In this document: positions 1 to 64,000 of the stretch, piece after piece
Numbering within the stretch: the stretch's first letter is position 1
Layout of the letters: each line of letters starts with the position of its first letter
Source of the DNA: Thermoplasmata archaeon
GTDB lineage: Archaea > Thermoplasmatota > Penumbrarchaeia > JAEHCK01
NCBI GenBank assembly: GCA_020696345.1
Contig: JAEHCK010000002.1
Location: 6,057-70,056 of the forward strand
Direction of reading: 5' to 3'
Length of the DNA: 64,000 nucleotides
Translations under genes and position numbers: made by a program
The notes under the pieces: generated by a model
Seen by the model: only the letters and a program-made list of their open reading frames with translations
The model's database searches: none
Told to the model about the DNA's origin: nothing

Positions 1-2205
1 TATAGATGTAATGATCGTAATTTGAGCGTTTTCTATGACTGTAGTTGGTGTTTCTTCTATGGAATATTTTTCAGTCTTTACCTCAAATCTTGGTGCCCTG
101 GTTGAGTAATAGATCTTAACAGCCTTGGGTGTGTTGATCTCTGTTAGAAAATAATAAGGCAGTTCATCAGGGTTCATGGGTTCTGCGTTATAATAATTGA
201 TAGTAATGTTCAGATTTGATGCCGAGCCAAACATGGTATAGATCTTATTTTCCTCAATATCCATGGGCATAAACGGGCTAAGTTGGGTAGATCCATTGGC
301 GATCTTTGTTTCGATATAAAATGACACGAAATTACCGGTTCCCTTGAACGTATATACCACTAGATCACCATCGATAATAGTCCAAGCTGCACAACCCTTT
401 ACATTCAATGAGGTGATGTTAGATGGTATGGAGAACGCAAACATGTTGGCAACGGACCTATCAGAAGTAATTCTAACGATCTGATGCATATCTATACCAA
501 TATCACTTATCCAGTTCCGGAGAAAGATCTCTGATTTCAGATCGGTCGATTTACTTATTTGTAAAATTGAAATATACTCATTATCGGTTTCATAGATCTC
601 GATGTTAAAACCAGTCTTTAAACGATCTCTTAGTTTCAATGGTATTAAATCGTAGCTCGAGCGGTGCAAACCTGTCTCGTAAATATGGCTATATTCAACA
701 TTCTTCTCCAAATAATAACCCACAAAATACTCCATGGTTTGAGCACCTACAATTGTTAGTTGTTCCATTGTAACATTATAGCCTTGATAATCCCAACGCA
801 GGCCAAGTAAATATTCCTGGGAAAGGTTACTTCCGAACCATAAGGTCAGCCTGTTGAGGTTTCTATCCCAATTATGATCCAGAATTGGTATTGGGTTATT
901 TGGCTCCACTAGTAATTGAGGCCCTTGCAATTTATCGTTTTTCCCTCCGGGGGCAAGCTCGATGGTTAGAGAATTTGGCGAACTGCCGTAAAAATTTAGC
1001 AATATCCAGGTCTCAAACTCAAAACCATCAAAGGTTGGTTTTAAGGTATCGATGATCCATGCGGTAATAGAGGTCTCCCGTGGTGAGATCTTCAAGCCCA
1101 ACTTTGAATTCTCAGTGAAATAATAATTACCAATAAAACTGGTACCCGGCTTCATATCACCAGAATAACCGATCAAGGTCGCATTTGCACTTTCAAATAA
1201 TTCTATCCTCAGATCTAAATCCGAAAACAATGCAACTTCACCCGTAATCCTGCAGTTTAATGGTTCTGGGATCTGTATTATTAATTCTTTCACAAATAAC
1301 GTTTCAAATCTTAGTTCTAGGATAATTCGATCTTTGATAAGTTCATCGAATTCGACCTGAAGTTCACCAACTGATGTTATTATCGCACCTTTATTGGTTG
1401 ACTTTAATGATGTTTTCTCAATAGAATCGAATGTGATCCTTTCCAAACCAAACCCTGGAAATTCCAGGCGATATCGAACATCGATAATGGCCTTGGTGTC
1501 GGTGATCAAAACTTCTGAGTCGATCTCGCAATCCAGATCATTTTTCGTTGGTGGTGAATATTCTGTCCAAATAAAATTCCAGGCCACTTTATCAACTGCA
1601 AAATGTTCCCAGGTTAAAAGCATTGCTTCATTTGTTTCGACTACCATTGCGCCCATTGGATCGATTATGAAAATCTCTTTTCCGGATGGAGTGGGAATCT
1701 TGAAATTCAAGTAATAATTAAGCGCCGGTCCATAGATGGTATAATCCAGTGAAATAATTTCATCAATGAATATGTTTGAGCTGAGTTTAAATACAAGTTC
1801 ATGGTCACCTTCAGATAGATTTCCAGAGAAGAAATAGTACTCATTGGTAAATTCGATCCTTTCCTCTGAATTATCCACACTTAGATTGATTGCCATTGCT
1901 TTATCAGCGGGACCTATTAATGGGATCCTGACCGATTGATTATTATAAGCTGTATAAAATAAATAGCTCAGTGTAAATAACGCTTTTCCATCGCTGTACA
2001 CACCTGAAAGGGTTATTGAGTCCATTATCAGCTCATTAATACTCCTGGTGTTGCTATTCTTGTCGACTGTTACTGCACTGGTATTCACACCGCACACGGC
2101 CGAGTATAAACCGGTTTGAGTAATAATACAACTTAATAACAAAACTGAGACCATTAAAACCGTTTTTGAGATTTCCAACGTTCGATATTGATATTTTATA
2201 TCCAT
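1..2205 (-). CDS. Hypothetical exported/membrane protein, partial (runs off window start)
   Basis: Not in the ORF track. Manual translation from ATG at 2205 (MDIKYQYRTLEISKTVLMVSVLLLSCIITQTGLYS...) stays open to base 1 (735 codons). Hydrophobic N-terminus; no recognisable family motif. Confidence 0.8.
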   Translation of the reverse strand, partial: MDIKYQYRTLEISKTVLMVSVLLLSCIITQTGLYSAVCGVNTSAVTVDKNSNTRSINELIMDSITLSGVYSDGKALFTLSYLFYTAYNNQSVRIPLIGPADKAMAINLSVDNSEERIEFTNEYYFFSGNLSEGDHELVFKLSSNIFIDEIISLDYTIYGPALNYYLNFKIPTPSGKEIFIIDPMGAMVVETNEAMLLTWEHFAVDKVAWNFIWTEYSPPTKNDLDCEIDSEVLITDTKAIIDVRYRLEFPGFGLERITFDSIEKTSLKSTNKGAIITSVGELQVEFDELIKDRIILELRFETLFVKELIIQIPEPLNCRITGEVALFSDLDLRIELFESANATLIGYSGDMKPGTSFIGNYYFTENSKLGLKISPRETSITAWIIDTLKPTFDGFEFETWILLNFYGSSPNSLTIELAPGGKNDKLQGPQLLVEPNNPIPILDHNWDRNLNRLTLWFGSNLSQEYLLGLRWDYQGYNVTMEQLTIVGAQTMEYFVGYYLEKNVEYSHIYETGLHRSSYDLIPLKLRDRLKTGFNIEIYETDNEYISILQISKSTDLKSEIFLRNWISDIGIDMHQIVRITSDRSVANMFAFSIPSNITSLNVKGCAAWTIIDGDLVVYTFKGTGNFVSFYIETKIANGSTQLSPFMPMDIEENKIYTMFGSASNLNITINYYNAEPMNPDELPYYFLTEINTPKAVKIYYSTRAPRFEVKTEKYSIEETPTTVIENAQITIITSI

Positions 2206-2513
2206 ACTTACCACCAACCAGTACGAAAGAATTTCGTAAGTTAATAGATAAAATTACAATTTCGTGTTCGAATTGTATATAAGAAAATTGTAGAACCGTC
2301 TAAAAAGTAATTTTGGCGCAGTTATCCAAAAATTGACACGATCATCAAATTAAGAACGTGGTTCTAATACCAATACTATCAATACTAAATTAATGTGAAT
2401 CTATCAACAATCATAGAAAAACTATCATTTATTAATTCACTTTGTTCAATGGACAAAAAATCGTAACAATCTTATACAAATATCCCTATTAAGGTACCAG
2501 GGGAAGGAATAAT

Positions 2514-4553
2514 ATGAAAAATAAGATCGCAACCATCTTTGTTTGTTTAATAATGTTAATACCAGCTGTAGCTGTTGCTCTTGAAACTGTAAGTCATAAT
2601 GGCGCAGGTTCGAATACTGGTTCCGGAAATATCGATACCCGAATTTCAGGGATAACATTCTATCAAGTGGACTATGTCTTTCACAATGGACGGTTTTTAA
2701 ATTCAGATACAGGTAAGATACTTATTGATATACCAACCCTAAGTCAAACTACACATCTGGAGAAAGGGTATGTGAACGTCTTCACATCTAGTGGCTGGGT
2801 GATACGGAACCTGCCTTTTGATAAGAGTTCCACATACACAAAGAAAAGTACATATTTCGATCTGGGTCAGACTGGTAATGTAAGAACCTTAAAAGTATAT
2901 TTACAGGTAACCCAGAACATTCAGACACGTTTTACCGGTATTCTAACAACAAGTTATACTGTATATGATACGATCTACGGTGCAGATGGTGATTCCGAGT
3001 CTGATGACTTCAAGATACCAAAAGCACCCGACATGTCATCAGTGCAATTCAATCCTTCCGAAATTACACTCTCATATACCCAGCCGAACCATCACCCATC
3101 ACAGAACGTTGAGACCGCCTGCATGCAGTGCGTACCGGCAGCATATGCGAATAATCTACAGTACCTGGAAGACACATTTGATATCAGTGTTCCGGATGTT
3201 CATGTCCCGGGTATCGGCTACCGTGACTCGGGAATAGTAATCCCGTCGGACTCGCTGGTGGGACATTTGGATGTATACATGAAACGCAAGTTGGTCAACC
3301 GAAGCTCCGGTAACGGTACGGGCACTGAAAATGCGCTCAACGGCATACTGAAATACGCCAGTGACAACAGTATACCAATTGATATCGAACACCAGGGTAT
3401 TGACGGTGACACATGTGTGATAAATGCTGGTAAAACCTCCATGGGCATGGGTGCTAGTGTTAATTGGAACTATTTAATAAATGAGGTAAAATACGGCCAT
3501 GCGGTGACATTGCGATATTGGCGATTTGAGAACGGGATACATTACGGTGGGCATAAGGTGGCGGTTGTAACGGCCGGCTGGTACGCTGGTGCAAAATTCA
3601 TCGAGTTTGCTCATGATACCAAACAGACATGCGGGGACCCCACTGACTCGTTTGGTAGGGAGATCACACACTCCTATTTGGGTCTCAACACCACCGATGG
3701 AAATTTCACATTATTAGCTTGTCCGGCCGCTGATGACCCAGCGGAGATAGTCCGTATCGTCACCATGGAAGCCAATAACAATGCACCATATCAACCTGTG
3801 TTTGTATCTGGTCAGATGTATCCAACCAGTAATACATCTTATGTTTATACATTCTCCACAAATGATCCTGAAGCAAATTTGATCTATTACAAATTCGACT
3901 GGGGCGACGGTGAGTTCTCGGATTGGTTAGGCCCTATATCATCGGGCACGCCGGTGACTCGATCACATGTCTGGAATCTCGGAATTTATGGCATCCGGGT
4001 GAAAGCCCGTGACCAGTTCTGGGCAGAGAGCGCTTGGTCGTTGCCTGTTTTTGTTTTAGTGGATGTGGTCGTGATTTTAGGAGAACTTTATGAGATCGCT
4101 GTATTTGATCTACCGTATGCCAAGATCGGTGACAAAAAAGTTGATGGTCTGCTCGATAGGGCAATCAAACATTTAAACAAAGGTTTAGATGACAAACTCT
4201 GGCTTGATAATAGTAATCTTGATCAAAAACATGGTAAGAAAGTTTTCAAGGAGGGTAAAGCGGCAGTTAAAGACCTTCAGAAGCTGCAGAAAGATAAACG
4301 TGCAACCGATTCGGTTCAGGGTACCTGTGAAGATATATCATTTAAGATCGCCGCATTAAATGGGTTGCTGGCAAATATAGCCTTGAACGAGGCACAAAGA
4401 AATGGTGGAACCGATAAAGGTTCTTTAAAAAAGGTTGCAAAGGCTGAGTTGGAGTTCAATAAAGGATTGGACCAACTTGGGGAGGGTAAACCCGATAAAG
4501 CCATTGGCCATTTCGGTAAAGCCTGGATGCATTCGCAGAAAGTTATCGGGTAG
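2514..4553 (+). CDS. Secreted protein: putative papain-fold (C39-like) cysteine peptidase domain, PKD domain and helical C-terminal domain
   Basis: Signal peptide MKNKIATIFVCLIMLIPAVAVA. QCVPAAYANNLQYL...GGHKVAVV...FAHD gives Cys/His/Asp order. YKFDWGDG...HVW is a PKD signature. Confidence 0.6.
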   Translation: MKNKIATIFVCLIMLIPAVAVALETVSHNGAGSNTGSGNIDTRISGITFYQVDYVFHNGRFLNSDTGKILIDIPTLSQTTHLEKGYVNVFTSSGWVIRNLPFDKSSTYTKKSTYFDLGQTGNVRTLKVYLQVTQNIQTRFTGILTTSYTVYDTIYGADGDSESDDFKIPKAPDMSSVQFNPSEITLSYTQPNHHPSQNVETACMQCVPAAYANNLQYLEDTFDISVPDVHVPGIGYRDSGIVIPSDSLVGHLDVYMKRKLVNRSSGNGTGTENALNGILKYASDNSIPIDIEHQGIDGDTCVINAGKTSMGMGASVNWNYLINEVKYGHAVTLRYWRFENGIHYGGHKVAVVTAGWYAGAKFIEFAHDTKQTCGDPTDSFGREITHSYLGLNTTDGNFTLLACPAADDPAEIVRIVTMEANNNAPYQPVFVSGQMYPTSNTSYVYTFSTNDPEANLIYYKFDWGDGEFSDWLGPISSGTPVTRSHVWNLGIYGIRVKARDQFWAESAWSLPVFVLVDVVVILGELYEIAVFDLPYAKIGDKKVDGLLDRAIKHLNKGLDDKLWLDNSNLDQKHGKKVFKEGKAAVKDLQKLQKDKRATDSVQGTCEDISFKIAALNGLLANIALNEAQRNGGTDKGSLKKVAKAELEFNKGLDQLGEGKPDKAIGHFGKAWMHSQKVIG

Positions 4554-4690
4554 CGGGACCATTAGTTGTATCTACCGCCATATTATTGGCCCCCTTGCAG
4601 ATCTGTGCATGTTTGGGAAGTCTGGTAAGCTAATTTATGTTGATTTCATTGCTTATATGTTCATGTAGGTTGGGTCAGCCTGCTCGTTCA

Positions 4691-4790
4691 CCGTTTAAAG
4701 AAAACGTCCTACGGTTTCGAAACTCGTATCGTAACACGTTTAACGGTAAACGGTAAAGTGCCGTTAGACGAAACCGTTGGACGATACAAG
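4691..4790. repeat. CG-rich 7-nt-periodic palindromic element
   Basis: cgtaaca/cgtttaa/cggtaaa/cggtaaa heptamers. 4705-4719 (cgtcctacggtttcg) is 14/15 reverse-complementary to 4769-4783. Confidence 0.6.
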
Positions 4791-5024
4791 ATAAAACTCT
4801 TCAAGTTTAATCTAGACCTCAAAATTCGTTCATATTTTAAAATTTTCAATTTTGACGTCGAGCCTCGAAAACGTTAAACGAGGTCGCTAGACAAAATCCG
4901 GAATCATTTAGTTTAATTTTATTAATTCGGCAAAGCGGCACAAATTCTCAAAAGGTGCCTAAATTATTAATAGTATATTTCCATTATATATAAATAATAA
5001 AATTGCACACTGGGGGCATCAACC

Positions 5025-5165
5025 ATGTGGAACCAGAAGGTCATAGCAATCATGCTAATATTGATAATGTCTAGTTTAATTTTTACTTCTGGGTTTGATG
5101 ATTCAAACGATGATCCAGTAAACTATGATATGCTCGAGGTTTATAAAATGGGATGGATCTTATGA
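5025..5165 (+). CDS. Small 46-aa ORF with signal-peptide-like N-terminus (possible gene remnant)
   Basis: MWNQKVIAIMLILIMSSLIFTSGFDDSNDD...GWIL*. Its TGA overlaps the ATG at 5162 (ATGA). Preceded by GGGGG and an AT-rich TATA-like tract. Confidence 0.4.
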   Translation: MWNQKVIAIMLILIMSSLIFTSGFDDSNDDPVNYDMLEVYKMGWIL

Positions 5166-8100
5166 AACTATTTAATGTAATATTAGCAATATTGTTGATA
5201 ATGGCATCTATGCTCATTATCCAAACCGATGTCAATGCACTAAGATATTCAATGGACACTGATCTATCGAATGCGGATGCATCATTCATTGGCGAGGATG
5301 CGGATGATAATTCCGGAATTTCGGTAGCGGGTGCAGGTGATGTCAACGGCGATGGCTACGACGATGTACTGATCGGAGCCTACTTAGATGATGATGGAGG
5401 AAACGATGCTGGTCAAACATACCTAATACTCGGAAACGCGACTGGGTGGGCTATGGACATCGACCTGTCCAACGTAGACGCATCATTTATTGGCGAGGAC
5501 GGGGGTGATTGGTCTGGACGTTCGGTGGCGGGTGTGGGCGATGTGAACGGCGATGGCTACGACGACATACTGATCGGTGCTTGGGGTGATGATGACGGAG
5601 GAAGCGGTGCTGGCCAGACATACCTCATATTGGGCAAGGCCTCCGGCTGGGCCATGGACGCAGATTTGGCGAACGCGGATGCATCATTCATTGGCGAGGA
5701 CGCAAGTGATCGTTCCGGATACTCGGTGGCGGGTGCAGATGACGTCAATGGTGATGGGTATGACGATATACTGATCGGAGCCTACTATGATGAGGATGGA
5801 GGAACTTATGCTGGCCAGACATACCTCATACTAGGAAAAGCGACCGGCTGGGTAATGGACACTAGCCTTTCGAACGCAGATGCATCGTTCATTGGCGAGG
5901 ACGCGGACGATCGTTCTGGATACTCGGTGGCGAGTGCCGGTGATGTCAATGGTGATGGGTATGACGATATACTGATCGGAGCCTACTATGATGAGGAGGG
6001 AGGATCCGGTGCCGGGCAGACATACCTAATACTCGGAAATGCGACTGGGTGGGCCATGGACATCGACCTGGCCAATGCAGATGCATCATTCATTGGCGAG
6101 GATGCAAATGGGGAGTCCGGACGGTCGGTGGCGGGTGCGGGTGACGTCAATGGCGACGGTTACGATGATATACTGATTGGGGCCTACTACGATGATGAAG
6201 GAGCAATGCGTGCCGGCCAGACATTCCTCATACTCGGAAAAGCGACTGGTTGGGCCATGGACATAGACCTGGCTAACGCGGATGCTTCATTCATAAGCGA
6301 TATGATAAATGATTATTCCGGATGGTCGGTGGCGGGTGCGGATGACGTTAATGGCGACGGATACGACGACATACTGATCGGTGCCTATGGAGATGATGAT
6401 GGAGGATTATCTGCCGGCCAGACATACCTTATTTTGGGCAAGGCCTCTGGCTGGGCCATGGACAAAAATCTGGGGAACGTTGATGCATCATTCATTGGCG
6501 AGGATGAAAGTGATCGTTCCGGATACTCGGTGGCGGGTGCGGGTGACGTCAATGGCGACGGCTACGACGACATACTGATCGGGGCCTATAAAGATGAGGA
6601 TGGAGGATTCGAGGCTGGGCAGACCTATTTGATATTCCCGGACGCTAACTCCAAACCCAAATCAATAACTTCGGTGAAGGCCTATTCTGATGATTCGTTT
6701 TCAGTTGAGGTATCAAAGGCAGATGTAAATGATACTATCTATATCGAATTGCAGGGAACAGATGGAAACTCCAGTCGATCCGATATCGCCATTGTAAATG
6801 TCAGAAGCAGTGATAGCCATCCCATCGGTTTTAATCTTAGATTATATGAATCCGGTTTAAATACCGGCAAATATCGTGGAAACTTTACAATAAGAAACAG
6901 AACTCACGGCGGTCATCGTTGGATAATGGCATCCATTGGTGAGATAATTACAATTTCCTCAATACAAGATCCTTCCAAGAATGCGACGATTTTACTCGGA
7001 GAACTTGTTCTTTATCCAATCACAGATGATCTCACTGCTCAAGAAGACATCCAATATAACAAACAATATTCAACATATGACATATCCAATATAAATTGGT
7101 TTTTTGAGACCAATGCATCCTGGTTGGAGTGGAATGAAACTTCTCATAACGTCTCGGGCACACCAAACAATGGTGATGTTGGCAGTTACTGGGTGCGAAT
7201 CAATATTTCAATGGGCTCTAGCTTTTCTGATGAACACAATTTCACCTTAGTTGTTAAAAACACACCACCAAATATTACAACTGAGAATATTATAACCACC
7301 GTACAGAACCAAAAATATTCTGTGGATTATAATAGTTCTGACGACGGTCAGGGCATCATTACATGGCACTTGGCGACAAATACATCCTCATGGCTGCAGA
7401 TCAATACAATTAGTGGCAACCTGACCGGGATACCAACGAATGCAGATGTGGGTTCATGTTGGGTGAATGTATCGGTGGACGATGGTAACTGCGGTTGGAA
7501 CTCAACGAATTTTACTCTATTTGTTTCAAATGCGAATGACGCGCCAGAAATTTTCACAAACGATTTACTCACTGCATTCGAGGATGAGGGATATAAGGTC
7601 ACTTATGAAGCAGTAGATAATGATACTGTTTATGGTGATATAATAACCTGGCACATGGATTCGAACACATCATTTCTTGCAATGGATAGCGCCAGTGGCG
7701 TGCTCTCAGGAACACCCACGAACGATGATGTGGGCATCTATTGGGTGAATGTAACCGTCTCTGATTTGATACTAACAAGCGATTCACATAACTTCACAAT
7801 GACGGTAATTAATGTTAATGACCCGCCGTTGATCACCAGCGAACCGATCATTGAAACTATAGCTTTAGATCCATATGAATATCAATTAAATGTAACTGAT
7901 GTGGATATCGGAGATATTCTTACATACTCTCTTGACACCTGCCCGGATAACATGGTGATAAACGAAGACTATGGTTTGATCACCTGGATACCAGATCCGG
8001 AACAAATCGGCGAAAATCCGGTAATAGTTCGGGTCGGTGACGGTAACGAATCGGACACTCAAGAGTTCAATATTAAAGTAACTACGCCTGCTAACTATGC

Positions 8101-9763
8101 ACCGTGGGTTACACTAATTTATCCAGCTAATGGCTTCACAGTGAATGTGACCAATCCAACACTCACCTGGTCGTCCGAGGACCCAGATTCCGAGGTAATA
8201 CAATACGATGTATATTTACACGCCGATCAGTCTAAAATACAGACAGTAGATCTCATAAGCCGGTTCTCCACCGGCCAAACGGACGACTCATACATGGCAA
8301 CAGGCCTTACAAAAGGAAGTGTATATTATTGGACCGTCATACCCAATGATGGAGAGTCCACGGGATATTGTTCGAGTGGAATCTGGTGGTTCAAAGTATC
8401 CGAGACCGCTGCATTAAATATTGCACCTGTGATAACCAGCAAACCCGTCAAAAGCGCGGTAGTTGGTGAACAGTATCGTTATGAAGTACTAGCAGAAGAT
8501 GATGATCAGGATGATGTGCTAACATACTCTTTGATCGAGCACCCAACAAAGATGGCTATTAATACTGGTTTAGGAATCATTCTTTGGACTCCAAGTGAAG
8601 ACCAACTTGGGAAGCATACAGTTACCGTTAAAGTATCCGATGGCAAGTCATTCGGGATACAGACATTTGAGATCGAAGTGACTTTAAAAAATAATAAACC
8701 AGTGGTCACGATAATACCCGAGCAAACCATTATGGTTGGCGAGGAGTTGAGCTATCAGGTTGCGGCGAACGATCTGGATACTACGGATATATTAACATAT
8801 CGGCTGGAGAACGCGCCAACCGGCATGGTGATCAATTCAACTGGTATGATAACCTGGGTGCCTAATAAAGATCAGGTTGGTAAACATACCATTACAATCA
8901 ATGTCTCGGATGGTAAGGATCATACATCAATTGAGTTCACGGTCAATGTAAAAAAAGAAGACACGACATCTAGTGGTTTTGATTCTACAATACAGGCGAG
9001 CATAATAATTGTAATTATTATAGTCATAGTTCTGCTGGCATTGGCAATGATCATGGTGAAAAGAAAGAAAACACAGAAAGAAAAAGATAAAGTAGCATCT
9101 CTTGGCATCTCGGATCAAGAAACACCACAGTCCGAGATGATGCCACCACCAGCTGCTCCGCAAACTGCACCTGTCACGCCAGTTGCTCAGCAGACCACAC
9201 AGACGACCATGACCACCGTCGAAAGCACGATCCTGGCAGCACCGGCCCAGGCTACATCACAATTGGGCGCGGCACCGGTTCCGGAAGTAACCGGCAGCCA
9301 GTTAACTCAGGCACCCCAAGTACCTCAAGCACAACCAACACCACAGCTGCCGCCGGCCACAGCAACCGAACCAGAACCGGCCCCTATCCCTCAACCAGAG
9401 ATGTCACCGGAAACTATTATGCCAACAGTTGAAACACCGATAATGGGGTTAGAACCGCAGCCTACCGCAGACTTACCTTCTGATACATATGTTCAGCCGC
9501 AGGTGCAGCAACCGCAACCTCAGGCATTGCAGCCGCAAGTACAACCGCAGCATCCACAAAATGCACAACCACAACCACAACCAACTTCAGCCACACCCAC
9601 ACACCCAATCAGGGGTCAGGGGTCACAATTCGGTGGTCAGGGACTCTTAACTCCCCAAACCCCACAACCCACACACTCACAAACTCATACAAAAACTCCA
9701 CCGGCTCAGCCGACACAACAACCACCATCAACCCAGACTCAGCACGGACAGTACAAGGACTAA
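5153..9763 (+). CDS. Type I membrane surface protein: 7 FG-GAP (integrin-alpha-like) repeats, cadherin/Ig-like domains, TM helix, P/Q/T-rich cytoplasmic tail
   Basis: Seven ~67-aa repeats SGxSVAGAGDVNGDGYDDILIGAY..GQTYLILG. Repeated N..P.ITS.P...Y.Y...A.D.D..D.LTYSL...P..M.I....G.I.W.P modules. TM IIIVIIIIVIVLLALAMIMVKRKK. Start may be 5162. Confidence 0.9.
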   Translation: MDLMKLFNVILAILLIMASMLIIQTDVNALRYSMDTDLSNADASFIGEDADDNSGISVAGAGDVNGDGYDDVLIGAYLDDDGGNDAGQTYLILGNATGWAMDIDLSNVDASFIGEDGGDWSGRSVAGVGDVNGDGYDDILIGAWGDDDGGSGAGQTYLILGKASGWAMDADLANADASFIGEDASDRSGYSVAGADDVNGDGYDDILIGAYYDEDGGTYAGQTYLILGKATGWVMDTSLSNADASFIGEDADDRSGYSVASAGDVNGDGYDDILIGAYYDEEGGSGAGQTYLILGNATGWAMDIDLANADASFIGEDANGESGRSVAGAGDVNGDGYDDILIGAYYDDEGAMRAGQTFLILGKATGWAMDIDLANADASFISDMINDYSGWSVAGADDVNGDGYDDILIGAYGDDDGGLSAGQTYLILGKASGWAMDKNLGNVDASFIGEDESDRSGYSVAGAGDVNGDGYDDILIGAYKDEDGGFEAGQTYLIFPDANSKPKSITSVKAYSDDSFSVEVSKADVNDTIYIELQGTDGNSSRSDIAIVNVRSSDSHPIGFNLRLYESGLNTGKYRGNFTIRNRTHGGHRWIMASIGEIITISSIQDPSKNATILLGELVLYPITDDLTAQEDIQYNKQYSTYDISNINWFFETNASWLEWNETSHNVSGTPNNGDVGSYWVRINISMGSSFSDEHNFTLVVKNTPPNITTENIITTVQNQKYSVDYNSSDDGQGIITWHLATNTSSWLQINTISGNLTGIPTNADVGSCWVNVSVDDGNCGWNSTNFTLFVSNANDAPEIFTNDLLTAFEDEGYKVTYEAVDNDTVYGDIITWHMDSNTSFLAMDSASGVLSGTPTNDDVGIYWVNVTVSDLILTSDSHNFTMTVINVNDPPLITSEPIIETIALDPYEYQLNVTDVDIGDILTYSLDTCPDNMVINEDYGLITWIPDPEQIGENPVIVRVGDGNESDTQEFNIKVTTPANYAPWVTLIYPANGFTVNVTNPTLTWSSEDPDSEVIQYDVYLHADQSKIQTVDLISRFSTGQTDDSYMATGLTKGSVYYWTVIPNDGESTGYCSSGIWWFKVSETAALNIAPVITSKPVKSAVVGEQYRYEVLAEDDDQDDVLTYSLIEHPTKMAINTGLGIILWTPSEDQLGKHTVTVKVSDGKSFGIQTFEIEVTLKNNKPVVTIIPEQTIMVGEELSYQVAANDLDTTDILTYRLENAPTGMVINSTGMITWVPNKDQVGKHTITINVSDGKDHTSIEFTVNVKKEDTTSSGFDSTIQASIIIVIIIVIVLLALAMIMVKRKKTQKEKDKVASLGISDQETPQSEMMPPPAAPQTAPVTPVAQQTTQTTMTTVESTILAAPAQATSQLGAAPVPEVTGSQLTQAPQVPQAQPTPQLPPATATEPEPAPIPQPEMSPETIMPTVETPIMGLEPQPTADLPSDTYVQPQVQQPQPQALQPQVQPQHPQNAQPQPQPTSATPTHPIRGQGSQFGGQGLLTPQTPQPTHSQTHTKTPPAQPTQQPPSTQTQHGQYKD

Positions 9764-9800
9764 TTCAATTTAAGCGGTTGCTTACATTGTAGATCAGCTA

Positions 9801-11039
9801 TCATTTTTTTCTATTTCTCATTCCGGGATCTAAAATGATATCTTCTAGGTTATCGATAAAATCTAATATTCTTATAGTGGGATATTTGGATTCGACCTCA
9901 GAATAAAGATAAACGATCAACGGTTTTGTGTTGAACTTATTAATAGCGGATTCTAATGCCCTTTCTTCTCTTTTTATATTCTCATTGTCCAACGAATAAA
10001 CTACTTGGATCGCCAAATTCTTGCCCGGTATGTAAATATCTACTTCCCTTCCACGCTCATCTTTCCAGTAAAATAAATTCTGAGTAAACCGTCTTAAATG
10101 TTGAATTACACACGATTCAATAAGCTTTCCACTATCCTTTTTTCTTATTAAAAGACCATTATCTATGGGATAGATCTTTTTTGGGTTGACCATTTGCTCT
10201 TTTTGTGAATAACTGAATTTTTCCAATGGAATAACAGCATAAGCTTCGATGAGATAATCCAAATATTTTCGAAGGGTTACATGGCTTATATCAAGAAAAT
10301 TCCTTACAGATTTTTGAGATAAATATAAACCTGGATTTGACATCACAAAGCGCGTTAGATCTCGAAATTCGGTTGCATTTCTAATTTCATGTCTTAAAAT
10401 AACATCTCTTTCGATTATGTCATTTCTATAATCGGATAACACTGAATGATCCTCTGATAAAACAGGGTATGGGAACCCACCATTGATTAAATACTTCTCA
10501 AACATTCTTACTTTCTGATCTACTGGAACATTAGTTTCGCCCTTTGCCAATAGATATTCAGGAAATGAGAATGAAAAGACCTCATGTTGTTTTTTTCTTC
10601 CACTAAGCGCAGTTGCAAGTTCACTCCCAAGCAACTTGGAATTTGACCCTGTCAAATAGATTTTGATCTTTCTATCATGCATTCTTCTAACCCATTTTTC
10701 CCAGTTAGGCATGTTTTGAGGTTCATCTATCAGAAGTATTGAATTTTTAAGCTCAAGAAGCCCGGAGATATTTTGCAGATCGTTTTTATCTGGGAAAAAT
10801 CTATCATCTTCAAAATTTATGTAATAGACATTTTTACTTTTCTTTTTTAATGATCTTCCGATCCAGAGTAAAATTGTGCTCTTTCCAGATCTTCTCACAC
10901 CAGTGGCAACTTCAACCACGCTGAATTTCATTCTATTGTATATCTGTTGGGCTATCTCCCTTTCAACAAAAAGCTCATCCTGCTCTAAAAACCAAATACC
11001 ATCTTGTATAATTTCTTTTAAAATAGGTATACTAGTCAT
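9801..11039 (-). CDS. AAA+ superfamily ATPase (AAA_14 + DUF4143 type)
   Basis: Walker A GVRRSGKST, Walker B LLIDEPQ, LTGS, GGFP, PKKIYPID, C-terminal REVD...AIQV. Start chosen at MTSIPIL (track gives 11141). Confidence 0.9.
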   Translation of the reverse strand: MTSIPILKEIIQDGIWFLEQDELFVEREIAQQIYNRMKFSVVEVATGVRRSGKSTILLWIGRSLKKKSKNVYYINFEDDRFFPDKNDLQNISGLLELKNSILLIDEPQNMPNWEKWVRRMHDRKIKIYLTGSNSKLLGSELATALSGRKKQHEVFSFSFPEYLLAKGETNVPVDQKVRMFEKYLINGGFPYPVLSEDHSVLSDYRNDIIERDVILRHEIRNATEFRDLTRFVMSNPGLYLSQKSVRNFLDISHVTLRKYLDYLIEAYAVIPLEKFSYSQKEQMVNPKKIYPIDNGLLIRKKDSGKLIESCVIQHLRRFTQNLFYWKDERGREVDIYIPGKNLAIQVVYSLDNENIKREERALESAINKFNTKPLIVYLYSEVESKYPTIRILDFIDNLEDIILDPGMRNRKK

Positions 11040-11156
11040 AGTTTTATAAATGACCTCATTCCTAATTAACTTTGCTATAGTTGAAGTTATGCTTTCAACT
11101 ACTGCGCAGGAGTTGAAACTGTGGTATCTAGTAATCTGCAATTCTTAATGCTAAAA

Positions 11157-11449
11157 TATGATAGTAAAAAGAAGAAAAACTTATGACCATGGACATACAC
11201 GAGAAACAGGTGCTGACACCAGAGGTTGCGTATCAACATAAGGTCAGCCTGGCTACTCTTACGCAGGCGTCAGTGCCACAAGCCGGTCAAATTGGTCCGC
11301 CAGCTCAAATACCACAAGCCACGGGGGGGGCGCCAATGGCTCCGGTATCAACTCAGGCATTATTGTGCCCCGGATCTACAACTACTACTGCAGCACAACC
11401 AGCCACTCCCACACCCTTACACCCCTACCAGTTGTCAGTTATCAGTTGA
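11157..11449 (+). pseudogene. Orphan cytoplasmic-tail remnant of a surface-protein paralog
   Basis: MIVKRRKT-like codons, then a P/Q/A/T-rich stretch in another frame resembling the tail of 5153..9763. No ectodomain or TM. Confidence 0.45.
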
Positions 11450-11532
11450 CGGTTTTCAGTGTAATAATCTTACATTGGCAACTAACAACAAAAAACTAGA
11501 AACTATATACAACTCTCGACTCTTTAGACTCC
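11429..11532. repeat. Heptamer-periodic inverted-arm element
   Basis: cagttgt cagttat cagttga cggtttt cagt, a short loop, then aactaac aacaaaa aactaga aacta, followed by a caactct cgact tract. Confidence 0.75.
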
Positions 11533-11540
11533 AAATTTGA

Positions 11541-12920
11541 TCAATAATGAATCCTATGCTCCTTCTTCTCTACCAACCCATTATCTTGACCTAGCAGATA
11601 CACCCGCGCCTCACCAACCACGAATAGTGACCCGCAGATACAGATCAGGTCATGGGCACTTGCCTCACCAAGTGCGGTATCCACCGCTCTCTTGACCGGT
11701 GTTTTTACTTCAATTTCAATATTGGTATCTTTTATATTATCTAGTATTAACTCCGGCTCTGCGGCCCGTCTTATATTTGCTTTTGTTAGTATGATCTTAT
11801 CTGCCATTGGGAAGATCTTTTCCGTTAAATTCTTGATATCTTTCTCCTCCGAACAGCCGAATACGAGAATTAATTTTTCATAATTAAATAATTGAATTGC
11901 CTCGTGCAATGCCTGTGCCCCGGCCGGGTTGTGTGCGCCGTCAAGGATCACCCAGGGTGACTTTTGTATAACTTCCAGGCGCCCGGGCCAGCGTGTATTC
12001 TTTAACCCATCTCGAATGGCATCTTCGGTTATCCTCAACCTCTGTTCTTCCGATAACAGCTCCAAGGCGCCAAGAGCTAACCCAGCATTAATACCTTGAT
12101 ACTTGCCAATGAGCGGTACATGTAGATCATGATAATTGGCATTCACACCCTGGTAATTGATCGTCGACCCATCACGGCTTGGATCCAGTACTTCGAGCTT
12201 AATATCTACCCCTACTCTATAAAGCGGGCTCTTTTTAACTTTACAGGTTTTCTCGATCACACTTAATATCTCATCATTGTCATTCGCAGTAATGACCGGA
12301 CAACCGGGTTTTATGATCCCGGCCTTGTTCTGGGCCACCGAGGTCAAAGTGTTGCCCAGATGTTCGGTGTGGTCCAGACTTATATCGGTAAGCACCACCA
12401 CACTAGGTTTGACCACATTGGTTGCATCAAATGTGCCGCCCAAACCCACCTCGAGAACTACAAGATCAACATTATGGTCGGCAAAATATTTCAAGGCCAT
12501 TGCAGTGACCACTTCGAAGTAAGTTGCATAGCCAAGCTCGGTATCGTTGTTCACACGCTCGCGTATCTCTTTCAATGACCTAGCATATTCAACCACTTCA
12601 GGTTTCGAGATCTGTCTGTTATTGATGGTAATTCGCTCGGTAAAATCCGATAAGTGTGGAGATGTGTTAACCCCAACCTTAAACCCAGCAATATTCAGGA
12701 TAGAACTTAACATGGCAGCGACCGAACCCTTACCATTGGTGCCGCCAATATGGATTATCTGCAATTGATCTTGCGGGTTGCCAAAATATTCCAGCAACTT
12801 TTTAACTTTTTTCAGGCCGAATTTCATGCCAAATAAATGTAGATCGTACAACCATTCAATGGTCTGGCCATATTCATTATCAATTTCATCATTTATGCCA
12901 ACGATATTATCCGGGTTCAT
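11541..12920 (-). CDS. folC: Folylpolyglutamate synthase/dihydrofolate synthase
   Basis: IHIGGTNGKGS, TSPHL..FTERI, TYFEVVT, LEVGLGGTFDATN, WPGRLE, LDGAHNP, GSLFVVGE. Confidence 0.95.
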   Translation of the reverse strand: MNPDNIVGINDEIDNEYGQTIEWLYDLHLFGMKFGLKKVKKLLEYFGNPQDQLQIIHIGGTNGKGSVAAMLSSILNIAGFKVGVNTSPHLSDFTERITINNRQISKPEVVEYARSLKEIRERVNNDTELGYATYFEVVTAMALKYFADHNVDLVVLEVGLGGTFDATNVVKPSVVVLTDISLDHTEHLGNTLTSVAQNKAGIIKPGCPVITANDNDEILSVIEKTCKVKKSPLYRVGVDIKLEVLDPSRDGSTINYQGVNANYHDLHVPLIGKYQGINAGLALGALELLSEEQRLRITEDAIRDGLKNTRWPGRLEVIQKSPWVILDGAHNPAGAQALHEAIQLFNYEKLILVFGCSEEKDIKNLTEKIFPMADKIILTKANIRRAAEPELILDNIKDTNIEIEVKTPVKRAVDTALGEASAHDLICICGSLFVVGEARVYLLGQDNGLVEKKEHRIHY

Positions 12921-13131
12921 AATGATTGACCTGATGAGAAATCTATATTAAAAATTATGGTTCTTCTCCCAATTTTGGTAATAATAAAAAAAATTAATAT
13001 GAAAAATTGTGATTATGGGAATGTGATTGGTTGATGATGAATGCGGGAATAGTAGATGGGGGATTGGGGATAGTGAATGTGATTACGATCCATCATAAAT
13101 TCAGTTCGATTACAGTTCAGTATCTACTCAT

Positions 13132-13234
13132 CACGGTATCTGTTCAGCACCAACCCCACACGGCATCTGTCCAACATCAACCCAGCCCGGTATCTGTTCA
13201 GCATCAACCCGGCATGGCATCTTCCCAGCAACAA
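13132..13234. repeat. 27-nt tandem repeat, ~4 units
   Basis: cacggtatctgttcagcaccaacccca / cacggcatctgtccaacatcaacccag / cccggtatctgttcagcatcaacccgg / catggcatcttcccagcaacaa. Confidence 0.8.
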
Positions 13235-13299
13235 ATGATCCATCCCCTCCAAGCATCAAGTGTTCTATTCCCTAATTTTCAATGATCTCAATTCTCATC

Positions 13300-13386
13300 T
13301 TAAATGCTAAATATAACTACAATATTACCCAACTGACAATATTGTGTATTTGTTTAGAATTTAGAAATTCGAATTTAGGATTTAGC
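13300..13386. repeat. Heptamer-periodic arm element
   Basis: tttagaa tttagaa attcgaa tttagga tttag, facing an upstream aaatgctaaat arm. Confidence 0.6.
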
Positions 13387-13421
13387 TAAACAAACACATA
13401 TAGATATAGGCTGGAATATTT

Positions 13422-14057
13422 GTGGACCCGAAGTTCGAACATTCGAAAAATGTGATCAAAGAATGCCTGGACAGATACGATAAAGTAGCAGTAGCATGCA
13501 GCTTTGGCAAAGATAGTATGGTTGTAGTTCATTTAGCCATTAGTATACAACCCGACATACCTATCTTTACAATCATGACGCCGTTAAAACCAAAAGAGAC
13601 TTTCGAGTATAAAGATAAAATGATCGAACTCTGGAACCTTAATATTACCGAGTATCGGGCAAAAAAAGATGTACCCGATGGCCTCTGGAAAACACTGCCA
13701 GACGAATGCTGCAGGATCTTAAAGGTTGAACCAACCCGTGAGGCCGTCAAAGACCTGGATGCTTGGGTCACCGGGCTGCGATGCACCGAGGGAAGGACCA
13801 GAACCGAATACCAGGAATGGGAGCTAAAAGGCGGGCTAATGAAAGTCAACCCGGTCCTGTACTGGACCGAGGCGGATACATGGAGATATATCGCGGTAAA
13901 TCAAATCCCGGTACATCCATGGTATGCTGAAGGGTACAGGTCGATAGGCTGTGCACCGTGTTCTACACCTGGCGGTGAGAACGAGCGTGACGGCCGCTGG
14001 AAGGGCACCAGCAAATGCGGCGGTGAGTGCGGAATACACACTCAGCAATTGAAATGA
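13422..14057 (+). CDS. cysH: APS/PAPS reductase (CysH family, 4Fe-4S APS-reductase-type cysteine set)
   Basis: SFGKDS, ECCRILKVEP, WVTGLR, GYRSIGCAPC, ERDGRW, ECGIH. GTG start. Confidence 0.9.
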   Translation: MDPKFEHSKNVIKECLDRYDKVAVACSFGKDSMVVVHLAISIQPDIPIFTIMTPLKPKETFEYKDKMIELWNLNITEYRAKKDVPDGLWKTLPDECCRILKVEPTREAVKDLDAWVTGLRCTEGRTRTEYQEWELKGGLMKVNPVLYWTEADTWRYIAVNQIPVHPWYAEGYRSIGCAPCSTPGGENERDGRWKGTSKCGGECGIHTQQLK

Positions 14058-14062
14058 GATTC

Positions 14063-14557
14063 AGTTGCTAGTTACTTGTTGCTAGTATTTTATGTTCAAG
14101 GGACTTCCTTAAACCAAATAACATTTTGCTGATTTCTACATGAATAATATTTAATTTTTCATATTCTTTCTTTTTCAAATAATTAAGATCAATTGACAAC
14201 TCTAGATAAACTTCTAATTCATTACATGAGCCAATAGCAATTGATATGAATTGGATAAATTCTCCAATATGATTTTTACCAGAACCTTCTGCAATATTTG
14301 CAATTATTGACGTTGATGCACGTCTCATTTGTGATGTTAATCCATATGTTTCTTCCTTAGGAAAATATCTTGTTATTTGATATATCTTTAGTGTTAATTC
14401 ATATGCTTTATTCCAGACTTTTAAATTTTTGTAACTCTTTAACATATCATCTCACCCCAATAAGTGATATTGAATAAATATCTTAATTAATATAAATAAA
14501 AAAAGTATGTGGTTTAGTGAAGGTAAATTTTTCCAACTCTCTAGCAACTAGCAACTA
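14063..14557. mobile_element. Putative cassette: four-helix-bundle gene bracketed by inverted heptamer arms
   Basis: Left arm agttgct agttact tgttgct agt (14063-14086); right arm ctagcaact agcaacta (14541-14557). The arms are mutually reverse-complementary. Confidence 0.55.
14068..14445 (-). CDS. Four helix bundle protein (23S rRNA IVP / bAvd-like family)
   Basis: YKNLKVWNKAYEL...FPKEETYGLTSQMRRASTSIIANIAEG...F..IAIGSCNELE. Visibly more AT-rich than its neighbours. Confidence 0.95.
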   Translation of the reverse strand: MLKSYKNLKVWNKAYELTLKIYQITRYFPKEETYGLTSQMRRASTSIIANIAEGSGKNHIGEFIQFISIAIGSCNELEVYLELSIDLNYLKKKEYEKLNIIHVEISKMLFGLRKSLEHKILATSN

Positions 14558-15289
14558 TAGATCATTATCAATGATTTCGATCATCTCCGGCATCTTCCCA
14601 ACAGTACCAACGAGATCACCAACAATAACCATGCAACCCTGCACACCCTTTATAGTCTCAGCCTTCTCCAATGCAGCTTGAACAGTTGCCTCAGCATCAT
14701 TTTGTTTCACACGATTCGCAACTGCACTCGCTGCCGCGTCTGACAAGAATGCCGATCTTGAAAATATTATCACTGCCTCGGCGTCACCAAAACTTATCGA
14801 ATGCCCAACCTGACCTGCGCTGGTGCATACCCCCAACGGCAAATTGTCATATCTTATTTTGAACCCCACTTGTTTTGCTACTTGGTTCTTGCCGGCATAT
14901 ATTCCAATATTCACTGACCGCTCTCCCTTGATCGAGACATCACCACCATTATCGGCCATTGCAAGTTTACATTTACACCCTGAGCCGATCATCGCCTCGG
15001 TTGCTACCTCACTGAGACCACCCGCCACTGCAGCCATGGGCCCGACGCCAGCCGCCAACCCGGCATACATCATTTCGCGAACGAACTCCGGTGCATTGAG
15101 ATCAACATCCAACGGTTCCAGTGATGCAAGAAATTCCGTATGCTCGGCAATATATTGCTCGAGTAGGGTCCGGGAATGTAATACAGCTTGTCTGGCCGAG
15201 TCAAATGCACCTGGTCTGTCACTTTTAAGTTTCATGTGTGTCTCTTTCCAGTGAAACTCATTTGAATACAGAACCTGCATCTCACTCAT
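14555..15289 (-). CDS. UPF0280 / ApbE-superfamily protein
   Basis: GVGPMAAVAG, DNGGD, GVCTSAGQVGHSISFGDAEAV, DAAASAVAN. Confidence 0.9.
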   Translation of the reverse strand: MSEMQVLYSNEFHWKETHMKLKSDRPGAFDSARQAVLHSRTLLEQYIAEHTEFLASLEPLDVDLNAPEFVREMMYAGLAAGVGPMAAVAGGLSEVATEAMIGSGCKCKLAMADNGGDVSIKGERSVNIGIYAGKNQVAKQVGFKIRYDNLPLGVCTSAGQVGHSISFGDAEAVIIFSRSAFLSDAAASAVANRVKQNDAEATVQAALEKAETIKGVQGCMVIVGDLVGTVGKMPEMIEIIDNDL

Positions 15290-15305
15290 ATCTCTCACTC
15301 ACATC

Positions 15306-16490
15306 TTATTTCTGCAACCAATCTTGAAACCTAGTTTTTATCTGCTCGGGTGATAGACCTATCGTACCAACCTTGGCATTACCTGGTTGTATGACGAGTT
15401 TAACGAAATTCGGGCATGACATTTCATGATCATATATATCTTCCGTGTTGTCTGTTACCAGAATGTTTCTGATCTGGCTGGCCCGCGCAAAGTCCTCCAA
15501 TTTTAAACCACGTGCAGTAAGGGTCGGCTGGTTACCAGTGGAACCGTAAGCACCATTATCCAGGCATATTATTGTCAGGTTCTTCGGTTGTAGAGCGCCG
15601 ATAGAAATAAGCGCATTCGGGTTCATGAGAAGTGAACCGTCACCATCCAATACCACAACATCCTTTTTAGTGAACAATGAAACACCATGACCAATTGATG
15701 ATACCAGACTAAGCGAACCCAACATATAGAAATTCGAATCTTGATCGAAAACCGAATAAAGTTCTCTTGAGGGAAAACCCATGTTGCACAATACCGCTTT
15801 ATCTCGAAGGAACTCGGAAAGCCCCTCCAGGACCTCGAGCCGCGATCTCGGAGATTTGATATCTTTGAGTATTTCTTCACCTTGGTTTCCCTCTTGACCC
15901 AAATCCGTTTTTGATCTATCGATTGACGATCGCATTGGCGTTGGCATTGCTTGTACCATCGATATTGGTTTTGACGTTTTCAAGGGCATCTTGGGCAACC
16001 CCTCAAATATCTTTGGCGAGATCAAAAAGCAGTTTATTTTATTACTACGATAGGTTTTTTCCAGTTCTTCCGGGATATTGTCTAATTGTGAGTGCTCATT
16101 ATATAATTTAAATTCCACATCCATAGCTTCCAGGACGCCGGCAAGACCTGCACCCATTGGCACCTGTGCGGCGATGTTCTCTTTGTAAACACCACGGTGG
16201 CTGATAAATATTGGTAATGGTAGATCATAGAATTTGGTCAATGACAATATTGCATTTACCATATTACCCATGCCCGAGCTTTGAACTATCATTAACGGCT
16301 TAGCACCGGCCAATGCAATACCTGCCGCAATACCCACACCCTCTTCTTCTCTGGTCAAACTGATATACGGTAGCATCCCGGATAATGCGCCCAATAGAGG
16401 TGCGATCCGGTCGCAGGGCAGCTGAAGAATTATATCTGTCCCGGATGCCTTGATATCTCCGCATAATTTATCTAACATTTCTTTGGTCAT
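15306..16490 (-). CDS. comDE: Fused sulfopyruvate decarboxylase alpha/beta (ThDP-dependent)
   Basis: LPCDRI, TREEEGVGIAAG, QSSGMGN, ISHRG...AQVPMG, then GFPSRELY, NFYMLGS, DGDGSLLMN, DNGAYGSTGNQPT. Overlaps the cysteate synthase 3' end. Confidence 0.88.
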   Translation of the reverse strand: MTKEMLDKLCGDIKASGTDIILQLPCDRIAPLLGALSGMLPYISLTREEEGVGIAAGIALAGAKPLMIVQSSGMGNMVNAILSLTKFYDLPLPIFISHRGVYKENIAAQVPMGAGLAGVLEAMDVEFKLYNEHSQLDNIPEELEKTYRSNKINCFLISPKIFEGLPKMPLKTSKPISMVQAMPTPMRSSIDRSKTDLGQEGNQGEEILKDIKSPRSRLEVLEGLSEFLRDKAVLCNMGFPSRELYSVFDQDSNFYMLGSLSLVSSIGHGVSLFTKKDVVVLDGDGSLLMNPNALISIGALQPKNLTIICLDNGAYGSTGNQPTLTARGLKLEDFARASQIRNILVTDNTEDIYDHEMSCPNFVKLVIQPGNAKVGTIGLSPEQIKTRFQDWLQK

Positions 16491-17760
16491 GACATGCCTC
16501 CAGCGCATGTTTCAAATCATCCATTTCGATCGTGCTGTCACATAAAATATCGGGTTCGATCTTATTCTTGTCATGATCTTCCCATAGACGGTTCTCACCG
16601 CCGCCTGTTATATTTATCAAGATCGTGTCATCGGCTTTGACCTTTTCACTCTCCAACGCCTGGATCAGACTGCCAACCGCCACACTTGCTGCAGGTACTA
16701 TATCGATCCCTTCACTACTTTCAAATAACTTCCCTGCGGACCTTGCATCTGCATTTGTAATACCATACATTGAACCCTCACTCGTATTCAGGATATCATA
16801 CACACCACCACCGACAGAGTATGGCGGATAACGGTTGGTCAATACTTGTGCAAAAACTTCGGATATCGCTTTACGCTGTTTGTCCTCGGGAATTTTTATC
16901 AATTCAGACGAACCATTATTCCATGCATCTGTCAGCGGTGTGAACGGTTGGTTCTGCGATAGATGTAATCTGGGTAATGCATCTAGGTACTGACCCGAAC
17001 TTAGTAACCTTTGTGACGCCTCCAGCGCCGCAATTGCGCCCGTGCCGCTGCCAACCGCCTGGAAATAGTGCTCGGGCAATCGTTTCAACTCATGCACACA
17101 TTCCAGCATCACGGTGCCCATGCCGTCACGGCGAGCTATATTACGTGCACCACCCTCGGGAACCAGGTTCAGTGCATTGGCCATGCGACCGGAAAACGTG
17201 ATCGCATCCGAATAATCGCTGTCTTGATTTACTGCAATGATGAAAACATTATCAGGTACCTGGAATGGCAAGACCAGTTTATATATGCTATTTTTTGGCA
17301 CAACCACATACAGGTCGATATCAAAATACTGTGCAGCAAAAATGAACGCCCTGGCCGTATTACCCGCTGATGCGATCACCAAATTATCGATGCACCTCTC
17401 AGATGCACGCTGAAAAGTTGGTGGCGCCTCAAGTTCTTTGAACGTACATGTCACCATATTGGCATCTTTCTCCGGCCAGTAACCATTAAACGCTATGTAA
17501 AGGTTATTCAGACCAAGTTCTTTTGATAAACCATTGCTTTTATACACGATAGTCTGAGATCTTATCTTGTCGTTCCACTCGATACATGGCAACCAGGGTA
17601 GAAACTTCCAAAAGCCAGGAAGGTTCAAAGGTTTAAACTTCGAAACCTGGTAATCGGTCCTCACCAACGGCCCCGCGTTACCGCAGGATGGGCAAATATT
17701 AAGGAACACATCATCGAATGCGGCCTTGCACTCAGAACAATATAATCTATAATTACCCAT
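16468..17760 (-). CDS. Cysteate synthase (threonine synthase-like, PLP)
   Basis: LYIAFNGYWPE...TCTFKELEA, ASAGNTARAF, EGGARNIARRDGMGT, HYFQAVGSGTG, VLTNRYPPY, INITGGG match the Methanosarcina-type enzyme. Confidence 0.9.
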   Translation of the reverse strand: MGNYRLYCSECKAAFDDVFLNICPSCGNAGPLVRTDYQVSKFKPLNLPGFWKFLPWLPCIEWNDKIRSQTIVYKSNGLSKELGLNNLYIAFNGYWPEKDANMVTCTFKELEAPPTFQRASERCIDNLVIASAGNTARAFIFAAQYFDIDLYVVVPKNSIYKLVLPFQVPDNVFIIAVNQDSDYSDAITFSGRMANALNLVPEGGARNIARRDGMGTVMLECVHELKRLPEHYFQAVGSGTGAIAALEASQRLLSSGQYLDALPRLHLSQNQPFTPLTDAWNNGSSELIKIPEDKQRKAISEVFAQVLTNRYPPYSVGGGVYDILNTSEGSMYGITNADARSAGKLFESSEGIDIVPAASVAVGSLIQALESEKVKADDTILINITGGGENRLWEDHDKNKIEPDILCDSTIEMDDLKHALEACHDQRNVR

Positions 17761-17790
17761 GGTGGATGGTAAGTGCAATTTGGTTTATAA

Positions 17791-18519
17791 TTATTTGGCA
17801 TCCCGATATTTCAAAATTAATTTGTCAAAATTTAGATTGAGCATCTCGATATATTCTTCCTTTGCAATCACCTCTTGGCTCACCCTAGACAATGTATCCT
17901 GTGAGATCATACCATCATTAACAAGCTCGGAACCTGCCGTATGTGCGGCCGCAAGAATATCTTTCGCCGTTTTATCGTTCTTCACCATATATTTAAAATG
18001 TGCTCCATGCGGACGCAGCAGCGCACCTGCAAACTCGCGATGTGCGTTTACACAGATCGCCTTCAAATGGGTCAACATGGGTTCGAAATTATCCAATTCC
18101 CAAAAACCACACGTGGATATCAATACGATTTTACCGGCTTTAACATCGGGGCGCAGTGCATGACGGCAATGTCCATCTATCAATTCAAGATACGGCTCGA
18201 GCAATGGCAGCAGCCGGTCCAGCACATTCTTCATCGGCCCGGTCACACCATCCCAGTACACAGGCGAGGCAAACACCCAGACATCCGATCCTTTTAATTT
18301 TTTCAATAACGAGGCCATGTCATCATTCTGGCAGCACTTACCTGGTGTGTTTATCCAACACACAAGCTTACCCAGACATGGGTTGATCTTCAAGTTAGTT
18401 ATATTTATCTCTTCCACATCGGAACCGGCCTCGCGTGCACCATTCAAGAACTCTTTAACGAGCTGGGCAGTATTGCCCAGTGATCTCAACGGACTGCCGT
18501 TCAATGCAATGATCTTCAT
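17791..18519 (-). CDS. Iron-sulfur flavoprotein / multimeric flavodoxin family
   Basis: MKIIALNGSP..GNT, PCLGKLVCW..PGKCCQNDD, FASPVYWDGVTGPMKN..DR. Confidence 0.88.
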   Translation of the reverse strand: MKIIALNGSPLRSLGNTAQLVKEFLNGAREAGSDVEEINITNLKINPCLGKLVCWINTPGKCCQNDDMASLLKKLKGSDVWVFASPVYWDGVTGPMKNVLDRLLPLLEPYLELIDGHCRHALRPDVKAGKIVLISTCGFWELDNFEPMLTHLKAICVNAHREFAGALLRPHGAHFKYMVKNDKTAKDILAAAHTAGSELVNDGMISQDTLSRVSQEVIAKEEYIEMLNLNFDKLILKYRDAK

Positions 18520-18654
18520 GGAAACCAACACATGATTGATATCTTGATACTTTATTATTATGCTCTTAATTAATGTTTTTCAACCTATCAGTTACTTGAT
18601 AATCCAAATCAAAATATATTTGATTCCCCATCAACATACTTCGGGGCGAAAACC

Positions 18655-19143
18655 ATGCCAAAATACCACATGCACAAACACGAGCGCGAAATAACGAATG
18701 AAAATGAATTGATCGAAGTATTACAAAATGGCAAATTTACCACGATCGCCATGTGCAGGGATAATGAACCATATATAGTCACACTCAGCTATGGCTATGA
18801 TAAAAACAATAATGCGTTATACTTTCACGCAGCATTAAAAGGCCTGAAACTGGAGTTCATAAAACATAACCCGAGCGTATGTGGAACCGTAATTGAAGAT
18901 CTCGGATATGTTGAAGATGAATGTGAACAACATTTTAGATCGGTTGTATTCCGGGGAAAGATATCAATTATTGGTAATTTGGATGATAAAAAACATGGTT
19001 TGGATATCTTACTAGATCATTTGGAAAAGAATCCGGACCCCATAAAAATAAGAAATATAAAAAACGATGACAGTTATAATAAAATAACAATGCTGAAATT
19101 TGAGATCACAGAAATAACAGGAAAAACGACTAAAAAGAAATGA
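18655..19143 (+). CDS. Pyridoxamine 5'-phosphate oxidase-like (NimA-family) flavin-binding protein
   Basis: MHKHEREI, PYIVTLSYGY, LYFHAA..G.KL...NPSVC, FRSVVFRG, ITGK. Confidence 0.88.
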   Translation: MPKYHMHKHEREITNENELIEVLQNGKFTTIAMCRDNEPYIVTLSYGYDKNNNALYFHAALKGLKLEFIKHNPSVCGTVIEDLGYVEDECEQHFRSVVFRGKISIIGNLDDKKHGLDILLDHLEKNPDPIKIRNIKNDDSYNKITMLKFEITEITGKTTKKK

Positions 19144-19166
19144 ATGATTGAGATCTTTGGAGGCTA

Positions 19167-19340
19167 ATGGTGCCGGATTTTAATAACGAACTTTGTGATA
19201 ACTGCGGGGGGTGTGCGGCAGTATGCCCGACAAACGCAATCACGGTGTTCTTTGATATAATTGAAGTTGACCTGGAGCTCTGTAATGATTGTTTAGTATG
19301 TCAAAAGGTCTGTCCGGTCAAGGCAATTAGCAAGAAATAA
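19167..19340 (+). CDS. 2[4Fe-4S] ferredoxin (57 aa)
   Basis: Not in track. MVPDFNNELCDNCGGCAAVCPTNAI...CNDCLVCQKVCPVKAISKK*; GGAGG RBS; directly upstream of GGR. Confidence 0.92.
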   Translation: MVPDFNNELCDNCGGCAAVCPTNAITVFFDIIEVDLELCNDCLVCQKVCPVKAISKK

Positions 19341-19397
19341 TTAGGATACAATTATGAAATTTGATAATGATGGATTTGGAATCATTGATGGATTAAT

Positions 19398-20519
19398 ATG
19401 AACTTTGATCATGATATAATCATTGTTGGAGCAGGCCCTGCAGGGCTTAATGCAGGACATTATGCAGCAAAATCCGGCGCAAAAGTGTTAATTTTGGATA
19501 AAAAAGATGAGCTTGGAAGACCGGTACGATGTGCAGAAGCGATAATTGAAAGTATTATCAAGGATTCCAATATTGATCCAAAACCGGAATTTATTTCAAA
19601 TTACATAAATAATTTGATGTGTGTATCCTCCAAGGGTAAGATAATAACTGTAAAAACAAAACTAATGGGTTATGTACTGGATCGGGTCAAATTTGAGCAA
19701 TATCTTGGCCGTCGAGCAGAGAAGAATAACGCTGAAATTCAACTTAGGAGAACAGTAATTGGATTTAACAAGAACAAATTATTAATATCGAAAAATAATG
19801 GTAAATCACAGAAGGTTATTACAGGTAAGATAATCATTGCCGCAGATGGTGTGGAATCTCGAATTGCTCGCTGGGGCGGTATTGATACTACACTAAAAAT
19901 TAACGACATTGCGGTATGCTTTCAATATCATATGAAGGATATAGAGGTTGATGCACGTACAGTTGAATTTTATTGGGGACAGAAATATTCACCGCATGGT
20001 TATATCTGGATTTTTCCAAAATCGGAAAATTCGGCAAATGTTGGCATTGCTTCTATTGGGAAAAATAATTACAATCTAAAAATACTATTAAAAAAATTCT
20101 TAGCATCACGGTCGCCAAAAAGTAAGATCGTGTCTGAAAGTTTTGGATGTATACCTCAATGTATGCCGCCAAAACCAGTTGTGAAGAATAATCTAATTTT
20201 AATAGGTGATGCAGGCCGTGTGGCAATTCCAGTAACTGGTGCAGGTATAGGAAACGCTATGTTGACGGGCAAGTGGGCAGGAAATATCACCGGGGAAATA
20301 ATTACTAATAACTTAAATTTAAATGAGTTATACAAATATGAAAAATTGATGGATAAAATACGAAAAAAAATCAAGCGTGCAAATCTCTTAAAACAAAAAA
20401 TAATAAATGATGATAACATTTTCAACTTCTATTTTGCACTGCTTGCACCAATCCCATATATATACAAGTTGAGCCCAAAATTAGTTGAAAACTTCTTGTT
20501 GAAGAATATAAGATATTAA
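19398..20519 (+). CDS. Geranylgeranyl reductase family (DGGGPL reductase-like)
   Basis: GAGPAG, PVRCAEAI, LDRVKFE, AADGVES, PHGYIWIFPK, IGDA...PVTGAGIGNA. Confidence 0.9.
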   Translation: MNFDHDIIIVGAGPAGLNAGHYAAKSGAKVLILDKKDELGRPVRCAEAIIESIIKDSNIDPKPEFISNYINNLMCVSSKGKIITVKTKLMGYVLDRVKFEQYLGRRAEKNNAEIQLRRTVIGFNKNKLLISKNNGKSQKVITGKIIIAADGVESRIARWGGIDTTLKINDIAVCFQYHMKDIEVDARTVEFYWGQKYSPHGYIWIFPKSENSANVGIASIGKNNYNLKILLKKFLASRSPKSKIVSESFGCIPQCMPPKPVVKNNLILIGDAGRVAIPVTGAGIGNAMLTGKWAGNITGEIITNNLNLNELYKYEKLMDKIRKKIKRANLLKQKIINDDNIFNFYFALLAPIPYIYKLSPKLVENFLLKNIRY

Positions 20520-20672
20520 TATTAATAACTGAGTATATTTTAATATTTTAATGATAAAAATGTTGAATATGCCTTGATAATAATAAGTTGTTCTATATAT
20601 CGTTGGGATGGCGGGATGTTGTAAATGATACTGAGATATCGGGATGCATAAATGATTTAACGTAAATAAATC

Positions 20673-20790
20673 AAACATCCTAATAATAGATCGTAACGTC
20701 CAACATCCTAACAATTAATCGAAATGTAGAACATCCCAATAATAAATCGAAATATAGAACATTCTAGTAATTAATCGAAATGTAGAACTT
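20673..20790. repeat. 28-29-nt tandem repeat, 4 units, with an inverted gggatg arm upstream
   Basis: aacatcctaataataagatcgtaacgtcc / aacatcctaacaattaatcgaaatgtag / aacatcccaataataaatcgaaatatag / aacattctagtaattaatcgaaatgtag. Confidence 0.85.
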
Positions 20791-20794
20791 ACCA

Positions 20795-22147
20795 TCAATC
20801 AAACAACAACTTCTCTGCAACCTTCGCAACAGGTTCGATATACTTCTTATCAGTTGCTACCATCACTGCCCAATCGGGAATATTTCTCTGCTGTAACGCC
20901 TTGGCCAGCGGTGTATATTTTGACAATGGTTTGACTGTTTTATCCAAGATATTGATATCAGTTTGATGAATTCGCGGCTCTGAGACCTTCAGTTCTTTTA
21001 ACGGTATGTCGATTATCACATGGCCTTTCGGCACACCGGCTCGTGCAGCTATGGCATCTTCTAATGCCAGACGTTTATCGGGTGTTTCAAGTCTTAATAG
21101 CGCTTCACGTGTTGCATCATCCAAGTCGGTATGTTTCAGATGAAATGCGCGTTTGAACAGGTGCCGATATAGCAAAAATGTAATTAATTCGCCCTGAAGA
21201 CCGCCAAGCTTGATAAATTTATGTACAAGCTCGGCCTCGGAACAGACGAGGAACTCTCGCAACTGCTCGGCGCCTAAACGCTCCAGAGCACGTGATAACA
21301 TGAGTTCTGCGATCCGAACGGTCTTATGAAAATATACAGAGGAGTACATCAAAGTTCTTGCAACCAGCATGCCTTCCACGGCAGATAGGCCGTGTTTATT
21401 GATCACGAGGTCGTTATTAAAAACTTCGATCGTCTGTATAAGCCTGTCGATATCCAAAACACCATAAGCCACCCCGGTATAATGCGAATCCCTCAGCAGA
21501 TAGTCGATCTGATCTGCATCGATCGTGCTGTGGATAATTTGGTAAAGATACTTCTTTGTATTGAAGAATTGTTGATTATCATGTATTGGTAGATCTTCAG
21601 TTAGCTTGATCATGCCGTCAAACTCTCTCGATTCAGTGCAAATTAGATCTATCACTTTTGCAGGATCAATATTATGGTTTTCCAATATATCGGAAATACT
21701 TTTTCTTGGTATATGGTTCAGGACCTGCTTATGATCATCATCGAGGATCTCTTCCTCACCTAATATTATCATGCGTGTCAGATCAGTATGTGTCAAGCCC
21801 AACCGTGTGCTGAAAAGATATTCTAAGGTATGAGAGTACGGTCCGTGCCCTATATCATGTAACAATGCAGCGGCAGCCACTAACGATCGTTCATCTTCAT
21901 CAAGGTTCAGCGCGTTTGCCATGCGTGCGGCAACATGATAGGTGCCCAAGGAGTGTTCAAGACGTGTATGGTTTGCACCCGGGAAAACCAAATATGCCAG
22001 ACCAAGTTGGTGGATACTGTTCAGGCGCTGAAGCTCCGGGGTTTCCAATAATCTCAGGAATGGTTGTATCAATTTGATGGTGCCATGTACGGTGTCATGG
22101 ATGATCTTATATTCCACATCTGGTGTGCTATCACTTGAATGAGGCAT
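20795..22147 (-). CDS. HD-domain phosphohydrolase (SAMHD1/dNTPase-like)
   Basis: IHDTVHG, QRLNSIHQLG..VFPGANHTRLEHSLG, LLHDIGHGPYSH, DADQIDYLLRD, MYSSVYFHK. Confidence 0.92.
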   Translation of the reverse strand: MPHSSDSTPDVEYKIIHDTVHGTIKLIQPFLRLLETPELQRLNSIHQLGLAYLVFPGANHTRLEHSLGTYHVAARMANALNLDEDERSLVAAAALLHDIGHGPYSHTLEYLFSTRLGLTHTDLTRMIILGEEEILDDDHKQVLNHIPRKSISDILENHNIDPAKVIDLICTESREFDGMIKLTEDLPIHDNQQFFNTKKYLYQIIHSTIDADQIDYLLRDSHYTGVAYGVLDIDRLIQTIEVFNNDLVINKHGLSAVEGMLVARTLMYSSVYFHKTVRIAELMLSRALERLGAEQLREFLVCSEAELVHKFIKLGGLQGELITFLLYRHLFKRAFHLKHTDLDDATREALLRLETPDKRLALEDAIAARAGVPKGHVIIDIPLKELKVSEPRIHQTDINILDKTVKPLSKYTPLAKALQQRNIPDWAVMVATDKKYIEPVAKVAEKLLFD

Positions 22148-22370
22148 GTTCGATAGAATTAAGTTTGCGTATTAATTAGTATCGGTTCACTAAAATAAGA
22201 TAATGACTGTTGGGCTTTTTGAACCAAAGACAAAAAAATACAGGAACTTTAGAAATACGCACAAAACTATTGCCCAACAGTCATTGTGGGGGTATATTGG
22301 GGGAGGAGTATATTTAATCGTGAATTATCTGGTTGTCACCTCGTACTGGTCATTTTTAATTTATTCTCAA

Positions 22371-23534
22371 TTATCTAATAAGTTGGATGTCCCATCTATT
22401 CAAATTATTGTCATCGATACCTGGGTCGAATTTACTTTTTACTCTAGTCAGATTAAATTTTGAATTTTTATTAATACTTTTTACCGAGTCGTTGCTATCC
22501 AGCCCTGTTAAGATTGCAATTACCTTGACCCTATCGTGAAGGCATGGATCCAAACGCGCACCAATAATGACCTCCACTTTTTTATTAAGATCTTTTGTGA
22601 TGCCATTTGCGATCAATTCGGTGCTTTTCAATGTCAGGTTCGCGCCACTTGTAATATGTACCAACGCTCCGGTAACTTTTTTGAAATCGCAAGAGTATAG
22701 AGGATTATTGATAGTATTACGAATAATGGTTTCAGGATCTAATGTGGAGGCTTCCCCGTATAATATGGTGGCTGTACCTCCCGAATTCATAACCGACTTT
22801 AGATCTGCAAAATCAAGATTTATTAAAGATGGCTCGGTAATGGTCTCTGTTACACCGACTATTATTTCGGCGATCAACTGGTCTATCATGCCAAAGGCCT
22901 CGTTGATCGGTTTATTGCCCACATATTGCATCAATTTATTATTATCCAGAACGATCGTGCTGTTGGCAACCTGTCTAAGGTTTCGAACCCCGATCTTAGC
23001 CTTGGAACAGCGGTCGCGTTCGATGTTAAATGGTGTTGTTACTATTGCGATCACGATCGCACCTGCATCTTTTGCGATCTGAGCAAGAATTGGCGCTGAA
23101 CCCGTACCGGTGCCACCGCCCATACCGGCTATCACGAATAGAAGGTTCGTATCTTTTAATATACCTTCAAAGACCTTTCGCGAAACCTCCATACTGCGTC
23201 GTGCGATCTCCGGGTCGCCACCTGCGCCACGGCCTTGTGTTAGATTCTTGCCGATCAAGATCTTTTTATTAGTATTGGCCAGCTGAAGCGCCTGGAGATC
23301 TGTATTAACCGCGATGATCTCTGCACCATGAATGCCCATATTGTTCAATAAACTGACACTATTATTCCCGGCACCACCGGTACCTATCACCATGATCTTT
23401 GGACAACCGATCAATTGTTCTTCGGTGGTATCAATATCGGCGTCTGTATCTAAAATACCGGGGATCTCATCTTCTCTGTTAATCACCACAGCGGTTGAAT
23501 CTGCTTCCATAACAATACCTTCCATCATTAGCAT
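22371..23534 (-). CDS. ftsZ: Cell division protein FtsZ (FtsZ2-like)
   Basis: GTGGAGNN, AVNTD, GAGGDP, GMGGGTGTGSAP, INLDFAD; C-terminal WDIQLIR. Confidence 0.95.
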   Translation of the reverse strand: MLMMEGIVMEADSTAVVINREDEIPGILDTDADIDTTEEQLIGCPKIMVIGTGGAGNNSVSLLNNMGIHGAEIIAVNTDLQALQLANTNKKILIGKNLTQGRGAGGDPEIARRSMEVSRKVFEGILKDTNLLFVIAGMGGGTGTGSAPILAQIAKDAGAIVIAIVTTPFNIERDRCSKAKIGVRNLRQVANSTIVLDNNKLMQYVGNKPINEAFGMIDQLIAEIIVGVTETITEPSLINLDFADLKSVMNSGGTATILYGEASTLDPETIIRNTINNPLYSCDFKKVTGALVHITSGANLTLKSTELIANGITKDLNKKVEVIIGARLDPCLHDRVKVIAILTGLDSNDSVKSINKNSKFNLTRVKSKFDPGIDDNNLNRWDIQLIR

Positions 23535-23884
23535 TAAATTGATCTATTGTTCATATTTACCCAAAGTTCGATTATTTGATATTGATTACAATCCGAGAGA
23601 TTCATATTATGCCTCTGTTCCATTTTCTTTCTAAGAATATCAATGACATTATCATCGAACTTTATTTTTTCAAGCATATTCTTTTCCTCTTGTTCTCATG
23701 ACCGGCTAGCGTATTGAGTTAGGGGGTAGGGGACCAACCTGTGCTTGGCAGTATAGGATCGGCCCCCTGATTCTCACCGATTATCGTTTAAGTCCTCTTT
23801 GAGTGCATCCCATTATTCTCATAACGCATCCCTGGCCCTCTAGCAAGGCTATATTAGCAAATAAATGAACATTGAACTTGATAG

Positions 23885-24307
23885 TTATTTATTATACATA
23901 TCATTAACAGCTTTTTTTTCTGCCAGTTCGTTTTGGTAATCGAACCGTGCAACCTTCAGTTGTTTCCATTTAGATAAATAGAAATCTTCCATCGAAGTCA
24001 GAAACCGATCCAATGACAGATGGATCGCGTTCTCAACATTTAACACATCTCCGGTGGAGACAAAATCCAATAATCTATTAACTGTATTACTAGGAAGATG
24101 GATGACGACCTTTTGCGAAGTAGGATCCTTAATATTTTCAGAAATGAAGTTCTCCAAGGCCAATCTAATGACCTGTGAACGGGATTTGATATCATGACTA
24201 AGTATGATCGAATCGATATCTTCCACTTGATCGGGGGTAAGCCGAATTGTGACCTTTTCAGTATTTAAACCCAAAGGATAACGCCCTCCGAAGATATTAT
24301 ATATCAA
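23885..24307 (-). CDS. Ribbon-helix-helix (CopG/CdrS-like) regulator
   Basis: EKVTIRLT..QVEDID....SRSQVIRLALENF, plus a second RHH-like unit KVVIHLPSN; upstream of ftsZ. True start is probably the later TTG (LGLNTEK). Confidence 0.8.
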   Translation of the reverse strand: MIYNIFGGRYPLGLNTEKVTIRLTPDQVEDIDSIILSHDIKSRSQVIRLALENFISENIKDPTSQKVVIHLPSNTVNRLLDFVSTGDVLNVENAIHLSLDRFLTSMEDFYLSKWKQLKVARFDYQNELAEKKAVNDMYNK

Positions 24308-24549
24308 GAACGGTCAAAGATGATATTATTGCCAGACAATGATTAGCCATCATTATTATTAATGTCGGTCAAATGTAAGGCAAGTTTGCATATACTTACA
24401 TCTTATTTAAAACCTTCTTATACAAAACTGCGTTGCATAAGGGTGATAGAACAACTGTTGTATGGCAGGTGACAAATGAGTTAGTTACACATTCCCCGAT
24501 CATTTATTTACTGCATTTTTGTGTTTTGATTTGGATATATGATGTTGAA

Positions 24550-24630
24550 CAGTAGTCGAGATGAATTAATAACGAATCGTGGTCGAGCTGAATTTAAACT
24601 GGATCGTAATCGAGCTGAGTTGATTCCAGG
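24550..24630. repeat. 27-nt tandem repeat, 3 units
   Basis: Core gt(a/g)(g/a)tcgag(a/c)tga recurs every 27 nt; inverted ctcgactac near 24726-24734. Confidence 0.65.
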
Positions 24631-24896
24631 ATTTGTCTTTAAAACTAGGTTTCAATTAATCAATAATCGATCAAGGCATCTGCCAATCAATAAAAAATCA
24701 AGACTACATCTCTACAATAACTTTGCTCGACTACAAAATAACAGTATGATATATTGAAATAATAAAACGCAAAACTTCATTTAACTTAATTAGATTAGAA
24801 ATATATCGAAAAATATATCTAAGTATCGTGATCTTTTGGAATGGCGCAATTGTTTGCTTTGTCGGTGAGTTGATAGTATAAAATGATGGTCTCTAT

Positions 24897-25430
24897 CTAG
24901 AAACCATCATTATCTGTATCCGGATCGTTCGGATCGGTTGCACCGTTCTCTACGCTGTCCACCAAGTGGTCATTATCGCTGTCCCAATCATACTGATCGG
25001 TACCTTTTGCTGGTTCGTCGCCATCGAAAATGAAATCGTTGTCAGTATCTACTTCAGCTTCGGACTCTGATTCGCTTTCGCTCTCCGATTCGCTTTCAGA
25101 CTCGCTCTCTGATTCACTTTCGGATTCGCTCTCTGATTCGCTTTCAGACTCGCTCTCCGATTCAGACTCGCTCTCTGATTCAGACTCACTTTCGGACTCG
25201 GCCTCAGATTCGGATTCGCTCTCTGATTCGGATTCGCTCTCTGAACCTTCTGCCTCGGCCTCGTTTTCGTTCTCACCTTCGCCTTCACTCCCCGGGGGTT
25301 TTTCGCCTCCATCGGCGCCACCCGGAGTGGTTCCGCCCAGAACAGGTCCGACAAAACTCCAGCCGATCAACAATACCATTGCGGCAAGTGTGATTAACAA
25401 TATTACAGACATTGTCGACTCTTTTTTCAT
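24897..25430 (-). CDS. Secreted/membrane protein with a long Ser-Glu dipeptide tract and DxDxD calcium-binding-type repeats, possibly truncated
   Basis: Signal/TM N-terminus, ~30 (ES) dipeptides, DTDNDFIFD, DSDNDHLVD; ends at DTDNDGF-TAG. Confidence 0.7.
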   Translation of the reverse strand: MKKESTMSVILLITLAAMVLLIGWSFVGPVLGGTTPGGADGGEKPPGSEGEGENENEAEAEGSESESESESESESEAESESESESESESESESESESESESESESESESESESESESESESESEAEVDTDNDFIFDGDEPAKGTDQYDWDSDNDHLVDSVENGATDPNDPDTDNDGF

Positions 25431-25537
25431 TTCAATTCCTTCTATTATTTTCCTAATTGTAGTTAGTTATATATAAACTTTACATATTATTTATTGATTT
25501 ATTGGTATATAATGACATATATCACGACATTAAACAT

Positions 25538-28500
25538 TTACTTTTTTGGTTCGATCTTCTGAGCGGTAGGTGGAGCTGTAGGTGGCGTTGTGGGTTTTGC
25601 CGGAGCGGCAGCTGCGCTACCACCGGGCGGTAGCTGTGGTTGTTTTGGTGTTCCCTCTATTGCACTCGTCTCTGGTGTTTCCGGCGGTAAAGCTTGACCT
25701 CCACTGACGGGTCCACTTTCTAACGAGGATACACCCTTACGGTCCAAATCATCACCGAAATAGCTTGCATCATCCTCAACTTCATATGCCTCGCCAGGTT
25801 TCAAACCCTTGTCTTTTCCATATAAGCTCTCGCGCTCGGTTTTGGGTTTACGCTTACGCAGGATAACCAATACTGCAATTATCACAACGATAATGATAAT
25901 GATTATAAATATGCCGATCGCAATTGTAGCTGTACTTTCCTGACTCGTCGATTTTTCTCCATCGTCCTCTGCGTGTTTTACTTTGAATCTGATGGTATCT
26001 ACAATGCCGGGTGCACCATTTGGCCCAATTCCACCATCTTGTACAAATAGTGTGAGGTTGTATGTTCCTTGTGAAAATGTATGTTCAAATTTCAATTTCT
26101 CATCGCCGCCTGAATCTAATAGTTTATCCTCTTCAGTCCCCTGAGCTAACTTGGTGATATTTTTCGGGTCATCAAGGTCAAGATACCATTTGACTGTGAT
26201 CTCATCGCCATCAGGATCCAGTGGGTAAGGCTGTGTTGTATAGATATTCAAGGATTTATCGGCGAAATACTCGCCATTTTTAGTTGGATTCTCGATATCA
26301 ATGTCGGGTAAACTATTTTGGATCACTACCGATGTTTTGCCAATAGGGCCAAATTCAATACCGTCAAATGGCGTTATCTCAACCGTCCAGACATCTCCTC
26401 GTGTGGTAACATCTGCCGGAATGGTTCTGATATCCTCGAATCGATCTTGGGTGTTATCATTCATAAGCCAGCGATATGTAAATGTGAGATGGTCTCCATC
26501 CAGATCAACCTTTTGTGCAGGTTCAAGACATTCTAGCGGTGTTTTGGATGTTGGCATGCTGGGTACGATAATAACTTCCGGCACTTCAGGTATATTATTA
26601 ACCACGGTGAATGTTATATTTTTAAATCCGGAGCGTGTGCCTTTACCCAATGCGAATACTTCAGCGTAATAGGTCGTACCATATTGTAATGTTGTACTTA
26701 GGTTCTCATCTAAAATTTCAATACTTTTTCTTGAGATCTCTTCAGCTTCAAATATTTTCCTACCAGAACGATTATGTCCTTCCCAGACCGAAATTGTAAA
26801 TTGATAATCATTAGAGATATGCATCCAACTCAATTCTGGTTTTATACTATGCGTTTCCCATTCATCAGGAATTATCGATTTGCCGGACTCGACCTTGAAA
26901 TCATACGGCGGATCGAGTATCGACCTAATTAACGAGCGATCACTACAATCCAATACTTCTTGATTGAAACCATCATCGATCACACCCACTATATAATAGT
27001 GGACGCCATATGTTAAATGAGTAATATCCCAAATGAATTGCCCCTTCGAACCGTCGTCATTTGCATATATGTAATCATTTTGATTTCTTTGGCCGTCGCC
27101 GTTAATATCTATTTGTATGGAATTCGCGTTTTCTGAAAGATTATTTACGAACGAGTTAGAATGGTATAAATATATCTTTGCGCCATCATCCAGGGCAGCT
27201 TCCGTACCCGAGTCCTCCCATTCTATTGAGAATAAAACATGACCGATATATTTAGTACTCCTTGGTGCGGTAATTCGTATATTCGGCGGTTCCGGTTTTT
27301 TCCAAAGTATATCGAGCGATCCGGGAGCATAACTGTATATTGTACTGACGCCATCTGTAATTACTCCGAAAATGGAATATTCCTCATCCGGCAGCTCATC
27401 TTCATCAAAGACCCAGGTATAACTATTGGGTGAATCATCCTCTTTGATGGTATCGGTAATTAATGTTCCGCTATATTTTTTGAATTTACCTTGATGATAA
27501 TATAAGGAGATATCTGCATTATCGTCTACGTCCGAATCATCCCAGGTTATCGTGTACTCGCCGGTAACATCGTCAAGTGTTAGCCCGGTATCCTTATCGG
27601 GATTCAGGAGTTTCAGGGTTGGTACTTGATTATACTCAAGAAAGATATCATGAATTTTTACCCGGCCTTCGGTGGGGCATTGGACCTCGAGTTTAATGGG
27701 GATATCTCCGTTTTCATCAACTTTATCCTGATGCTCTTTGATATAATTATTTAATTTTTGGCGGAATGGATTTGATGTCACCTCGGGTGATACTGTCTCA
27801 CCGTCTCCTACATTTAATGTACAGTTGTACCAGATGTTCAGATCATCAAACCGGATCCGGCCAGGTTCGCCGATCTTAACATCAAGGTTGAACTTGACCA
27901 TTTCATTACCAAAATCGTCTAACCATAAGTTGTTTGCAACAAATTGCTCGTCATCCAATAGCTCTCTGATCGTATCTTTGAATGAACTGACAAGCTTGGT
28001 GGATGGATTGCTTTTTGTTAGATCTTTCTCCGCCATTAACCATTTTGTATTTGCTGCATCTTCTTTGATCCCTATTCTCGTGGTAATTGGCATGTCTGAT
28101 GGTATCATGGACCTGATCACAACATCCGCATCGGTGCCGTCTGTCCAGCCTTTGCCGCTGTTGCGTGTACACCAGACAACATAAAACTTATTATTGAATA
28201 CTATTGAGTTTGCATAGAAATCATCACGGCCAACACCATCACCGTCAAAGGGCGAGACGTCCTGGCGCACACTCCATTCATTACCATCCCAGTGACGAGT
28301 TACAATATCACCATCCGGGTTATCTGCCCAGCGCTCGCCTTGTTCGCGACGCCAGACCACATAGAGTTTGTTATTGAATATTGTGAGTTCTGGTTTGTTA
28401 TCGTAACCGCCATTTGTTTCGGGATCTGTTAACTCGACGGGGTCGGTCCAATTGATGCCATCCTCGGTATAACGGATCACGATATCGTAATCAGTGCCAT

Positions 28501-30115
28501 TGGTGATATTTGTATTTCGCGTTCGCCAGATACAATACAACCTGTTCTTACTTGTCACCGGGTCGGTATAAGATATCAATCGCGGATCTTCATCGGGTAT
28601 GGAGGCTTGTTGGCCTTTGGCACCGTCGGGTGTGTCACCTTTAGGTGTCATCTCGATGAAATCACTCCAATTCTCGCCATCTTTTGAATATCTGTAAACT
28701 AGGTCCCAATCATATTTGGTCTCAACATCTACTCGCTTTGTCCAATTGCCTGATTCATTCACATATCTCGGACCATTGGTTTCCCACATGGCAAATAGTG
28801 TGTTGTTCCAAACGGTCAGCGATGGTGCAAAATCCATATCCCACCATCTATCCCCAGCGGTCAGGTCAAAACCGTTTGACCAATCACCGTCATCACCTGT
28901 ATCACTGCTGGAGATGATGATATCTCCGCGGTTGCTCCAGTGCCACCAACTAACATTCCATTCATAATTATTATGCGTCGTATTCCCAGTGTTATTTGAC
29001 ATCCAGATACAGTATATTTTATTTTTGAACTCCACCGCATTTGGTCTTTGGTCGGTTATCGCCCAGGGACGGATCTCTGTGTCACTGATATCGCTGTCGT
29101 TATTTTTCGTATAATTTTCCTCATTTGCATTGTTGGTAGGATGTGTTATCTCTACATAAGGATCCCAGCCTGAACTTGGATCATACCACCGGGCAACTAT
29201 ATCACGATCCGTACCGTTTGTAAGACCGCCAGACCAGGTAACGCCATCAAAATTTGGGTAATTATAAAAGCTCATTGAGCCCCAGAATACGCCCATGCGA
29301 CCATCGAATTCAACAACATATGGATGGAAATCGCCGGCTAAGTGTGTTAATCCAGCTGAAGAGGGATATGGCACACAGGTGTCTGGTGACGGGGTAAGCT
29401 CCATTGATTTCTGCAGCCAATTCACACCATCGGTGGTATAATTATATGAAATATCTGCATCTGATTCGCTGGTTTGTGTACTGTTATAATCTCGATAGAA
29501 CACCCATAACCTGTTCTGGAACACGAATGGCATGGGATCCTGGTTCCAAGTTGCGTAATCTGGCAAGTTCAACTCGGTAATGCCTGGTTCCCAATGATCA
29601 TATTCATAAGCCGTAATTTTAGTAGATGCACTGCTCACATCTGCATCTACAGGTAAAAGGAACGATAATGTGTCATTGTACCCATCACTATCATAAGTGA
29701 GGTTCACACGTACTTGACTATTAGAGAAATATCTCTGGTTGCCAAACGCACCATGACCCGTGCCCTGGTAGGCCCAATCGATCGGTAAAACTTCACCTAA
29801 TTTCATCTCGATATTTTCTGGATACACACCATTATCATTCGCCAAGGTGGTGAAATTTACTGTCATCTTTGTAACATTTGCATCTGCGGGTATCTTTAAA
29901 TATTTCACACCTGTACCGGGGAAATCAATAATCATATCGGCCGAGCCATCGGAAAACTTTGAAACGACTTTTCCCTCTGATTGTGGCATAAATAAAAACA
30001 TATTCGTAAATGCTGACAAGACAAACACTAACAACAATATTACTGTAAAAATTTTGGACCGAGTCTTCATGGGATCACCCATAATTTGGCTTTTAAATTG
30101 ATAATAAACAACCAC
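25538..30115 (-). CDS. Large type I membrane surface protein (beta-propeller-like repeats, Ig/FN3-like domains, TM, Pro-rich tail)
   Basis: Signal peptide. Repeated P....F.N.LY..W...DGDI.....DG.NW units. TM IAIGIFIIIIIIVVIIAVLVILRKRK. Likely start is MKTRSKIF. Confidence 0.85.
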   Translation of the reverse strand: MVVYYQFKSQIMGDPMKTRSKIFTVILLLVFVLSAFTNMFLFMPQSEGKVVSKFSDGSADMIIDFPGTGVKYLKIPADANVTKMTVNFTTLANDNGVYPENIEMKLGEVLPIDWAYQGTGHGAFGNQRYFSNSQVRVNLTYDSDGYNDTLSFLLPVDADVSSASTKITAYEYDHWEPGITELNLPDYATWNQDPMPFVFQNRLWVFYRDYNSTQTSESDADISYNYTTDGVNWLQKSMELTPSPDTCVPYPSSAGLTHLAGDFHPYVVEFDGRMGVFWGSMSFYNYPNFDGVTWSGGLTNGTDRDIVARWYDPSSGWDPYVEITHPTNNANEENYTKNNDSDISDTEIRPWAITDQRPNAVEFKNKIYCIWMSNNTGNTTHNNYEWNVSWWHWSNRGDIIISSSDTGDDGDWSNGFDLTAGDRWWDMDFAPSLTVWNNTLFAMWETNGPRYVNESGNWTKRVDVETKYDWDLVYRYSKDGENWSDFIEMTPKGDTPDGAKGQQASIPDEDPRLISYTDPVTSKNRLYCIWRTRNTNITNGTDYDIVIRYTEDGINWTDPVELTDPETNGGYDNKPELTIFNNKLYVVWRREQGERWADNPDGDIVTRHWDGNEWSVRQDVSPFDGDGVGRDDFYANSIVFNNKFYVVWCTRNSGKGWTDGTDADVVIRSMIPSDMPITTRIGIKEDAANTKWLMAEKDLTKSNPSTKLVSSFKDTIRELLDDEQFVANNLWLDDFGNEMVKFNLDVKIGEPGRIRFDDLNIWYNCTLNVGDGETVSPEVTSNPFRQKLNNYIKEHQDKVDENGDIPIKLEVQCPTEGRVKIHDIFLEYNQVPTLKLLNPDKDTGLTLDDVTGEYTITWDDSDVDDNADISLYYHQGKFKKYSGTLITDTIKEDDSPNSYTWVFDEDELPDEEYSIFGVITDGVSTIYSYAPGSLDILWKKPEPPNIRITAPRSTKYIGHVLFSIEWEDSGTEAALDDGAKIYLYHSNSFVNNLSENANSIQIDINGDGQRNQNDYIYANDDGSKGQFIWDITHLTYGVHYYIVGVIDDGFNQEVLDCSDRSLIRSILDPPYDFKVESGKSIIPDEWETHSIKPELSWMHISNDYQFTISVWEGHNRSGRKIFEAEEISRKSIEILDENLSTTLQYGTTYYAEVFALGKGTRSGFKNITFTVVNNIPEVPEVIIVPSMPTSKTPLECLEPAQKVDLDGDHLTFTYRWLMNDNTQDRFEDIRTIPADVTTRGDVWTVEITPFDGIEFGPIGKTSVVIQNSLPDIDIENPTKNGEYFADKSLNIYTTQPYPLDPDGDEITVKWYLDLDDPKNITKLAQGTEEDKLLDSGGDEKLKFEHTFSQGTYNLTLFVQDGGIGPNGAPGIVDTIRFKVKHAEDDGEKSTSQESTATIAIGIFIIIIIIVVIIAVLVILRKRKPKTERESLYGKDKGLKPGEAYEVEDDASYFGDDLDRKGVSSLESGPVSGGQALPPETPETSAIEGTPKQPQLPPGGSAAAAPAKPTTPPTAPPTAQKIEPKK

Positions 30116-30250
30116 TTAATATAGTTTGTGCATTCATATAATTATTTTAAAGTGATGGTTCATTAAATTTCTATTACACTTTTCTCCTTATTTATATGTA
30201 GTGTATTCATGTGCTAAATTGTAACATTATGTCATTTTTCATGTCATGTT

Positions 30251-31210
30251 TCACTTCATTTTACTGCCAACAAGTACAAAATGCGCGATTAACGCCTCAA
30301 GCTGGATACGTTCATTGCTTCCCTCGACCAACCTGAATTCCACATTACCTATCTGGTCCACAAGTTCAACTTTGGTGATATCTGGGATATCGAGATTGAA
30401 CACTTCATGATGTATTTGTCGAATGATATCTTCACCCGAAAGGCCGTAGTTTATCAATAATTTATCCAAATGCTCCCTGGCCTTTAAAAAGTTGCTGGTA
30501 AGCGCCAAGTGCAACAACTCCTGAACATCTTCCGGGCGTGCCGTAGCAGAAGATTTGTATAAAATTTCATCGGTGATCTCAGAGCTCAGTACGGCACCGA
30601 CCTGAAGGGCATTGATTGCCTTTCGCATATCACCACGGGCTACATATAAAAGTGCGGTATATCCATCTTCCGTGATCTTCAGACCCTCTTGAACCGCTAT
30701 TTGCCCCATATATTTCTTAATGTCATCTTTGAGTAATGACCGAAATCTAAAAACTGCACATCTGGATTGTATAGGCTCGATGATCTTGCTACTGTAATTA
30801 CATGACAAGATAAATCTACAGGTACCTGAGTACCGTTCCATTGTACGGCGCAATGCTGCCTGTGCCTCGGGGGTTAGAGCGTCTGCCTCATCAAGGAAAA
30901 TGATCTTGAACTGCATTTTGCCTATGGGTTGTGTGCGGGCGAACTCCTTGATCTTTGTCCGCACAACGGTAATCCCGCGTTCATCAGAGGCGTTAAGTTC
31001 GTGAAAGTTCTGCAGCCACACCTCGCCATAAAATTCGTGTGCAAGTGCAAGCGCACTAGTGGTCTTGCCAGTACCCGGAGGACCTGCGAATAATAGATGG
31101 GGTAGATTGCCTGTGGATATATACGCTATAAGCCGTTCCGTGATTTCGGTCTGACCTACTATTTCGTCCAGTTTCTTTGGTCTGTATTTTTCTGCCCAGA
31201 TCGCTTTCAT
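30251..31210 (-). CDS. rfcS: Replication factor C small subunit
   Basis: WAEKYRP, GPPGTGKTT, ELNASDERGI, FLDEAD, AQAALRRTME, SRC. No intein. Confidence 0.97.
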   Translation of the reverse strand: MKAIWAEKYRPKKLDEIVGQTEITERLIAYISTGNLPHLLFAGPPGTGKTTSALALAHEFYGEVWLQNFHELNASDERGITVVRTKIKEFARTQPIGKMQFKIIFLDEADALTPEAQAALRRTMERYSGTCRFILSCNYSSKIIEPIQSRCAVFRFRSLLKDDIKKYMGQIAVQEGLKITEDGYTALLYVARGDMRKAINALQVGAVLSSEITDEILYKSSATARPEDVQELLHLALTSNFLKAREHLDKLLINYGLSGEDIIRQIHHEVFNLDIPDITKVELVDQIGNVEFRLVEGSNERIQLEALIAHFVLVGSKMK

Positions 31211-31629
31211 GCGCTCCCCTGTAAATTGGTAGTAAAATTGATTAATAACATTCTATTCTAAATAGTTTACCTAAGGGTGATTAAAAGTATAATTATATTT
31301 CAATTATAAAATAATATTGAGAAAATTTTATTAGTTTGAATTACATATCCATTTTTCCATTTAAATTAAGATTCAATTAAGAAATTAATATATTTCACAT
31401 CGGATCCCCCACGGTTCAAAATTAATTAATAAATACCCCTCGGTAATGGCGTTTAAGATTCGATTTCAAGTTCATAATGAAGGCGATCTATCTTCTTTCG
31501 TAATTAATAATAATTAAATACTACAAAATATTATCAATATTTATCAATAGTAGTAGAAAATATGGATATGAAATATCCAAACCTCGCTATAAAGCACTTA
31601 TTAAAAACCGCACAAGGGGAGGAGGTTAT

Positions 31630-34600
31630 TTGATGAGATTAAATTCAAGTGTGGGTAACACCCAGCTGAACATCCCTAAAAACTTTTCAATTGGACCTAG
31701 GAAGCAATGTAAGAACCAAAATAGCCTCATTGTGTGTAATGATCTTTCAAAGATTGATAAGCTTAGAAGACACAATCTCAATGGTATTCCGACCAAACAG
31801 GGTTTAACTAATTGTGCTGGTCTGACCAATGGCAGCGGCCTGACTAATGGAAATGGATTAACCAACGGCAGCGGCCTGACCAATGGTAACGGCCTTACTA
31901 ATGGAAATGGATTAACTAACGGCAACGGTTTGACCAACGGCAACGGCCTTACTAATGGAAATGGTCTTACACTCCGGCACATGATAATTCATAAACGAAG
32001 ACATAAAGAGTCAGTAAAACTGTTTAACCGCAGAAAAAGAATAATTAATGTGTTGGTTGCTATAATATTGATATTAATACCTATTGGCATCTATTTAATA
32101 GATTATCAAAATACTGATAGTGGAATAGTGATAGATGGAAATTTTCAGGACTGGAACGAAATAGAAGAGATCGATGATCGCGAAGATGACCAACTTTATC
32201 ACCCCAATATTAATATTGTTAAGTGTAAAATGGTTAAAAACGATAACAGGATTTCCTTTTTTATTAGAGTTAAAGGAAGGATATTAGAGGGTAGCCAGGC
32301 CGAAGAAGGCGAACCTTATACCGACACGGTTAGAATATTTATAGATAATGATGCAAATTCAAATACGGGGTATATGATCAATGGCTTGGGTGCGGATTAC
32401 TTAATAGAGATCCATGGTAAAGCCGGCCGGCCAATTTTTTCATCTCTGGCGAAATTTGATCCGCAATATGAAACAACAAAATATCGTAAACAGACCGATT
32501 GGAACGCATGGAAAATTATACAGACACCACAAGTTGCCGCCAGCACAAATCGACTTGAAACTCAAATAATACTGCCCGACATTAACAATAATAATGCATA
32601 TCCTAATTCTAAAGTGAATCAAGATCAGGTGTATGCATATGTCCAAGTGGCGGGTGCAAACGGTGATGAAGACTTTTCTGATTATATTATAAATAATATC
32701 CCGAATCGCTTGGTAGTAACCCAAAATAGCCTCGCACCTAACAATCTAACCGAGCATGTCTCCGAGGTACTGGAAGTGAAATTTGAAGCTATTGGGAAAG
32801 ATATTCAAGTAAATTCGATCTTCTTTACCCATGAAGGTGCGGGTAATTTAATAAGCGATTGGAAACCCACTATCATTAAAAAAGATACGATTTTAAAATA
32901 TATTGCACGATTAGATGTGAGCTCATCAAAAACCGCGGACTTTGCTAGTGTGCGAATAGATTCGCCAAATGATATCTTGTTGTCAGACAATGTGCCAATT
33001 ACACTCCATGGAACTGGTATGGCGGCTTACATACGTGCACCACCTAAAGAGATCATGATCGACGGTGCGTTCGGCGATTGGCAGGATATTGAGCCCGAAA
33101 CGGACATACTAAATGATGACTCGGTGAATGGCAATTCCAATATAGATATTACAGATTATTATAGCATTAAAATGAAAGATAAATTATCATTTTATTTAAA
33201 AGTTGATGGCACTATGATGAAGGGTTCGAAGATCCTGGCCTCACCATTTCTTCTACCCAAGTCAACACCAGACATAAAAATCAATATTGAAGAAATAAAA
33301 ACACATTCTGAGAATAGCTCCAATGTATTTTCAGAACTGCCTGAATTAATTGGTTTCGATATTGCATATATCTTCATAGATACCGATCGAAACCCGGTCA
33401 CGGGAAATACTTTGGACCTGCCAATTGGCGCCGAATATATGGTTAAAATATTGGGTCTGGATGGAAAAATAATAGCTCGCGAGTTATATAAATATGAACC
33501 ATCGGAAAGTGCCGATCATGATTGGGAGAAATTGGAGGAAGTGAAAGTATTTGCGGCTACAGATGCCAAACAACTTGAAGCACAAATTTCAACTGAAACG
33601 TTTATGGATCTTTCATCTTCGATCGAGGACATTAACGTGTATTTTATAATGACGGACTGGCAAAAAAACAAGGATGAGACGACGAGCCTTCAAGTGACCA
33701 AAAACATTCCGAATGAGGCCGAATGGTTAGCATCATGGTTATCCGATCAAGATACAAACAAAATTGATACTCTTGAAGGTACAAGAGGTTGGCCTTCAAC
33801 AACTTTAGATAGCATAGGTACTGTGGGATTGCACACATCAATTGTGCTTGATAATAGTAATGATCCACATATTTGTTACTATAATTCTTCCGACAGTGCA
33901 TTAAAATATGTTTATTGGGACGCTGGGCCCATGAAATGGAGCAATACAACTGTTGATGGAAATGGCATGACATACGATGTTGGAATGTACGCATCTATGG
34001 CATTAGACGGTGCCAATAATCCGCATATCAGCTATTATAATGTTACTGGCACTAGTTTGAAATATGCTCATTGGGACCCTGGGCTGATGAAATGGATCAT
34101 TGAAACTATCGATGGTGCGGGTGTGAACGATGTTGGAATGTACACATCTATAGCAATGGACAATGTAGATATGCCACATATCAGCTATTATAATTCTACC
34201 AAGAATACTTTGAAATATGCATATAATAACAGCGGGGTTTGGAGCGTTGAAACTGTAGATGGTGGTGCAGGTGCGGGTGGGGACGATGTTGGAAAGTACA
34301 CATCTATAGCATTAGACATCTTAAATATGCCACATATCAGCTATTATAATGTATCTAGCGCAGCTTTGTTATATGCATATAATAACAGCGGGATTTGGAG
34401 CTTTGATACTGTAGACGACAATGGTTACAATGTGGGTATGTACACATCAATAGCATTAGACGGCAGCAATAAGCCACATATCAGCTATTATAACGTAAGT
34501 GATACAGCTTTGAAATATGCCAACAATATCACAGGGACATGGAGCAATGAAACTATAGATGGAAATGGCACGACATACAATGTTGGAATGTACACATCCA

Positions 34601-34929
34601 TAGGCTTTGACCAAGGAGGTATTTTACCATTTATTAGCTATTATAATGTAACCGGCGGCGATCTACAATGTGCGATTAATAACCTTATAAGTTGGTCCAT
34701 AACAACTGTTGATACCGGGGGTGATGTTGGACAATACACATCTATTGACATTGATGGCTCTAACATTCATATAAGTTATTTTGATGTAACAAATGGAGAT
34801 CTTAAGTATTGTAACAATATTCCTGAGTATCAAACACTTGTTCTTCCAATATTTATATTCTTGATTTTCATTGCAACGTTTTGGTCTAAAAAGAGATCTG
34901 GATCCAGATCCAGTAAGGGGGTGATTTAA
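31630..34929 (+). CDS. Surface protein with N-terminal GLTNG(N/S) repeats, TM, two IDG.F.DW sugar-binding-like domains, beta-propeller and PEF-CTERM-like tail
   Basis: 9 GLTNxx hexapeptides. IDGNFQDW and IDGAFGDW. ~7 VGMYTSIALD..PHISYYN..LKYA repeats. C-terminal IPEY + TM + KKRS. Confidence 0.85.
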   Translation: MMRLNSSVGNTQLNIPKNFSIGPRKQCKNQNSLIVCNDLSKIDKLRRHNLNGIPTKQGLTNCAGLTNGSGLTNGNGLTNGSGLTNGNGLTNGNGLTNGNGLTNGNGLTNGNGLTLRHMIIHKRRHKESVKLFNRRKRIINVLVAIILILIPIGIYLIDYQNTDSGIVIDGNFQDWNEIEEIDDREDDQLYHPNINIVKCKMVKNDNRISFFIRVKGRILEGSQAEEGEPYTDTVRIFIDNDANSNTGYMINGLGADYLIEIHGKAGRPIFSSLAKFDPQYETTKYRKQTDWNAWKIIQTPQVAASTNRLETQIILPDINNNNAYPNSKVNQDQVYAYVQVAGANGDEDFSDYIINNIPNRLVVTQNSLAPNNLTEHVSEVLEVKFEAIGKDIQVNSIFFTHEGAGNLISDWKPTIIKKDTILKYIARLDVSSSKTADFASVRIDSPNDILLSDNVPITLHGTGMAAYIRAPPKEIMIDGAFGDWQDIEPETDILNDDSVNGNSNIDITDYYSIKMKDKLSFYLKVDGTMMKGSKILASPFLLPKSTPDIKINIEEIKTHSENSSNVFSELPELIGFDIAYIFIDTDRNPVTGNTLDLPIGAEYMVKILGLDGKIIARELYKYEPSESADHDWEKLEEVKVFAATDAKQLEAQISTETFMDLSSSIEDINVYFIMTDWQKNKDETTSLQVTKNIPNEAEWLASWLSDQDTNKIDTLEGTRGWPSTTLDSIGTVGLHTSIVLDNSNDPHICYYNSSDSALKYVYWDAGPMKWSNTTVDGNGMTYDVGMYASMALDGANNPHISYYNVTGTSLKYAHWDPGLMKWIIETIDGAGVNDVGMYTSIAMDNVDMPHISYYNSTKNTLKYAYNNSGVWSVETVDGGAGAGGDDVGKYTSIALDILNMPHISYYNVSSAALLYAYNNSGIWSFDTVDDNGYNVGMYTSIALDGSNKPHISYYNVSDTALKYANNITGTWSNETIDGNGTTYNVGMYTSIGFDQGGILPFISYYNVTGGDLQCAINNLISWSITTVDTGGDVGQYTSIDIDGSNIHISYFDVTNGDLKYCNNIPEYQTLVLPIFIFLIFIATFWSKKRSGSRSSKGVI

Positions 34930-34930
34930 T

Positions 34931-36712
34931 ATGACTAAAATATTATTCCGTAATAAAATATTTATCATTTGCTTCGCTTTATATCTCACTTTTATTCTGT
35001 TATCCATGGTTCCGTATATTGCCGAACATGAGATAAGTAGAGGTAAGATCACCGCTGGCGTATATGAATCACATTTGGTATTCCCCGAAGATGGCCAATA
35101 CGGTCATTACGAAAGTGTGATCTTGAAAGACAAGGCAAAGACTGGAAAGATCGATCTGAGGTATGTATACGAAACCCATACCTTACATGTGGATAATGTA
35201 GAGAACATTAAGGAACTGGTAATTGATTCGCAATTGATGTATCAAAATAAATATAAGGAAGTGCTTGGAAGCAATCCAGCTTTTTCGAATCCTGATTATT
35301 ATAAAACTTATTTTGAAGAAACAAATAACGGCGAATTTACGGTTATTATAGATACGGACACGCCCATGGATAAGCTACAAATTCTCGATGTGCCGCTACC
35401 CAACAAGGTTTTAGTTAATTATCTGGCCATTGAAGAGGATTGGTGGAATAATCAGACCCAGTACTATACAAAATTTGGAAATGACATTGTAATAGATTAT
35501 ATTCCCGAAGGAAGTACGACCGTTAGCTTTTATTTCCAAAAAGAAGGAATGGGTAAGAATCCCAATGCTTATTTTACAGCGAGCAAATATGTGGCCCTTG
35601 CTAACGAAGATATATCTTTCAATGCCACAGGGTCCTTTGATGAAGAGGGGTATATCGTGGATTTTATCTGGGACTGGGGCGATGGTGTTAAAGTATCAGG
35701 TAAAATTATGAAATACTCTTATTCGAAATTGGGTAATTATATAGTTACCCTAACAGTGCGAGATAATGATAATCTGGGAGATACTTTTTCAAGAAACATA
35801 TCGATAGTCCAATCAGATACCGATACGGATGGTGATGGAGTACCTGATCTTACAGACCCTAATCCGGAGATCAAATTGGATACAGATGGCGACGGGTTAT
35901 ATGATGACTTTGAAACTGTGATAAGTAAATCGGATGTAAATAAAAAAGATACGGACAATGATGGGTGGGATGATGATATTGAATATGAAAAAGGAACCGA
36001 CCCAAACAATCGAAAAAGTTATCCAGCAGAAAAAAAAGACCCTGGCCAAGATGGTTTAGACGCTGCGGCCATAACTAGTCTTGGTGCCATTGCTGCGATC
36101 GTTATAATTTTGATAATAATTATTTTACTACTTTTGAAAAAGCGGAAGAAAGGTGAAGGATCAGAAGAAGAAGAAATTCCAACAAAAAAGCCTTCAGACC
36201 AACAATTAGATCACGGCGCAGCACCTAAAACGCATTACACTCACACGGTGCCGGAGGCGCCAGAGACAATGACTCTTGAGAGGAAATTACACGTTAAACA
36301 ACCGTCATTATCACCTTCACCCGTAATGCATCCGACCACCAAACCATCAACTACCACACCGCATGTATTTTTACCGCCCGAAGATGACAGCGGGGAGGTT
36401 CCAAATACCCAATTTAATCAACTTGGTTATTTATCAGATGTGAAAAAACCCGAAAAAACAGGGGCGGTTAAAGAGCCAGCCATTATGAAACCCAGTAAAA
36501 TAAAAGGAATTAAATCTAAGAGGAACCCCAAAGAAGATACGATCCAACTATATATCTTAATGATCGGTATTAACAAACCAGTAGCCACAGCAATATATGA
36601 TGCAGGTTACACCTCATTATTGAAACTTGAAAAAGCAAATGAAAAGGATGTAATGAAAATAAAAGGCATTGGCCCTAAAATTGCTAAGCAAATCAAAAAA
36701 ACATTTAAGTAA
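34931..36712 (+). CDS. Membrane protein with PKD domain, DxDxDG repeats, TM and cytoplasmic helix-hairpin-helix domain
   Basis: FIWDWGDG...Y..LGNYIVTLTVRDND; DTDGDG repeats; TM; C-terminal YDAGYTSL...KIKGIGPKIAKQI. Confidence 0.85.
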   Translation: MTKILFRNKIFIICFALYLTFILLSMVPYIAEHEISRGKITAGVYESHLVFPEDGQYGHYESVILKDKAKTGKIDLRYVYETHTLHVDNVENIKELVIDSQLMYQNKYKEVLGSNPAFSNPDYYKTYFEETNNGEFTVIIDTDTPMDKLQILDVPLPNKVLVNYLAIEEDWWNNQTQYYTKFGNDIVIDYIPEGSTTVSFYFQKEGMGKNPNAYFTASKYVALANEDISFNATGSFDEEGYIVDFIWDWGDGVKVSGKIMKYSYSKLGNYIVTLTVRDNDNLGDTFSRNISIVQSDTDTDGDGVPDLTDPNPEIKLDTDGDGLYDDFETVISKSDVNKKDTDNDGWDDDIEYEKGTDPNNRKSYPAEKKDPGQDGLDAAAITSLGAIAAIVIILIIIILLLLKKRKKGEGSEEEEIPTKKPSDQQLDHGAAPKTHYTHTVPEAPETMTLERKLHVKQPSLSPSPVMHPTTKPSTTTPHVFLPPEDDSGEVPNTQFNQLGYLSDVKKPEKTGAVKEPAIMKPSKIKGIKSKRNPKEDTIQLYILMIGINKPVATAIYDAGYTSLLKLEKANEKDVMKIKGIGPKIAKQIKKTFK

Positions 36713-36788
36713 TAAATTAAACAAATGGTTTTAGCATTGAATAATTCAAAATCACATGAGCTTGGTTTTTGTTTTTAGAGGAATCAGA

Positions 36789-37706
36789 TTGGATTATGAC
36801 TTGGGAATAATTGGTGCAGGTCCGGCCGGCCTTTCTGCGGCCATTTATGGCAAGCGCGCCGGGCTGGAAGTGGTGATATTAGACAAGTCTTTTGGTGGCG
36901 GGACGGTTACGATCAACCCCGTGATCGAGAACTATTTGGGATTTGATAGTATCACTGGTGCGGAGCTGGCTGCACGTATGCGTGACCACGCCGAGAAATA
37001 TGTAAAGATAAACATGAGTGAACACGTTACTCAACTAGAGGTGATTAATGACCGAATAAAAATAACAACCGATAAAGCTACATACAGGGTTGGTGCGGTC
37101 GTAATCGCAACAGGCTCAGAATATCGCCGGTTAAATGTAAGGGGCGAAGGTAAGTTCCTTGGTCGTGGTGTTTCGTATTGTGCTACATGTGACGGGCCGT
37201 TCTTTAAAAATAAGCGTGTTGCAGTGGTAGGTGGCGGGAACAGTGCGGCAGTTGAAGCGCTTTACCTCAAGGGTTTGACAGATGATCTCTTTTTAATACA
37301 TCGTCGCGACCAACTACGCGCTGAAGATATATATGTTAACCAGCTCAAGAAAAATAATATTGATATAATTTTTAGTTCAACGGTGGAAGAGATTTATGGT
37401 GATGAGGTATTAAAAGGTGTGAAATTACATAATAACAGTGATGATAAAATGTCCGAGCTTGCGTTGGATGGGATTTTTATTTCAATCGGAAACATGCCCC
37501 AGTCTGAGATCGTAAAGATCCTCGGTGTTGAACTGGATAAAAGTGGATATATTAAGGTTAATAATAAAATGATGACAAATATTAACCGTATATTTGCCGT
37601 TGGTGATGTTATCGGCGGTATACGGCAGATCTCAACTTCAGTTGCCGAGGGGGCCACGGCCGCACTTAATAGTCTGGAGTTATTAGGTAGAAAATATCCG
37701 TTTTAA
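36789..37706 (+). CDS. trxB: Thioredoxin-disulfide reductase
   Basis: GAGPAG, GVSYCATCDG, GGGNSA, IHRRD, FAVGD. TTG start after AGAGG. Confidence 0.93.
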   Translation: MDYDLGIIGAGPAGLSAAIYGKRAGLEVVILDKSFGGGTVTINPVIENYLGFDSITGAELAARMRDHAEKYVKINMSEHVTQLEVINDRIKITTDKATYRVGAVVIATGSEYRRLNVRGEGKFLGRGVSYCATCDGPFFKNKRVAVVGGGNSAAVEALYLKGLTDDLFLIHRRDQLRAEDIYVNQLKKNNIDIIFSSTVEEIYGDEVLKGVKLHNNSDDKMSELALDGIFISIGNMPQSEIVKILGVELDKSGYIKVNNKMMTNINRIFAVGDVIGGIRQISTSVAEGATAALNSLELLGRKYPF

Positions 37707-37715
37707 TGATCACGA

Positions 37716-38537
37716 TCATTCATATAAGTCCACGCCAATGGTCTTCAATCCGATCTTTGGAATTTTCGGAAACTTTCTTTTATGCCGATTTCTTTCCACG
37801 CGTGTTTTGAGATTGACTATTTTTTTTTCTTTTAAGCCTAATCCTTTTGCCAGCCTTGATGTAGAAATGTTTCGTTCCAAACCGAACAATATTTTATCGA
37901 TCGTCCCGTAATCCAATCCAAGTTCGCCCTCGTCCGTCTGACCCTGGACCAGTCCGGCAGTGGGCGGTTTTGAAATTATGCTGTCAGGCATCTCCAGCAA
38001 TCGAGCAAGTTCTCTGACCTGAGTTTTATAAAGGTCGCCAAGCGGTGCAACATCGGACCCGCCATCACCAAATTTCGTGAAATATCCCAGGAGCAGTTCA
38101 CTTTTATTACTGGTACCCAATACCAACTGGTTTTTGGTATTTGCTAGTAAATAAATAATATTCATTCTGATCCGAGCTTTTAGATTACCGATCGATGTCG
38201 GGTCCGGTTCTATGACCATAGCTTCTTCAATGAACGATTGCAGAATTTGGTCGATCCCAATTTCAACTAATCCAACACCGCACTCTTTGGCGATCGAATG
38301 TGCATCAAACGTGTCTTGGTCTGGCGTTGTGCTCTCAGGTAAAAACAATGCAGTGATCTTGTCAGGTTCAAATAGTAGTGTGCATATCTTCAAAACCACC
38401 GCCGAATCCAGGCCGCCGCTTAAACCAAATACTACACCATCCGCACCCGCATCATCGACCTTGTTTTTAATATACCGTTTGATAATTTCCAAGTTGTCTT
38501 TACTGAATTTGACCTCATAACCCATGAACATTACCAC
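37716..38537 (-). CDS. nadE: NH3-dependent NAD+ synthetase
   Basis: GLSGGLDS, GNLKARIRM, GTSNKSELLLGYFTKFGDG, DLYKTQV, KPPTAGL, QTDEGELG. Confidence 0.96.
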   Translation of the reverse strand: MVMFMGYEVKFSKDNLEIIKRYIKNKVDDAGADGVVFGLSGGLDSAVVLKICTLLFEPDKITALFLPESTTPDQDTFDAHSIAKECGVGLVEIGIDQILQSFIEEAMVIEPDPTSIGNLKARIRMNIIYLLANTKNQLVLGTSNKSELLLGYFTKFGDGGSDVAPLGDLYKTQVRELARLLEMPDSIISKPPTAGLVQGQTDEGELGLDYGTIDKILFGLERNISTSRLAKGLGLKEKKIVNLKTRVERNRHKRKFPKIPKIGLKTIGVDLYE

Positions 38538-38628
38538 GATTACAGATTATTAGATGCCTATTTATTTATAATAATATTAACTTAATCCCCTTAAGTATAT
38601 CCCAATTAATAAAGTTGGTGAAAAAAGT

Positions 38629-39447
38629 ATGAAACTCTCGCTGCCGCAAAGGTTCCATAAATACTACGATAAGAAGAATAATTTTGAAATAATAAAAAAC
38701 GAACTTGATCGAACTGAGGCAGATCTAACAGTATTCCCTGAATTATTCCTGACTGGCTACAGTGTAAGGGACAAGATCTCCGAACTGGCAGAACCAATTA
38801 CTAGTGAGTTGATCGTTGAGCTCTCAGAATTGGCCGAGAAACGCAAACGTGCCTTGGTTTTCGGCATGCCGGAGCGTGATACTGTCCAGAAAGGACGGAT
38901 ATTCAATACCGCGGTATTCATAGATAAGCAGGGCACGGTAGGTCAATATCGCAAATTCTTCATGGTCAATTTTGGTCCATTCGAAGAAAAGAGATATTTT
39001 CACGAGGGCAACCTGTTGCCGATCTTCGAGGTCGATGATGTAAAGATCGGATTAATAATATGTTATGATATCTTTTTCCCGGAATTGTCAAAGGCCTATG
39101 CACTTAGGGGAGTAGATCTTATCATTTGTATATCTGCAGGCCCCACCACAAGCAGACCGTTTTTCGAGATCATGATCCCCGCACGCGCCGTGGAGAGTAC
39201 TGTATTCTTTGCGTATTCGAACCTGATCGGCCCTGAAAAGAATTTGACATTCTTCGGTGGTAACACGGTGATCGACCCGCGCGGGAAGGGACTAGCCAAG
39301 GGTGAATATTTCAAAGAGGCCGAGGTGGAGGCCGAGATCGATGTCGAGAGCCTGGATTTTGTCAGGTCACAACGGCCAACACTGCGCGATACGCGAGGTG
39401 AACTGTTTGAGTCTGTTAGGGATATGTTAAAGCCGAAGACAGATTGA
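38629..39447 (+). CDS. Carbon-nitrogen hydrolase (nitrilase family)
   Basis: Catalytic E-K-C in VFPELFLTGY, YRK, IICYDIFFPE. Confidence 0.92.
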   Translation: MKLSLPQRFHKYYDKKNNFEIIKNELDRTEADLTVFPELFLTGYSVRDKISELAEPITSELIVELSELAEKRKRALVFGMPERDTVQKGRIFNTAVFIDKQGTVGQYRKFFMVNFGPFEEKRYFHEGNLLPIFEVDDVKIGLIICYDIFFPELSKAYALRGVDLIICISAGPTTSRPFFEIMIPARAVESTVFFAYSNLIGPEKNLTFFGGNTVIDPRGKGLAKGEYFKEAEVEAEIDVESLDFVRSQRPTLRDTRGELFESVRDMLKPKTD

Positions 39448-39526
39448 TTGTGATTATAGATTGTTAATTTAGGTATGAGGTTTGAGTACACTACGATCTT
39501 TTTCTAAAGTCAATCGTTTGAGGTTT

Positions 39527-39626
39527 GAGTACACTCATCCCTAGGGATGTGGGATGTGGAACGATGTTTGTTTGATTCAAAGTGTGGGATTAGAGTAGAT
39601 TAAATGTTGCTCTGCTCGCTTGAGGT
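39527..39626. repeat. Dispersed 100-nt element, copy A
   Basis: 96/100 identical to 53401..53500 by eye. Confidence 0.9.
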
Positions 39627-39742
39627 GAGAGGAGAAAGGAAAGAGGGCAGAGGAAAGAGGGTCAAGATATTATTGATAAAACCCACTTCCCACTAACGCT
39701 TAAAATCATGATCGCTGAGAAGTGTCCTCTACCCACTTTCCT
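39627..39742. repeat. Dispersed palindromic element with purine-rich and pyrimidine-rich arms, copy A
   Basis: gaggagaaaggaaagaggg...aaaacccactt...atcgctgagaagtgtcctct.cccactttcct; second copy at 41176..41294. Confidence 0.85.
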
Positions 39743-39831
39743 TAAGATATGAGATATCGATTAACGACCATAAACTCTAAATCACAAAATCCATATTCAC
39801 ATCACTCTAAACTTAAAAACTAATCCGATGC

Positions 39832-39903
39832 GGCCCCGTAGTGTAGCGGTTAGCATAAGAGACTCTGGATCTCTTGGCACCAGTTCAAATCTGGTCGGGG
39901 CTA
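39832..39903 (+). tRNA. tRNA-Gln(CTG)
   Basis: Acceptor GGCCCCG/CGGGGCT; anticodon arm AGAGA-CTCTGGA-TCTCT; T-arm ACCAG-TTCAAAT-CTGGT; T-tract follows. Confidence 0.95.
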
Positions 39904-39945
39904 CTCATTTTTTTGGATTTGTTTTTGTTGAGGAAAAAAATGAGT

Positions 39946-40330
39946 AATCACCAATAACCATGTTCCAATAACCAAATAAGCTCCAATCATCAAAAATTCA
40001 ATGAATCAAACAACAATTGATCCGTGTTTGGTTATTCAGTCATTGGTTACTGGTTATTATTTGGTGATTGTTGGTTGGTTATTGGTTATTGCAATTAGCA
40101 ATATTATATCATAAAACAAGATCTCTTCAACAAAAAAAATATAAGGGACTTTCTCGATTGCCCCAACTATTCGTTGGAAAATGATTAATGCAATCACCAA
40201 ATTCCAATGACCAAATAAACACCAATTTTCAACAACTCAATGATCCAAACAATAATCCATCCGTGTTTAAGTAATTCTGTCATTGGTTATTGATTATTAT
40301 TTGGTGATTGTTGGTTGGTTATTGGTCATT
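39946..40330. repeat. Two copies of a ~140-nt palindromic (ACCAATA/TATTGGT)-periodic element
   Basis: 39946-40090 and 40192-40330. Both start aatcaccaa and end ttattatttggtgattgttggttggttattggt(t/c)att. Confidence 0.9.
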
Positions 40331-40376
40331 CCAATAAGCAAAGCTAATAGTAATGAATGCAATAATAAGCAATGGC

Positions 40377-40510
40377 GCTCCCGTAGTGTAGACCGGTCAA
40401 TCATTTTGGCCTCTCGAGGCCTTTCTTTTGCCTGGCAAAAGAAACCCCTGGGAAAGAAAACCAGGAGCCATTGATAGCCAAGGACTCGGGTTCGAATCCC
40501 GACGGGAGCA
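40377..40510 (+). tRNA. tRNA-Glu(CTC) with 59-nt intron at 37/38 (40417-40475)
   Basis: Acceptor GCTCCCG/CGGGAGC; TTGGC-CT-CTC-G|intron|A-GCCAA; T-arm TCGGG-TTCGAAT-CCCGA. Confidence 0.92.
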
Positions 40511-41108
40511 TTATCTCTTTTTTAATAAATTGATAATGCATAGTTAATGTTCTATGCGTAATTGAGATTCGAACCCTAGAAAAAAATATGAATACATTAT
40601 GATTAAATCTTATTTTGTTCTGCCCTAAAAATTCCTTCAATAAGAAATTGGAAATAAATGGAATTTTTACGACTCGGTTACGAATCCCGACGGGAGCATT
40701 ATCTATCTTTTAATGAATTGATAATGCATAGTTAATGTTCTGTGCGTAATTGGGATTCGAACCCTAGAAAAAAATAAGAAGGAATTATAATTGAATCTTA
40801 TTTTTTTCTTGAGCTAAAAATTCCGATGATTTGATATTGAATAGGATTGGAATTTTTACCTCTCGGGTTTGAATCCATTTGTTGTATTAAGATATAATCT
40901 GAAAATGTATTGTCCTCACATATCATTACAATTGTTCGATCGTTTAAACAAAATAATCCTCAGAGAACGAGCAGGCTTATCCCAGAGTTTTGGGATGAGC
41001 GTAAAACTTTTTGCGAGGGGTAAGCCAGCGGAGTTAACTGCCAAAAAGTTTCCGTTCGAATCCCGACGGGAGCATTATCTCTTTTTTAATGAATTGATAA
41101 TGCTTAGT
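40483..41108 (+). repeat. Array of tRNA-Glu 3'-end direct repeats
   Basis: T-arm copies at 40490, 40678, 40867 (truncated, degenerate) and 41054. Units 1 and 2 are similar throughout. Confidence 0.88.
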
Positions 41109-41151
41109 ACTACTTTATTAGTTGAAAAATTTAATGAATTATGCATGGAAA

Positions 41152-41482
41152 ATGGTGGATGGTGAATTAGGTGTGAGGAGAAAGGAAAGAGGGAGGTGGG
41201 AAGAGGAAAGAGGGTTGAAATCTTGTCGTTAAAACCCACTTTCCACTAACGATTTAAATCATAATCGCTGAGAAGTGTCCTCTTCCCACTTTCCTATCAC
41301 CTACTACCTATCACCTACTACCTATCACCTACCACCTACCACCTACCACCTAATTTTAATCTACACATCAACATAATTTTCCTCTCACCTCAAGCGAACG
41401 CAGTGAGCGTACTCTCACCTCAAACCTCACTAAGCAACAATCAAGCACATTTTGCCCTTAAAATTACCAACCATTCACCATT
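41152..41482. repeat. Nested palindromic periodic element
   Basis: Outer arms atggtggatggtgaatt / aattaccaaccattcaccatt. Inside: the 39627-type element, ~8 (acct-atc/act/acc) heptamers and cctctcacctcaagcgaacgcagtgagcgtactc. Confidence 0.8.
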
Positions 41483-41583
41483 TTTATATCCAATAAAAAT
41501 TGAGAAATGAACCAGATAAATTAATATAGAATCATGCCATCCTTGAGAGATATCTTTGATAGAAAATCATACGAGGAATACTA

Positions 41584-41691
41584 TTGAAACGTGGTTCACG
41601 AGCCTGGAAGAAAAAAGGTAAACAACGCTGGAAATGGCGAAAGAAAAAGATGCGAAGGCGAAAGCGCAGTGCACGACGACAAAAGTCATAA
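41584..41691 (+). CDS. rpl41e: Ribosomal protein eL41 / aS32
   Basis: Not in track. TTG start after GAGGA; MKRGSRAWKKKGKQRWKWRKKKMRRRKRSARRQKS*; followed by a T-tract. Confidence 0.9.
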   Translation: MKRGSRAWKKKGKQRWKWRKKKMRRRKRSARRQKS

Positions 41692-41786
41692 ACTATTTTT
41701 TTTAGTTCTTCTATCCCACTTAAGGGATAAAGAAAAGTTTCATAGTGATTTGTATAGTTTTGAGTTTCAGGTTTAAAAATGACAAA

Positions 41787-41878
41787 TTCCAATTCCCTAC
41801 TCAACAATAATAATTCCATTCCCTACTCATCGATATTACTTCCATTCCCTACTCAGCTATATATTAGCCATTCCCATT
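41787..41878. repeat. ~26-27-nt tandem repeat (ttccattccctactca)
   Basis: Three clear and one partial unit. The reverse complement resembles 46487-46535. Confidence 0.75.
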
Positions 41879-42014
41879 GAATCAATTAATAAGTTTATTA
41901 TTATTCCCAAACTCTACACCTGAAACTTGAAACTTCTTATCACATTAACATCGGGAATTAATTTAAATATTAATTTTGATATATGTGGTTCGTCTACCTA
42001 TACAACCAAACTGT

Positions 42015-42259
42015 GGGAGTATGGGGTAACCCGGCAGCCTAGTGGGCTCCAGTTATGGAGTAACTAAATAATTTAGTTGCCCTACTAATGATCCATTAGG
42101 GATGATGACCAACGGGTCTGCTGAAGTTAAGTCCAAGACACCAATTCTTGCGTGTCGATGATGACTAACTGGAGCGATGACCTATTAAAATGTTCCTTAC
42201 TATGTTTGGAACATTTCAGGTGATACCCGCCGATCTGGGTTCGAATCCCAGTACTCCCA
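42015..42259 (+). tRNA. tRNA-Trp(CCA) with 172-nt intron (42053-42224)
   Basis: Acceptor GGGAGTA/TACTCCC; GTGGG-CT-CCA-G|intron|A-CCCGC; T-arm CTGGG-TTCGAAT-CCCAG. Confidence 0.93.
42097..42184 (+). ncRNA. Intron-encoded box C/D guide RNA (predicted Cm34 and Cm39 of tRNA-Trp)
   Basis: C ATGATGA 42102, D' CTGA 42121, C' ATGATGA 42158, D ATGA 42177, terminal stem tagg/ccta. Guides CGGGTCTG and TAACTGGAGC place the D+5 base on C39 and C34. Confidence 0.9.
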
Positions 42260-42396
42260 CTCTTCTTTTTTTGAAAAAAAAATGTTGGGAAGTCATGAGT
42301 CGAGGGTCCAGATTCATGATTTATTTTTCAAAGTTTCTTGACTACCTGACTCTCAACTCACCGAGTCTTGACTAATAATTACAAAGTAATCTAAAT

Positions 42397-43680
42397 TTAC
42401 TCGTACTTCAGCTCTTTCAATATCTCCTGCGCCCTGTCCACCCGCACCTTCTTTTCTTTTAACATTATCCCAACCACTTTTTCCACCAACTCTGGCGGTG
42501 CACCGGCGGTAACCGCAACATTACGCGCGTGCAGCCGCATATGGCCGTGCTGTATCCCGGTGGTGGCCAGTGCGCGCAGTGCACCCAGATTTTGTGCCAG
42601 GCCGATGGTTGCAACGATCTCGCCCAGCTCGTTCGCACTTTTCACACCGAGGATCTTTACATTGGTCCGTGCAGTGGGGTGTACCTTTACGGCCCCACCG
42701 ATCAGCCCCACCGCCATTGGAACTTCGATGGTTCCGATCAGATCACCCTCGGAATCCCTCTTCCACTCGGTAAGCGGCTGGTAGCCCTTTAACGCTGCAA
42801 ATGCATGCGCACCTGCCTCAATGGCCCGGAAGTCGTTACCGGTGGCAATGATCACTGCATCGATGCCGTTCATTATGCCCTTGTTATGTGTAGCACATCT
42901 ATACGGGTCGGCCTTTGCAAACGTGTAAGCTTCAAGAATGCCGTCGATCACTTCCTCACCGTTCTCGCCGCCGATCACCTCAGGTGTTACCTTAACTCGT
43001 GCACGTGCTAGACGATAACTTGCAAGGTTGGATAATATGCGCAGGTACACACGTCCACCCGTGAGCTGTTCTAACTGTGGTGCGAGTGCTTCGGCCATGG
43101 TATTGACCGCGTTTGCGCCCATGGCGTCGCGGCAGTCCACCAAAATATGCGTGATCACCATCGGCCCCAGCTCTGTATCCAAAACCCGAACCTCCAGGTC
43201 ACGCGCACCGCCGCCAAACTTCACCAGCATGGGGTCCTGGGCGCTCGCCAGCTGGATCAGATCACTCTTGGCGTCCAAGATCTTTTCTTTGGCCTCTTGC
43301 GGGTTATCCACATTTGTCAACTGTATCTGCCCGATCATGATCGGGTCAGTGCTGCTGGTGGTAAACCCACCGCATTTCCTGGTCAATTTTCCCATGTTGG
43401 AAACCGCTGCGATCACCGAGGGCTCTTCGGTTGCCATTGGGATCACATAGTCTTTACCATTTATCAGAAAGTTCACCGCCACGCCCAGCGGCAGTTCCAT
43501 CACACCGATGACGTTCTCCACCATGCCATCTGCTTTTTCGATGCCAAGACTGCCCGGTGTGCTGATATTTTTCGCCTCTTCCTCAGATAACCCGGCAAAT
43601 TCGGTCACGAACTTTAAACGTTCTTCGGGTGTTAATTTATAAAATCCTGAATACTCTGATGATTTTGTCATTTTCATCAC
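42397..43680 (-). CDS. mvaA: HMG-CoA reductase, class II
   Basis: ENVIG, PMATEEPSVIAA, DAMGANAVNT, ILSNL, ATHNKGIMNG, GNDFRAIEAG, GIQHGHMRLH. Confidence 0.95.
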   Translation of the reverse strand: MMKMTKSSEYSGFYKLTPEERLKFVTEFAGLSEEEAKNISTPGSLGIEKADGMVENVIGVMELPLGVAVNFLINGKDYVIPMATEEPSVIAAVSNMGKLTRKCGGFTTSSTDPIMIGQIQLTNVDNPQEAKEKILDAKSDLIQLASAQDPMLVKFGGGARDLEVRVLDTELGPMVITHILVDCRDAMGANAVNTMAEALAPQLEQLTGGRVYLRILSNLASYRLARARVKVTPEVIGGENGEEVIDGILEAYTFAKADPYRCATHNKGIMNGIDAVIIATGNDFRAIEAGAHAFAALKGYQPLTEWKRDSEGDLIGTIEVPMAVGLIGGAVKVHPTARTNVKILGVKSANELGEIVATIGLAQNLGALRALATTGIQHGHMRLHARNVAVTAGAPPELVEKVVGIMLKEKKVRVDRAQEILKELKYE

Positions 43681-43751
43681 TTTTTTTTCTTGTGAAATTA
43701 TTTATTATATTTTATCTATATTTTATGAAATTCCAATATACTATGGAACCA

Positions 43752-43875
43752 AGGGTCAGGGGTAAGGAGTTAGGGGATCGGGGTGAGGTTAATGTGATTA
43801 ATTTTTAGATTTGGTTTTTGGGCTTTTCTTAGGGTTTTGTCGTATTTGGATTTGGGGACTCCCGACTCTCGACTT
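43752..43875. repeat. Heptamer-periodic inverted-arm element
   Basis: agggtca ggggtaa ggagtta gggga...gactccc gactctc gact. A related arm pair lies at 42290-42375. Confidence 0.6.
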
Positions 43876-43883
43876 ATACTTGT

Positions 43884-45437
43884 TCACATTGGAATAATTC
43901 CATGCTTACGCTTCGGTGGTTGTGCATCTTTTGATTCATAATGTCTAAACCTAAATATCAATTCCTTTCGTAAATTTGCGGGCTCCACCATACCATCCAC
44001 AATAAGCTCGCTGGCCAGTTTATAGATATCGATATCATCCCGATACTCTTTACGCAGTTTTTGAATTAGTGCTGGCCGTTCATCTTTCGGTACTTGAACG
44101 ATCTTATTATAGAACACCGCATTTATAGCGGCTTCCGGGCCCATGACCGCGATCATGGCGGTTGGCAGCACAAGACAGCTATCCGGTTCATACCCCGGAC
44201 CAGCCATGGCGTATAACCCGGCGCCATACGCTTTTCGGACGATCACCGATATCTTTGGCACCGTGGTCTCGGAGACTGCAAATATCATCTTGGCCCCGGC
44301 ACGAATTATACCGCCGCGCTCCACATCTGTTCCGATCATGAAACCTGGTACATCAGCCAGAAATAATAGAGGAATATTGAATGCATCGCACATCTCAATA
44401 AATCTCGCACCTTTATTTGCAGACTCAGAGAACAACACACCGCCCTTAACCGCCGGTTGGTTTGCTATTACACCGATCGACTTACCCTCAAGCCGGGCAA
44501 GACCTGTGATTATTTCAGGTGCGTAGAGTTTCTTTATATCGAAGAATGAATCCTTATCCACAATTCGCTCGATCAGTTCATACATGTCAAAAGGCAGATT
44601 TTCATTCTCTGGCAATATCTTTGAGATCTCTTCGGTAGGTTTACTGGGTTCAAGATTCAATAACGGTGCTGGCTTTTCATTGTAATTCTGTGGAAAATAT
44701 GTGATGTATCGACGTGTCAGGTTTATTGCCTCTTCTTCGGTTTTTACCAATATATCACCCATGCCGCTGACCGTGCAGTGCATTCTTGCCCCGCCCATCT
44801 CTTCGAGCGTAACCTTTTCTCCTATCACCATCTCCGCCATGCGCGGTGAACCCAGGTACATGCTGGCATTACCCTCGACCATGATCACGATATCGCAAAA
44901 TGCGGGTATATAAGCGCCGCCCGCCGCTGACGGGCCGAACAAACAACATATCTGCGGTATAACACCGGACAGGTTAGCTTCGTTGTAGAAGATCCGCCCG
45001 GCTCCGCGCCGACCCGGGAACATATCTATCTGATCAGTGATCCTTGCACCGGCAGAATCCACTAAATATATGAGCGGCACCTTTAATCTTGAAGCGGTTT
45101 CCTGGATGCGCAGTATCTTTTCAACGGTTCGCTTTCCCCATGAACCGGCTTTTACGGTTGAATCGTTCGCCATCACACAGGTTACCCTATTATGGATCTT
45201 ACCAACAACGGTGATAACACCATCTGCGGGTAATGTCTCATCCATACAGTTCGCTAACAACCCATCCTCCAATTGAAATTCCGGGTCTAGCAAGAGTTCC
45301 AGTCGCTCACGGACGAATAGTTTATTCTGCGCCTTCAATTTTTGATGATATTTATCGGCGCCACCTTTTTTTATACGTTCGACCTCGTCAACAACTTCCT
45401 TTTCATTTACCGTGTCTTTGCACTCCTGTTCAACCAT
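43884..45437 (-). CDS. Acyl-CoA carboxylase carboxyltransferase subunit (methylcrotonyl-CoA carboxylase beta-like)
   Basis: ANDSTVKAGSWG, LVDSAGARI, GPSAAGGAYIPA, EEMGGARMH, ADVPGFMIG, RKAYGAG, KHGIIPM. Confidence 0.92.
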   Translation of the reverse strand: MVEQECKDTVNEKEVVDEVERIKKGGADKYHQKLKAQNKLFVRERLELLLDPEFQLEDGLLANCMDETLPADGVITVVGKIHNRVTCVMANDSTVKAGSWGKRTVEKILRIQETASRLKVPLIYLVDSAGARITDQIDMFPGRRGAGRIFYNEANLSGVIPQICCLFGPSAAGGAYIPAFCDIVIMVEGNASMYLGSPRMAEMVIGEKVTLEEMGGARMHCTVSGMGDILVKTEEEAINLTRRYITYFPQNYNEKPAPLLNLEPSKPTEEISKILPENENLPFDMYELIERIVDKDSFFDIKKLYAPEIITGLARLEGKSIGVIANQPAVKGGVLFSESANKGARFIEMCDAFNIPLLFLADVPGFMIGTDVERGGIIRAGAKMIFAVSETTVPKISVIVRKAYGAGLYAMAGPGYEPDSCLVLPTAMIAVMGPEAAINAVFYNKIVQVPKDERPALIQKLRKEYRDDIDIYKLASELIVDGMVEPANLRKELIFRFRHYESKDAQPPKRKHGIIPM

Positions 45438-45438
45438 A

Positions 45439-46221
45439 TTATTCACCTTTGAATACTGGTTTGCGCTTCTCCTTGAATGCCGCTAACGCCTCCAGACGGT
45501 CCTTTGTAGGGATACATACTTCATAGGCTTCGGATTCTATCACTAGCCCTCGGCCAATATCCACATCCAATCCTTGGTTTACCGCGATCTTTGCCTGCTG
45601 GATCGCAATTGGAGAATTATTGCAGATTTTTTCGGCCATCTCCATGGCAAATTCCATTAATTTACCCTCTGGTGCGATACGATTGATAAGACCTATCTCA
45701 AGTGCCTCTTGAGCTGTCAATTGAAGTCCGAGAAACAGCATCTCCTTTGCTTTTCCGCGTCCGACCAGCCTCGGCAGTCGCTGGGTGCCGCCACCACCAG
45801 GGATTATGCCAAGTGTGACCTCGGTGAGGCCCATTCTTGCATTCGGTGAAGCGATCCGGATATCACAAGCAAGTGCAAATTCCAAACCGCCGCCCAATGC
45901 AATACCGTTTATCGCACAGATCACAGGTATTGGTAGGTTCTCAATATTTGTGAAAGTATCTCGAATGGTGTGTATGTATTGTCGCACTTCTGACATTGTC
46001 ATATTTTCACGCTCTTTCAGGTCGGCACCGGCACAGAATGCTTTATCACCTGTACCTGTTATTATTACAACCCGAATATCTCTGTCGTAATTCAGTTCTT
46101 TAATAAATTTTGCACCAGCAGCTAATGTTGACCTATCAAGCGCGTTCATTCGCTCGGGTCTGTTCAAGGTTACGATCAGGATATGCCCTTTACGCTCGGT
46201 TAAAATTGAATCTTCAGTCAT
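45439..46221 (-). CDS. Enoyl-CoA hydratase family (methylglutaconyl-CoA hydratase-like)
   Basis: [58 protein letters not shown]. Confidence 0.9.
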
Positions 46222-46331
46222 TTTCTATCCCCCCGGTGGGAAGCCCAAGAAATATCTTTTACTTCAAAACTTTTAATGCCCATTATTAAAGTTAATAGAT
46301 AATAATTTATCGGTTTTGTGATGACGCATAT

Positions 46332-46453
46332 TAGAATGTGGGAATGTGATGATCTTTTGTAGAATATGGGAATGTGATGGTTTTTTGTAGAATGTGGGAA
46401 TGTGATACTTGTTTGTAGAGCATGGGAATGGGGAATGTGATTAGTTGATGATG
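46332..46453. repeat. 28-nt tandem repeat (tagaatgtgggaatgtgat + variable 9 nt)
   Basis: Three full and one partial unit. gggaatgtgatt(a/g)gttgatgatga is shared with 13017-13040. Confidence 0.85.
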
Positions 46454-46796
46454 ATTATGGGATTGGGTAATGCGATTTATTCCTACTGAGCAGGGGAATG
46501 TGATTTATTATTACTAAGCAGGGGAAAGGAAATGGCCATTTAATTTCCTATTCCCTTATCATCTTAATTTGATCCAGTACCTTATCATTAATATTTATTC
46601 CATTCCCTATTAAAAATCTGAATTTATAAAAAAATGCGATATTTATTGATCGTTTTACATAGCATTTTTTAATTAGTAAGATTTAAATAAATTTAGTGAA
46701 TGTAAGAATGAAAAACAGGGGATTAGAATCTTAGGATAATAGAATAAAATAATATATAAAATTCATAAGTATTCTAATAATTCAACTCAAACGAGT

Positions 46797-47720
46797 GTGA
46801 TGGCCATGCCATGCCATAATGAAGAGCTCAAACAAAAGATCAAAACGCTGAAAGCCCGGAAGAACGCGGTTCTTTTAGTACATAATTATCAACGCCCCGA
46901 GATCCAGGACGTTGCCGATCACTTAGGTGATTCACTGGGTTTGAGCATAAATGCCACAAAGACCGATGCAGATGTGATCGTGTTCTGTGGTGTGGATTTC
47001 ATGGCGGAAAGTGCAAAGATATTAAACCCCTCAAAGATCGTGGTTCACCCAAATGCGGCTGCAGTATGCCCCATGGCCGCCATGGTTTCTGCGGAGGATG
47101 TGCGGGAGTTATTATCCACCCACCCAAAAGCTGAAGCCGTGGCATATGTCAATACTTCTGCGGATGTCAAGGCTGAAGTGGATATATGTTGTACTTCTGC
47201 AAACGCCGTAAAGGTGGTTGCCAGCCTGGCCGCACCAGAAGTGATCTTCGTACCCGATGTCAATTTGGGTTTATATGTCAAACGTTTTGTGTCCGATAAG
47301 GAATTTCATTTTTCATCAGGGTACTGCCATGTACATCAGGGTATAATGAGGTCCGAGTTGGAAATCCTCAAAAAAGCACACCCTGACGCTGAGATATTGG
47401 TCCATCCCGAATGTATACCCGAAGTGATCGATTTCGCAAATTTTGTATTTTCCACTGAAGGCATGGCACGTCATGTTAAAACCTCGGAGGCAAGTGAGTT
47501 CATAGTAGGCACCGAGAAAGAGCTGTGCTACCGCCTGGAAAATGAGAACCCGGGCAAGATCTTCCATCGTGTAGATTCTGCACTCTGTCCTGCAATGAAA
47601 CAGATCACGCTCGAAGATGTATTGCACAGCCTGGAGTCGCTCACACCCAGAATTGAACTCGACCACGGCATCATAGAAAAAGCAAAAAGGCCGTTACAAA
47701 GAATGATCGATCTGGCATGA
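46797..47720 (+). CDS. nadA: Quinolinate synthase
   Basis: VHNYQ, GDSLGL, FCGVDFMAESAK, CPMA, YVNTSA, CTSANA, CHVH, HPEC, CPAMK. Confidence 0.96.
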   Translation: MMAMPCHNEELKQKIKTLKARKNAVLLVHNYQRPEIQDVADHLGDSLGLSINATKTDADVIVFCGVDFMAESAKILNPSKIVVHPNAAAVCPMAAMVSAEDVRELLSTHPKAEAVAYVNTSADVKAEVDICCTSANAVKVVASLAAPEVIFVPDVNLGLYVKRFVSDKEFHFSSGYCHVHQGIMRSELEILKKAHPDAEILVHPECIPEVIDFANFVFSTEGMARHVKTSEASEFIVGTEKELCYRLENENPGKIFHRVDSALCPAMKQITLEDVLHSLESLTPRIELDHGIIEKAKRPLQRMIDLA

Positions 47721-47791
47721 TCGATGTTATTTATATTAACTGCACTTTTGCGTTTTGATTGGATAGAATAATAATTTTAGTTCAACGAGAT

Positions 47792-47920
47792 GGTCGATCG
47801 GTCAGCTAGTCAGTTAGTCAGCTAGTCAGTTAGTCAGCTAGTCAGCTAGTCAGTTAGTCAGTTGGTCGACTAGTCAACTGGCAGACCGATCGACCGATAG
47901 ACCGGCAGACTGGTGGACTA
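47792..47920. repeat. Octamer-periodic palindromic element
   Basis: Eight gtcag(c/t)t(a/g) units, then inverted gacc/gact octamers. ggtcgatcggtc (47792) pairs with gaccgatcgacc (47884). Confidence 0.9.
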
Positions 47921-48054
47921 CATCTCAACACCTATAATTCCATCACCATTAGCTCAATCTACTATTCAATCAGCTAACTTACTCTCTACTATTTATTTGA
48001 AAACGCAAAACTTCAATTATATTAAAATATATTCTCATTATTTGGTGGTAAGAC

Positions 48055-48444
48055 TTGACAGATTATTCCAAGGCATCAGAAGTAAGAACCGAGAAAGTGG
48101 AGGGTCATGAAATAATTGCATTTCCCACAAATGGCCATCAACCTGAAATTGAATGGGAATACCCGGAATTCCAGTGCCTCTGCCCGGTTTCCAGTCGACA
48201 TGATCAGGGCATTGTACTTATCAGATATTCTCCCAATAAAAAAATACTGGAGAGCAAGTCTGTGCGTGAATACCTATCGCTGTGGCGTAATAAACACATC
48301 TGGCAAGAATACGTGACCGAAGAGATAGCTGAAACATTATATCGAGCTTGCGCTCCAAAGTGGCTGATCTTGGAGATCGAATGGGCGCCGCGAGGTGGTA
48401 TTGCTGCAAGAACCATATCTAAAAAGGGAGATATTGATAAATAA
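48055..48444 (+). CDS. QueF / QueF-like T-fold protein (unimodular)
   Basis: PEFQCLCPV...D, ESKS, QE, PRGGI; TTG start. Catalytic Cys and Asp present. Confidence 0.8.
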   Translation: MTDYSKASEVRTEKVEGHEIIAFPTNGHQPEIEWEYPEFQCLCPVSSRHDQGIVLIRYSPNKKILESKSVREYLSLWRNKHIWQEYVTEEIAETLYRACAPKWLILEIEWAPRGGIAARTISKKGDIDK

Positions 48445-48630
48445 CTTTGTCTGACATAATTAATGATTATTTATACAAAAATATTTATAAGGTTTAAAGA
48501 TATCAAGACGCAAGTCCCAGAATAAATAATGAACTGATGAAAAATTGAGTTTACCTATCGGGAGATATTGGAGAACTTTTAATTTAAGGGATAATTAATG
48601 TTTGTTTACAAATGATCGGAGGTTTTTACC

Positions 48631-51600
48631 ATGAGTAAGATTGGAAAAAAAATGTTTTTTAGTTTGAAGATCTTGATTACAGCTTTGATCTTGTTGGTCC
48701 CGGTCGGGCTAACACTGGCAATGACCGCACACCATGAAAATGTTGTTGAAGATGGTCAATTGCCCTTTGCAGGCGAGACAAAAGAACTCGGCTTTGAGCC
48801 TATGGAGGTCGTGTCTATGCGCACCGAATTATCCAAGACATTCGATAACGGCGACGGTAGTTATAAAGCGGTGCTCTATCTCGATCCGATCCATTATCCG
48901 GACGGTTTCGGAAATTGGTTGGATATAGATGATTCAAAACCATTGCTAGGCTCACGATCACGAGACATTGGAAGTTTGATCACTTCAAAGGATACCATGA
49001 TCTCAACTTCGTTTGGCCAAGGTGGGAATGAAAATTTGAACATCGGTGCAGATCTAGATCTTAAATTGTCACATGATGTCAGCACTTCATCGGGTTTTTA
49101 TCCATTTAGGATTCTATTAAAATACGATATTGATTCACTTTCTATACCTTCAGGTGCAGAGATCAAAAGTGGTGATATAAAAATATATTATTATCAATCC
49201 GAAGGCACCGCTGGCGACCCAGGAGTTTCCACACCATTGTCAATAACGGGATATCCTATAACAAGAGATTGGGTTGAAGGTACTGGAACCTGGGCTGCTG
49301 GTACAACCGATGGTGCAACCTGGAACACTTATGATGGAGCAACTGCCTGGACATCAGGGGGTGGCGATTATTCCTCTACTTACACAGGCTCAGGTTCAAC
49401 ACCTTCAGCATATGGTTGGACTACAATTAATATTAAAAACATTGTCAAGGCATGGGTTGATGGTTCTATCTCTAATTATGGTGCAATTTTAATAGGTGCG
49501 ACCAGCCATGAGTTTCTGAAAACGTTTAGAAGTTCAAATTACGGCACATCCAGCGACAGACCTAAATTGGAAATCGACTATGTCTCAAATTATCCACCCA
49601 CTATAAATAAACCCATATTGGACTTAAAATTGGATGAGGATCAGCCAACCGAATATATTGAACTTAATGGTAATTTAAAACCATTAACCGGACTATTCAA
49701 GGATACAATTGGCGAGGTTTTATCATTCTATGTCTGGACTGGCGCTATATGGGTCGGCAGCACCGGTGGCGCTTACGAGAGTAATATTTTAACGGCTAGC
49801 ATTATTGGCGAAAACGATACTTTAGAGATAAAATTAAAGGCAAATAAATATGGTACAGATACTATCAAGGTAAATGCAACGGATTCGGAATTTGCTTCCA
49901 AAGAATATGAGATCCCTGTTACGGTTAAACCCATCAACGACCCGCCAAAGATCAATAAGACAACCGATTGGAAATATGATGAACCCGAACCGACCATCGT
50001 ACCCGGAAAGATAACCTGCAAAGAGGACCAATGGTCGAACTTTACTGTTACGGCCCGTGATATCTTAGAACCGGCCGATAATAAGAAATTGATCTACAGT
50101 TGTAATAACACAGACAGTTATGCCGCCTTCTTTGAGATCGAAAGCAGTACTGGTAAGGTTTCGTTCAAACCAACCGATCTTAATGTGGGTGTCTATTACC
50201 TTAAAATAATTGTGGATGATACGAACAGTGTGAATAACATAGGTAATTTACCATTCACGCTCGAGGTTGAAAACGTTAATGATCGGCCGTTCATCCAGTA
50301 TGTATCGGATCAAGAATTAACACCTGATGATGAATCAGTTCAATTAAGAACTACAGCCATAGAGGACGAAGAGTTCATATTCTTCGTAAGTGCCTGGGAT
50401 GAGGATTTCGATCTTGATGATAGTGAAGAAGATCTATCATTTTCCATACAACCTAGTACATTTCAGATCCAGAAAGATATTGGTTATTTGGCGAGTGCTA
50501 CAGTCAGATTTACCCCATCAAATGACGATGTTGGAACCGCAAGCGCTTATATAACTGTCACCGACCTAGAGCAAGCAGACAGTATTCTTGAAATTCAGGT
50601 CATTGTAGTCAATCAAAATGATAAACCGGAATTCACCAGATTCTATTACAAGACCTCGGAGAAACCCATACAATCACAGCTTTTTGACCTTGAGAAACTT
50701 GGTGCGGGTTATAAAGGAGCAGAATATGAGCCATATGTATTTAAGATCGAGGCAACCGATGTAGATATTGATGATGAGTTGGAGTTCTCGGTTGGTATTG
50801 AGGGTAGAGGTCTGATTACTAGTAACTTGATGCATAAGATCGATGATGTAACCAACAACCCGAATATGAAGCAGATAACAATTACCCCTGACCGCCAGGC
50901 CGGACGCGAGGGTACAATTGGTGTCAATGTATCTGTGAAAGATCTATCAGATGCAGAAGAATATGTTGTAATACAGATACCGATCGATAATATCAATGAT
51001 GCACCAGAACAATCGACCATCGTTGCAGATATAACCGATTCTGATAAATCTACGCCACGCCTCAAAGAAAATTTATCTGTAGTATTTGAGGCAAACTACT
51101 CGATGGACATCAAACACCCCGACCCGGACGGGACCAGTAAGTACGACTTGGAATATGAATGGGATTTCGGTGATGGCAGTAATGGTGATACTGGTATAGA
51201 TGTGGTACATAAATTCCCAGATAGCGGGAAATATATTATTACACTGACAGTAACCGACCCTGAGGGATTATCAAATGTAACCACAAAATCGATCGAGGTC
51301 ACCAAACCCAAAGATAGCGGTGGTGATGACAGTTCAAGTAAAGGTTCAGTGGGTGGTATGCCGATATGGATAATCATCGTTATTGTTGTAGTGATAGTAG
51401 TGCTACTTGTAGTTCTGTTCTTTATGAAGAACCAGAAAAAGAAGAAAGCTGAGGCTGAAGCTGCCCAGGCCCAAGCAGCACAACAGGCACAGGTGGCTCA
51501 ATACGGTTATGGTTATCCAATGGCCGCAGGTTATTATCAGGACCCTGCTATGATGGCGCAATACCAAGCAATGCAGCAGCAACAACAACAGCAACAAATG

Positions 51601-52167
51601 ATGATGCAGCAATATCCTGAACAATATCAGCAGATGATGGCCCAACAGCAGGCCGGTTACGGAGATACTACAGGCATGGGTATGGGCATGGGTACAGGTG
51701 TAGAGGGTTATGGTTATGATCAGGCCCAAGCCCAAGGCCAGATGCAAACACAAACAGAACCATTGCAGCAAGCAGCCATGGCCGAGGGACAGCTTGACGG
51801 CCAGACAGGACAATTGCCGTTAGTTGCTGAACAGCCGCAAATGCTGCCGCCCGCTACGGCAGCTGAAGAAGAACCGGTTGTCCCTGAATCACCATTTGCA
51901 GAAGCTCAGTCACAGACATTAGAAGAAGAAATTGGTAAGGATGCAGCCGTTGCCGAAATACCTATTGAGCCAGTAAAAGAGGAAAGTGAACCTGCCGCAC
52001 CAACTACACCCGCAGCACCCACAACTGACGCTGATACTACTACTGATGCCGCAGCTCCTGATGATGAACAACCTGCACAACCCGACGAAAAGAAATGCCA
52101 GAACTGTGGCACAGCCACGAAAGATGGCTGGTTCCTATGCCCGAATTGTAAAAAACCATTAATGTAA
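48631..52167 (+). CDS. Type I membrane surface protein: DNRLRE-like domain, cadherin-like repeats, PKD, TM, Gln-rich/acidic tail, C-terminal zinc ribbon
   Basis: KDTMIS..RILLKYD..WVEG..GATWN..RPKLEIDY; PINDPP/NVNDRP/NQNDKP/NINDAP linkers; WDFGDG; TM; poly-Q; CQNC...CPNC. Confidence 0.88.
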   Translation: MSKIGKKMFFSLKILITALILLVPVGLTLAMTAHHENVVEDGQLPFAGETKELGFEPMEVVSMRTELSKTFDNGDGSYKAVLYLDPIHYPDGFGNWLDIDDSKPLLGSRSRDIGSLITSKDTMISTSFGQGGNENLNIGADLDLKLSHDVSTSSGFYPFRILLKYDIDSLSIPSGAEIKSGDIKIYYYQSEGTAGDPGVSTPLSITGYPITRDWVEGTGTWAAGTTDGATWNTYDGATAWTSGGGDYSSTYTGSGSTPSAYGWTTINIKNIVKAWVDGSISNYGAILIGATSHEFLKTFRSSNYGTSSDRPKLEIDYVSNYPPTINKPILDLKLDEDQPTEYIELNGNLKPLTGLFKDTIGEVLSFYVWTGAIWVGSTGGAYESNILTASIIGENDTLEIKLKANKYGTDTIKVNATDSEFASKEYEIPVTVKPINDPPKINKTTDWKYDEPEPTIVPGKITCKEDQWSNFTVTARDILEPADNKKLIYSCNNTDSYAAFFEIESSTGKVSFKPTDLNVGVYYLKIIVDDTNSVNNIGNLPFTLEVENVNDRPFIQYVSDQELTPDDESVQLRTTAIEDEEFIFFVSAWDEDFDLDDSEEDLSFSIQPSTFQIQKDIGYLASATVRFTPSNDDVGTASAYITVTDLEQADSILEIQVIVVNQNDKPEFTRFYYKTSEKPIQSQLFDLEKLGAGYKGAEYEPYVFKIEATDVDIDDELEFSVGIEGRGLITSNLMHKIDDVTNNPNMKQITITPDRQAGREGTIGVNVSVKDLSDAEEYVVIQIPIDNINDAPEQSTIVADITDSDKSTPRLKENLSVVFEANYSMDIKHPDPDGTSKYDLEYEWDFGDGSNGDTGIDVVHKFPDSGKYIITLTVTDPEGLSNVTTKSIEVTKPKDSGGDDSSSKGSVGGMPIWIIIVIVVVIVVLLVVLFFMKNQKKKKAEAEAAQAQAAQQAQVAQYGYGYPMAAGYYQDPAMMAQYQAMQQQQQQQQMMMQQYPEQYQQMMAQQQAGYGDTTGMGMGMGTGVEGYGYDQAQAQGQMQTQTEPLQQAAMAEGQLDGQTGQLPLVAEQPQMLPPATAAEEEPVVPESPFAEAQSQTLEEEIGKDAAVAEIPIEPVKEESEPAAPTTPAAPTTDADTTTDAAAPDDEQPAQPDEKKCQNCGTATKDGWFLCPNCKKPLM

Positions 52168-52175
52168 TATTCATT

Positions 52176-53282
52176 TCACCTGCGTATCACGATAGTAATT
52201 ACATCATGGTCCATGAGTATATGGTCTAATCCAACCACCTGGCCGGGAAATTTTGCACTTTTACCCCAGATCAGAGAATATCTAAACTTTTTTCTGAAGT
52301 CCCGATGCAGGATCTCACATATCATGCCAACCGTTGAATTACTTTTAACGACCATTGGTTCTTTAAAATCAGTTTTTTCACCTTGGGGACGCATATACAG
52401 CCGGATAAAATTTAATGAATCATAAATGGTTTTTTTAAGTTTCTGAAGTTCTTTGTTTCTCTCTGCCGAGATGAATACTACTTTGAAACCTTTGATATTA
52501 TCTATGATCTTTTTGCTCTCCGCTTTACTGATCAGGTCAGACTTATTAATTGCAACGATTGCGGGCAAATATATCTTGTTACCGGACATGAAATCTATGA
52601 CCTGATCGTCGGTAATATTCTCTCGTATTACAATATCAGCATTGATCAACCCATATGAACTCATTATTGATTTTATGATATCTTCATTGGTTTTGGTTAA
52701 TTTAACGGTGGTGTTCACATTCAATCCACCGCGGTCATGCTTGGAAATCGTAATGTCCGGTGGTTGTTGATTAAGTCTAAAACCAGCCTTATATAGCTCG
52801 TTGACCAGTGTGTCCAGGTTATAACTGAACACGTCCAGCATTAATAGTATCAGGTCGGCTGACCGTGCAGCAGAGATAACTTCTCTGCCTCTACCTTTAC
52901 CTTTAGAGGCACCCTTGATCAGCCCGGGCATATCAAGAATTTGGATCTTTGCGCCTTTGTATTCCATGATCCCAGGGATGATGCTTAATGTTGTGAACCT
53001 GTACTCGGCAACATCACTTTCAGCATCAGTTATTTTATTTAATAATGTTGATTTGCCAACACTTGGATATCCTACGATCGCAAGTGTAGCGTTCCCTGAT
53101 TTGCGGACAGAATAACCTTTACCTCCTCCGGCACCGCGCTGTACTTTGCGTTTCTCTAGTTCATCACGGAACCGCGCCAATTTGGCCTTGAGTTTACCAA
53201 TATGATGCTGAGTGGCCTTATTGTATGGGGTATTTTTTATCTCTTCTTCGATCTCTATGATCTGTTCCTCGATCGTTGACAT
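52176..53282 (-). CDS. DRG/Rbg1-type OBG-family GTPase with TGS domain
   Basis: YNKATQHHIGKLKAKLA, GYPSVGKS, YRFTT, DMPG, NKSD, WGKSAKFPGQ. Confidence 0.95.
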   Translation of the reverse strand: MSTIEEQIIEIEEEIKNTPYNKATQHHIGKLKAKLARFRDELEKRKVQRGAGGGKGYSVRKSGNATLAIVGYPSVGKSTLLNKITDAESDVAEYRFTTLSIIPGIMEYKGAKIQILDMPGLIKGASKGKGRGREVISAARSADLILLMLDVFSYNLDTLVNELYKAGFRLNQQPPDITISKHDRGGLNVNTTVKLTKTNEDIIKSIMSSYGLINADIVIRENITDDQVIDFMSGNKIYLPAIVAINKSDLISKAESKKIIDNIKGFKVVFISAERNKELQKLKKTIYDSLNFIRLYMRPQGEKTDFKEPMVVKSNSTVGMICEILHRDFRKKFRYSLIWGKSAKFPGQVVGLDHILMDHDVITIVIRR

Positions 53283-53400
53283 AAAACCACAGATTCTAAC
53301 ATTATTATTTCTATACCTAATACTATGATTAATTATTAATTAATTTGGCTCTTCTCGAGAATTTGTGCTGCTTTGCTGTATTAACATAGGTATGAGATGA

Positions 53401-53500
53401 GAGTACACTCATCACTAGGGATGTGGGATGTGGAACGATGTTTGTTTGATTCAAAGTGTGGGATTAGGGTAGATAAAATATTGCTCTGCTCGCTTGAGGT
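53401..53500. repeat. Dispersed 100-nt element, copy B
   Basis: 96/100 identical to 39527..39626. Confidence 0.9.
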
Positions 53501-53739
53501 TAGAGAGGAAAATATAAACCCAAAATCAAAAATCCCAAGCTCAAAGAAAATTTTTCATTAATTAATTCGCTGGCGGAATGAAAATCTTCCAGCCCAAAGA
53601 TTGCGAAAAATATTTTATAATTTTGTCCACAATATTAGGGCAAAGAAAATCCCAAAGCCAAAATCCAAAGTTTGGGGTTTTCTGTTTTAGTTTTTAGGTT
53701 AATTCTTCATTTTTCATTCTTCAATTCTTATTCACAATC

Positions 53740-53800
53740 CAACATCCCAACAATGAAGCGATACGTACAACATCCCAATAATGAATTGTAACGTCCAAAC
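53740..53800. repeat. Two more units of the 28-nt aacatccca repeat family
   Basis: caacatcccaacaatgaagcgatacgta / caacatcccaataatgaattgtaacgtc; same family as 20673-20790. Confidence 0.75.
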
Positions 53801-53930
53801 CTTAATACATCGTTTTTCCTTAAAGACCCATCAAAAGCACAAGTTATTGGGTTAGAAATAAATAATATGTTTTCATTTAATGGAAGTGAAACTTATGATC
53901 TATGATCACTTTTACAATAGGTGACGATAA

Positions 53931-55508
53931 ATGAAATTCAACTTGACCGGAAGAATTGTATTGAACAAGAGCCCGGAGCCGAACTTACCCGGGCTGCAGA
54001 AGGATCTGGCCGATTTTTTTTCAGAGGCCAATGAAATGATCTTGACCAAGGGCGCCCCTGAGGGTAAGGGTGCGGCGGTAACTGATTGGACGTTAAAGGA
54101 TGATAATATCCTGGTCACGATCATGTCCGGTCGTTATGTGCGCGCCCATGATGCGCTATTACGGTTGAAAAAGCATCTGGGCATTAAATTTGGCAAGAAA
54201 TATCAATTGGGCGCCCGAAGTGTGGTTGCGGATAATTACGATATTGAATTCGCTATTGACCGGCCACCGCTTGCGGAGATCAAGGTGCCATTCGTGCAGA
54301 CGATCAAGTTGGATGGAGCAGATCTAACCTGTAATATCAGCTTTGAAAATTTATCGGAAGAGTTCTTACGGCAGAACTATATAGATCGAATAATAAAATT
54401 AGTGAATCACAAGATCGCAGACCAATATTATGCTGGCAAGTCCGAGCAATGGGAGGTAATGTGGTCGTCTGTTGAGCGAGACCATGTCTGGTCAAAGGAC
54501 CCCACCGATGAGATGCAGCGACTTGGTTGGCTCAAACAGGGGCCGACCAAAGGCAAATGGTTCTACAGGCCGCAGTTAACTGCTATCTTGCGCGCCATGG
54601 AGCAACTTGCCCTTGACCACGTGCTGTATCCGCTTGGCTTCCAGGAGGTTATACAGTCACACTTAGTGCCTTTTGATATCTGGCTGAAGACCGGTCATAT
54701 TGCCGGCACGCCGAATGAATTCTACTATGTGTCCGAACCATTGACACGCGATGTAGACGCCTGGGAAAGTTTTAGAGATACGATATATGTGACCAACCAG
54801 GTGCCGAGTGATAAGTTGAAAGAATTGATCACGGTTCCCAGCATGGGAATTTGTTATGCCCAGTGCCCGGGAATATACTGGTCGTTCCAGGGTTCGGTGA
54901 TAGCGGAGGACTCGCTGCCCGTTCTTATTTTCGACCGTGCCGCCAATTCTAACCGGTATGAATCGGGCGGGCGTCATGGCATCGAGCGTGTGGACGAGTT
55001 TCACCGGCTCGAGCCGATATATATCGGTCACCCCGAGCAGTTGATCGAGCTTCGCGAGAAGTTGATCGAGAGATACAAATATGTGTTCAACGAAATTTTG
55101 GAACTGGAATGGCGCATGGCCTGGGTTACACCGTGGTACCTGGAGCAATCTGGCCAGGTGTCGGAAGTTTCAAAAGAAGAAAATGGAAAAGTTAATGGTA
55201 ATGACAAGAACAAGGATAGTGTCAAGCTCAAGGGAACCATCGATTTCGAGGCATATTTGCCGTATCGCGGGACCCGTGAAGAGAGTGAATGGCTGGAGTA
55301 TCAGAATTTGAGCATAATCGGCGATAAATTCATAGATTCATTCAATATCAAAACCCAGCGAGGCGATCTTTGGTCAGGGTGTTCGGGGATCGGCCTTGAA
55401 CGATGGGCGGCTGTGTTTCTTGCGCAAAAGGGGTTGGACCCGGTAAACTGGCCTGATAAGTTCAGGGATGTGCTGGGTGAGCTGCCGGTTGGATATAGAA
55501 CATTATGA
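53931..55508 (+). CDS. serS: Seryl-tRNA synthetase, methanogen (type 2) form
   Basis: N-domain LTKGAP...SGRYVRAHDALLR; YAQCP; RYESGGRHGIERVDEFHRLE; WSGCSGIGLERW with the Zn-ligand Cys/Glu/Cys pattern. Confidence 0.93.
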   Translation: MKFNLTGRIVLNKSPEPNLPGLQKDLADFFSEANEMILTKGAPEGKGAAVTDWTLKDDNILVTIMSGRYVRAHDALLRLKKHLGIKFGKKYQLGARSVVADNYDIEFAIDRPPLAEIKVPFVQTIKLDGADLTCNISFENLSEEFLRQNYIDRIIKLVNHKIADQYYAGKSEQWEVMWSSVERDHVWSKDPTDEMQRLGWLKQGPTKGKWFYRPQLTAILRAMEQLALDHVLYPLGFQEVIQSHLVPFDIWLKTGHIAGTPNEFYYVSEPLTRDVDAWESFRDTIYVTNQVPSDKLKELITVPSMGICYAQCPGIYWSFQGSVIAEDSLPVLIFDRAANSNRYESGGRHGIERVDEFHRLEPIYIGHPEQLIELREKLIERYKYVFNEILELEWRMAWVTPWYLEQSGQVSEVSKEENGKVNGNDKNKDSVKLKGTIDFEAYLPYRGTREESEWLEYQNLSIIGDKFIDSFNIKTQRGDLWSGCSGIGLERWAAVFLAQKGLDPVNWPDKFRDVLGELPVGYRTL

Positions 55509-55658
55509 GAACTTATTAGTGATCGTAGGTGTATTGATCAATTGAGAATGGGATGATAATTTGTTGAGTTAAAGTAGGGTTGATAATTTGATGAATTGAT
55601 GAAGGTTTGATCCAGAAACCGATATCCCATTAAATTATCAAGAAATCGACATCCCATA

Positions 55659-56351
55659 TTAGAGATTTCCCTTTATCATTTCTGGGTCCAACAACAATTT
55701 CCAGGCAGGTATTAAAACTATACTACCATGCTCTACTTGTATTGTCTCTTCACGGTTCTTAGTGATAACAAACCCTTTTCTGACATTGAACTTCATCATG
55801 AATTCTGTTACACCTTTCAGATCGGATCTTATTATTTTCTCCTGATATTTAACTTCCACGGGGATTTTCTCGACAACCGCGTCCACTTCCCTCCTGTTTC
55901 TCCAGAAAGCCTCCGCATCCAAGACATTTATCACTGCGTTCTTAACCATTCGTCCTAAAAACGAATCGTCGATTGTAGGTTTGAAGGCAGAGATTATCCC
56001 AGTATCCAAAAGATATGCACGCTTGGTTTTTCTTAAGGTTGCAGTACCTCGTCTATAGTTACCCAGAAGTCTTATCAAAAAACTCTCCTTCAACCACATA
56101 ATATACTGTTGTATGGTTCTTCTATCCATATCAAATTGCTGTGCTAGTGATTGGTAATTCAAGTACATACCAGGATTTATTGCTATAGCTTCAAGTAATC
56201 GATGGAGCTTTATTGAATCATCCAATTCAACTTCCAGTTTTGGATAGAAAAACTCATCTTCATAATCCCGGTGCGCTATCAATTCATTTCTGAATTCAAC
56301 CACTTTTTCATTTATATTCTCATCATTTAAATAACTATTTTCACGTCCCAA
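55659..56351 (-). pseudogene. C-terminal DUF4143 fragment of an AAA+ ATPase with an unrelated N-terminal piece
   Basis: KRAYLLDTG, REVD...PVEVKY present; no Walker A/B. Confidence 0.65.
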
Positions 56352-56838
56352 TATGCATCATGGGCCAGTAATCATCATATTCTTCGAATTTTTCCACATT
56401 TTCTTTCTCGATCTCCAGAAGTTTGTAATGGCCCAATTCCATAGTGGCGAAAAGCTCGAGAGTCTTTATTAGATCATCATCATCATCATGGATCTGCCGG
56501 GCAAAAACCGTATAAAAATCGCGCGCTGCCATTTCTGCCGCCATTGCACTTGCCAAAACCTCACTCAACGGCACACTTTCCGAGGGCAACTGTATTGACG
56601 GTAGAGGTACGATCGACTTTTCGGGTATTTCGAGGTCTTTTTCAGGCAAGCGTTTATTCATCACTTCCTCAAGATATGCCTTATGCTTCTGCTCTTCTCC
56701 TGCAAGAAACTTCAATTTATCTTTTAAAAACGCGTTCTTAACAGTGTCTGCCAGCTTAGAATAGACACTAAAGCTGTCCATCTCGGCACGAATTGCACTG
56801 AGAAATAACTCCTCAATTGTAAATTCTCCTAATTCCAT
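56341..56838 (-). CDS. Ferritin-like / rubrerythrin diiron-domain protein
   Basis: AIRAE..Y, LAGEEQKH, AMAAE..ARDFY, MELGH; start MELGEF after GGTGA. Confidence 0.88.
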   Translation of the reverse strand: MELGEFTIEELFLSAIRAEMDSFSVYSKLADTVKNAFLKDKLKFLAGEEQKHKAYLEEVMNKRLPEKDLEIPEKSIVPLPSIQLPSESVPLSEVLASAMAAEMAARDFYTVFARQIHDDDDDLIKTLELFATMELGHYKLLEIEKENVEKFEEYDDYWPMMHIGT

Positions 56839-56940
56839 TATATCACCAATTAATCTTACATTTTTTTTTAAATCCATCAATTCTTGATTATTTTTAATAT
56901 CTTTTAAAATTCCATTACCCATTGTTGGTTTTGGCTTTAA

Positions 56941-57106
56941 AGTGTGTGGGTTAAGTGTGTGTGAGTTAAATCCTGAGTTAGGTATTCGGAATCATGGTGT
57001 TGAATTATCGATAGACTTAAAGATCAATAAACTGCCAAACTAGCACCTAATACCTATTTCCCGGACTCCGCCTCGAATCCGGACTCTCGACACTTGACTC
57101 TCGACT
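56941..57106. repeat. Periodic inverted-arm element(s)
   Basis: agtgtgtgggtta agtgtgtgtgagtta; taggtatt pairs with aataccta; gactctc gacactt gactctc gact runs into the rubrerythrin stop. Confidence 0.6.
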
Positions 57107-57681
57107 CAATAAGTTTCCTGGAACACTTCGAAGTATGCTGTTGGATGCGCGCATGCGGGGCATAGTCCGGGCGGTTCGGTGCCTTCGTGTATATGTCCGC
57201 AGTTGCGGCATTTCCATTGCACTGGTGCGTCTTTTTTGAATACCTTACCACTTCTTACATTTGCAAGTAATTTCCTGTACCGAGTTTCGTGTTTTTCTTC
57301 TACCTTTGCGATATTTCTGAACAGTGCAGCTGCCTCGGCCAAACCCTCTTGCTCTGCAACATCGCCCGCATCTTTATAGATCGCACTCCATTCCATGTGC
57401 TCGCCCGCGGCCGATGCCTCGAGGTTTGCGGCTGTGTCGCCGATCACACCAGCAGGATATCCTGCCGTAATTTCGACATCGCCGCCTTCGAGCAATTTGA
57501 AAAACAGTTTGGCATGTTCTTTCTCGTTCTCTGCGGTTTCCAAAAAGATCGCGGATATCTGCTCATAGCCTTCTTTCTTTGCCTGCTTGGCAAAAAAAGT
57601 ATACCTGTTCCTTGCCTGCGACTCGCCGGCAAATGACGCTAATAAATTCTTCTCTGTTTGTGTTCCTTTTACACTTGCCAT
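57106..57681 (-). CDS. rbr: Rubrerythrin
   Basis: FAGESQARNRY, ENEKEHA, GEHME, VEEKH, WKCRNCG..CPACAHP. Confidence 0.96.
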   Translation of the reverse strand: MASVKGTQTEKNLLASFAGESQARNRYTFFAKQAKKEGYEQISAIFLETAENEKEHAKLFFKLLEGGDVEITAGYPAGVIGDTAANLEASAAGEHMEWSAIYKDAGDVAEQEGLAEAAALFRNIAKVEEKHETRYRKLLANVRSGKVFKKDAPVQWKCRNCGHIHEGTEPPGLCPACAHPTAYFEVFQETY

Positions 57682-57750
57682 ATAATTTCCTCCTACTTTT
57701 GCTGTATTTTATTTCAATTAATTATTGTTCATTGATCGTGAATAATGAAT

Positions 57751-57873
57751 TAGGTCTGCGGGGTGAGTACGGTTGCTGCGCAACCTTGAGGTGTGAAGTT
57801 TATCCTATTTGCCCTTGAACTCTCCTCAAACCTCAAGCGAGGGAACCGAGCGTACGCACATCTCACACTTAGC
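57751..57873. repeat. Palindromic element of the gagtac...cttgagg family
   Basis: gagtacggttgctgcgcaaccttgagg on the left; inverted cctcaagcgagggaaccgagcgtacgc on the right. Related to 39527, 41381 and 53401. Confidence 0.7.
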
Positions 57874-57883
57874 TCAGTAATAA

Positions 57884-58405
57884 TTAATTAGAGCTTTTTA
57901 CCGGAAATGTGAACAGCGGTATGCGCGATCCCAGTTCATTATCGAGCATAAACAACCCATTACCGGCATCACCCGATAGTTTTAGCTTTTGCAGCGCCCC
58001 ACTGGCTGATGCTTCTTCTTCCACCTGCTCTTTGACAAACCATTGTAAGAAGTTATTTGTCGCATGGTCCTTTTCTTCAACTGCAAGGTTCACAAGCTCG
58101 TTGATCAAACCGGTTACCTTAATCTCATGTTGATATGTGTGCTCCAACGGTGCATTGGGCGATTCCCAATCGGTTGGCGGGCCCTCGATGGGCTTGAGCG
58201 TTACACGCCCGCCCCGCTCGTTAATAAAGTCATAGAATTTCATTGCATGGAATAGCTCTTCTTGTGCCTGGATACGCATCCAATGCGCAAACCCTGCCAG
58301 GTTTGCTGAGTGGTAATACGCAGCCATGGAGAGATACAGGTATGATGAATAAAGCTCAGCATTGAACTGTGCGTTCAAGGCTTCTTCTATTTTGTCGTTT
58401 AACAT
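57884..58405 (-). CDS. ftnA: Non-heme ferritin
   Basis: [43 protein letters not shown]. Confidence 0.95.
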
Positions 58406-58434
58406 TTGGTCAACACCTCTGTAAAATTAACGGT

Positions 58435-58809
58435 TTATTTCTTCCATAGGCCATGAAGTGTACAATGTTCGCGTGCAGTCGCGCGATCATCCATCCCAGG
58501 AAACTCTGCCTCTGGCGCATCACCTGGTTTCAAGAACTTTCTTGAGATGTTATCCCCGGCTATGGCTTCGATAAGCTCGATGTAGTGTTCACCCTCCATT
58601 GGATGAGCTACCGATCCGACCTTAACAATAATGCCTGAATCGGTTTTTTCGATCACAGGTAGATGTTTCTCAAAGCCTGAATCCTCGATCTTGGGGTCCA
58701 ATAGTTGCATTGGCTGACCGCAGCAAACAAGTTCACCTGCACCGGTGTGCAGTACCTCTACCATATTTCCACAGATCTCGCATTTATATATTTCTAATTT
58801 TTCTGTCAT
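58435..58809 (-). CDS. dfx: Desulfoferrodoxin (superoxide reductase)
   Basis: YKCEICGN, LVCCGQPM, EKHLP, HPM..EHYI, CTLHGLW. Confidence 0.95.
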   Translation of the reverse strand: MTEKLEIYKCEICGNMVEVLHTGAGELVCCGQPMQLLDPKIEDSGFEKHLPVIEKTDSGIIVKVGSVAHPMEGEHYIELIEAIAGDNISRKFLKPGDAPEAEFPGMDDRATAREHCTLHGLWKK

Positions 58810-58836
58810 TCTTTCACCTTATTTATTTTTTGTTTT

Positions 58837-59286
58837 TTAATTTCCACAGCTATGACAATCATCAACACAAGCAGCCTTTGATTTATCTTTTTCGTCGTCA
58901 GGTAATTCACCTTTTTTCCGCTTGTAATCTTTAATTGCCTCGTGTAGTGCGTCCGCCGCCAGGTTCGAGCAGTGCATCTTCTTCGGTGGCAGACCGTCAA
59001 GCTCGTTGGCCACATCCTTGCGTGTGATCTTCATTGCCTCTTCTATGTTCATCCCCATCGCAAGCTCGGTAACCATGCTGCTCGTGGCGATAGCCGAACC
59101 GCAGCCGAATGTCTTGAACTTGATATCTGTTATTTTATCATCTTCTACTTTTATGTATATTTCCATTAGGTCCCCGCAAACGGGGTTGCCAACTTTTCCG
59201 TACCCGTCCGGATCTTCTATGGTTCCCACATTACGTGGGTTCATGAAATGCTCCATTACTTTTTCACTATATCCTACATCTGCCAT
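58837..59286 (-). CDS. iscU: Fe-S scaffold IscU/NifU
   Basis: YSEKVMEHF.NPRNVG, GNPVCGD, TFGCGSAIA, PKKMHCSNL; start MADVGY after AGGTGA. Confidence 0.95.
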   Translation of the reverse strand: MADVGYSEKVMEHFMNPRNVGTIEDPDGYGKVGNPVCGDLMEIYIKVEDDKITDIKFKTFGCGSAIATSSMVTELAMGMNIEEAMKITRKDVANELDGLPPKKMHCSNLAADALHEAIKDYKRKKGELPDDEKDKSKAACVDDCHSCGN

Positions 59287-59361
59287 ATTGATCACCTGTT
59301 TTAATTGATATTGGTAAACTTCTAAATCTGTATTGATCATTATTGAATTTTGATATTATTT

Positions 59362-59436
59362 GGAGTTTGTGAGTTTAGGGAGTTGAGAGTTTTGGGAGTT
59401 AAATGTGTTAATAGTCCCTGACTCCAAACTCCCGAC
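59362..59436. repeat. Periodic inverted-arm element
   Basis: Five gagtt units, then ccctgactccaaactcccgac. Confidence 0.6.
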
Positions 59437-59458
59437 ACCTATCTTTATTGCTCATTTA

Positions 59459-60613
59459 TTATGCGAGTGGTGATAATTTTCTCAACCTTTCAACGGTCTC
59501 CTTTACAGCCTTTACCACTCCAGGTACTTGGTCCATCGAATTTGATGTTCCCAGAGTTATCACCATTGACCCGTGCGCCTCCTCGTGTTTCAGCCCTATC
59601 GCTAATAGTACATGTGATGCTTCCAGTGTCTTTGAAGAGCATGCTGAACCCGTGGAGATCTGGATATCGTACATATCCATGTTCAGCAGTATGCTTTCGC
59701 CCTCGATATGGCTGAACCTGAAACTTGCATGATGGGGCAGCCGCAGTGTTCGATGCCCGGTCAAGTATGAATCGTCAATTTTCAAGATATCTTCTATCAA
59801 CTTATCTCTGATCGCCTGTAACCGTGAACTTTCCTCGGCTAGCTCGGTTTTTGCGATCAGCGCAGCCTCGCCGAACCCGGCAATGGCAAATATGTTCTCT
59901 GTCCCTGCGCGCAAGCCGCGCTCCTGGCCGCCGCCAAGCATCACAGGTTGAAGCTTGACGCCCGGCTTTATATACAATGCACCGGCGCCTCGCGGGCCGT
60001 ATAGGTCATTCGATGATAATGATAACAGGTCGATCCCGTCACCCTGTACATCGATGTGGATCTTTCCCGCTGCCGCAGTTGCGTCAACATGAAGATAATG
60101 ACCCTTTTCATGTACGATCTCGCTTATCTCTTTGATCGGTTCTATTGTTCCTATCTCGTTGTTTGCGTACATGATCGAGGTCACAACAGTATTCTTTGTT
60201 ACGATCTCTTTCAATTTGTCTAGCATCAGAAGCCCAGTGTTATCCACCGGCACCTGAGTGAATGTGAACTCGTGTTTTTGCAGTTCTTTCATAGGGTTTA
60301 TCACGGATATGTGCTCGATCGCAGATGCCACGACCTCTTTACCCAGGCCGATGTTGCGCTGTGCCGTGCCCCTGATCGCAAGATTGTTCGCCTCTGTTGC
60401 GCCGCCGGTGAATATTATGTTTTTTTCGTCTTCAGCATTTATCAGCCCAGCTACCTTCTCTCTGGCAGCCTCAATGGCACGCATGGCTTCCAGGCCGGCA
60501 GAGTGCAGTGATGATGGGTTGCCGATCTCGCTGCCAAGATATTGTTTTGCAAACTCCAGCACACGCAGGTCAACGGGCATTGTTGATGCGTGATCTAAAT
60601 ATATCTTTTCCAT
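59459..60613 (-). CDS. iscS: Cysteine desulfurase
   Basis: YLDHAST, GNPSSLH, FTGGATEANN, ANNEIG, STGSACSS. The PLP-lysine motif reads SSNDLYGP rather than S.HK.YGP. Confidence 0.9.
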   Translation of the reverse strand: MEKIYLDHASTMPVDLRVLEFAKQYLGSEIGNPSSLHSAGLEAMRAIEAAREKVAGLINAEDEKNIIFTGGATEANNLAIRGTAQRNIGLGKEVVASAIEHISVINPMKELQKHEFTFTQVPVDNTGLLMLDKLKEIVTKNTVVTSIMYANNEIGTIEPIKEISEIVHEKGHYLHVDATAAAGKIHIDVQGDGIDLLSLSSNDLYGPRGAGALYIKPGVKLQPVMLGGGQERGLRAGTENIFAIAGFGEAALIAKTELAEESSRLQAIRDKLIEDILKIDDSYLTGHRTLRLPHHASFRFSHIEGESILLNMDMYDIQISTGSACSSKTLEASHVLLAIGLKHEEAHGSMVITLGTSNSMDQVPGVVKAVKETVERLRKLSPLA

Positions 60614-60642
60614 ATTATTCTACCCAACCTTTTTATTTCCAA

Positions 60643-61005
60643 TTAAAACCACATGGTTGCTCCGGCATCCAATGCCAGGTCGTTCAATGTTGCCGCGCCC
60701 ACGATCTTGACCCCCAGCCGAAGCTCTACCCTCTCCCAGCCGAGCATCTGCTTCGAGGCTTCGCAGACCATGATCTCGATGCCCATGTCCAATGTTCTCT
60801 GTATCATCTCGTCGACACTGGGGAATGAGCCCATTTTGATCTTCTTGGCCTCGCCGGGCAGTAAAACTTTCAAGCCCATACCCATATAATACACCTTTGG
60901 GTTCAGGTCCATCATTTTTGCGGTCTGGGCCAGAACCAACGGTGAATACTGCCGTTCTGGTGCGTCACTCGTCTGGACATACAATATAAATTTATCATCT
61001 TTCAT
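60643..61005 (-). CDS. DsrE/DsrF-like protein
   Basis: 120 aa, GIEIMVCEAS...GVKIVGAAT; lies between tusA and iscS. Confidence 0.8.
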   Translation of the reverse strand: MKDDKFILYVQTSDAPERQYSPLVLAQTAKMMDLNPKVYYMGMGLKVLLPGEAKKIKMGSFPSVDEMIQRTLDMGIEIMVCEASKQMLGWERVELRLGVKIVGAATLNDLALDAGATMWF

Positions 61006-61034
61006 TATCGATCCTCCTTATAATTAACAAAGTC

Positions 61035-61274
61035 CTATTTCGTCTTTTTAATATAAAACGTCAAGATCGTGCCTTCTTTTTTAAAGCTTAATATCTCATG
61101 GCCTGTGCGTTTTGCCCACGCTTTGATATCCTCTTCCGCTGCTGGATCATCGGCCTCGATCCTCAACACATGGCCTACATCTAAGGTGTCAATTTTCTCT
61201 TTTGTCTGTGCAATTGGCATTGGACAAAATAGGCCTACGCAATCCAATTCTTCATCATAATCTTCTTCAGGCAT
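61035..61274 (-). CDS. tusA: Sulfur carrier TusA family
   Basis: LDCVGLFCPMP, ADDPAAEEDI.AW..RTGH; start MPEED. Confidence 0.92.
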   Translation of the reverse strand: MPEEDYDEELDCVGLFCPMPIAQTKEKIDTLDVGHVLRIEADDPAAEEDIKAWAKRTGHEILSFKKEGTILTFYIKKTK

Positions 61275-61307
61275 TCTCCAACACTCCCTATCCATAATTT
61301 TATTCAT

Positions 61308-61466
61308 TTATATCTTTTCGAAAGCATCTTTGCCTGCACCACAGACTGGGCAGACCCAATCATCCGGCAGGTCATCAAAACTCGTTCCCGCAGCAACACC
61401 ATTATCCGGGTCACCCTTTTCAGGATCATATACATATGCACATATATTACATTCGTATTTATCCAA
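61308..61466 (-). CDS. Rubredoxin (52 aa)
   Basis: Not in track. TTG start after GAGGAGGTG; [20 protein letters not shown]...[23 protein letters not shown]. Confidence 0.95.
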
Positions 61467-61552
61467 TCTTACACCTCCTCGATATCTATCTTTTTTCCAT
61501 ATTAATTAATAAAAAAATGCGTTGTTTATCGATCGTTCTGCGAAGCATTTTT

Positions 61553-61963
61553 TTATATTAGGCAATCTTTACAGACACCCTTGAAATAACCGTGAACCTC
61601 TTCGATCTTATGCTGACCCTTCAACATCTTTTCCAGATAAGGACAATCCACATCAATATCAATTATGGTTCCGCATATTCTGCACAGGAAATGATGATGT
61701 GGTTTGACATTGAAATCATATCTCATTTCAGATGTTGATATCGTTAATAAATGAATTATCTTATGTTGATAAAGTTTATCCAGAGAATTGTAAATAGTAG
61801 TCTTTGACAGTGATGGGTTCCGTTTTTTCAAGGCCGAGTAGATCATATTGGCAGTTGGATGTGTTTTGATCTTTGCAAGGTATTTAAGGATCTCCAACCT
61901 CTGCGGAGTTACCTTCAGGTCATGTTTTTTTAATAACTGAACGAATTCATCCATGTTGACCAC
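61553..61963 (-). CDS. Fur/PerR family transcriptional repressor
   Basis: KVTPQRLEIL, HPTA, TTIYNSL, RYD...HHHFLCRICG, GVCKDC. Confidence 0.95.
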   Translation of the reverse strand: MVNMDEFVQLLKKHDLKVTPQRLEILKYLAKIKTHPTANMIYSALKKRNPSLSKTTIYNSLDKLYQHKIIHLLTISTSEMRYDFNVKPHHHFLCRICGTIIDIDVDCPYLEKMLKGQHKIEEVHGYFKGVCKDCLI

Positions 61964-61988
61964 TGCACTTTGTTACGGTTTCTAACTT

Positions 61989-62016
61989 GTAATGATTACC
62001 ACCTTGTAGTAACTAC
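61989..62016. promoter_or_regulatory. Putative Fur/PerR operator (two 5-1-5 palindromes)
   Basis: GTAAT-G-ATTAC (61989-61999) and GTAGT-A-ACTAC (62006-62016), 17 nt apart, between a minus-strand TATA-like TTAAGTA (~62024-62030) and the start codon. Confidence 0.6.
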
Positions 62017-62086
62017 TAACAGGTACTTAACTGTTTCTACAGGATTTGGGTCAACTAGAACACATTTGTACATCCACACTAATTCT

Positions 62087-62761
62087 TCAAACCTCCCGGC
62101 ATGACACCTGCTGGCATAACCCGTCATGCGCCGCATGTTGACCTAGATCGAATGCATTGATGTTCTGTTCGAGCGCCTTACTTGGCACCACCTTTTCCAG
62201 GCCTCTTTTCATGTTTTGTGTGGATACGGGCAAATCCGCGAGAGCAGATAACGCCCCGATAAAGACCGCATTTTCGGTGAGTTTATTGCCCGCCTCAACT
62301 GCAAGAGCAAGTCCATCTATCGTGAAGATATTTTTTGTTACCTTGTTCAAGTTTTCCAATACTGCATCCAAGGCGAGAAAGTCCGTGCTTTTTTCTTTCG
62401 AGTGCGTTGCAACTTCAATGGGCGGGTGTATGATCCTGTTGTTCATGATCACCACACCGTCGTCTTTGAGGTATTCAATGTAACGTAAAGCCTCCATTGC
62501 CTCCAGCGCAACGATCGCATTGGCCTCGCCATAGGGTATCAACGGCGATATTGCCGAGCCACCAATGCGCATGTGGATATAGACCGAACCGCTCCGCTGC
62601 GATAACCCGTGGAGCTCGCCGGTGAATGCACGTACGCCTTCATGGGCGCATGCATGACCGATGGCATTGGACAGCATTACGATGCCCTGGCCGCCAACAC
62701 CAACAAGCACGATATCAAATGCCTTTTCATTCTCGGGTTTTGAACCACCATTCATGTTCAT
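62087..62761 (-). CDS. iorB: Indolepyruvate:ferredoxin oxidoreductase beta subunit
   Basis: GVGGQG, ELHGLSQRSGSV, SPLIP, ALEAMEALR. Confidence 0.92.
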   Translation of the reverse strand: MNMNGGSKPENEKAFDIVLVGVGGQGIVMLSNAIGHACAHEGVRAFTGELHGLSQRSGSVYIHMRIGGSAISPLIPYGEANAIVALEAMEALRYIEYLKDDGVVIMNNRIIHPPIEVATHSKEKSTDFLALDAVLENLNKVTKNIFTIDGLALAVEAGNKLTENAVFIGALSALADLPVSTQNMKRGLEKVVPSKALEQNINAFDLGQHAAHDGLCQQVSCREV

Positions 62762-64000
62762 TTTTCCACCTCCGGCTTGGGGTTAGAATTGGTGTTTGAG
62801 TTGGAAACCTTACCCTGATCACCAATGGGGTGTATCACCCCGAACGGGCAGATCTTCGCACACACACCGCAGCCGTCACAGATATCCGGTTGTATATGAG
62901 ATGCCCTATCATCGGTATCAAATGTGATGGCCGGGCAATGGAAATCCCGAATACACGTATGCGGTTTTTTACATGAGGCCTTGTCGACCTCATTGGGGAT
63001 GATCGGGATCTTCGACCTGCGCTTGATCCGGTCGCCGTGTAATGCGCACGACCTGCGTGAGATCACCACTGCCGGACCCTTGAAATCAAACGCGGCTCTA
63101 AGTATTTTGATATTGTTCTTAACATCATACGAGTCCATGACCTCACAGTGCGGGACACCTATGCCTTTACAGACATTTTCGATCAATATTCTTTTTTTAC
63201 CGGCCGGTAGCCCGCGGCCCTCCGGTGTGCCCGGATGCAACTGCTGGCCGGTCATTGCGGTGACTTCGTTGTCGAGCACGATCAATGTAATGTTTAGATC
63301 ATGATACACCGCGTTCACGAGCCCTGGCAGTGCAGCATGGAAGAATGTGGAATCGCCAACCGTGCACATGACCTCGTCCTCCAGTACCTGTGCCATGCCG
63401 GCCGATAAACCCAACGAAGAGCCCATGGATAATAGTGAGACCGACATGTTCAGCGGTGGAAAATACGCCATTGAATAGCAGCCGATGTCGTTATTGAACA
63501 CCACATCTCTACCGCGCAGTACCTGTTGAAGCGACCAGAACGTTGCCCTGTGCGGACAGCCCGCACAGAATACGGGCATTCGCGGCGGTAGTATTGTTTT
63601 AAGATCATTGGCACGCTTCAAAACCGCATCATAATCTGTTGATGGTGTAATGTCTAGTGCCGAGGAAATGCCGTTTACTACGATCGGAACATTATACTCC
63701 AGCGCCTCGCTGAAATGGCCCGTATCTTTACCGTAAATTGTTAGATCCAAGCCAGCATTTCTCGCGAACCTTCGTGCATTGTGCTCCAGATATGGCGAAA
63801 GCTCTTCAACTACGATCAATGTCTTCAGACCCTTCATGAACTCTATTATTTTCTTTTCAGGCAACGGGTAAGTTGTGCCTAGCTTTAGGATATGAGGTTT
63901 AAGCTGTAGTTTATTGGATGCATCTACGGCATAGCTGTAACCCACACCAGAGGTTAATATTCCAAGGTCGCCGTCACCGGTGGTGATAATATTATATTTA
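62758..64000 (-). CDS. iorA: Indolepyruvate:ferredoxin oxidoreductase alpha subunit, partial (5' end outside window)
   Basis: Frame is open to the window end. VVEEL, FCAGCPHR, DIGCY, GDSTFFH, LDNEVTAMTGQQ, C-terminal ferredoxin cysteines. Confidence 0.94.
   Translation of the reverse strand, partial: KYNIITTGDGDLGILTSGVGYSYAVDASNKLQLKPHILKLGTTYPLPEKKIIEFMKGLKTLIVVEELSPYLEHNARRFARNAGLDLTIYGKDTGHFSEALEYNVPIVVNGISSALDITPSTDYDAVLKRANDLKTILPPRMPVFCAGCPHRATFWSLQQVLRGRDVVFNNDIGCYSMAYFPPLNMSVSLLSMGSSLGLSAGMAQVLEDEVMCTVGDSTFFHAALPGLVNAVYHDLNITLIVLDNEVTAMTGQQLHPGTPEGRGLPAGKKRILIENVCKGIGVPHCEVMDSYDVKNNIKILRAAFDFKGPAVVISRRSCALHGDRIKRRSKIPIIPNEVDKASCKKPHTCIRDFHCPAITFDTDDRASHIQPDICDGCGVCAKICPFGVIHPIGDQGKVSNSNTNSNPKPEVEK

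Follow-up and report, generated by a model that had tools for sequence, protein, structure and literature searches.

Short tandem arrays with 7-8-nt units, together with related arrays of 27-28-nt units, occupy many intergenic gaps in a Thermoplasmata archaeon, and we consider it probable (roughly 0.6) that they are the arms of small IVS-type insertion cassettes, accompanied by many gene-less derivatives. The 64,000-nt stretch of contig JAEHCK010000002.1 that we analysed, called the window here, has its full member at 14063-14557, where a gene of the family PF05635 (23S_rRNA_IVP, hereafter IVP) lies between inverted arrays. A complete cassette would run from a purine-rich or G-rich array through a promoter and the IVP gene to a complementary C-rich array; most copies in the genome would be gene-less arms or hairpins, taken as decayed or non-autonomous derivatives.

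Both halves of such a unit have been seen before. PF05635 proteins are widespread, have solved structures and recur in rRNA genes and cas operons, and we know of no function for them. Intergenic heptamers, among them the STRR of Nostocales, the GGGAATC repeats of Xanthomonas and others in many prokaryotes, have been known for decades, to our knowledge with neither an origin nor a function assigned.

The proposed IVP cassette in the window

The cassette consists of the following features.

14541-14557: upstream arm, CTAGCAA x2.4 on the plus strand, equivalent to AGTTGCT on the strand of the gene (TRF)
14446-14540, minus strand: leader from the upstream arm to the IVP start codon, a putative promoter judged from the sequence
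14068-14445, minus strand: IVP gene, 125 aa, PF05635 23S_rRNA_IVP (Pfam)
14063-14085, no strand assigned: downstream arm, AGTTGCTAGTTACTTGTTGCTAG

The leader contains an AT-rich, TATA-like stretch and a ribosome-binding-like stretch, GGGGTGAG. The last unit of the upstream arm contains the stop codon (14555-14557) of the minus-strand gene at 14555-15298. The downstream arm, overlapped by the final codons of the IVP gene, begins 6 nt past the stop codon of the plus-strand gene at 13422-14057, and the cassette therefore fills the entire gap between two convergent genes. One of these neighbours encodes a PAPS-reductase domain; the other is protein-coding and belongs to the coenzyme-M cluster. The overlap of arms with stop codons, previously read from the sequence, recurs at 57106-57108, where the final unit of a second array (57063-57108) contains the rubrerythrin stop codon. 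We rejected an rRNA IVS in the strict sense, as the cassette lies between protein-coding genes and an Rfam scan of the window returned tRNAs only.

A four-helix-bundle gene had been proposed for one of the repeat sites, and profile searches agree: the ORF at 14068-14445 matches PF05635 with E = 9.4e-41 (138.8 bits, cut-off 33.8) over 105 of 106 profile positions. It also matches the bAvd profile (E = 2.8e-7) and, in the PDB, 2GSC (XCC0516; E = 8e-19) and 2RLD (E = 9.5e-13), for each of which five chains are deposited. By homology, the product is predicted to be an Avd-like four-helix bundle related to pentameric four-helix bundles. The motif GxxRxxxSxxxNxxE is reported as conserved (PMC3936711), and the translation has R-x3-S-x3-N-x2-E inside QMRRASTSIIANIAEG, with a residue other than G at position -3.

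Short-period arrays and their inverted partners

We scanned 0.826 Mb of crudely defined intergenic DNA for tandem arrays using TRF, with dinucleotide shuffles as the control; gene calling was crude, with greedy ORFs of at least 90 aa taken as genes, which leaves the intergenic boundaries approximate. Period-7 arrays numbered 488 in real and 49 in shuffled intergenic DNA, an excess of ~10-fold that upholds the periodicity earlier claimed for the gaps, and further excesses were found at periods 8 (192 versus 52), 14 (212 versus 12), 16 (111 versus 3), 27 (114 versus 1) and 28 (133 versus 0). Coding DNA showed no enrichment of period-7 arrays (142 real, 137 shuffled). The 732 arrays found genome-wide resolve into 176 distinct heptamers, the five commonest accounting for 61, 45, 34, 21 and 21 arrays, so the unit sequence does vary by site, as the sequence-only reading had stated. 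Fourteen-mers with at least five copies cover 29% of the intergenic fraction, against 3.6% in coding sequence. CRISPR arrays were ruled out, since the units run head-to-tail at periods of 7, 8, 14, 16, 27 or 28 nt without spacers.

Within the window, TRF reported period-7/8 arrays at or beside 4742, 11429, 13353, 14541, 40028, 41293, 47801 and 59359, and the top autocorrelation lag was 7, 8, 14 or 16 at 10 of the 11 listed sites; at 59362 it was 9, with lags 16 and 7 close behind. The repeat sites outside the cassette, none assigned to a strand, are listed below.

4705-4783: gene-less palindrome; 15-nt arms, 93% complementary, 49 nt apart; z = -4.3
11429-11460: CAGTTRT array, 7 nt x2.7 or 14 nt x2.3; z = -0.8
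13115-13234: 27-nt tandem array, GTTCAGCATCAACCC..., belonging to the window's most abundant repeat (depth as high as 462)
13353-13385: TTTAGAA x4.7 array within a short inverted repeat (TRF); z = -2.3
20589-20788: 28-nt arrays with an inverted GGGATGT / ACATCCC core (TRF)
39946-40090: gene-less palindrome; 57-nt ACCAATA-type arms, 70% complementary, 31-nt loop; z = -3.25
40192-40324: degenerate second copy of the 39946-40090 element, 246 nt downstream; z = -1.9
41168-41352: GAGGAAA x5.6 and CCTACCA x8.6 arrays; 40-nt inverted arms; z = -4.05
42297-42372: GAGTC and GACTC units directly 3' of the HMG-CoA reductase stop codon; z = -0.7, weak
43857-43879: single GACTC-type array adjoining the stop codon of the minus-strand gene at 43884-45446; z = 0
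47792-47910: octamer array GTCAGCTA x9.5, then AGACCGAT units; partly self-complementary; z = -4.2
57063-57108: GACTCTC-type array; z = -1.0
59359-59440: gene-less palindrome; GGGAGTT-type units, loop, AACTCCC-type units; z = -3.3

Several of these sites share sequence with IVP loci, and BLAST matched only 3 of the 11 listed gene-less sites to the flanks of an IVP locus in the source genome. Flank matches at three IVP loci were found for the array at 11429-11460, the best of them 20 nt at 100% with C257:41733, and also at three for the palindrome at 59359-59440, which lies between nifS and nifU-like genes. The palindrome at 4705-4783, which includes an AACGGTA x2.3 array (4742-4757), belongs to a repeat of up to 48 copies whose family also flanks a partial IVP gene at C158:5096, and the 12-mer GACTCTCGACTC is common to the 57063-57108 array and the downstream arm of the IVP gene at C257:36338. 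Many copies of the 13353-13385 stretch occur in the related genomes G001, G002 and G003, and the arms around one IVP gene in G003 (L137) are built of its TTTAGAA motif. The families of the longer-period arrays also flank IVP genes, at C158:396 and C21:4588 for the 27-nt array and at C26:28668 and C110/C47 for the 28-nt arrays. No IVP-bearing member was found for the ACCAATA, CCTACCA and GTCAGCTA families, which, like the small number of sites matched by BLAST, speaks against the cassette reading. A conserved 70-nt core lies between the arms at 41168-41352 and is found again at 39636-39743; the array at 43857-43879 has no inverted partner; and the palindrome at 39946-40090 is among the few in which the C-rich arm comes first.

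DNA fold-back energy was better than in at least 197 of 200 shuffles at 6 of 11 sites (4691, 13354, 39946, 41298, 47801 and 59362) and was not significant, against 200 shuffles each, at 11429, 40192 (where nine shuffles reach its energy), 42350, 43857 and 57083. For 170 of the 802 arrays in the genome, an inverted partner scoring at least 24 lies no more than 300 nt away; shuffled flanks yield 11, and there are 87 direct matches. The palindromic architecture that had been ascribed to the sites is thus supported by the six folds and by the genome-wide partners, but not at the other five sites, and the claim of one common architecture fails, with about half of the listed sites being single arrays without significant fold-back. 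That only about one-fifth of arrays have a detectable inverted partner, and that five of the 11 listed sites fail to fold back, counts against the cassette reading.

Inverted pairs are polarized. The left arm has more G than C in 36 of 46 inverted array pairs and more C than G in five, and on either strand it is mostly the 5' arm that is rich in G or purines. G.U is not preferred among arm-to-arm mismatches (88 sense versus 82 antisense, with 302 transversions), and hence there is no sign of selection on an RNA stem, a point against the cassette reading. An origin in local polymerase slippage, a process known to favour heptamers, would make the arrays ordinary simple-sequence repeats rather than distinct elements and leave their inverted pairing incidental; it seems to us quite improbable. 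It can draw on the cited portions of earlier reports, in which heptamers are over-represented in many prokaryotes and slippage is proposed (PMC4692102, with reference to a 2007 survey), Methanosarcina is rich in short-unit satellites (PMC6749651) and copy number differs among Coxiella strains (PMC4990558), but it sits poorly with the polarity of 36 to 5 and with inverted partners 15 times commoner than with shuffled flanks. Identical units and loops also recur at dozens of loci (GATCAGA between AAAAGTT and AACTTTT arms), and the copy-number distribution is flat at 2-4 units and then drops, with no steady decay. Membership of the sites in repeat families spread over the genome, and the tie to one gene family across two domains, likewise favour the suspicion, already voiced from the sequence, of something more than ordinary local slippage.

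IVP genes across genomes and at filled and empty sites

The source genome (G000) has 22 IVP matches, 10 of them truncated or with stop codons, and ~700 period-7 arrays. An inverted exact match of at least 12 nt between the 200-nt flanks was found for 6 of 12 IVP genes and for 1.5% of 3163 crudely called genes. The IVS arrangement, an ORF in the loop of a terminal-inverted-repeat stem, is present in the window, where arms 14541-14557 and 14063-14085 match in inverted orientation (locus L115), and at 20 of 25 related loci in the source genome and its relatives (G000, G001, G002, G003 and G005), these 20 lying above the 95th percentile of 600 mismatched flank pairs. Inverted alignment scores of at least 26 were obtained at 11 of 16 IVP loci in other genomes of the phylum (GC-rich archaea) and at 6 of 6 IVP loci on cyanobacterial plasmids. 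The four-helix-bundle gene is therefore no one-off: IVP genes are systematically bracketed by arms.

IVP is present in G000-G003 and G005 and was found in 0 of 26 other class relatives. Among sampled genomes, array density follows IVP count, in line with the comparison of element and four-helix-bundle gene numbers that had been suggested as a check, and sampled class relatives without IVP have almost no period-7 arrays. With arm motifs labelled by eye on IVP trees, sister proteins had a common motif in eight pairs and different motifs in five. Distant IVP clades do not conserve their motifs, and GGGTGTA and GGAGTCA recur in unrelated clades, which weakens the case for a fixed protein-motif pairing.

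Filled and empty sites could be compared on Nostoc plasmids. In three of them, just 3 nt separate the stop codon of an integrase gene from the start codon that follows; at this spacer N. punctiforme carries a ~710-nt insert with IVP, bounded at one end by GGGTGTR x4 and at the other by its complement. The arm-gene-arm unit occurs there whole or not at all, precisely at the boundary of two genes, and because the empty sites are a 3-nt spacer without an array, the arrays appear to arrive with the gene. No target-site duplication was visible at the one filled/empty junction inspected. The sequence-only reading had made such filled/empty polymorphism a touchstone, and we saw it at this single plasmid site, which is cyanobacterial, not archaeal. 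In addition, all six period-7 arrays of at least four copies in 50 kb of the N. punctiforme plasmid adjoin its two IVP genes.

These data bear on whether the arrays came first. They could be prior host elements, serving at gene boundaries as transcript-end, RNA-processing or protein-binding sites, with IVP genes inserting secondarily into palindrome centres; we think this rather unlikely. The excess of ~700 arrays over 22 IVP matches fits such elements, as do the many arrays abutting stop codons and the switching of arm motifs between IVP clades. The genome does contain modules tied to transcript ends, as a separate dispersed A-run/hairpin/T-run module lies no more than 30 nt from 52 gene 3' ends and only eight 5' ends. 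Against prior host elements, the empty Nostoc sites lack the array, strong heptamer arrays in the 50 kb of plasmid are confined to IVP genes, and close IVP genes keep their arms across loci and genomes.

We regard as highly improbable that the arrays are of REP/REPIN or MITE type and owe their movement to a conventional transposase, such as an IS200/IS605-type Y1 enzyme acting on hairpins, with IVP irrelevant. The genome does have 15 Y1-transposase matches, and the hairpin repeats resemble REPINs, whose RAYT genes carry their own flanking repeats in the cited part of PMC3116915. However, an inverted flank match of at least 11 nt was found at 0 of 10 Y1 genes inspected, which speaks against a REPIN-RAYT system, and none of these genes lay between short-period arrays; every cassette inspected held IVP as its sole gene, with no transposase gene inside. 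A MITE was also rejected, for although inverted ends are present, the Nostoc junction shows no target-site duplication and no transposase-encoding parent was seen among the cassettes inspected.

A possible mechanism and comparison with known systems

Under the preferred reading of IVS-type cassettes, each cassette would move as a unit into short spacers at gene boundaries, which would account for arms that abut stop codons. By analogy, the arms of a single-stranded cassette would pair into a stem and draw the host flanks together; in rRNA IVS elements, the arms pair into a stem that is cut by RNase III. The IVP pentamer may bind the repeated units in the arms of its own cassette and act in trans on gene-less copies; we know of no catalytic activity for IVP. 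A wider reading, which we hold to be unlikely as a whole, joins several further claims. PF05635 proteins would supply the trans-acting factor for mobile cassettes of a class not yet recognised, present in bacteria and archaea and with terminal inverted repeats of ~7-nt units; the cassettes and their gene-less derivatives would be the source of cyanobacterial STRR, Xanthomonas arrays and Methanosarcina-like archaeal satellites; the pentamer would hold about five units per arm; and the near-universal 5' position of the G-rich arm on both strands would stem from a telomerase-like process in which, at insertion, the two 3' ends of the break are extended with units copied again and again from a short template.

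A gene-plus-repeat unit is seen in an archaeon, in cyanobacteria and in bacterial rRNA insertions, and may explain the origin of the puzzling heptamer repeats. If heptamers and PF05635 are halves of one element, both puzzles would become open to simple experiments. The same element would account for ~29% of intergenic DNA being 14-mers of at least five copies, for repeats adjoining stop codons and for IVP genes scoring as "CRISPR-associated", and would represent a new kind of small mobile DNA, a gene-carrying hairpin element common to archaea and bacteria.

Neither heptamer repeats nor IVS elements are new in themselves. The description of the system as undescribed was overstated, as heptamer repeats, inverted Xanthomonas pairs, Methanosarcina satellites and IVS with S23p and heptamers all figure in the cited portions of PMC4692102, PMC6749651 and PMC4990558; the one published heptamer-IVS link that we found concerns the Coxiella IVS.

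The protein recalls Avd, which in diversity-generating retroelements works with a reverse transcriptase on nucleic acid and has a homologous pentameric four-helix-bundle fold, according to the cited part of PMC10053308; for IVP here, the pentameric state is predicted from homology. A diversity-generating retroelement was rejected, since the sole RVT_1 match is on contig C220, where none of the 22 IVP matches lies; no template/variable repeat pair was seen. With REPIN-RAYT systems, as portrayed in the cited part of PMC3116915, the cassettes share intergenic hairpin families, a gene flanked by its own repeats and many gene-less copies per gene. They differ in their gene, whose product is a four-helix bundle of 120 aa that is not known to act as an enzyme, whereas RAYTs are Y1 transposases, and in that the arrays do not flank the Y1 genes inspected in the source genome.

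Methanosarcina offers an archaeal parallel, with unusually many short-unit tandem repeats in genome-dispersed families for which transposition is suspected (PMC6749651); heptamer periodicity, inverted arrangement and an associated gene are absent from the cited sections of that report. The source genome has genes for cysteate synthase, sulfopyruvate decarboxylase and a methanogen-type SerRS, and one enzyme has its best named relatives in Methanoperedens and Methanosarcinales MAGs (64-66% identity).

The original STRR paper reportedly describes heptameric intergenic repeats in heterocystous cyanobacteria. STRR in the strict sense require a cyanobacterial host, and the host here is an archaeon. 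Like STRR and the Xanthomonas GGGAATC arrays, of which 70-75 pairs are in convergent (inverted) orientation, the arrays are intergenic, G-rich and built of tandem 7-nt units (PMC4692102). The cited part of that report treats such repeats as structure-forming or slippage-prone DNA and names no gene, whereas the archaeal arrays and those at 6 of 6 cyanobacterial plasmid loci bracket IVP.

The rRNA IVS are the fullest parallel in structure. Such elements in the 23S rRNA of Coxiella burnetii and Leptospira carry an S23p/IVP ORF that is prone to decay, and a mobile origin has long been proposed for them; in C. burnetii the S23p ORF occupies the loop of a hairpin, and GACAGAT is repeated in tandem two or three times, depending on the strain (PMC4990558, cited part). 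The cassettes share with these elements, so far as that part describes them, a PF05635 gene in the loop of an inverted-repeat stem, tandem heptamers by the ORF and a tendency of the ORF to degenerate. Unlike rRNA IVS, the archaeal cassettes lie between protein-coding genes, with no inspected cassette in rRNA; their arms are themselves arrays of repeated units; and a single archaeal genome holds 22 IVP matches, many arm motifs and hundreds of gene-less arrays.

IVP genes lie between inverted short-period arrays

The four-helix-bundle gene that the sequence-only reading had placed in one palindromic element of the window belongs to the 23S_rRNA_IVP family (IVP; S23p family) and sits between two AGTTGCT-type arms. 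We call the gene together with its inverted arms a cassette.

14068-14445 (−): 125-aa ORF, PF05635 23S_rRNA_IVP (E = 9.4e-41) and, less strongly, a bAvd-like match; related to solved structures 2GSC and 2RLD
14063-14557: cassette; two convergent stop codons bound the gap, which it fills completely

The archaeon's own draft genome (G000; 4.97 Mb, 272 contigs, completeness 91%, contamination 6%) is alone in its genus among the genomes compared, with relative G001 from the same family and G002 and G003 from the same order. Gene copies decay in G000, where the IVP profile matched 22 times; 12 matches are full-length and the others are truncated, stop-bearing or cut by contig ends. Reading the flanks placed nearly all copies between inverted arms, drawn from different repeat families.

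Arm motifs of IVP genes
G000: AGTTGCT and AGTTGTC heptamers
G000: GAGTC-type units (two loci)
G000: GGGATGT; GAAAATT
G000: GAGTGTGT octamers (four loci)
G000: 27- and 28-nt arrays; two longer motifs
Other genomes of the phylum (examples): GGGAAGA / TCTTCCC; GAGCGT / ACGCTC; GTTCCGR
Plasmids: GGGAGTA / TACTCCC; GGGTGTA / TACACCC (twice); GGTGACA / TGTCACC
Plasmids: GGGAAAA / TTTTCCC; AAAAGCT

Inverted exact matches of at least 12 nt between 200-nt flanks occurred at 6 of 12 IVP genes vs 1.5% of 3163 crude genes, and matches of at least 10 nt at 8 of 12 vs 10.4%. Across G000, G001, G002, G003 and G005 (a further relative in the class), 27 loci were listed and 25 scored, one being left out for its position at a contig end and another for an N-run; 20 of the 25 scored higher than 95% of 600 control pairs in which upstream and downstream flanks were mismatched. 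Upstream of many IVP genes in G000, G002 and G003 we also observed CAsTGACCCCC followed, after a few bases, by a TATA-like box (for example at C114:4252, C158:396, C21:4588 and loci L137 and L127), a pattern that suggests a putative promoter or regulatory site particular to the family.

Beyond G000, the class holds IVP matches in G002 (17), G003 (6), G001 (3) and G005 (2), with none in the 26 other class relatives searched; in the phylum, 20 of 401 sampled genomes carry the family. At 16 loci in 13 other phylum genomes, mostly of 63–74% G+C, IVP genes are again bracketed by inverted arrays of 6–8-nt units, with inverted alignment scores of at least 26 at 11 loci; two of the 16 lie at contig ends, and at one (L158) no inverted arrays were seen. 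A tblastn search of plasmids returned 27 records, mostly from heterocystous cyanobacteria (Nostoc 10, Calothrix 4, Trichormus 2, others), and heptamer arrays flanked all six plasmid genes examined, in clear inverted order in five. Two of these six cassettes, in Pseudanabaena and Anabaena sp. 90 (L165 and L169), lie between cas6 and cas4 and differ in arm motif, hinting that distinct cassette lineages reach one cas6/cas4 spacer. This placement fits published accounts of IVP in cas operons (PMC3936711, PMC10910872), and may explain the scoring of IVP as CRISPR-associated.

Array density was compared in a small sample of genomes related to one another: intergenic DNA contained 2.15 arrays of period 7 or 14 per kb in G002, 1.25 in the window, 0.85 in G003 and 0.24 in G001, and seven pooled IVP-negative genomes yielded one such array in ~13 kb. 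Within 50 kb of the Nostoc punctiforme plasmid pNPUN01, all six period-7 arrays of at least four copies lie beside two annotated four-helix-bundle genes.

Arms and gene are co-inherited, and present or absent as one unit

On an IVP protein tree with arm motifs labelled by eye, eight sister pairs have a motif in common (L131/L134, L135/L138, L136/L144, L126/L130, L115/L120, L133/L139, L167/L168 and L157/L163) and one pair, L118/L141, has similar motifs; five pairs differ, and an identical motif can also be found in unrelated clades. The arms thus follow the gene in the short term and turn over at longer distances. Strict co-evolution of clade and motif was rejected at depth: an archaeal IVP flanked by GGGTGTA did not group with the cyanobacterial ones.

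A module of an integrase and a hypothetical gene on pNPUN01 has relatives in 47 plasmid records, and IVP was annotated under the module match in three of the 25 matches listed (N. punctiforme and two Calothrix plasmids). In three IVP-less records examined, the integrase stop codon is 3 nt from the next start codon. At this same point N. punctiforme has an insert of ~710 nt, which starts with four GGGTGTR units, ends with their complement and contains the IVP gene and, in its interior, a hairpin of GGGTGTR units without a gene. As the empty sites lack the array, arms and gene are present or absent as one unit. Among the matches listed, the N. punctiforme module is 86–88% identical to IVP-less modules and ~77.5% identical to the Calothrix IVP modules; judged from these sequences, either the spacer would have been filled twice or the cassette precisely lost several times. 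No target-site duplication was evident at the N. punctiforme insert.

For the window cassette, the G001 orthologue of the adjoining stretch 14555-15298 neighbours a different gene with no IVP beside it; synteny is broken, so this junction is not a clean empty site. The same query found no match in G002 or G003.

Gene-less arrays, their polarity and neighbouring repeats

The sequence-only reading had described a window-wide family of intergenic palindromes with 7–8-nt periodic arms, and at its 11 gene-less sites the periodicity is real: at most of them TRF called a short-period array on the site itself or next to it, and the top autocorrelation lag was 7, 8, 14 or 16 at 10 of the 11. Defining intergenic DNA as that outside a greedy set of ORFs of at least 90 aa (3131 pieces, 0.826 Mb), we found TRF calls throughout G000 far above dinucleotide-shuffled sequence (period 7, 488 vs 49; period 8, 192 vs 52; period 14, 212 vs 12; period 16, 111 vs 3; period 27, 114 vs 1; period 28, 133 vs 0), with no period-7 excess in coding DNA (142 vs 137 shuffled). 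The units are non-random, since 732 period-7 rows reduce to 176 unit types, headed by AAAAGTT (61), AACTAGC (45), AAATTGG (34), ACTCTCG (21) and ACATCCC (21). In G000, 14-mers with at least five copies cover 29% of intergenic and 3.6% of coding DNA, and multi-copy sequence makes up most window intergenic gaps, to a depth of up to 462. Copy number per array is flat at two to four units (206, 183 and 177 arrays) and then drops (78, 27, 15), a distribution compatible with a preferred arm length that proves nothing on a pentamer. Array units do include stop codons, as the same reading had noticed, at 14555-14557 and 57106-57108.

The palindromic shape held in part: at six of the 11 sites the fold-back energy was exceptional, and at the other five (11429, 40192, 42350, 43857 and 57083) it was ordinary. 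Genome-wide, the background of a pairing test on exact 7-mers was high (390 arrays vs 230 with unrelated flanks), so we used an alignment scan in its place; for 170 of 802 arrays it found a significant partner in inverted orientation no more than 300 nt away, vs 11 with shuffled flanks and 87 with direct partners. Strict pairing with TRF-called partner arrays left just 46 inverted pairs among 1067 arrays. Of these, 36 have more G than C in the left arm and five have more C than G; the left arm is purine-rich in 41. A table of gene-end orientation also hinted at polarity and is confounded by nested arrays; the result therefore rests on the 46 strict pairs. Because a palindrome is identical on both strands, the polarity belongs to the element itself, whatever the direction of the neighbouring genes. 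We speculate that 5′-G-rich arms on both strands could be the trace of both 3′ break ends extended by a repeated short template. The arms presumably pair; in IVP arms, sense-strand mismatches compatible with G·U pairing were not in excess (88 vs 82), which lends no support to a selected RNA stem and, local alignments of repetitive arms being loose, does not prove against one.

When 20 window repeat sites were compared by BLAST with the flanks of the other 21 G000 IVP loci, 10 matched at E ≤ 1e-3, among them 4691, 11429 and 59362 of the 11 gene-less sites. The GACTCTC sites have a 12-mer in common with an arm of the IVP gene at C257:36338, and G001–G003 carry multiple copies of the TTTAGAA stretch at 13354, which in G003 serves as the arms around an IVP gene. 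Among the IVP loci examined, no gene-bearing member was found for the ACCAATA, CCTACCA and GTCAGCTA families. We infer that gene-less arrays come from cassettes and that the IVP protein would recognise the arms.

Several other features of the window were recorded alongside the arrays.

5153-9763: 1536-aa ORF with 201-nt internal repeats
25538-30115: 1525-aa ORF
39636-39743 and 41168-41317: two copies of a ~70-nt conserved core (…AAAACCCACTTYCCACTAACG…ATCGCTGAGAAGTG…), both held by 19–40-nt inverted arms of GAGGAAA-type units
40377-40510: 134-nt tRNA match (Rfam 44.9 bits; no ARAGORN call)
40483-41090: 188-nt tandem repeat
61511-61554: dispersed module of an A-run, then a hairpin whose asymmetric loop is conserved (e.g. 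TGCGTCAATCATTATTC...), then a T-run, adjoining the stop codon of gene 61553-61963 (−)

The two very long ORFs are probably surface proteins with no relation to the heptamer arrays. Other window genes include cysteate synthase, sulfopyruvate decarboxylase, a methanogen-type seryl-tRNA synthetase and a class-II HMG-CoA reductase, whose best named relatives are from Methanoperedens and Methanosarcinales MAGs (64–66% identity). The ~70-nt cores, without a match at the Rfam gathering score, may be a small RNA gene or other cargo. The tRNA match is probably a tRNA with a ~60-nt intron, which fits an archaeal host; its 3′ end, GGACTCGGGTTCGAATCCCGACGGGAGCA, is partly repeated near 40672, 40860 and 41055, within the tandem repeat, and these partial copies look like the traces of a tRNA attachment site into which DNA has integrated repeatedly. 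The A-run/hairpin/T-run module is a candidate two-way terminator: a loose pattern found 167 copies in G000 vs 7 in a reversed-sequence control, 52 of them within 30 nt of a gene 3′ end and eight within 30 nt of a 5′ end. G003 has similar copies as well, and the module is often fused to AAAAGTT hairpins.

Relation to known repeat systems

Three familiar systems were considered and rejected. REP elements mobilized by RAYT transposases are not indicated, as none of 10 Y1-transposase genes had an inverted flank match of at least 11 nt. A diversity-generating retroelement was discarded as a reading of the cassettes, and a CRISPR reading of the window arrays was set aside on TRF analysis of the window.

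The elements had also been thought undescribed, a description that goes too far in view of the literature. Heptamer over-representation is in print, as are inverted GGGAATC pairs for Xanthomonas (PMC4692102), abundant short-unit satellites for Methanosarcina (PMC6749651), IVP genes for cas loci and rRNA insertions of CPR bacteria (PMC3936711; bioRxiv 10.1101/2024.02.27.582315), and an rRNA intervening sequence (IVS) with an S23p ORF for Coxiella (PMC4990558). In a search of mostly open-access articles, the Coxiella paper alone joined heptamers with IVP, S23p or a four-helix bundle. Three things seem new: the general rule that inverted heptamer arrays enclose an IVP gene, the occurrence of this arrangement in archaea, and the large expansion of gene-less arrays within this order. 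The nearest worked example is the rRNA IVS: in Coxiella, RNase III cuts a stem whose loop contains the S23p ORF, and this ORF is preceded by two to three GACAGAT heptamers, whose number varies between strains (PMC4990558).

What the first reader, a model, noticed from the sequence alone, without database searches (positions are those of the whole stretch)
14063..14557. Four-helix-bundle (IVP/bAvd-like) gene bracketed by inverted heptamer arms: the filled form of the element
The left arm (AGTTGCT-like x3) starts 5 nt after the cysH stop and encodes the last codons LATSN* of the bundle gene. The right arm (AGCAACT x2+) contains the UPF0280 stop. The gene is more AT-rich than its flanks and there is no transposase, integrase or RT in the window. 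The family is structurally related to the RNA-binding DGR accessory protein Avd, but its function is unknown. Inference: it binds or mobilises the periodic hairpins.
Basis: partly seen in the sequence, partly recalled or inferred. Interest (0 to 1): 0.8.

Follow-up and report, generated by a model that had tools for sequence, protein, structure and literature searches.

The report
Archaeal heptamer-armed four-helix-bundle gene cassette
A small gene of the family first seen inside ribosomal-RNA "intervening sequences" sits here in an archaeon between two ordinary genes, bracketed by mirror-image runs of a 7-base repeat; most sampled relatives of this gene in bacteria and archaea are packaged the same way, which points to a little-described selfish DNA cassette.

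Summary
Window 14068-14445 (-) encodes a 125-aa PF05635/TIGR02436 four-helix-bundle protein (E 9e-41). It lies in an AT-rich insert of about 495 bp.

The local arms are short and only borderline significant alone. The pattern across the family is strong:
- In this genome, 10 of 20 such genes have inverted flanks, against 9 of 400 control ORFs.
- Among 76 relatives from bacteria and archaea, 61 exceed the 95th percentile of a swapped-flank control.
- Of those 76, 62 show 7/14-nt periodicity next to the start codon.

Arms travel with the gene: paralogues at unrelated sites share them, and heptamer similarity tracks protein identity. Gene-less hairpins built from the same heptamer are dispersed in the genome.

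My reading is a free-standing version of the ORF-bearing 23S rRNA intervening sequence, here in an archaeon with its own internal promoter. It is probably a selfish cassette whose protein acts on the arms. Binding and mobilisation are untested.

It is not a DGR Avd: the genome has one RT, and it is elsewhere. The scan has noted this cassette many times on other, bacterial DNA. I found no paper describing it outside rRNA.

The parts
14063..14086 (.). Arm downstream of the gene (3' arm in gene orientation): AGTTGCT AGTTACT TGTTGCT AGT. It starts 5 nt after the cysH stop and overlaps the last six codons (LATSN*) of the bundle gene.
   Evidence: (I4, D11)
14068..14445 (-). Gene for a 125-aa four-helix-bundle protein (23S_rRNA_IVP / TIGR02436). 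Invariant among 10 paralogues: Q39, S46, N50, E53, G54, A70, S73, E76.
   Evidence: (2gsc E 8e-19, 2rld E 9.5e-13; both entries hold 5 chains)
14451..14458 (-). Shine-Dalgarno-like GGGGTGAG, 5 nt upstream of the ATG (inferred from sequence).
   Evidence: inference
14483..14521 (-). A/T-rich TATA-like stretch (TTTATTTATATTAATTAAG) preceded by TTCACTAAACCAC. Paralogues carry a similar TTCA..CCCC..TATA box between the arm and the start codon. Inferred to be an internal archaeal promoter.
   Evidence: 5 of 33 genome hits of the loose motif lie just upstream of bundle genes; inference
14534..14557 (.). Arm upstream of the gene (5' arm in gene orientation). Read on the minus strand: AGTTGCT AGTTGCT AG, then a degenerate unit AGAGAGT. 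It holds the TAG stop of UPF0280 (14555-14557).
   Evidence: TRF 14541-14557, period 7, 2.4 copies
13422..14057 (+). Left neighbour: phosphoadenylyl-sulfate reductase (cysH-like). Not part of the cassette; marks its outer limit.
   Evidence: NF002537, 193 bits, cut-off 154
14555..15298 (-). Right neighbour: UPF0280-type protein (PRK04334 models, below the equivalog cut-offs). It is the last gene of a run on the minus strand, same direction as the bundle gene. I did not family-search the two ORFs upstream of it; their naming as sulfopyruvate decarboxylase and cysteate synthase rests on recall.

Best explanation
This is a free-standing copy of the kind of element known as the ORF-bearing intervening sequence (IVS) of bacterial 23S rRNA. 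It is a cassette of about 495 bp made of a four-helix-bundle (PF05635) gene with its own promoter, enclosed by two inverted arrays of a 7-base repeat. Here it sits at the 3' ends of two convergent genes in a Thermoplasmatota-type archaeon.

Shown:
- The gene plus its arms is one heritable unit.
- That unit recurs at unrelated sites in this genome and around most sampled relatives in both domains.
- Its arms diverge together with the protein.
- The protein is under purifying selection.
- Gene-less hairpins of the same heptamer type are dispersed in genomes that are rich in these genes.

Inferred:
- The cassette is a selfish, occasionally mobile module, and the arms are its cis-acting ends.
- The ring-forming bundle protein (solved relatives are deposited as five chains) acts in trans on the repeat arrays, most simply by binding one repeat per subunit; arms have a median of about 4 repeats.
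- Cutting and joining are done by unidentified, probably host, enzymes.
- Because the archaeal copies carry promoter-like sequence between the arm and the start codon, the arms more likely work as DNA, or in read-through RNA from UPF0280, than as the leader of the gene's own mRNA.
For: Own genome:
- 22 PF05635 matches.
- Printed flanks show locus-specific inverted periodic arms at most of them.
- 10 of 20 loci score 27 or more, against 9 of 400 small-ORF controls (Fisher p 3e-10).

Relatives:
- By eye, most of 18 loci from G001, G002, G003 and G005 have arms.

Cross-domain sample (the best 80 of 476 relatives; 76 have full flanks):
- 61 of 76 exceed the 95th and 26 of 76 the 99th percentile of the swapped-flank control.
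- The best lag is 7 or 14 in 62 of 76 upstream and 55 of 76 downstream flanks, against 10 of 76 distal controls.
- TRF finds period-7 arrays in 60 and 59 of 76 flanks, with median 4.2 and 4.3 copies.

Arms move and evolve with the gene:
- The paralogues C44:19253 and C68:87231 share 88% identity from about 125 nt upstream to about 37 nt downstream of the ORF, and nothing outside that span.
- Heptamer distance falls with protein identity: 0.83 of 7 at 80% identity or more, against about 3.4 below 60% (Mantel, 0 of 999 permutations).
- dN/dS is 0.26 and 0.14 in the two pairs where dS is measurable.

Gene-less forms and genome-wide link:
- 112 AGTTGCT-type arrays in the genome. 14 convergent pairs, 0 divergent, and one pair holds the gene.
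- 82 short-loop hairpins of 27/28-nt period, whose units also flank the bundle genes on C26, C21, C114 and C158.
- Period-7/14 arrays per 100 kb: 18-34 in the three genomes with 6-22 bundle genes, against 0-10 in nine genomes with none.

This locus:
- Contigs of another sample (X3) carry the same junctions with 14 extra bases (two heptamers) in one arm and about 19 in the other.

Precedent in print:
- The Coxiella IVS has a 28-bp terminal stem, an S23p ORF in the loop, and tandem heptamers of variable number (PMC4990558, passages read).
Against: - No test of binding or movement was possible.
- No strict empty site was found, and no target-site duplication was seen at this locus.
- The local arms are short: 2-3 heptamers, with a score at the 99th percentile of controls and not beyond it.
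- Ten of 20 own-genome loci fall below the threshold. Several of those are truncated genes or lie at contig ends.
- The 76 loci are relatives of this protein's own subfamily, not a random sample of PF05635.
- Kinship inflates every p-value.
- The AGNNNYN skeleton seen in that sample does not hold for other period-7 hairpins of this genome; 12 of 14 fit neither orientation.
- Gene-less AGTTGCT hairpins show no homology to this cassette's interior and carry other inserts. Hairpins may therefore be landing pads rather than derivatives.
- An earlier claim in this scan that the protein reads its heptamer base by base partly fell on later checking.
Confidence: 0.6

Rival explanations
1. The arms are purely an RNA feature. 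The 5' and 3' arms pair in the transcript into a panhandle that controls processing, stability or translation of the bundle-gene mRNA, as RNase III excises the IVS from 23S rRNA. They have no role in mobility.
For: - The minimum-free-energy fold of the 521-nt sense RNA closes the whole element with a 15-bp terminal stem (z -2.41).
- In bacterial relatives the arms abut the start and stop codons: median 12 and 2 nt.
- There is an IVS precedent.
- UPF0280 runs in the same direction, so read-through RNA would hold both arms.
Against: - In archaeal copies the upstream arm lies a median of 87 nt from the start, with promoter-like sequence in between. The gene's own transcript probably lacks the 5' arm.
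- Mismatches between arms show no excess of types that give G-U in the sense RNA: 56 against 78, and 201 of 335 are transversions.
- Gene-less hairpins are numerous.
- No Rfam family matches.
- From general knowledge, most archaea lack RNase III.
Confidence: 0.15
2. The periodic hairpins come first and are independent elements or structural intergenic DNA. The bundle gene is one of several cargoes that insert into hairpin centres, so the arms are target DNA rather than part of the cassette.
For: - Gene-less hairpins far outnumber gene-bearing ones.
- The same AGTTGCT hairpin type holds a 19-nt loop, an unrelated 182-nt dispersed repeat, or this gene.
- Other heptamer hairpins are nested inside loops of the 28-nt family (C85, C129).
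- IVSs sit at the tips of rRNA helices.
Against: - Arms are co-inherited with the gene across genomes and between paralogous sites.
- The layout holds in phyla whose genomes were not shown to have free hairpins.
- The flanks outside the arms here are ordinary gene ends.
Confidence: 0.15
3. The hairpins are moved by IS200/IS605-type Y1 transposases (REP/RAYT-like) acting in trans, and the bundle gene is a passenger.
For: The genome has 15 Y1_Tnp matches. Y1 enzymes act on DNA hairpins (general knowledge).
Against: - None of the 9 Y1 genes with usable flanks has periodic inverted arms; scores are 18-29 with non-periodic matches.
- None is on the window's contig.
- The arm association follows PF05635 across phyla.
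Confidence: 0.05
4. The protein is the Avd accessory subunit of a diversity-generating retroelement.
For: Weak similarity to the bAvd and Avd models (31.4 bits, cut-off 40; 33.2 bits, cut-off 80).
Against: - Both Avd models score below their cut-offs.
- The genome has a single RVT_1 match, on contig C220, which holds none of the 22 bundle genes.
- No template/variable repeat pair is evident in the repeat scan of 13950-14700.
Confidence: 0.01
5. The arms are a chance match in AT-rich intergenic DNA, or a by-product of polymerase slippage.
For: The local score (28) is only at the 99th percentile of controls. Heptamer repeats are reported as the commonest long simple repeats in prokaryotes (passage in PMC4679880).
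Against: Family-wide statistics. Slippage does not explain matched inverted arrays on both sides of one gene family.
Confidence: 0.02

Closest known systems
ORF-bearing intervening sequences (IVS) of bacterial 23S rRNA (Coxiella burnetii helix 45, Leptospira; S23p ORF). PMC4990558, passages read; Ralph and McClelland 1993 only as cited there.
   Same: Same protein family in the loop, terminal inverted repeats that close the element, tandem heptamers of variable copy number, a size of about 430-500 nt, AT-rich, and long suspected of being a selfish or mobile element.
   Different: This copy is not in an rRNA gene. It is in an archaeon and carries promoter- and SD-like sequence inside the arms. 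The gene is under purifying selection in paralogue pairs, whereas the Coxiella ORF is reported as decaying and untranslated. RNase III excision is not applicable or not testable here.
REP/REPIN-RAYT systems
   Same: One protein gene flanked by inverted copies of a short repeat, many gene-less hairpin doublets of the same repeat dispersed in the genome, and repeat type that tracks the protein lineage.
   Different: The protein is a small helical bundle with no recognisable nuclease or transposase fold, not a Y1 transposase. The arms are tandem arrays of 7-nt (or 27/28-nt) units rather than single palindromes. The Y1 genes of this genome lack such arms.
DGR accessory protein Avd (bAvd; PF22296, NF033474)
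   Same: Homologous four-helix-bundle fold. Solved relatives of this protein (2gsc, 2rld) are deposited as five chains. PMC10053308 states the homology between Avd and PF05635.
   Different: No reverse transcriptase and no template/variable repeats. Scores are below both Avd cut-offs.
Intergenic heptamer repeats of bacteria (TAACTGA repeats of marine Beggiatoaceae, PMC4679880, passages read; cyanobacterial STRR heptamers, recalled)
   Same: Tandem 7-nt units in intergenic DNA close to start codons, 2-6 copies, and a patchy phylogenetic distribution.
   Different: Those are described as direct repeats upstream of many genes, with one inverted case, and no link to a four-helix-bundle gene is stated. 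Here the arrays come as inverted pairs round one gene family.

Membership tests
PF05635 / TIGR02436 four-helix-bundle protein (23S rRNA IVS protein, S23p) | Sequence match above the curated cut-offs | tested here: met
   PF05635 138.8 bits (cut-off 33.8), residues 6-110 on profile positions 1-105 of 106. TIGR02436 128.9 bits (cut-off 24).
PF05635 / TIGR02436 four-helix-bundle protein (23S rRNA IVS protein, S23p) | Four-helix-bundle fold that forms a homopentameric ring | not tested
   Only sequence similarity to solved relatives: 2gsc (E 8e-19) and 2rld (E 9.5e-13), each with 5 chains. The pentamer is stated in PMC4990558, citing Lin 2006. No structure or complex was predicted here.
23S rRNA intervening sequence (IVS) element | Inserted at the tip of a 23S rRNA helix | tested here: not met
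   It lies between a cysH-like and a UPF0280 gene. Rfam finds no RNA family in 13900-14700.
23S rRNA intervening sequence (IVS) element | Terminal inverted repeats that close the element, with the S23p ORF in the loop | tested here: met
   Arms at 14063-14086 and 14534-14557. The MFE fold pairs them.
23S rRNA intervening sequence (IVS) element | Tandem heptamers in the stem region, variable in number between strains | tested here: met
   AGTTGCT units. Contigs of run X3 carry 14 extra bases in the right arm, from single low-depth contigs.
23S rRNA intervening sequence (IVS) element | Excised from the RNA by RNase III | not testable with these tools
   No RNA run holds the stretch.
DGR (Avd accessory protein) | Adjacent reverse transcriptase and a template/variable repeat pair | tested here: not met
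   The single RVT_1 match in the genome is on C220, and no bundle gene is there.
DGR (Avd accessory protein) | Match to Avd models above their cut-offs | tested here: not met
   NF033474 33.2 bits (cut-off 80). PF22296 31.4 bits (cut-off 40).
REP/REPIN-RAYT | The flanked gene encodes a Y1 (HUH) transposase | tested here: not met
   The protein matches only PF05635 and bAvd. Y1 genes exist elsewhere in the genome without such arms.
REP/REPIN-RAYT | Dispersed gene-less inverted doublets of the same repeat | tested here: met
   13 other convergent AGTTGCT pairs and 112 arrays in the genome.
TIR transposon / MITE | Target-site duplication, and a transposase in the autonomous copy | tested here: not met
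   The bases outside the arms (GATTC / ATAGA) are not a duplication. No transposase domain is in the cassette.

The most novel reading that the evidence does not exclude
PF05635 proteins are the dedicated trans-acting partners of a class of transposase-less hairpin elements found in both Bacteria and Archaea. The rRNA intervening sequences are the special case that landed in rRNA. Much of the unexplained excess of heptamer (and derived 14-, 27- and 28-nt) tandem repeats in prokaryotic genomes is the footprint of these elements and their gene-less derivatives.
Probability: 0.3. Interest if true: 0.85.

Novelty: new variant of a known kind. Interest (0 to 1): 0.68.

Why it matters
PF05635/TIGR02436 is a very large family with solved structures and no known function outside DGRs. 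The origin and mobility of rRNA intervening sequences have been open since about 1990. Heptamer repeats are reported as the commonest long simple repeats in prokaryotes, without an explanation.

A fixed gene-in-heptamer-hairpin module links all three and gives a direct experiment: does the protein bind its own arms?

This archaeal genome adds several points:
- The module crosses the domain boundary. The best hits are archaeal at 65-68% identity, followed by bacterial hits at 43-62%.
- It has acquired an internal promoter, which argues against a role of the arms only in the mRNA leader.
- It coexists with large families of gene-less hairpins, including higher-order arrays of 27/28 nt.

Tried and rejected
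- **Empty site.** Two relatives with UPF0280 (G001 at 62% identity, G005 at 46%) have other neighbours and no cysH, so no strict empty junction exists in them. G006 also matched but was not inspected.
- **Metagenome scan with UPF0280.** 160 pattern matches, none confirmed.
- **Metagenome scan with the bundle protein.** 20 loci, the best at only 52% identity, so no near-identical copy at another site. I did not analyse these 20 loci further.
- **First try of the genome-contig scan.** The 10-sequence alignment failed for lack of a conserved stretch. It was repeated with a 4-sequence alignment.
- **RNA evidence.** No RNA holder is listed.
- **A joint in one X3 contig.** It skips 14035-14657, with only 24 letters on the shorter side at 85% likeness, and would delete both gene ends. 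I do not read it as an empty site.
- **Rfam.** No match.
- **G-U wobble asymmetry as a sign of RNA-level selection.** Not found. Alignment register in periodic arms is ambiguous, so this is weak evidence.
- **A universal AGNNNYN heptamer skeleton.** It holds in the sampled subfamily but not for this genome's other period-7 hairpins.
- **Inverted-pair density as a cross-genome measure.** It was inflated in G019 by AT-rich low-complexity arrays, so I rely on the period-7/14 counts.
- **Gene-less AGTTGCT hairpins nested in outer inverted arrays.** 0 of 14 exceed the control; their outer CAGGGGT-type runs are in direct orientation.
- **Paper searches.** Searches found no paper that describes PF05635 genes outside rRNA with inverted heptamer arms. 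One search was mostly noise. Supplements were not consulted.

Full report
**1. What is at the coordinates**

The sequence and ORF list show three genes.
- A cysH-like gene lies at 13422-14057 (+). It matches PAPS_reduct at E 5.9e-42 and NF002537 above its cut-off.
- A 125-aa ORF lies at 14068-14445 (-).
- A UPF0280-type ORF lies at 14555-15298 (-). It matches the PRK04334 models below their equivalog cut-offs.

The 125-aa protein is a clear member of PF05635 (E 9.4e-41) and TIGR02436 (E 8.9e-38). It resembles two solved proteins of unknown function, 2gsc and 2rld, each deposited with five chains. It scores below the cut-offs of both Avd models.

- AGTTGCT AGTTACT TGTTGCT AGT at 14063-14086 starts five bases after the cysH stop and encodes the last codons of the gene.
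- CTAGCAACTAGCAACTA at 14541-14557 contains the UPF0280 stop.
- They form a 17-nt inverted repeat, 88% complementary.
- The 14-mer of two heptamers, with up to 2 mismatches, occurs only in these arms: 3 hits against 0.28 expected.

The insert has GC 0.26-0.29 against 0.42-0.55 beside it. Folded as RNA, the whole element is closed by a 15-bp terminal stem.

**2. The same layout in this genome**

The window is contig C68 of a 4.97-Mb, 272-contig assembly with 22 PF05635 matches. Two lie at contig ends and were left out, leaving 20.

I printed 160-nt flanks of these 20. Most are bracketed by inverted runs of short tandem units. The unit sequence differs from locus to locus: AGTTGYY, GGAGTC-type 8-mers, GATGTGG, GAGTGTGT, and units of 27 and 28 nt.

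I scored the left flank against the reverse complement of the right flank.
- 12 of 20 reach the 99th percentile of 300 random segments.
- With identical settings, 10 of 20 score 27 or more against 9 of 400 small-ORF gene proxies (Fisher p 3e-10).
- This locus scores 28. It is borderline on its own.

**3. Relatives and other phyla**

Among 40 related genomes, PF05635 was found in four.
- Two are of the same order (17 and 6 matches), one is of the same family (3), and one is of the same class (2).
- It was not found in the other 36.
- By eye, most of 18 loci printed from these four genomes show locus-specific periodic inverted arms.

A scan of one genome per species with a 4-sequence alignment found 476 relatives. 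The best 80 were kept.
- The top hits are a Methanomassiliicoccales MAG (68% identity) and a Thermoplasmata MAG (65%).
- The rest are mostly bacteria of many phyla at 43-62% identity.

Of the 76 loci with full flanks:
- 61 exceed the 95th and 26 the 99th percentile of a control that pairs each left flank with another locus's right flank. Only 4 do so in direct orientation.
- The arms are visibly tandem heptamers that abut the start and stop codons.
- The best autocorrelation lag is 7 or 14 in 62 of 76 upstream and 55 of 76 downstream flanks, against 10 of 76 distal controls.
- TRF calls period-7 arrays in 60 and 59 of 76 flanks, with median 4.2 and 4.3 copies.

In 52 well-formed upstream arrays the heptamer has a shared skeleton AGNNNYN (A in 44, G in 48, pyrimidine in 50 of 52). 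Information content is 4.64 bits against 3.27 +/- 0.10 for shuffled heptamers. Because the arms are inverted, this means the AG-type array is always the 5' arm on either strand.

The skeleton is a trait of this subfamily only. Twelve of 14 other period-7 hairpins in this genome fit neither orientation.

These 76 loci are relatives of this protein, not a random sample of the family. Two archaeal rows duplicate G002 loci.

**4. The arms belong to the gene**

- The paralogues on C44 and at the far end of C68 are 88% identical from about 125 nt upstream to about 37 nt downstream of the ORF. They are unrelated outside that span.
- Across 52 loci, heptamer distance tracks protein identity: 0.83 of 7 at 80% identity or more, 1.21 at 70-80%, and about 3.4 below 60%. 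None of 999 Mantel permutations was as strong. This shows co-inheritance, not recognition.
- dN/dS is 0.26 and 0.14 in the two paralogue pairs with measurable dS. The protein is therefore maintained.

**5. Gene-less hairpins**

- TRF finds 5965 rows in the genome. Period 7 is the commonest (931 rows), with secondary peaks at 27 and 28.
- Of 4607 merged arrays, 283 have an inverted partner within 3 kb, most often 25-100 nt away.
- Eighty-two short-loop hairpins have a period of 27 or 28 nt. Units of the same kinds flank the bundle genes on C26, C21, C114 and C158.
- AGTTGCT-type arrays number 112. That is 227 raw hits, against 12-50 for permuted heptamers that are not rotations.
- They form 14 convergent and 0 divergent pairs. 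Only this locus holds a bundle gene.

These gene-less AGTTGCT hairpins are not simple deletion products of this cassette.
- They sit in a composite repeat with CAGGGGT-type runs outside.
- Three of them carry an unrelated 182-nt dispersed repeat.
- Only the C210 paralogue shares an 8-mer next to the arm with them.

I sampled 40-200 kb from each of 13 related genomes.
- Period-7/14 arrays run at 18-34 per 100 kb in the three genomes with 6-22 bundle genes.
- They run at 4 and 11 per 100 kb in the two genomes with 2-3 bundle genes.
- They run at 0-10 per 100 kb in nine genomes without any.
- The rich genomes are close kin, so this is suggestive only.

**6. DNA or RNA**

- In bacterial relatives the arms lie a median of 12 nt from the start and 2 nt from the stop.
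- In archaeal copies the figures are 87 and 36.5 nt (Mann-Whitney p about 1e-4, kin not independent).
- In that space the archaeal copies carry a TTCA..CCCC box, an A/T-rich TATA-like stretch and an SD-like GGTGA.
- The gene's own transcript therefore probably starts inside the arm.
- Mismatches between arms show no excess of the types that give G-U pairs in the sense RNA: 56 against 78, with 201 of 335 transversions.

Both points lean toward a DNA-level role. Read-through from UPF0280 would still give an RNA with both arms. No RNA data exist for this stretch.

**7. History of this locus**

- G001 (UPF0280 62% identical) and G005 (46%) have other convergent neighbours and no bundle gene there.
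- Metagenome scans gave no closer relative.
- Contigs of run X3, from a cold-seep metagenome by its record, bridge cysH to the arm and the gene end, and the other arm to UPF0280. They carry 14 extra bases (two heptamers) in the right arm and about 19 at the left arm.
- These are single contigs at depth about 2.6. The result is a hint of heptamer copy-number change, as reported for Coxiella strains.

**8. Rivals**

- A DGR is excluded. The genome has one RT, on another contig.
- No tyrosine recombinase lies on this contig.
- Fifteen Y1 transposase matches exist in the genome, but 0 of 9 testable ones have periodic arms.
- The RNA-only and hairpin-first readings are not excluded. They are scored in the rival list.

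**9. What is in print and in this scan**

- PMC4990558 (passages read) describes the Coxiella IVS: a 28-bp terminal stem, the S23p ORF in the loop, RNase III excision, and variable tandem heptamers. It cites the old idea that the ORF serves mobility.
- PMC10053308 (passages read) notes the homology between Avd and PF05635.
- PMC4679880 (passages read) describes direct TAACTGA heptamers without this gene.
- Six full-text searches found nothing on armed PF05635 genes outside rRNA.
- The scan's own notes hold 612 findings with these words in at least 545 genomes. All those shown are bacterial, and they reach the same reading. One note's stronger claim, that the protein reads the heptamer base by base, partly fell on later checking, and I do not make it.
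- Earlier notes call this organism a marine-sediment Thermoplasmatota archaeon. The best protein hits and the record of run X1 agree with that.

**10. Verdict**

The element is best described as a free-standing, archaeal variant of the ORF-bearing rRNA intervening sequence. It is probably a selfish cassette whose protein works on its repeat arms. The mechanism is inferred, not shown.

Noticed in passing
own genome contigs C74:1413-1892, C129:63779-64015, C264:6778-7011, C257:41694-41981 (loci L013-L016); also L030 in G001: Four copies of a 5'-truncated bundle gene, with GAGTGTGT-type arms, follow a fragment of a tyrosine-recombinase N-terminal SAM-like domain (PF13495, E 5e-5, below its cut-off). 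On C74 the fragment and the bundle remnant are fused into one 159-aa ORF. C74 and C129 share the upstream fragment at 91% identity. It looks like a cassette that landed in an integrase gene of another multi-copy element and was then copied along with it.
   Followed up: partly
own genome, e.g. C3:4474-4715, C5:11190-11508, C25:8885-9202; in the window 20674-20788 and 46332-46526: 82 hairpins with 27- or 28-nt periodic arms and short loops. Many of the 28-nt ones share a loop sequence (GGATGCATAAATGA-type). The 28-nt unit contains GGATGTT/AGATGTC-like heptamers, so it may be a higher-order repeat built from heptamers.
   Followed up: partly
own genome C85:13437-13655, C129:81170-81500, C190:7905-8052: Other heptamer hairpins (TAGGTNA, GAGTGTGT) are nested in the loops of larger periodic hairpins. 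This suggests insertion at hairpin centres.
   Followed up: no
own genome C170:29464-29645, C25:16318-16499, C39:38975-39135 and about 35 further places: A dispersed repeat of about 180 nt (GGGGTTAGAATTCTGATAATAAC...) sits inside three AGTTGCT hairpins and occurs whole or in part on many contigs.
   Followed up: partly
window 40028-40218, 41175-41289, 41293-41352, 47801-47876: Further periodic arrays in the window. TTGGTTA x9 has an inverted partner 99 nt on. GAGGAAA x5.6 has a partner 64 nt on. CCTACCA x8.6 and GTCAGCTA x9.5 were seen only as arrays. The window also has a 188-nt tandem duplication at 40483-40824 that appears to include the 3' end of a tRNA-like sequence.
   Followed up: no
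upstream of bundle genes on C6, C21, C114, C158, C210 and, in weaker form, window 14509-14521: A TTCA(N2-6)CCYC box lies 2-14 nt before a TATA-like box. A loose pattern hits 33 places in the genome, 5 of them just upstream of bundle genes. It may be a general promoter feature of this archaeon or an operator of the cassette.
   Followed up: partly
L024 1902-2016 (G001, downstream of UPF0280): The relative without the cassette has a small GC-rich hairpin (AAACCGCTGG...CCAGCGGTTT) in the same intergenic position.
   Followed up: no
window 5252-6611: A tandem array of 201/402-nt units (3.4-6.7 copies, 77-78% matches) whose consensus looks like coding repeats rich in Asp and Gly (read by eye from the TRF consensus).
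   Followed up: no
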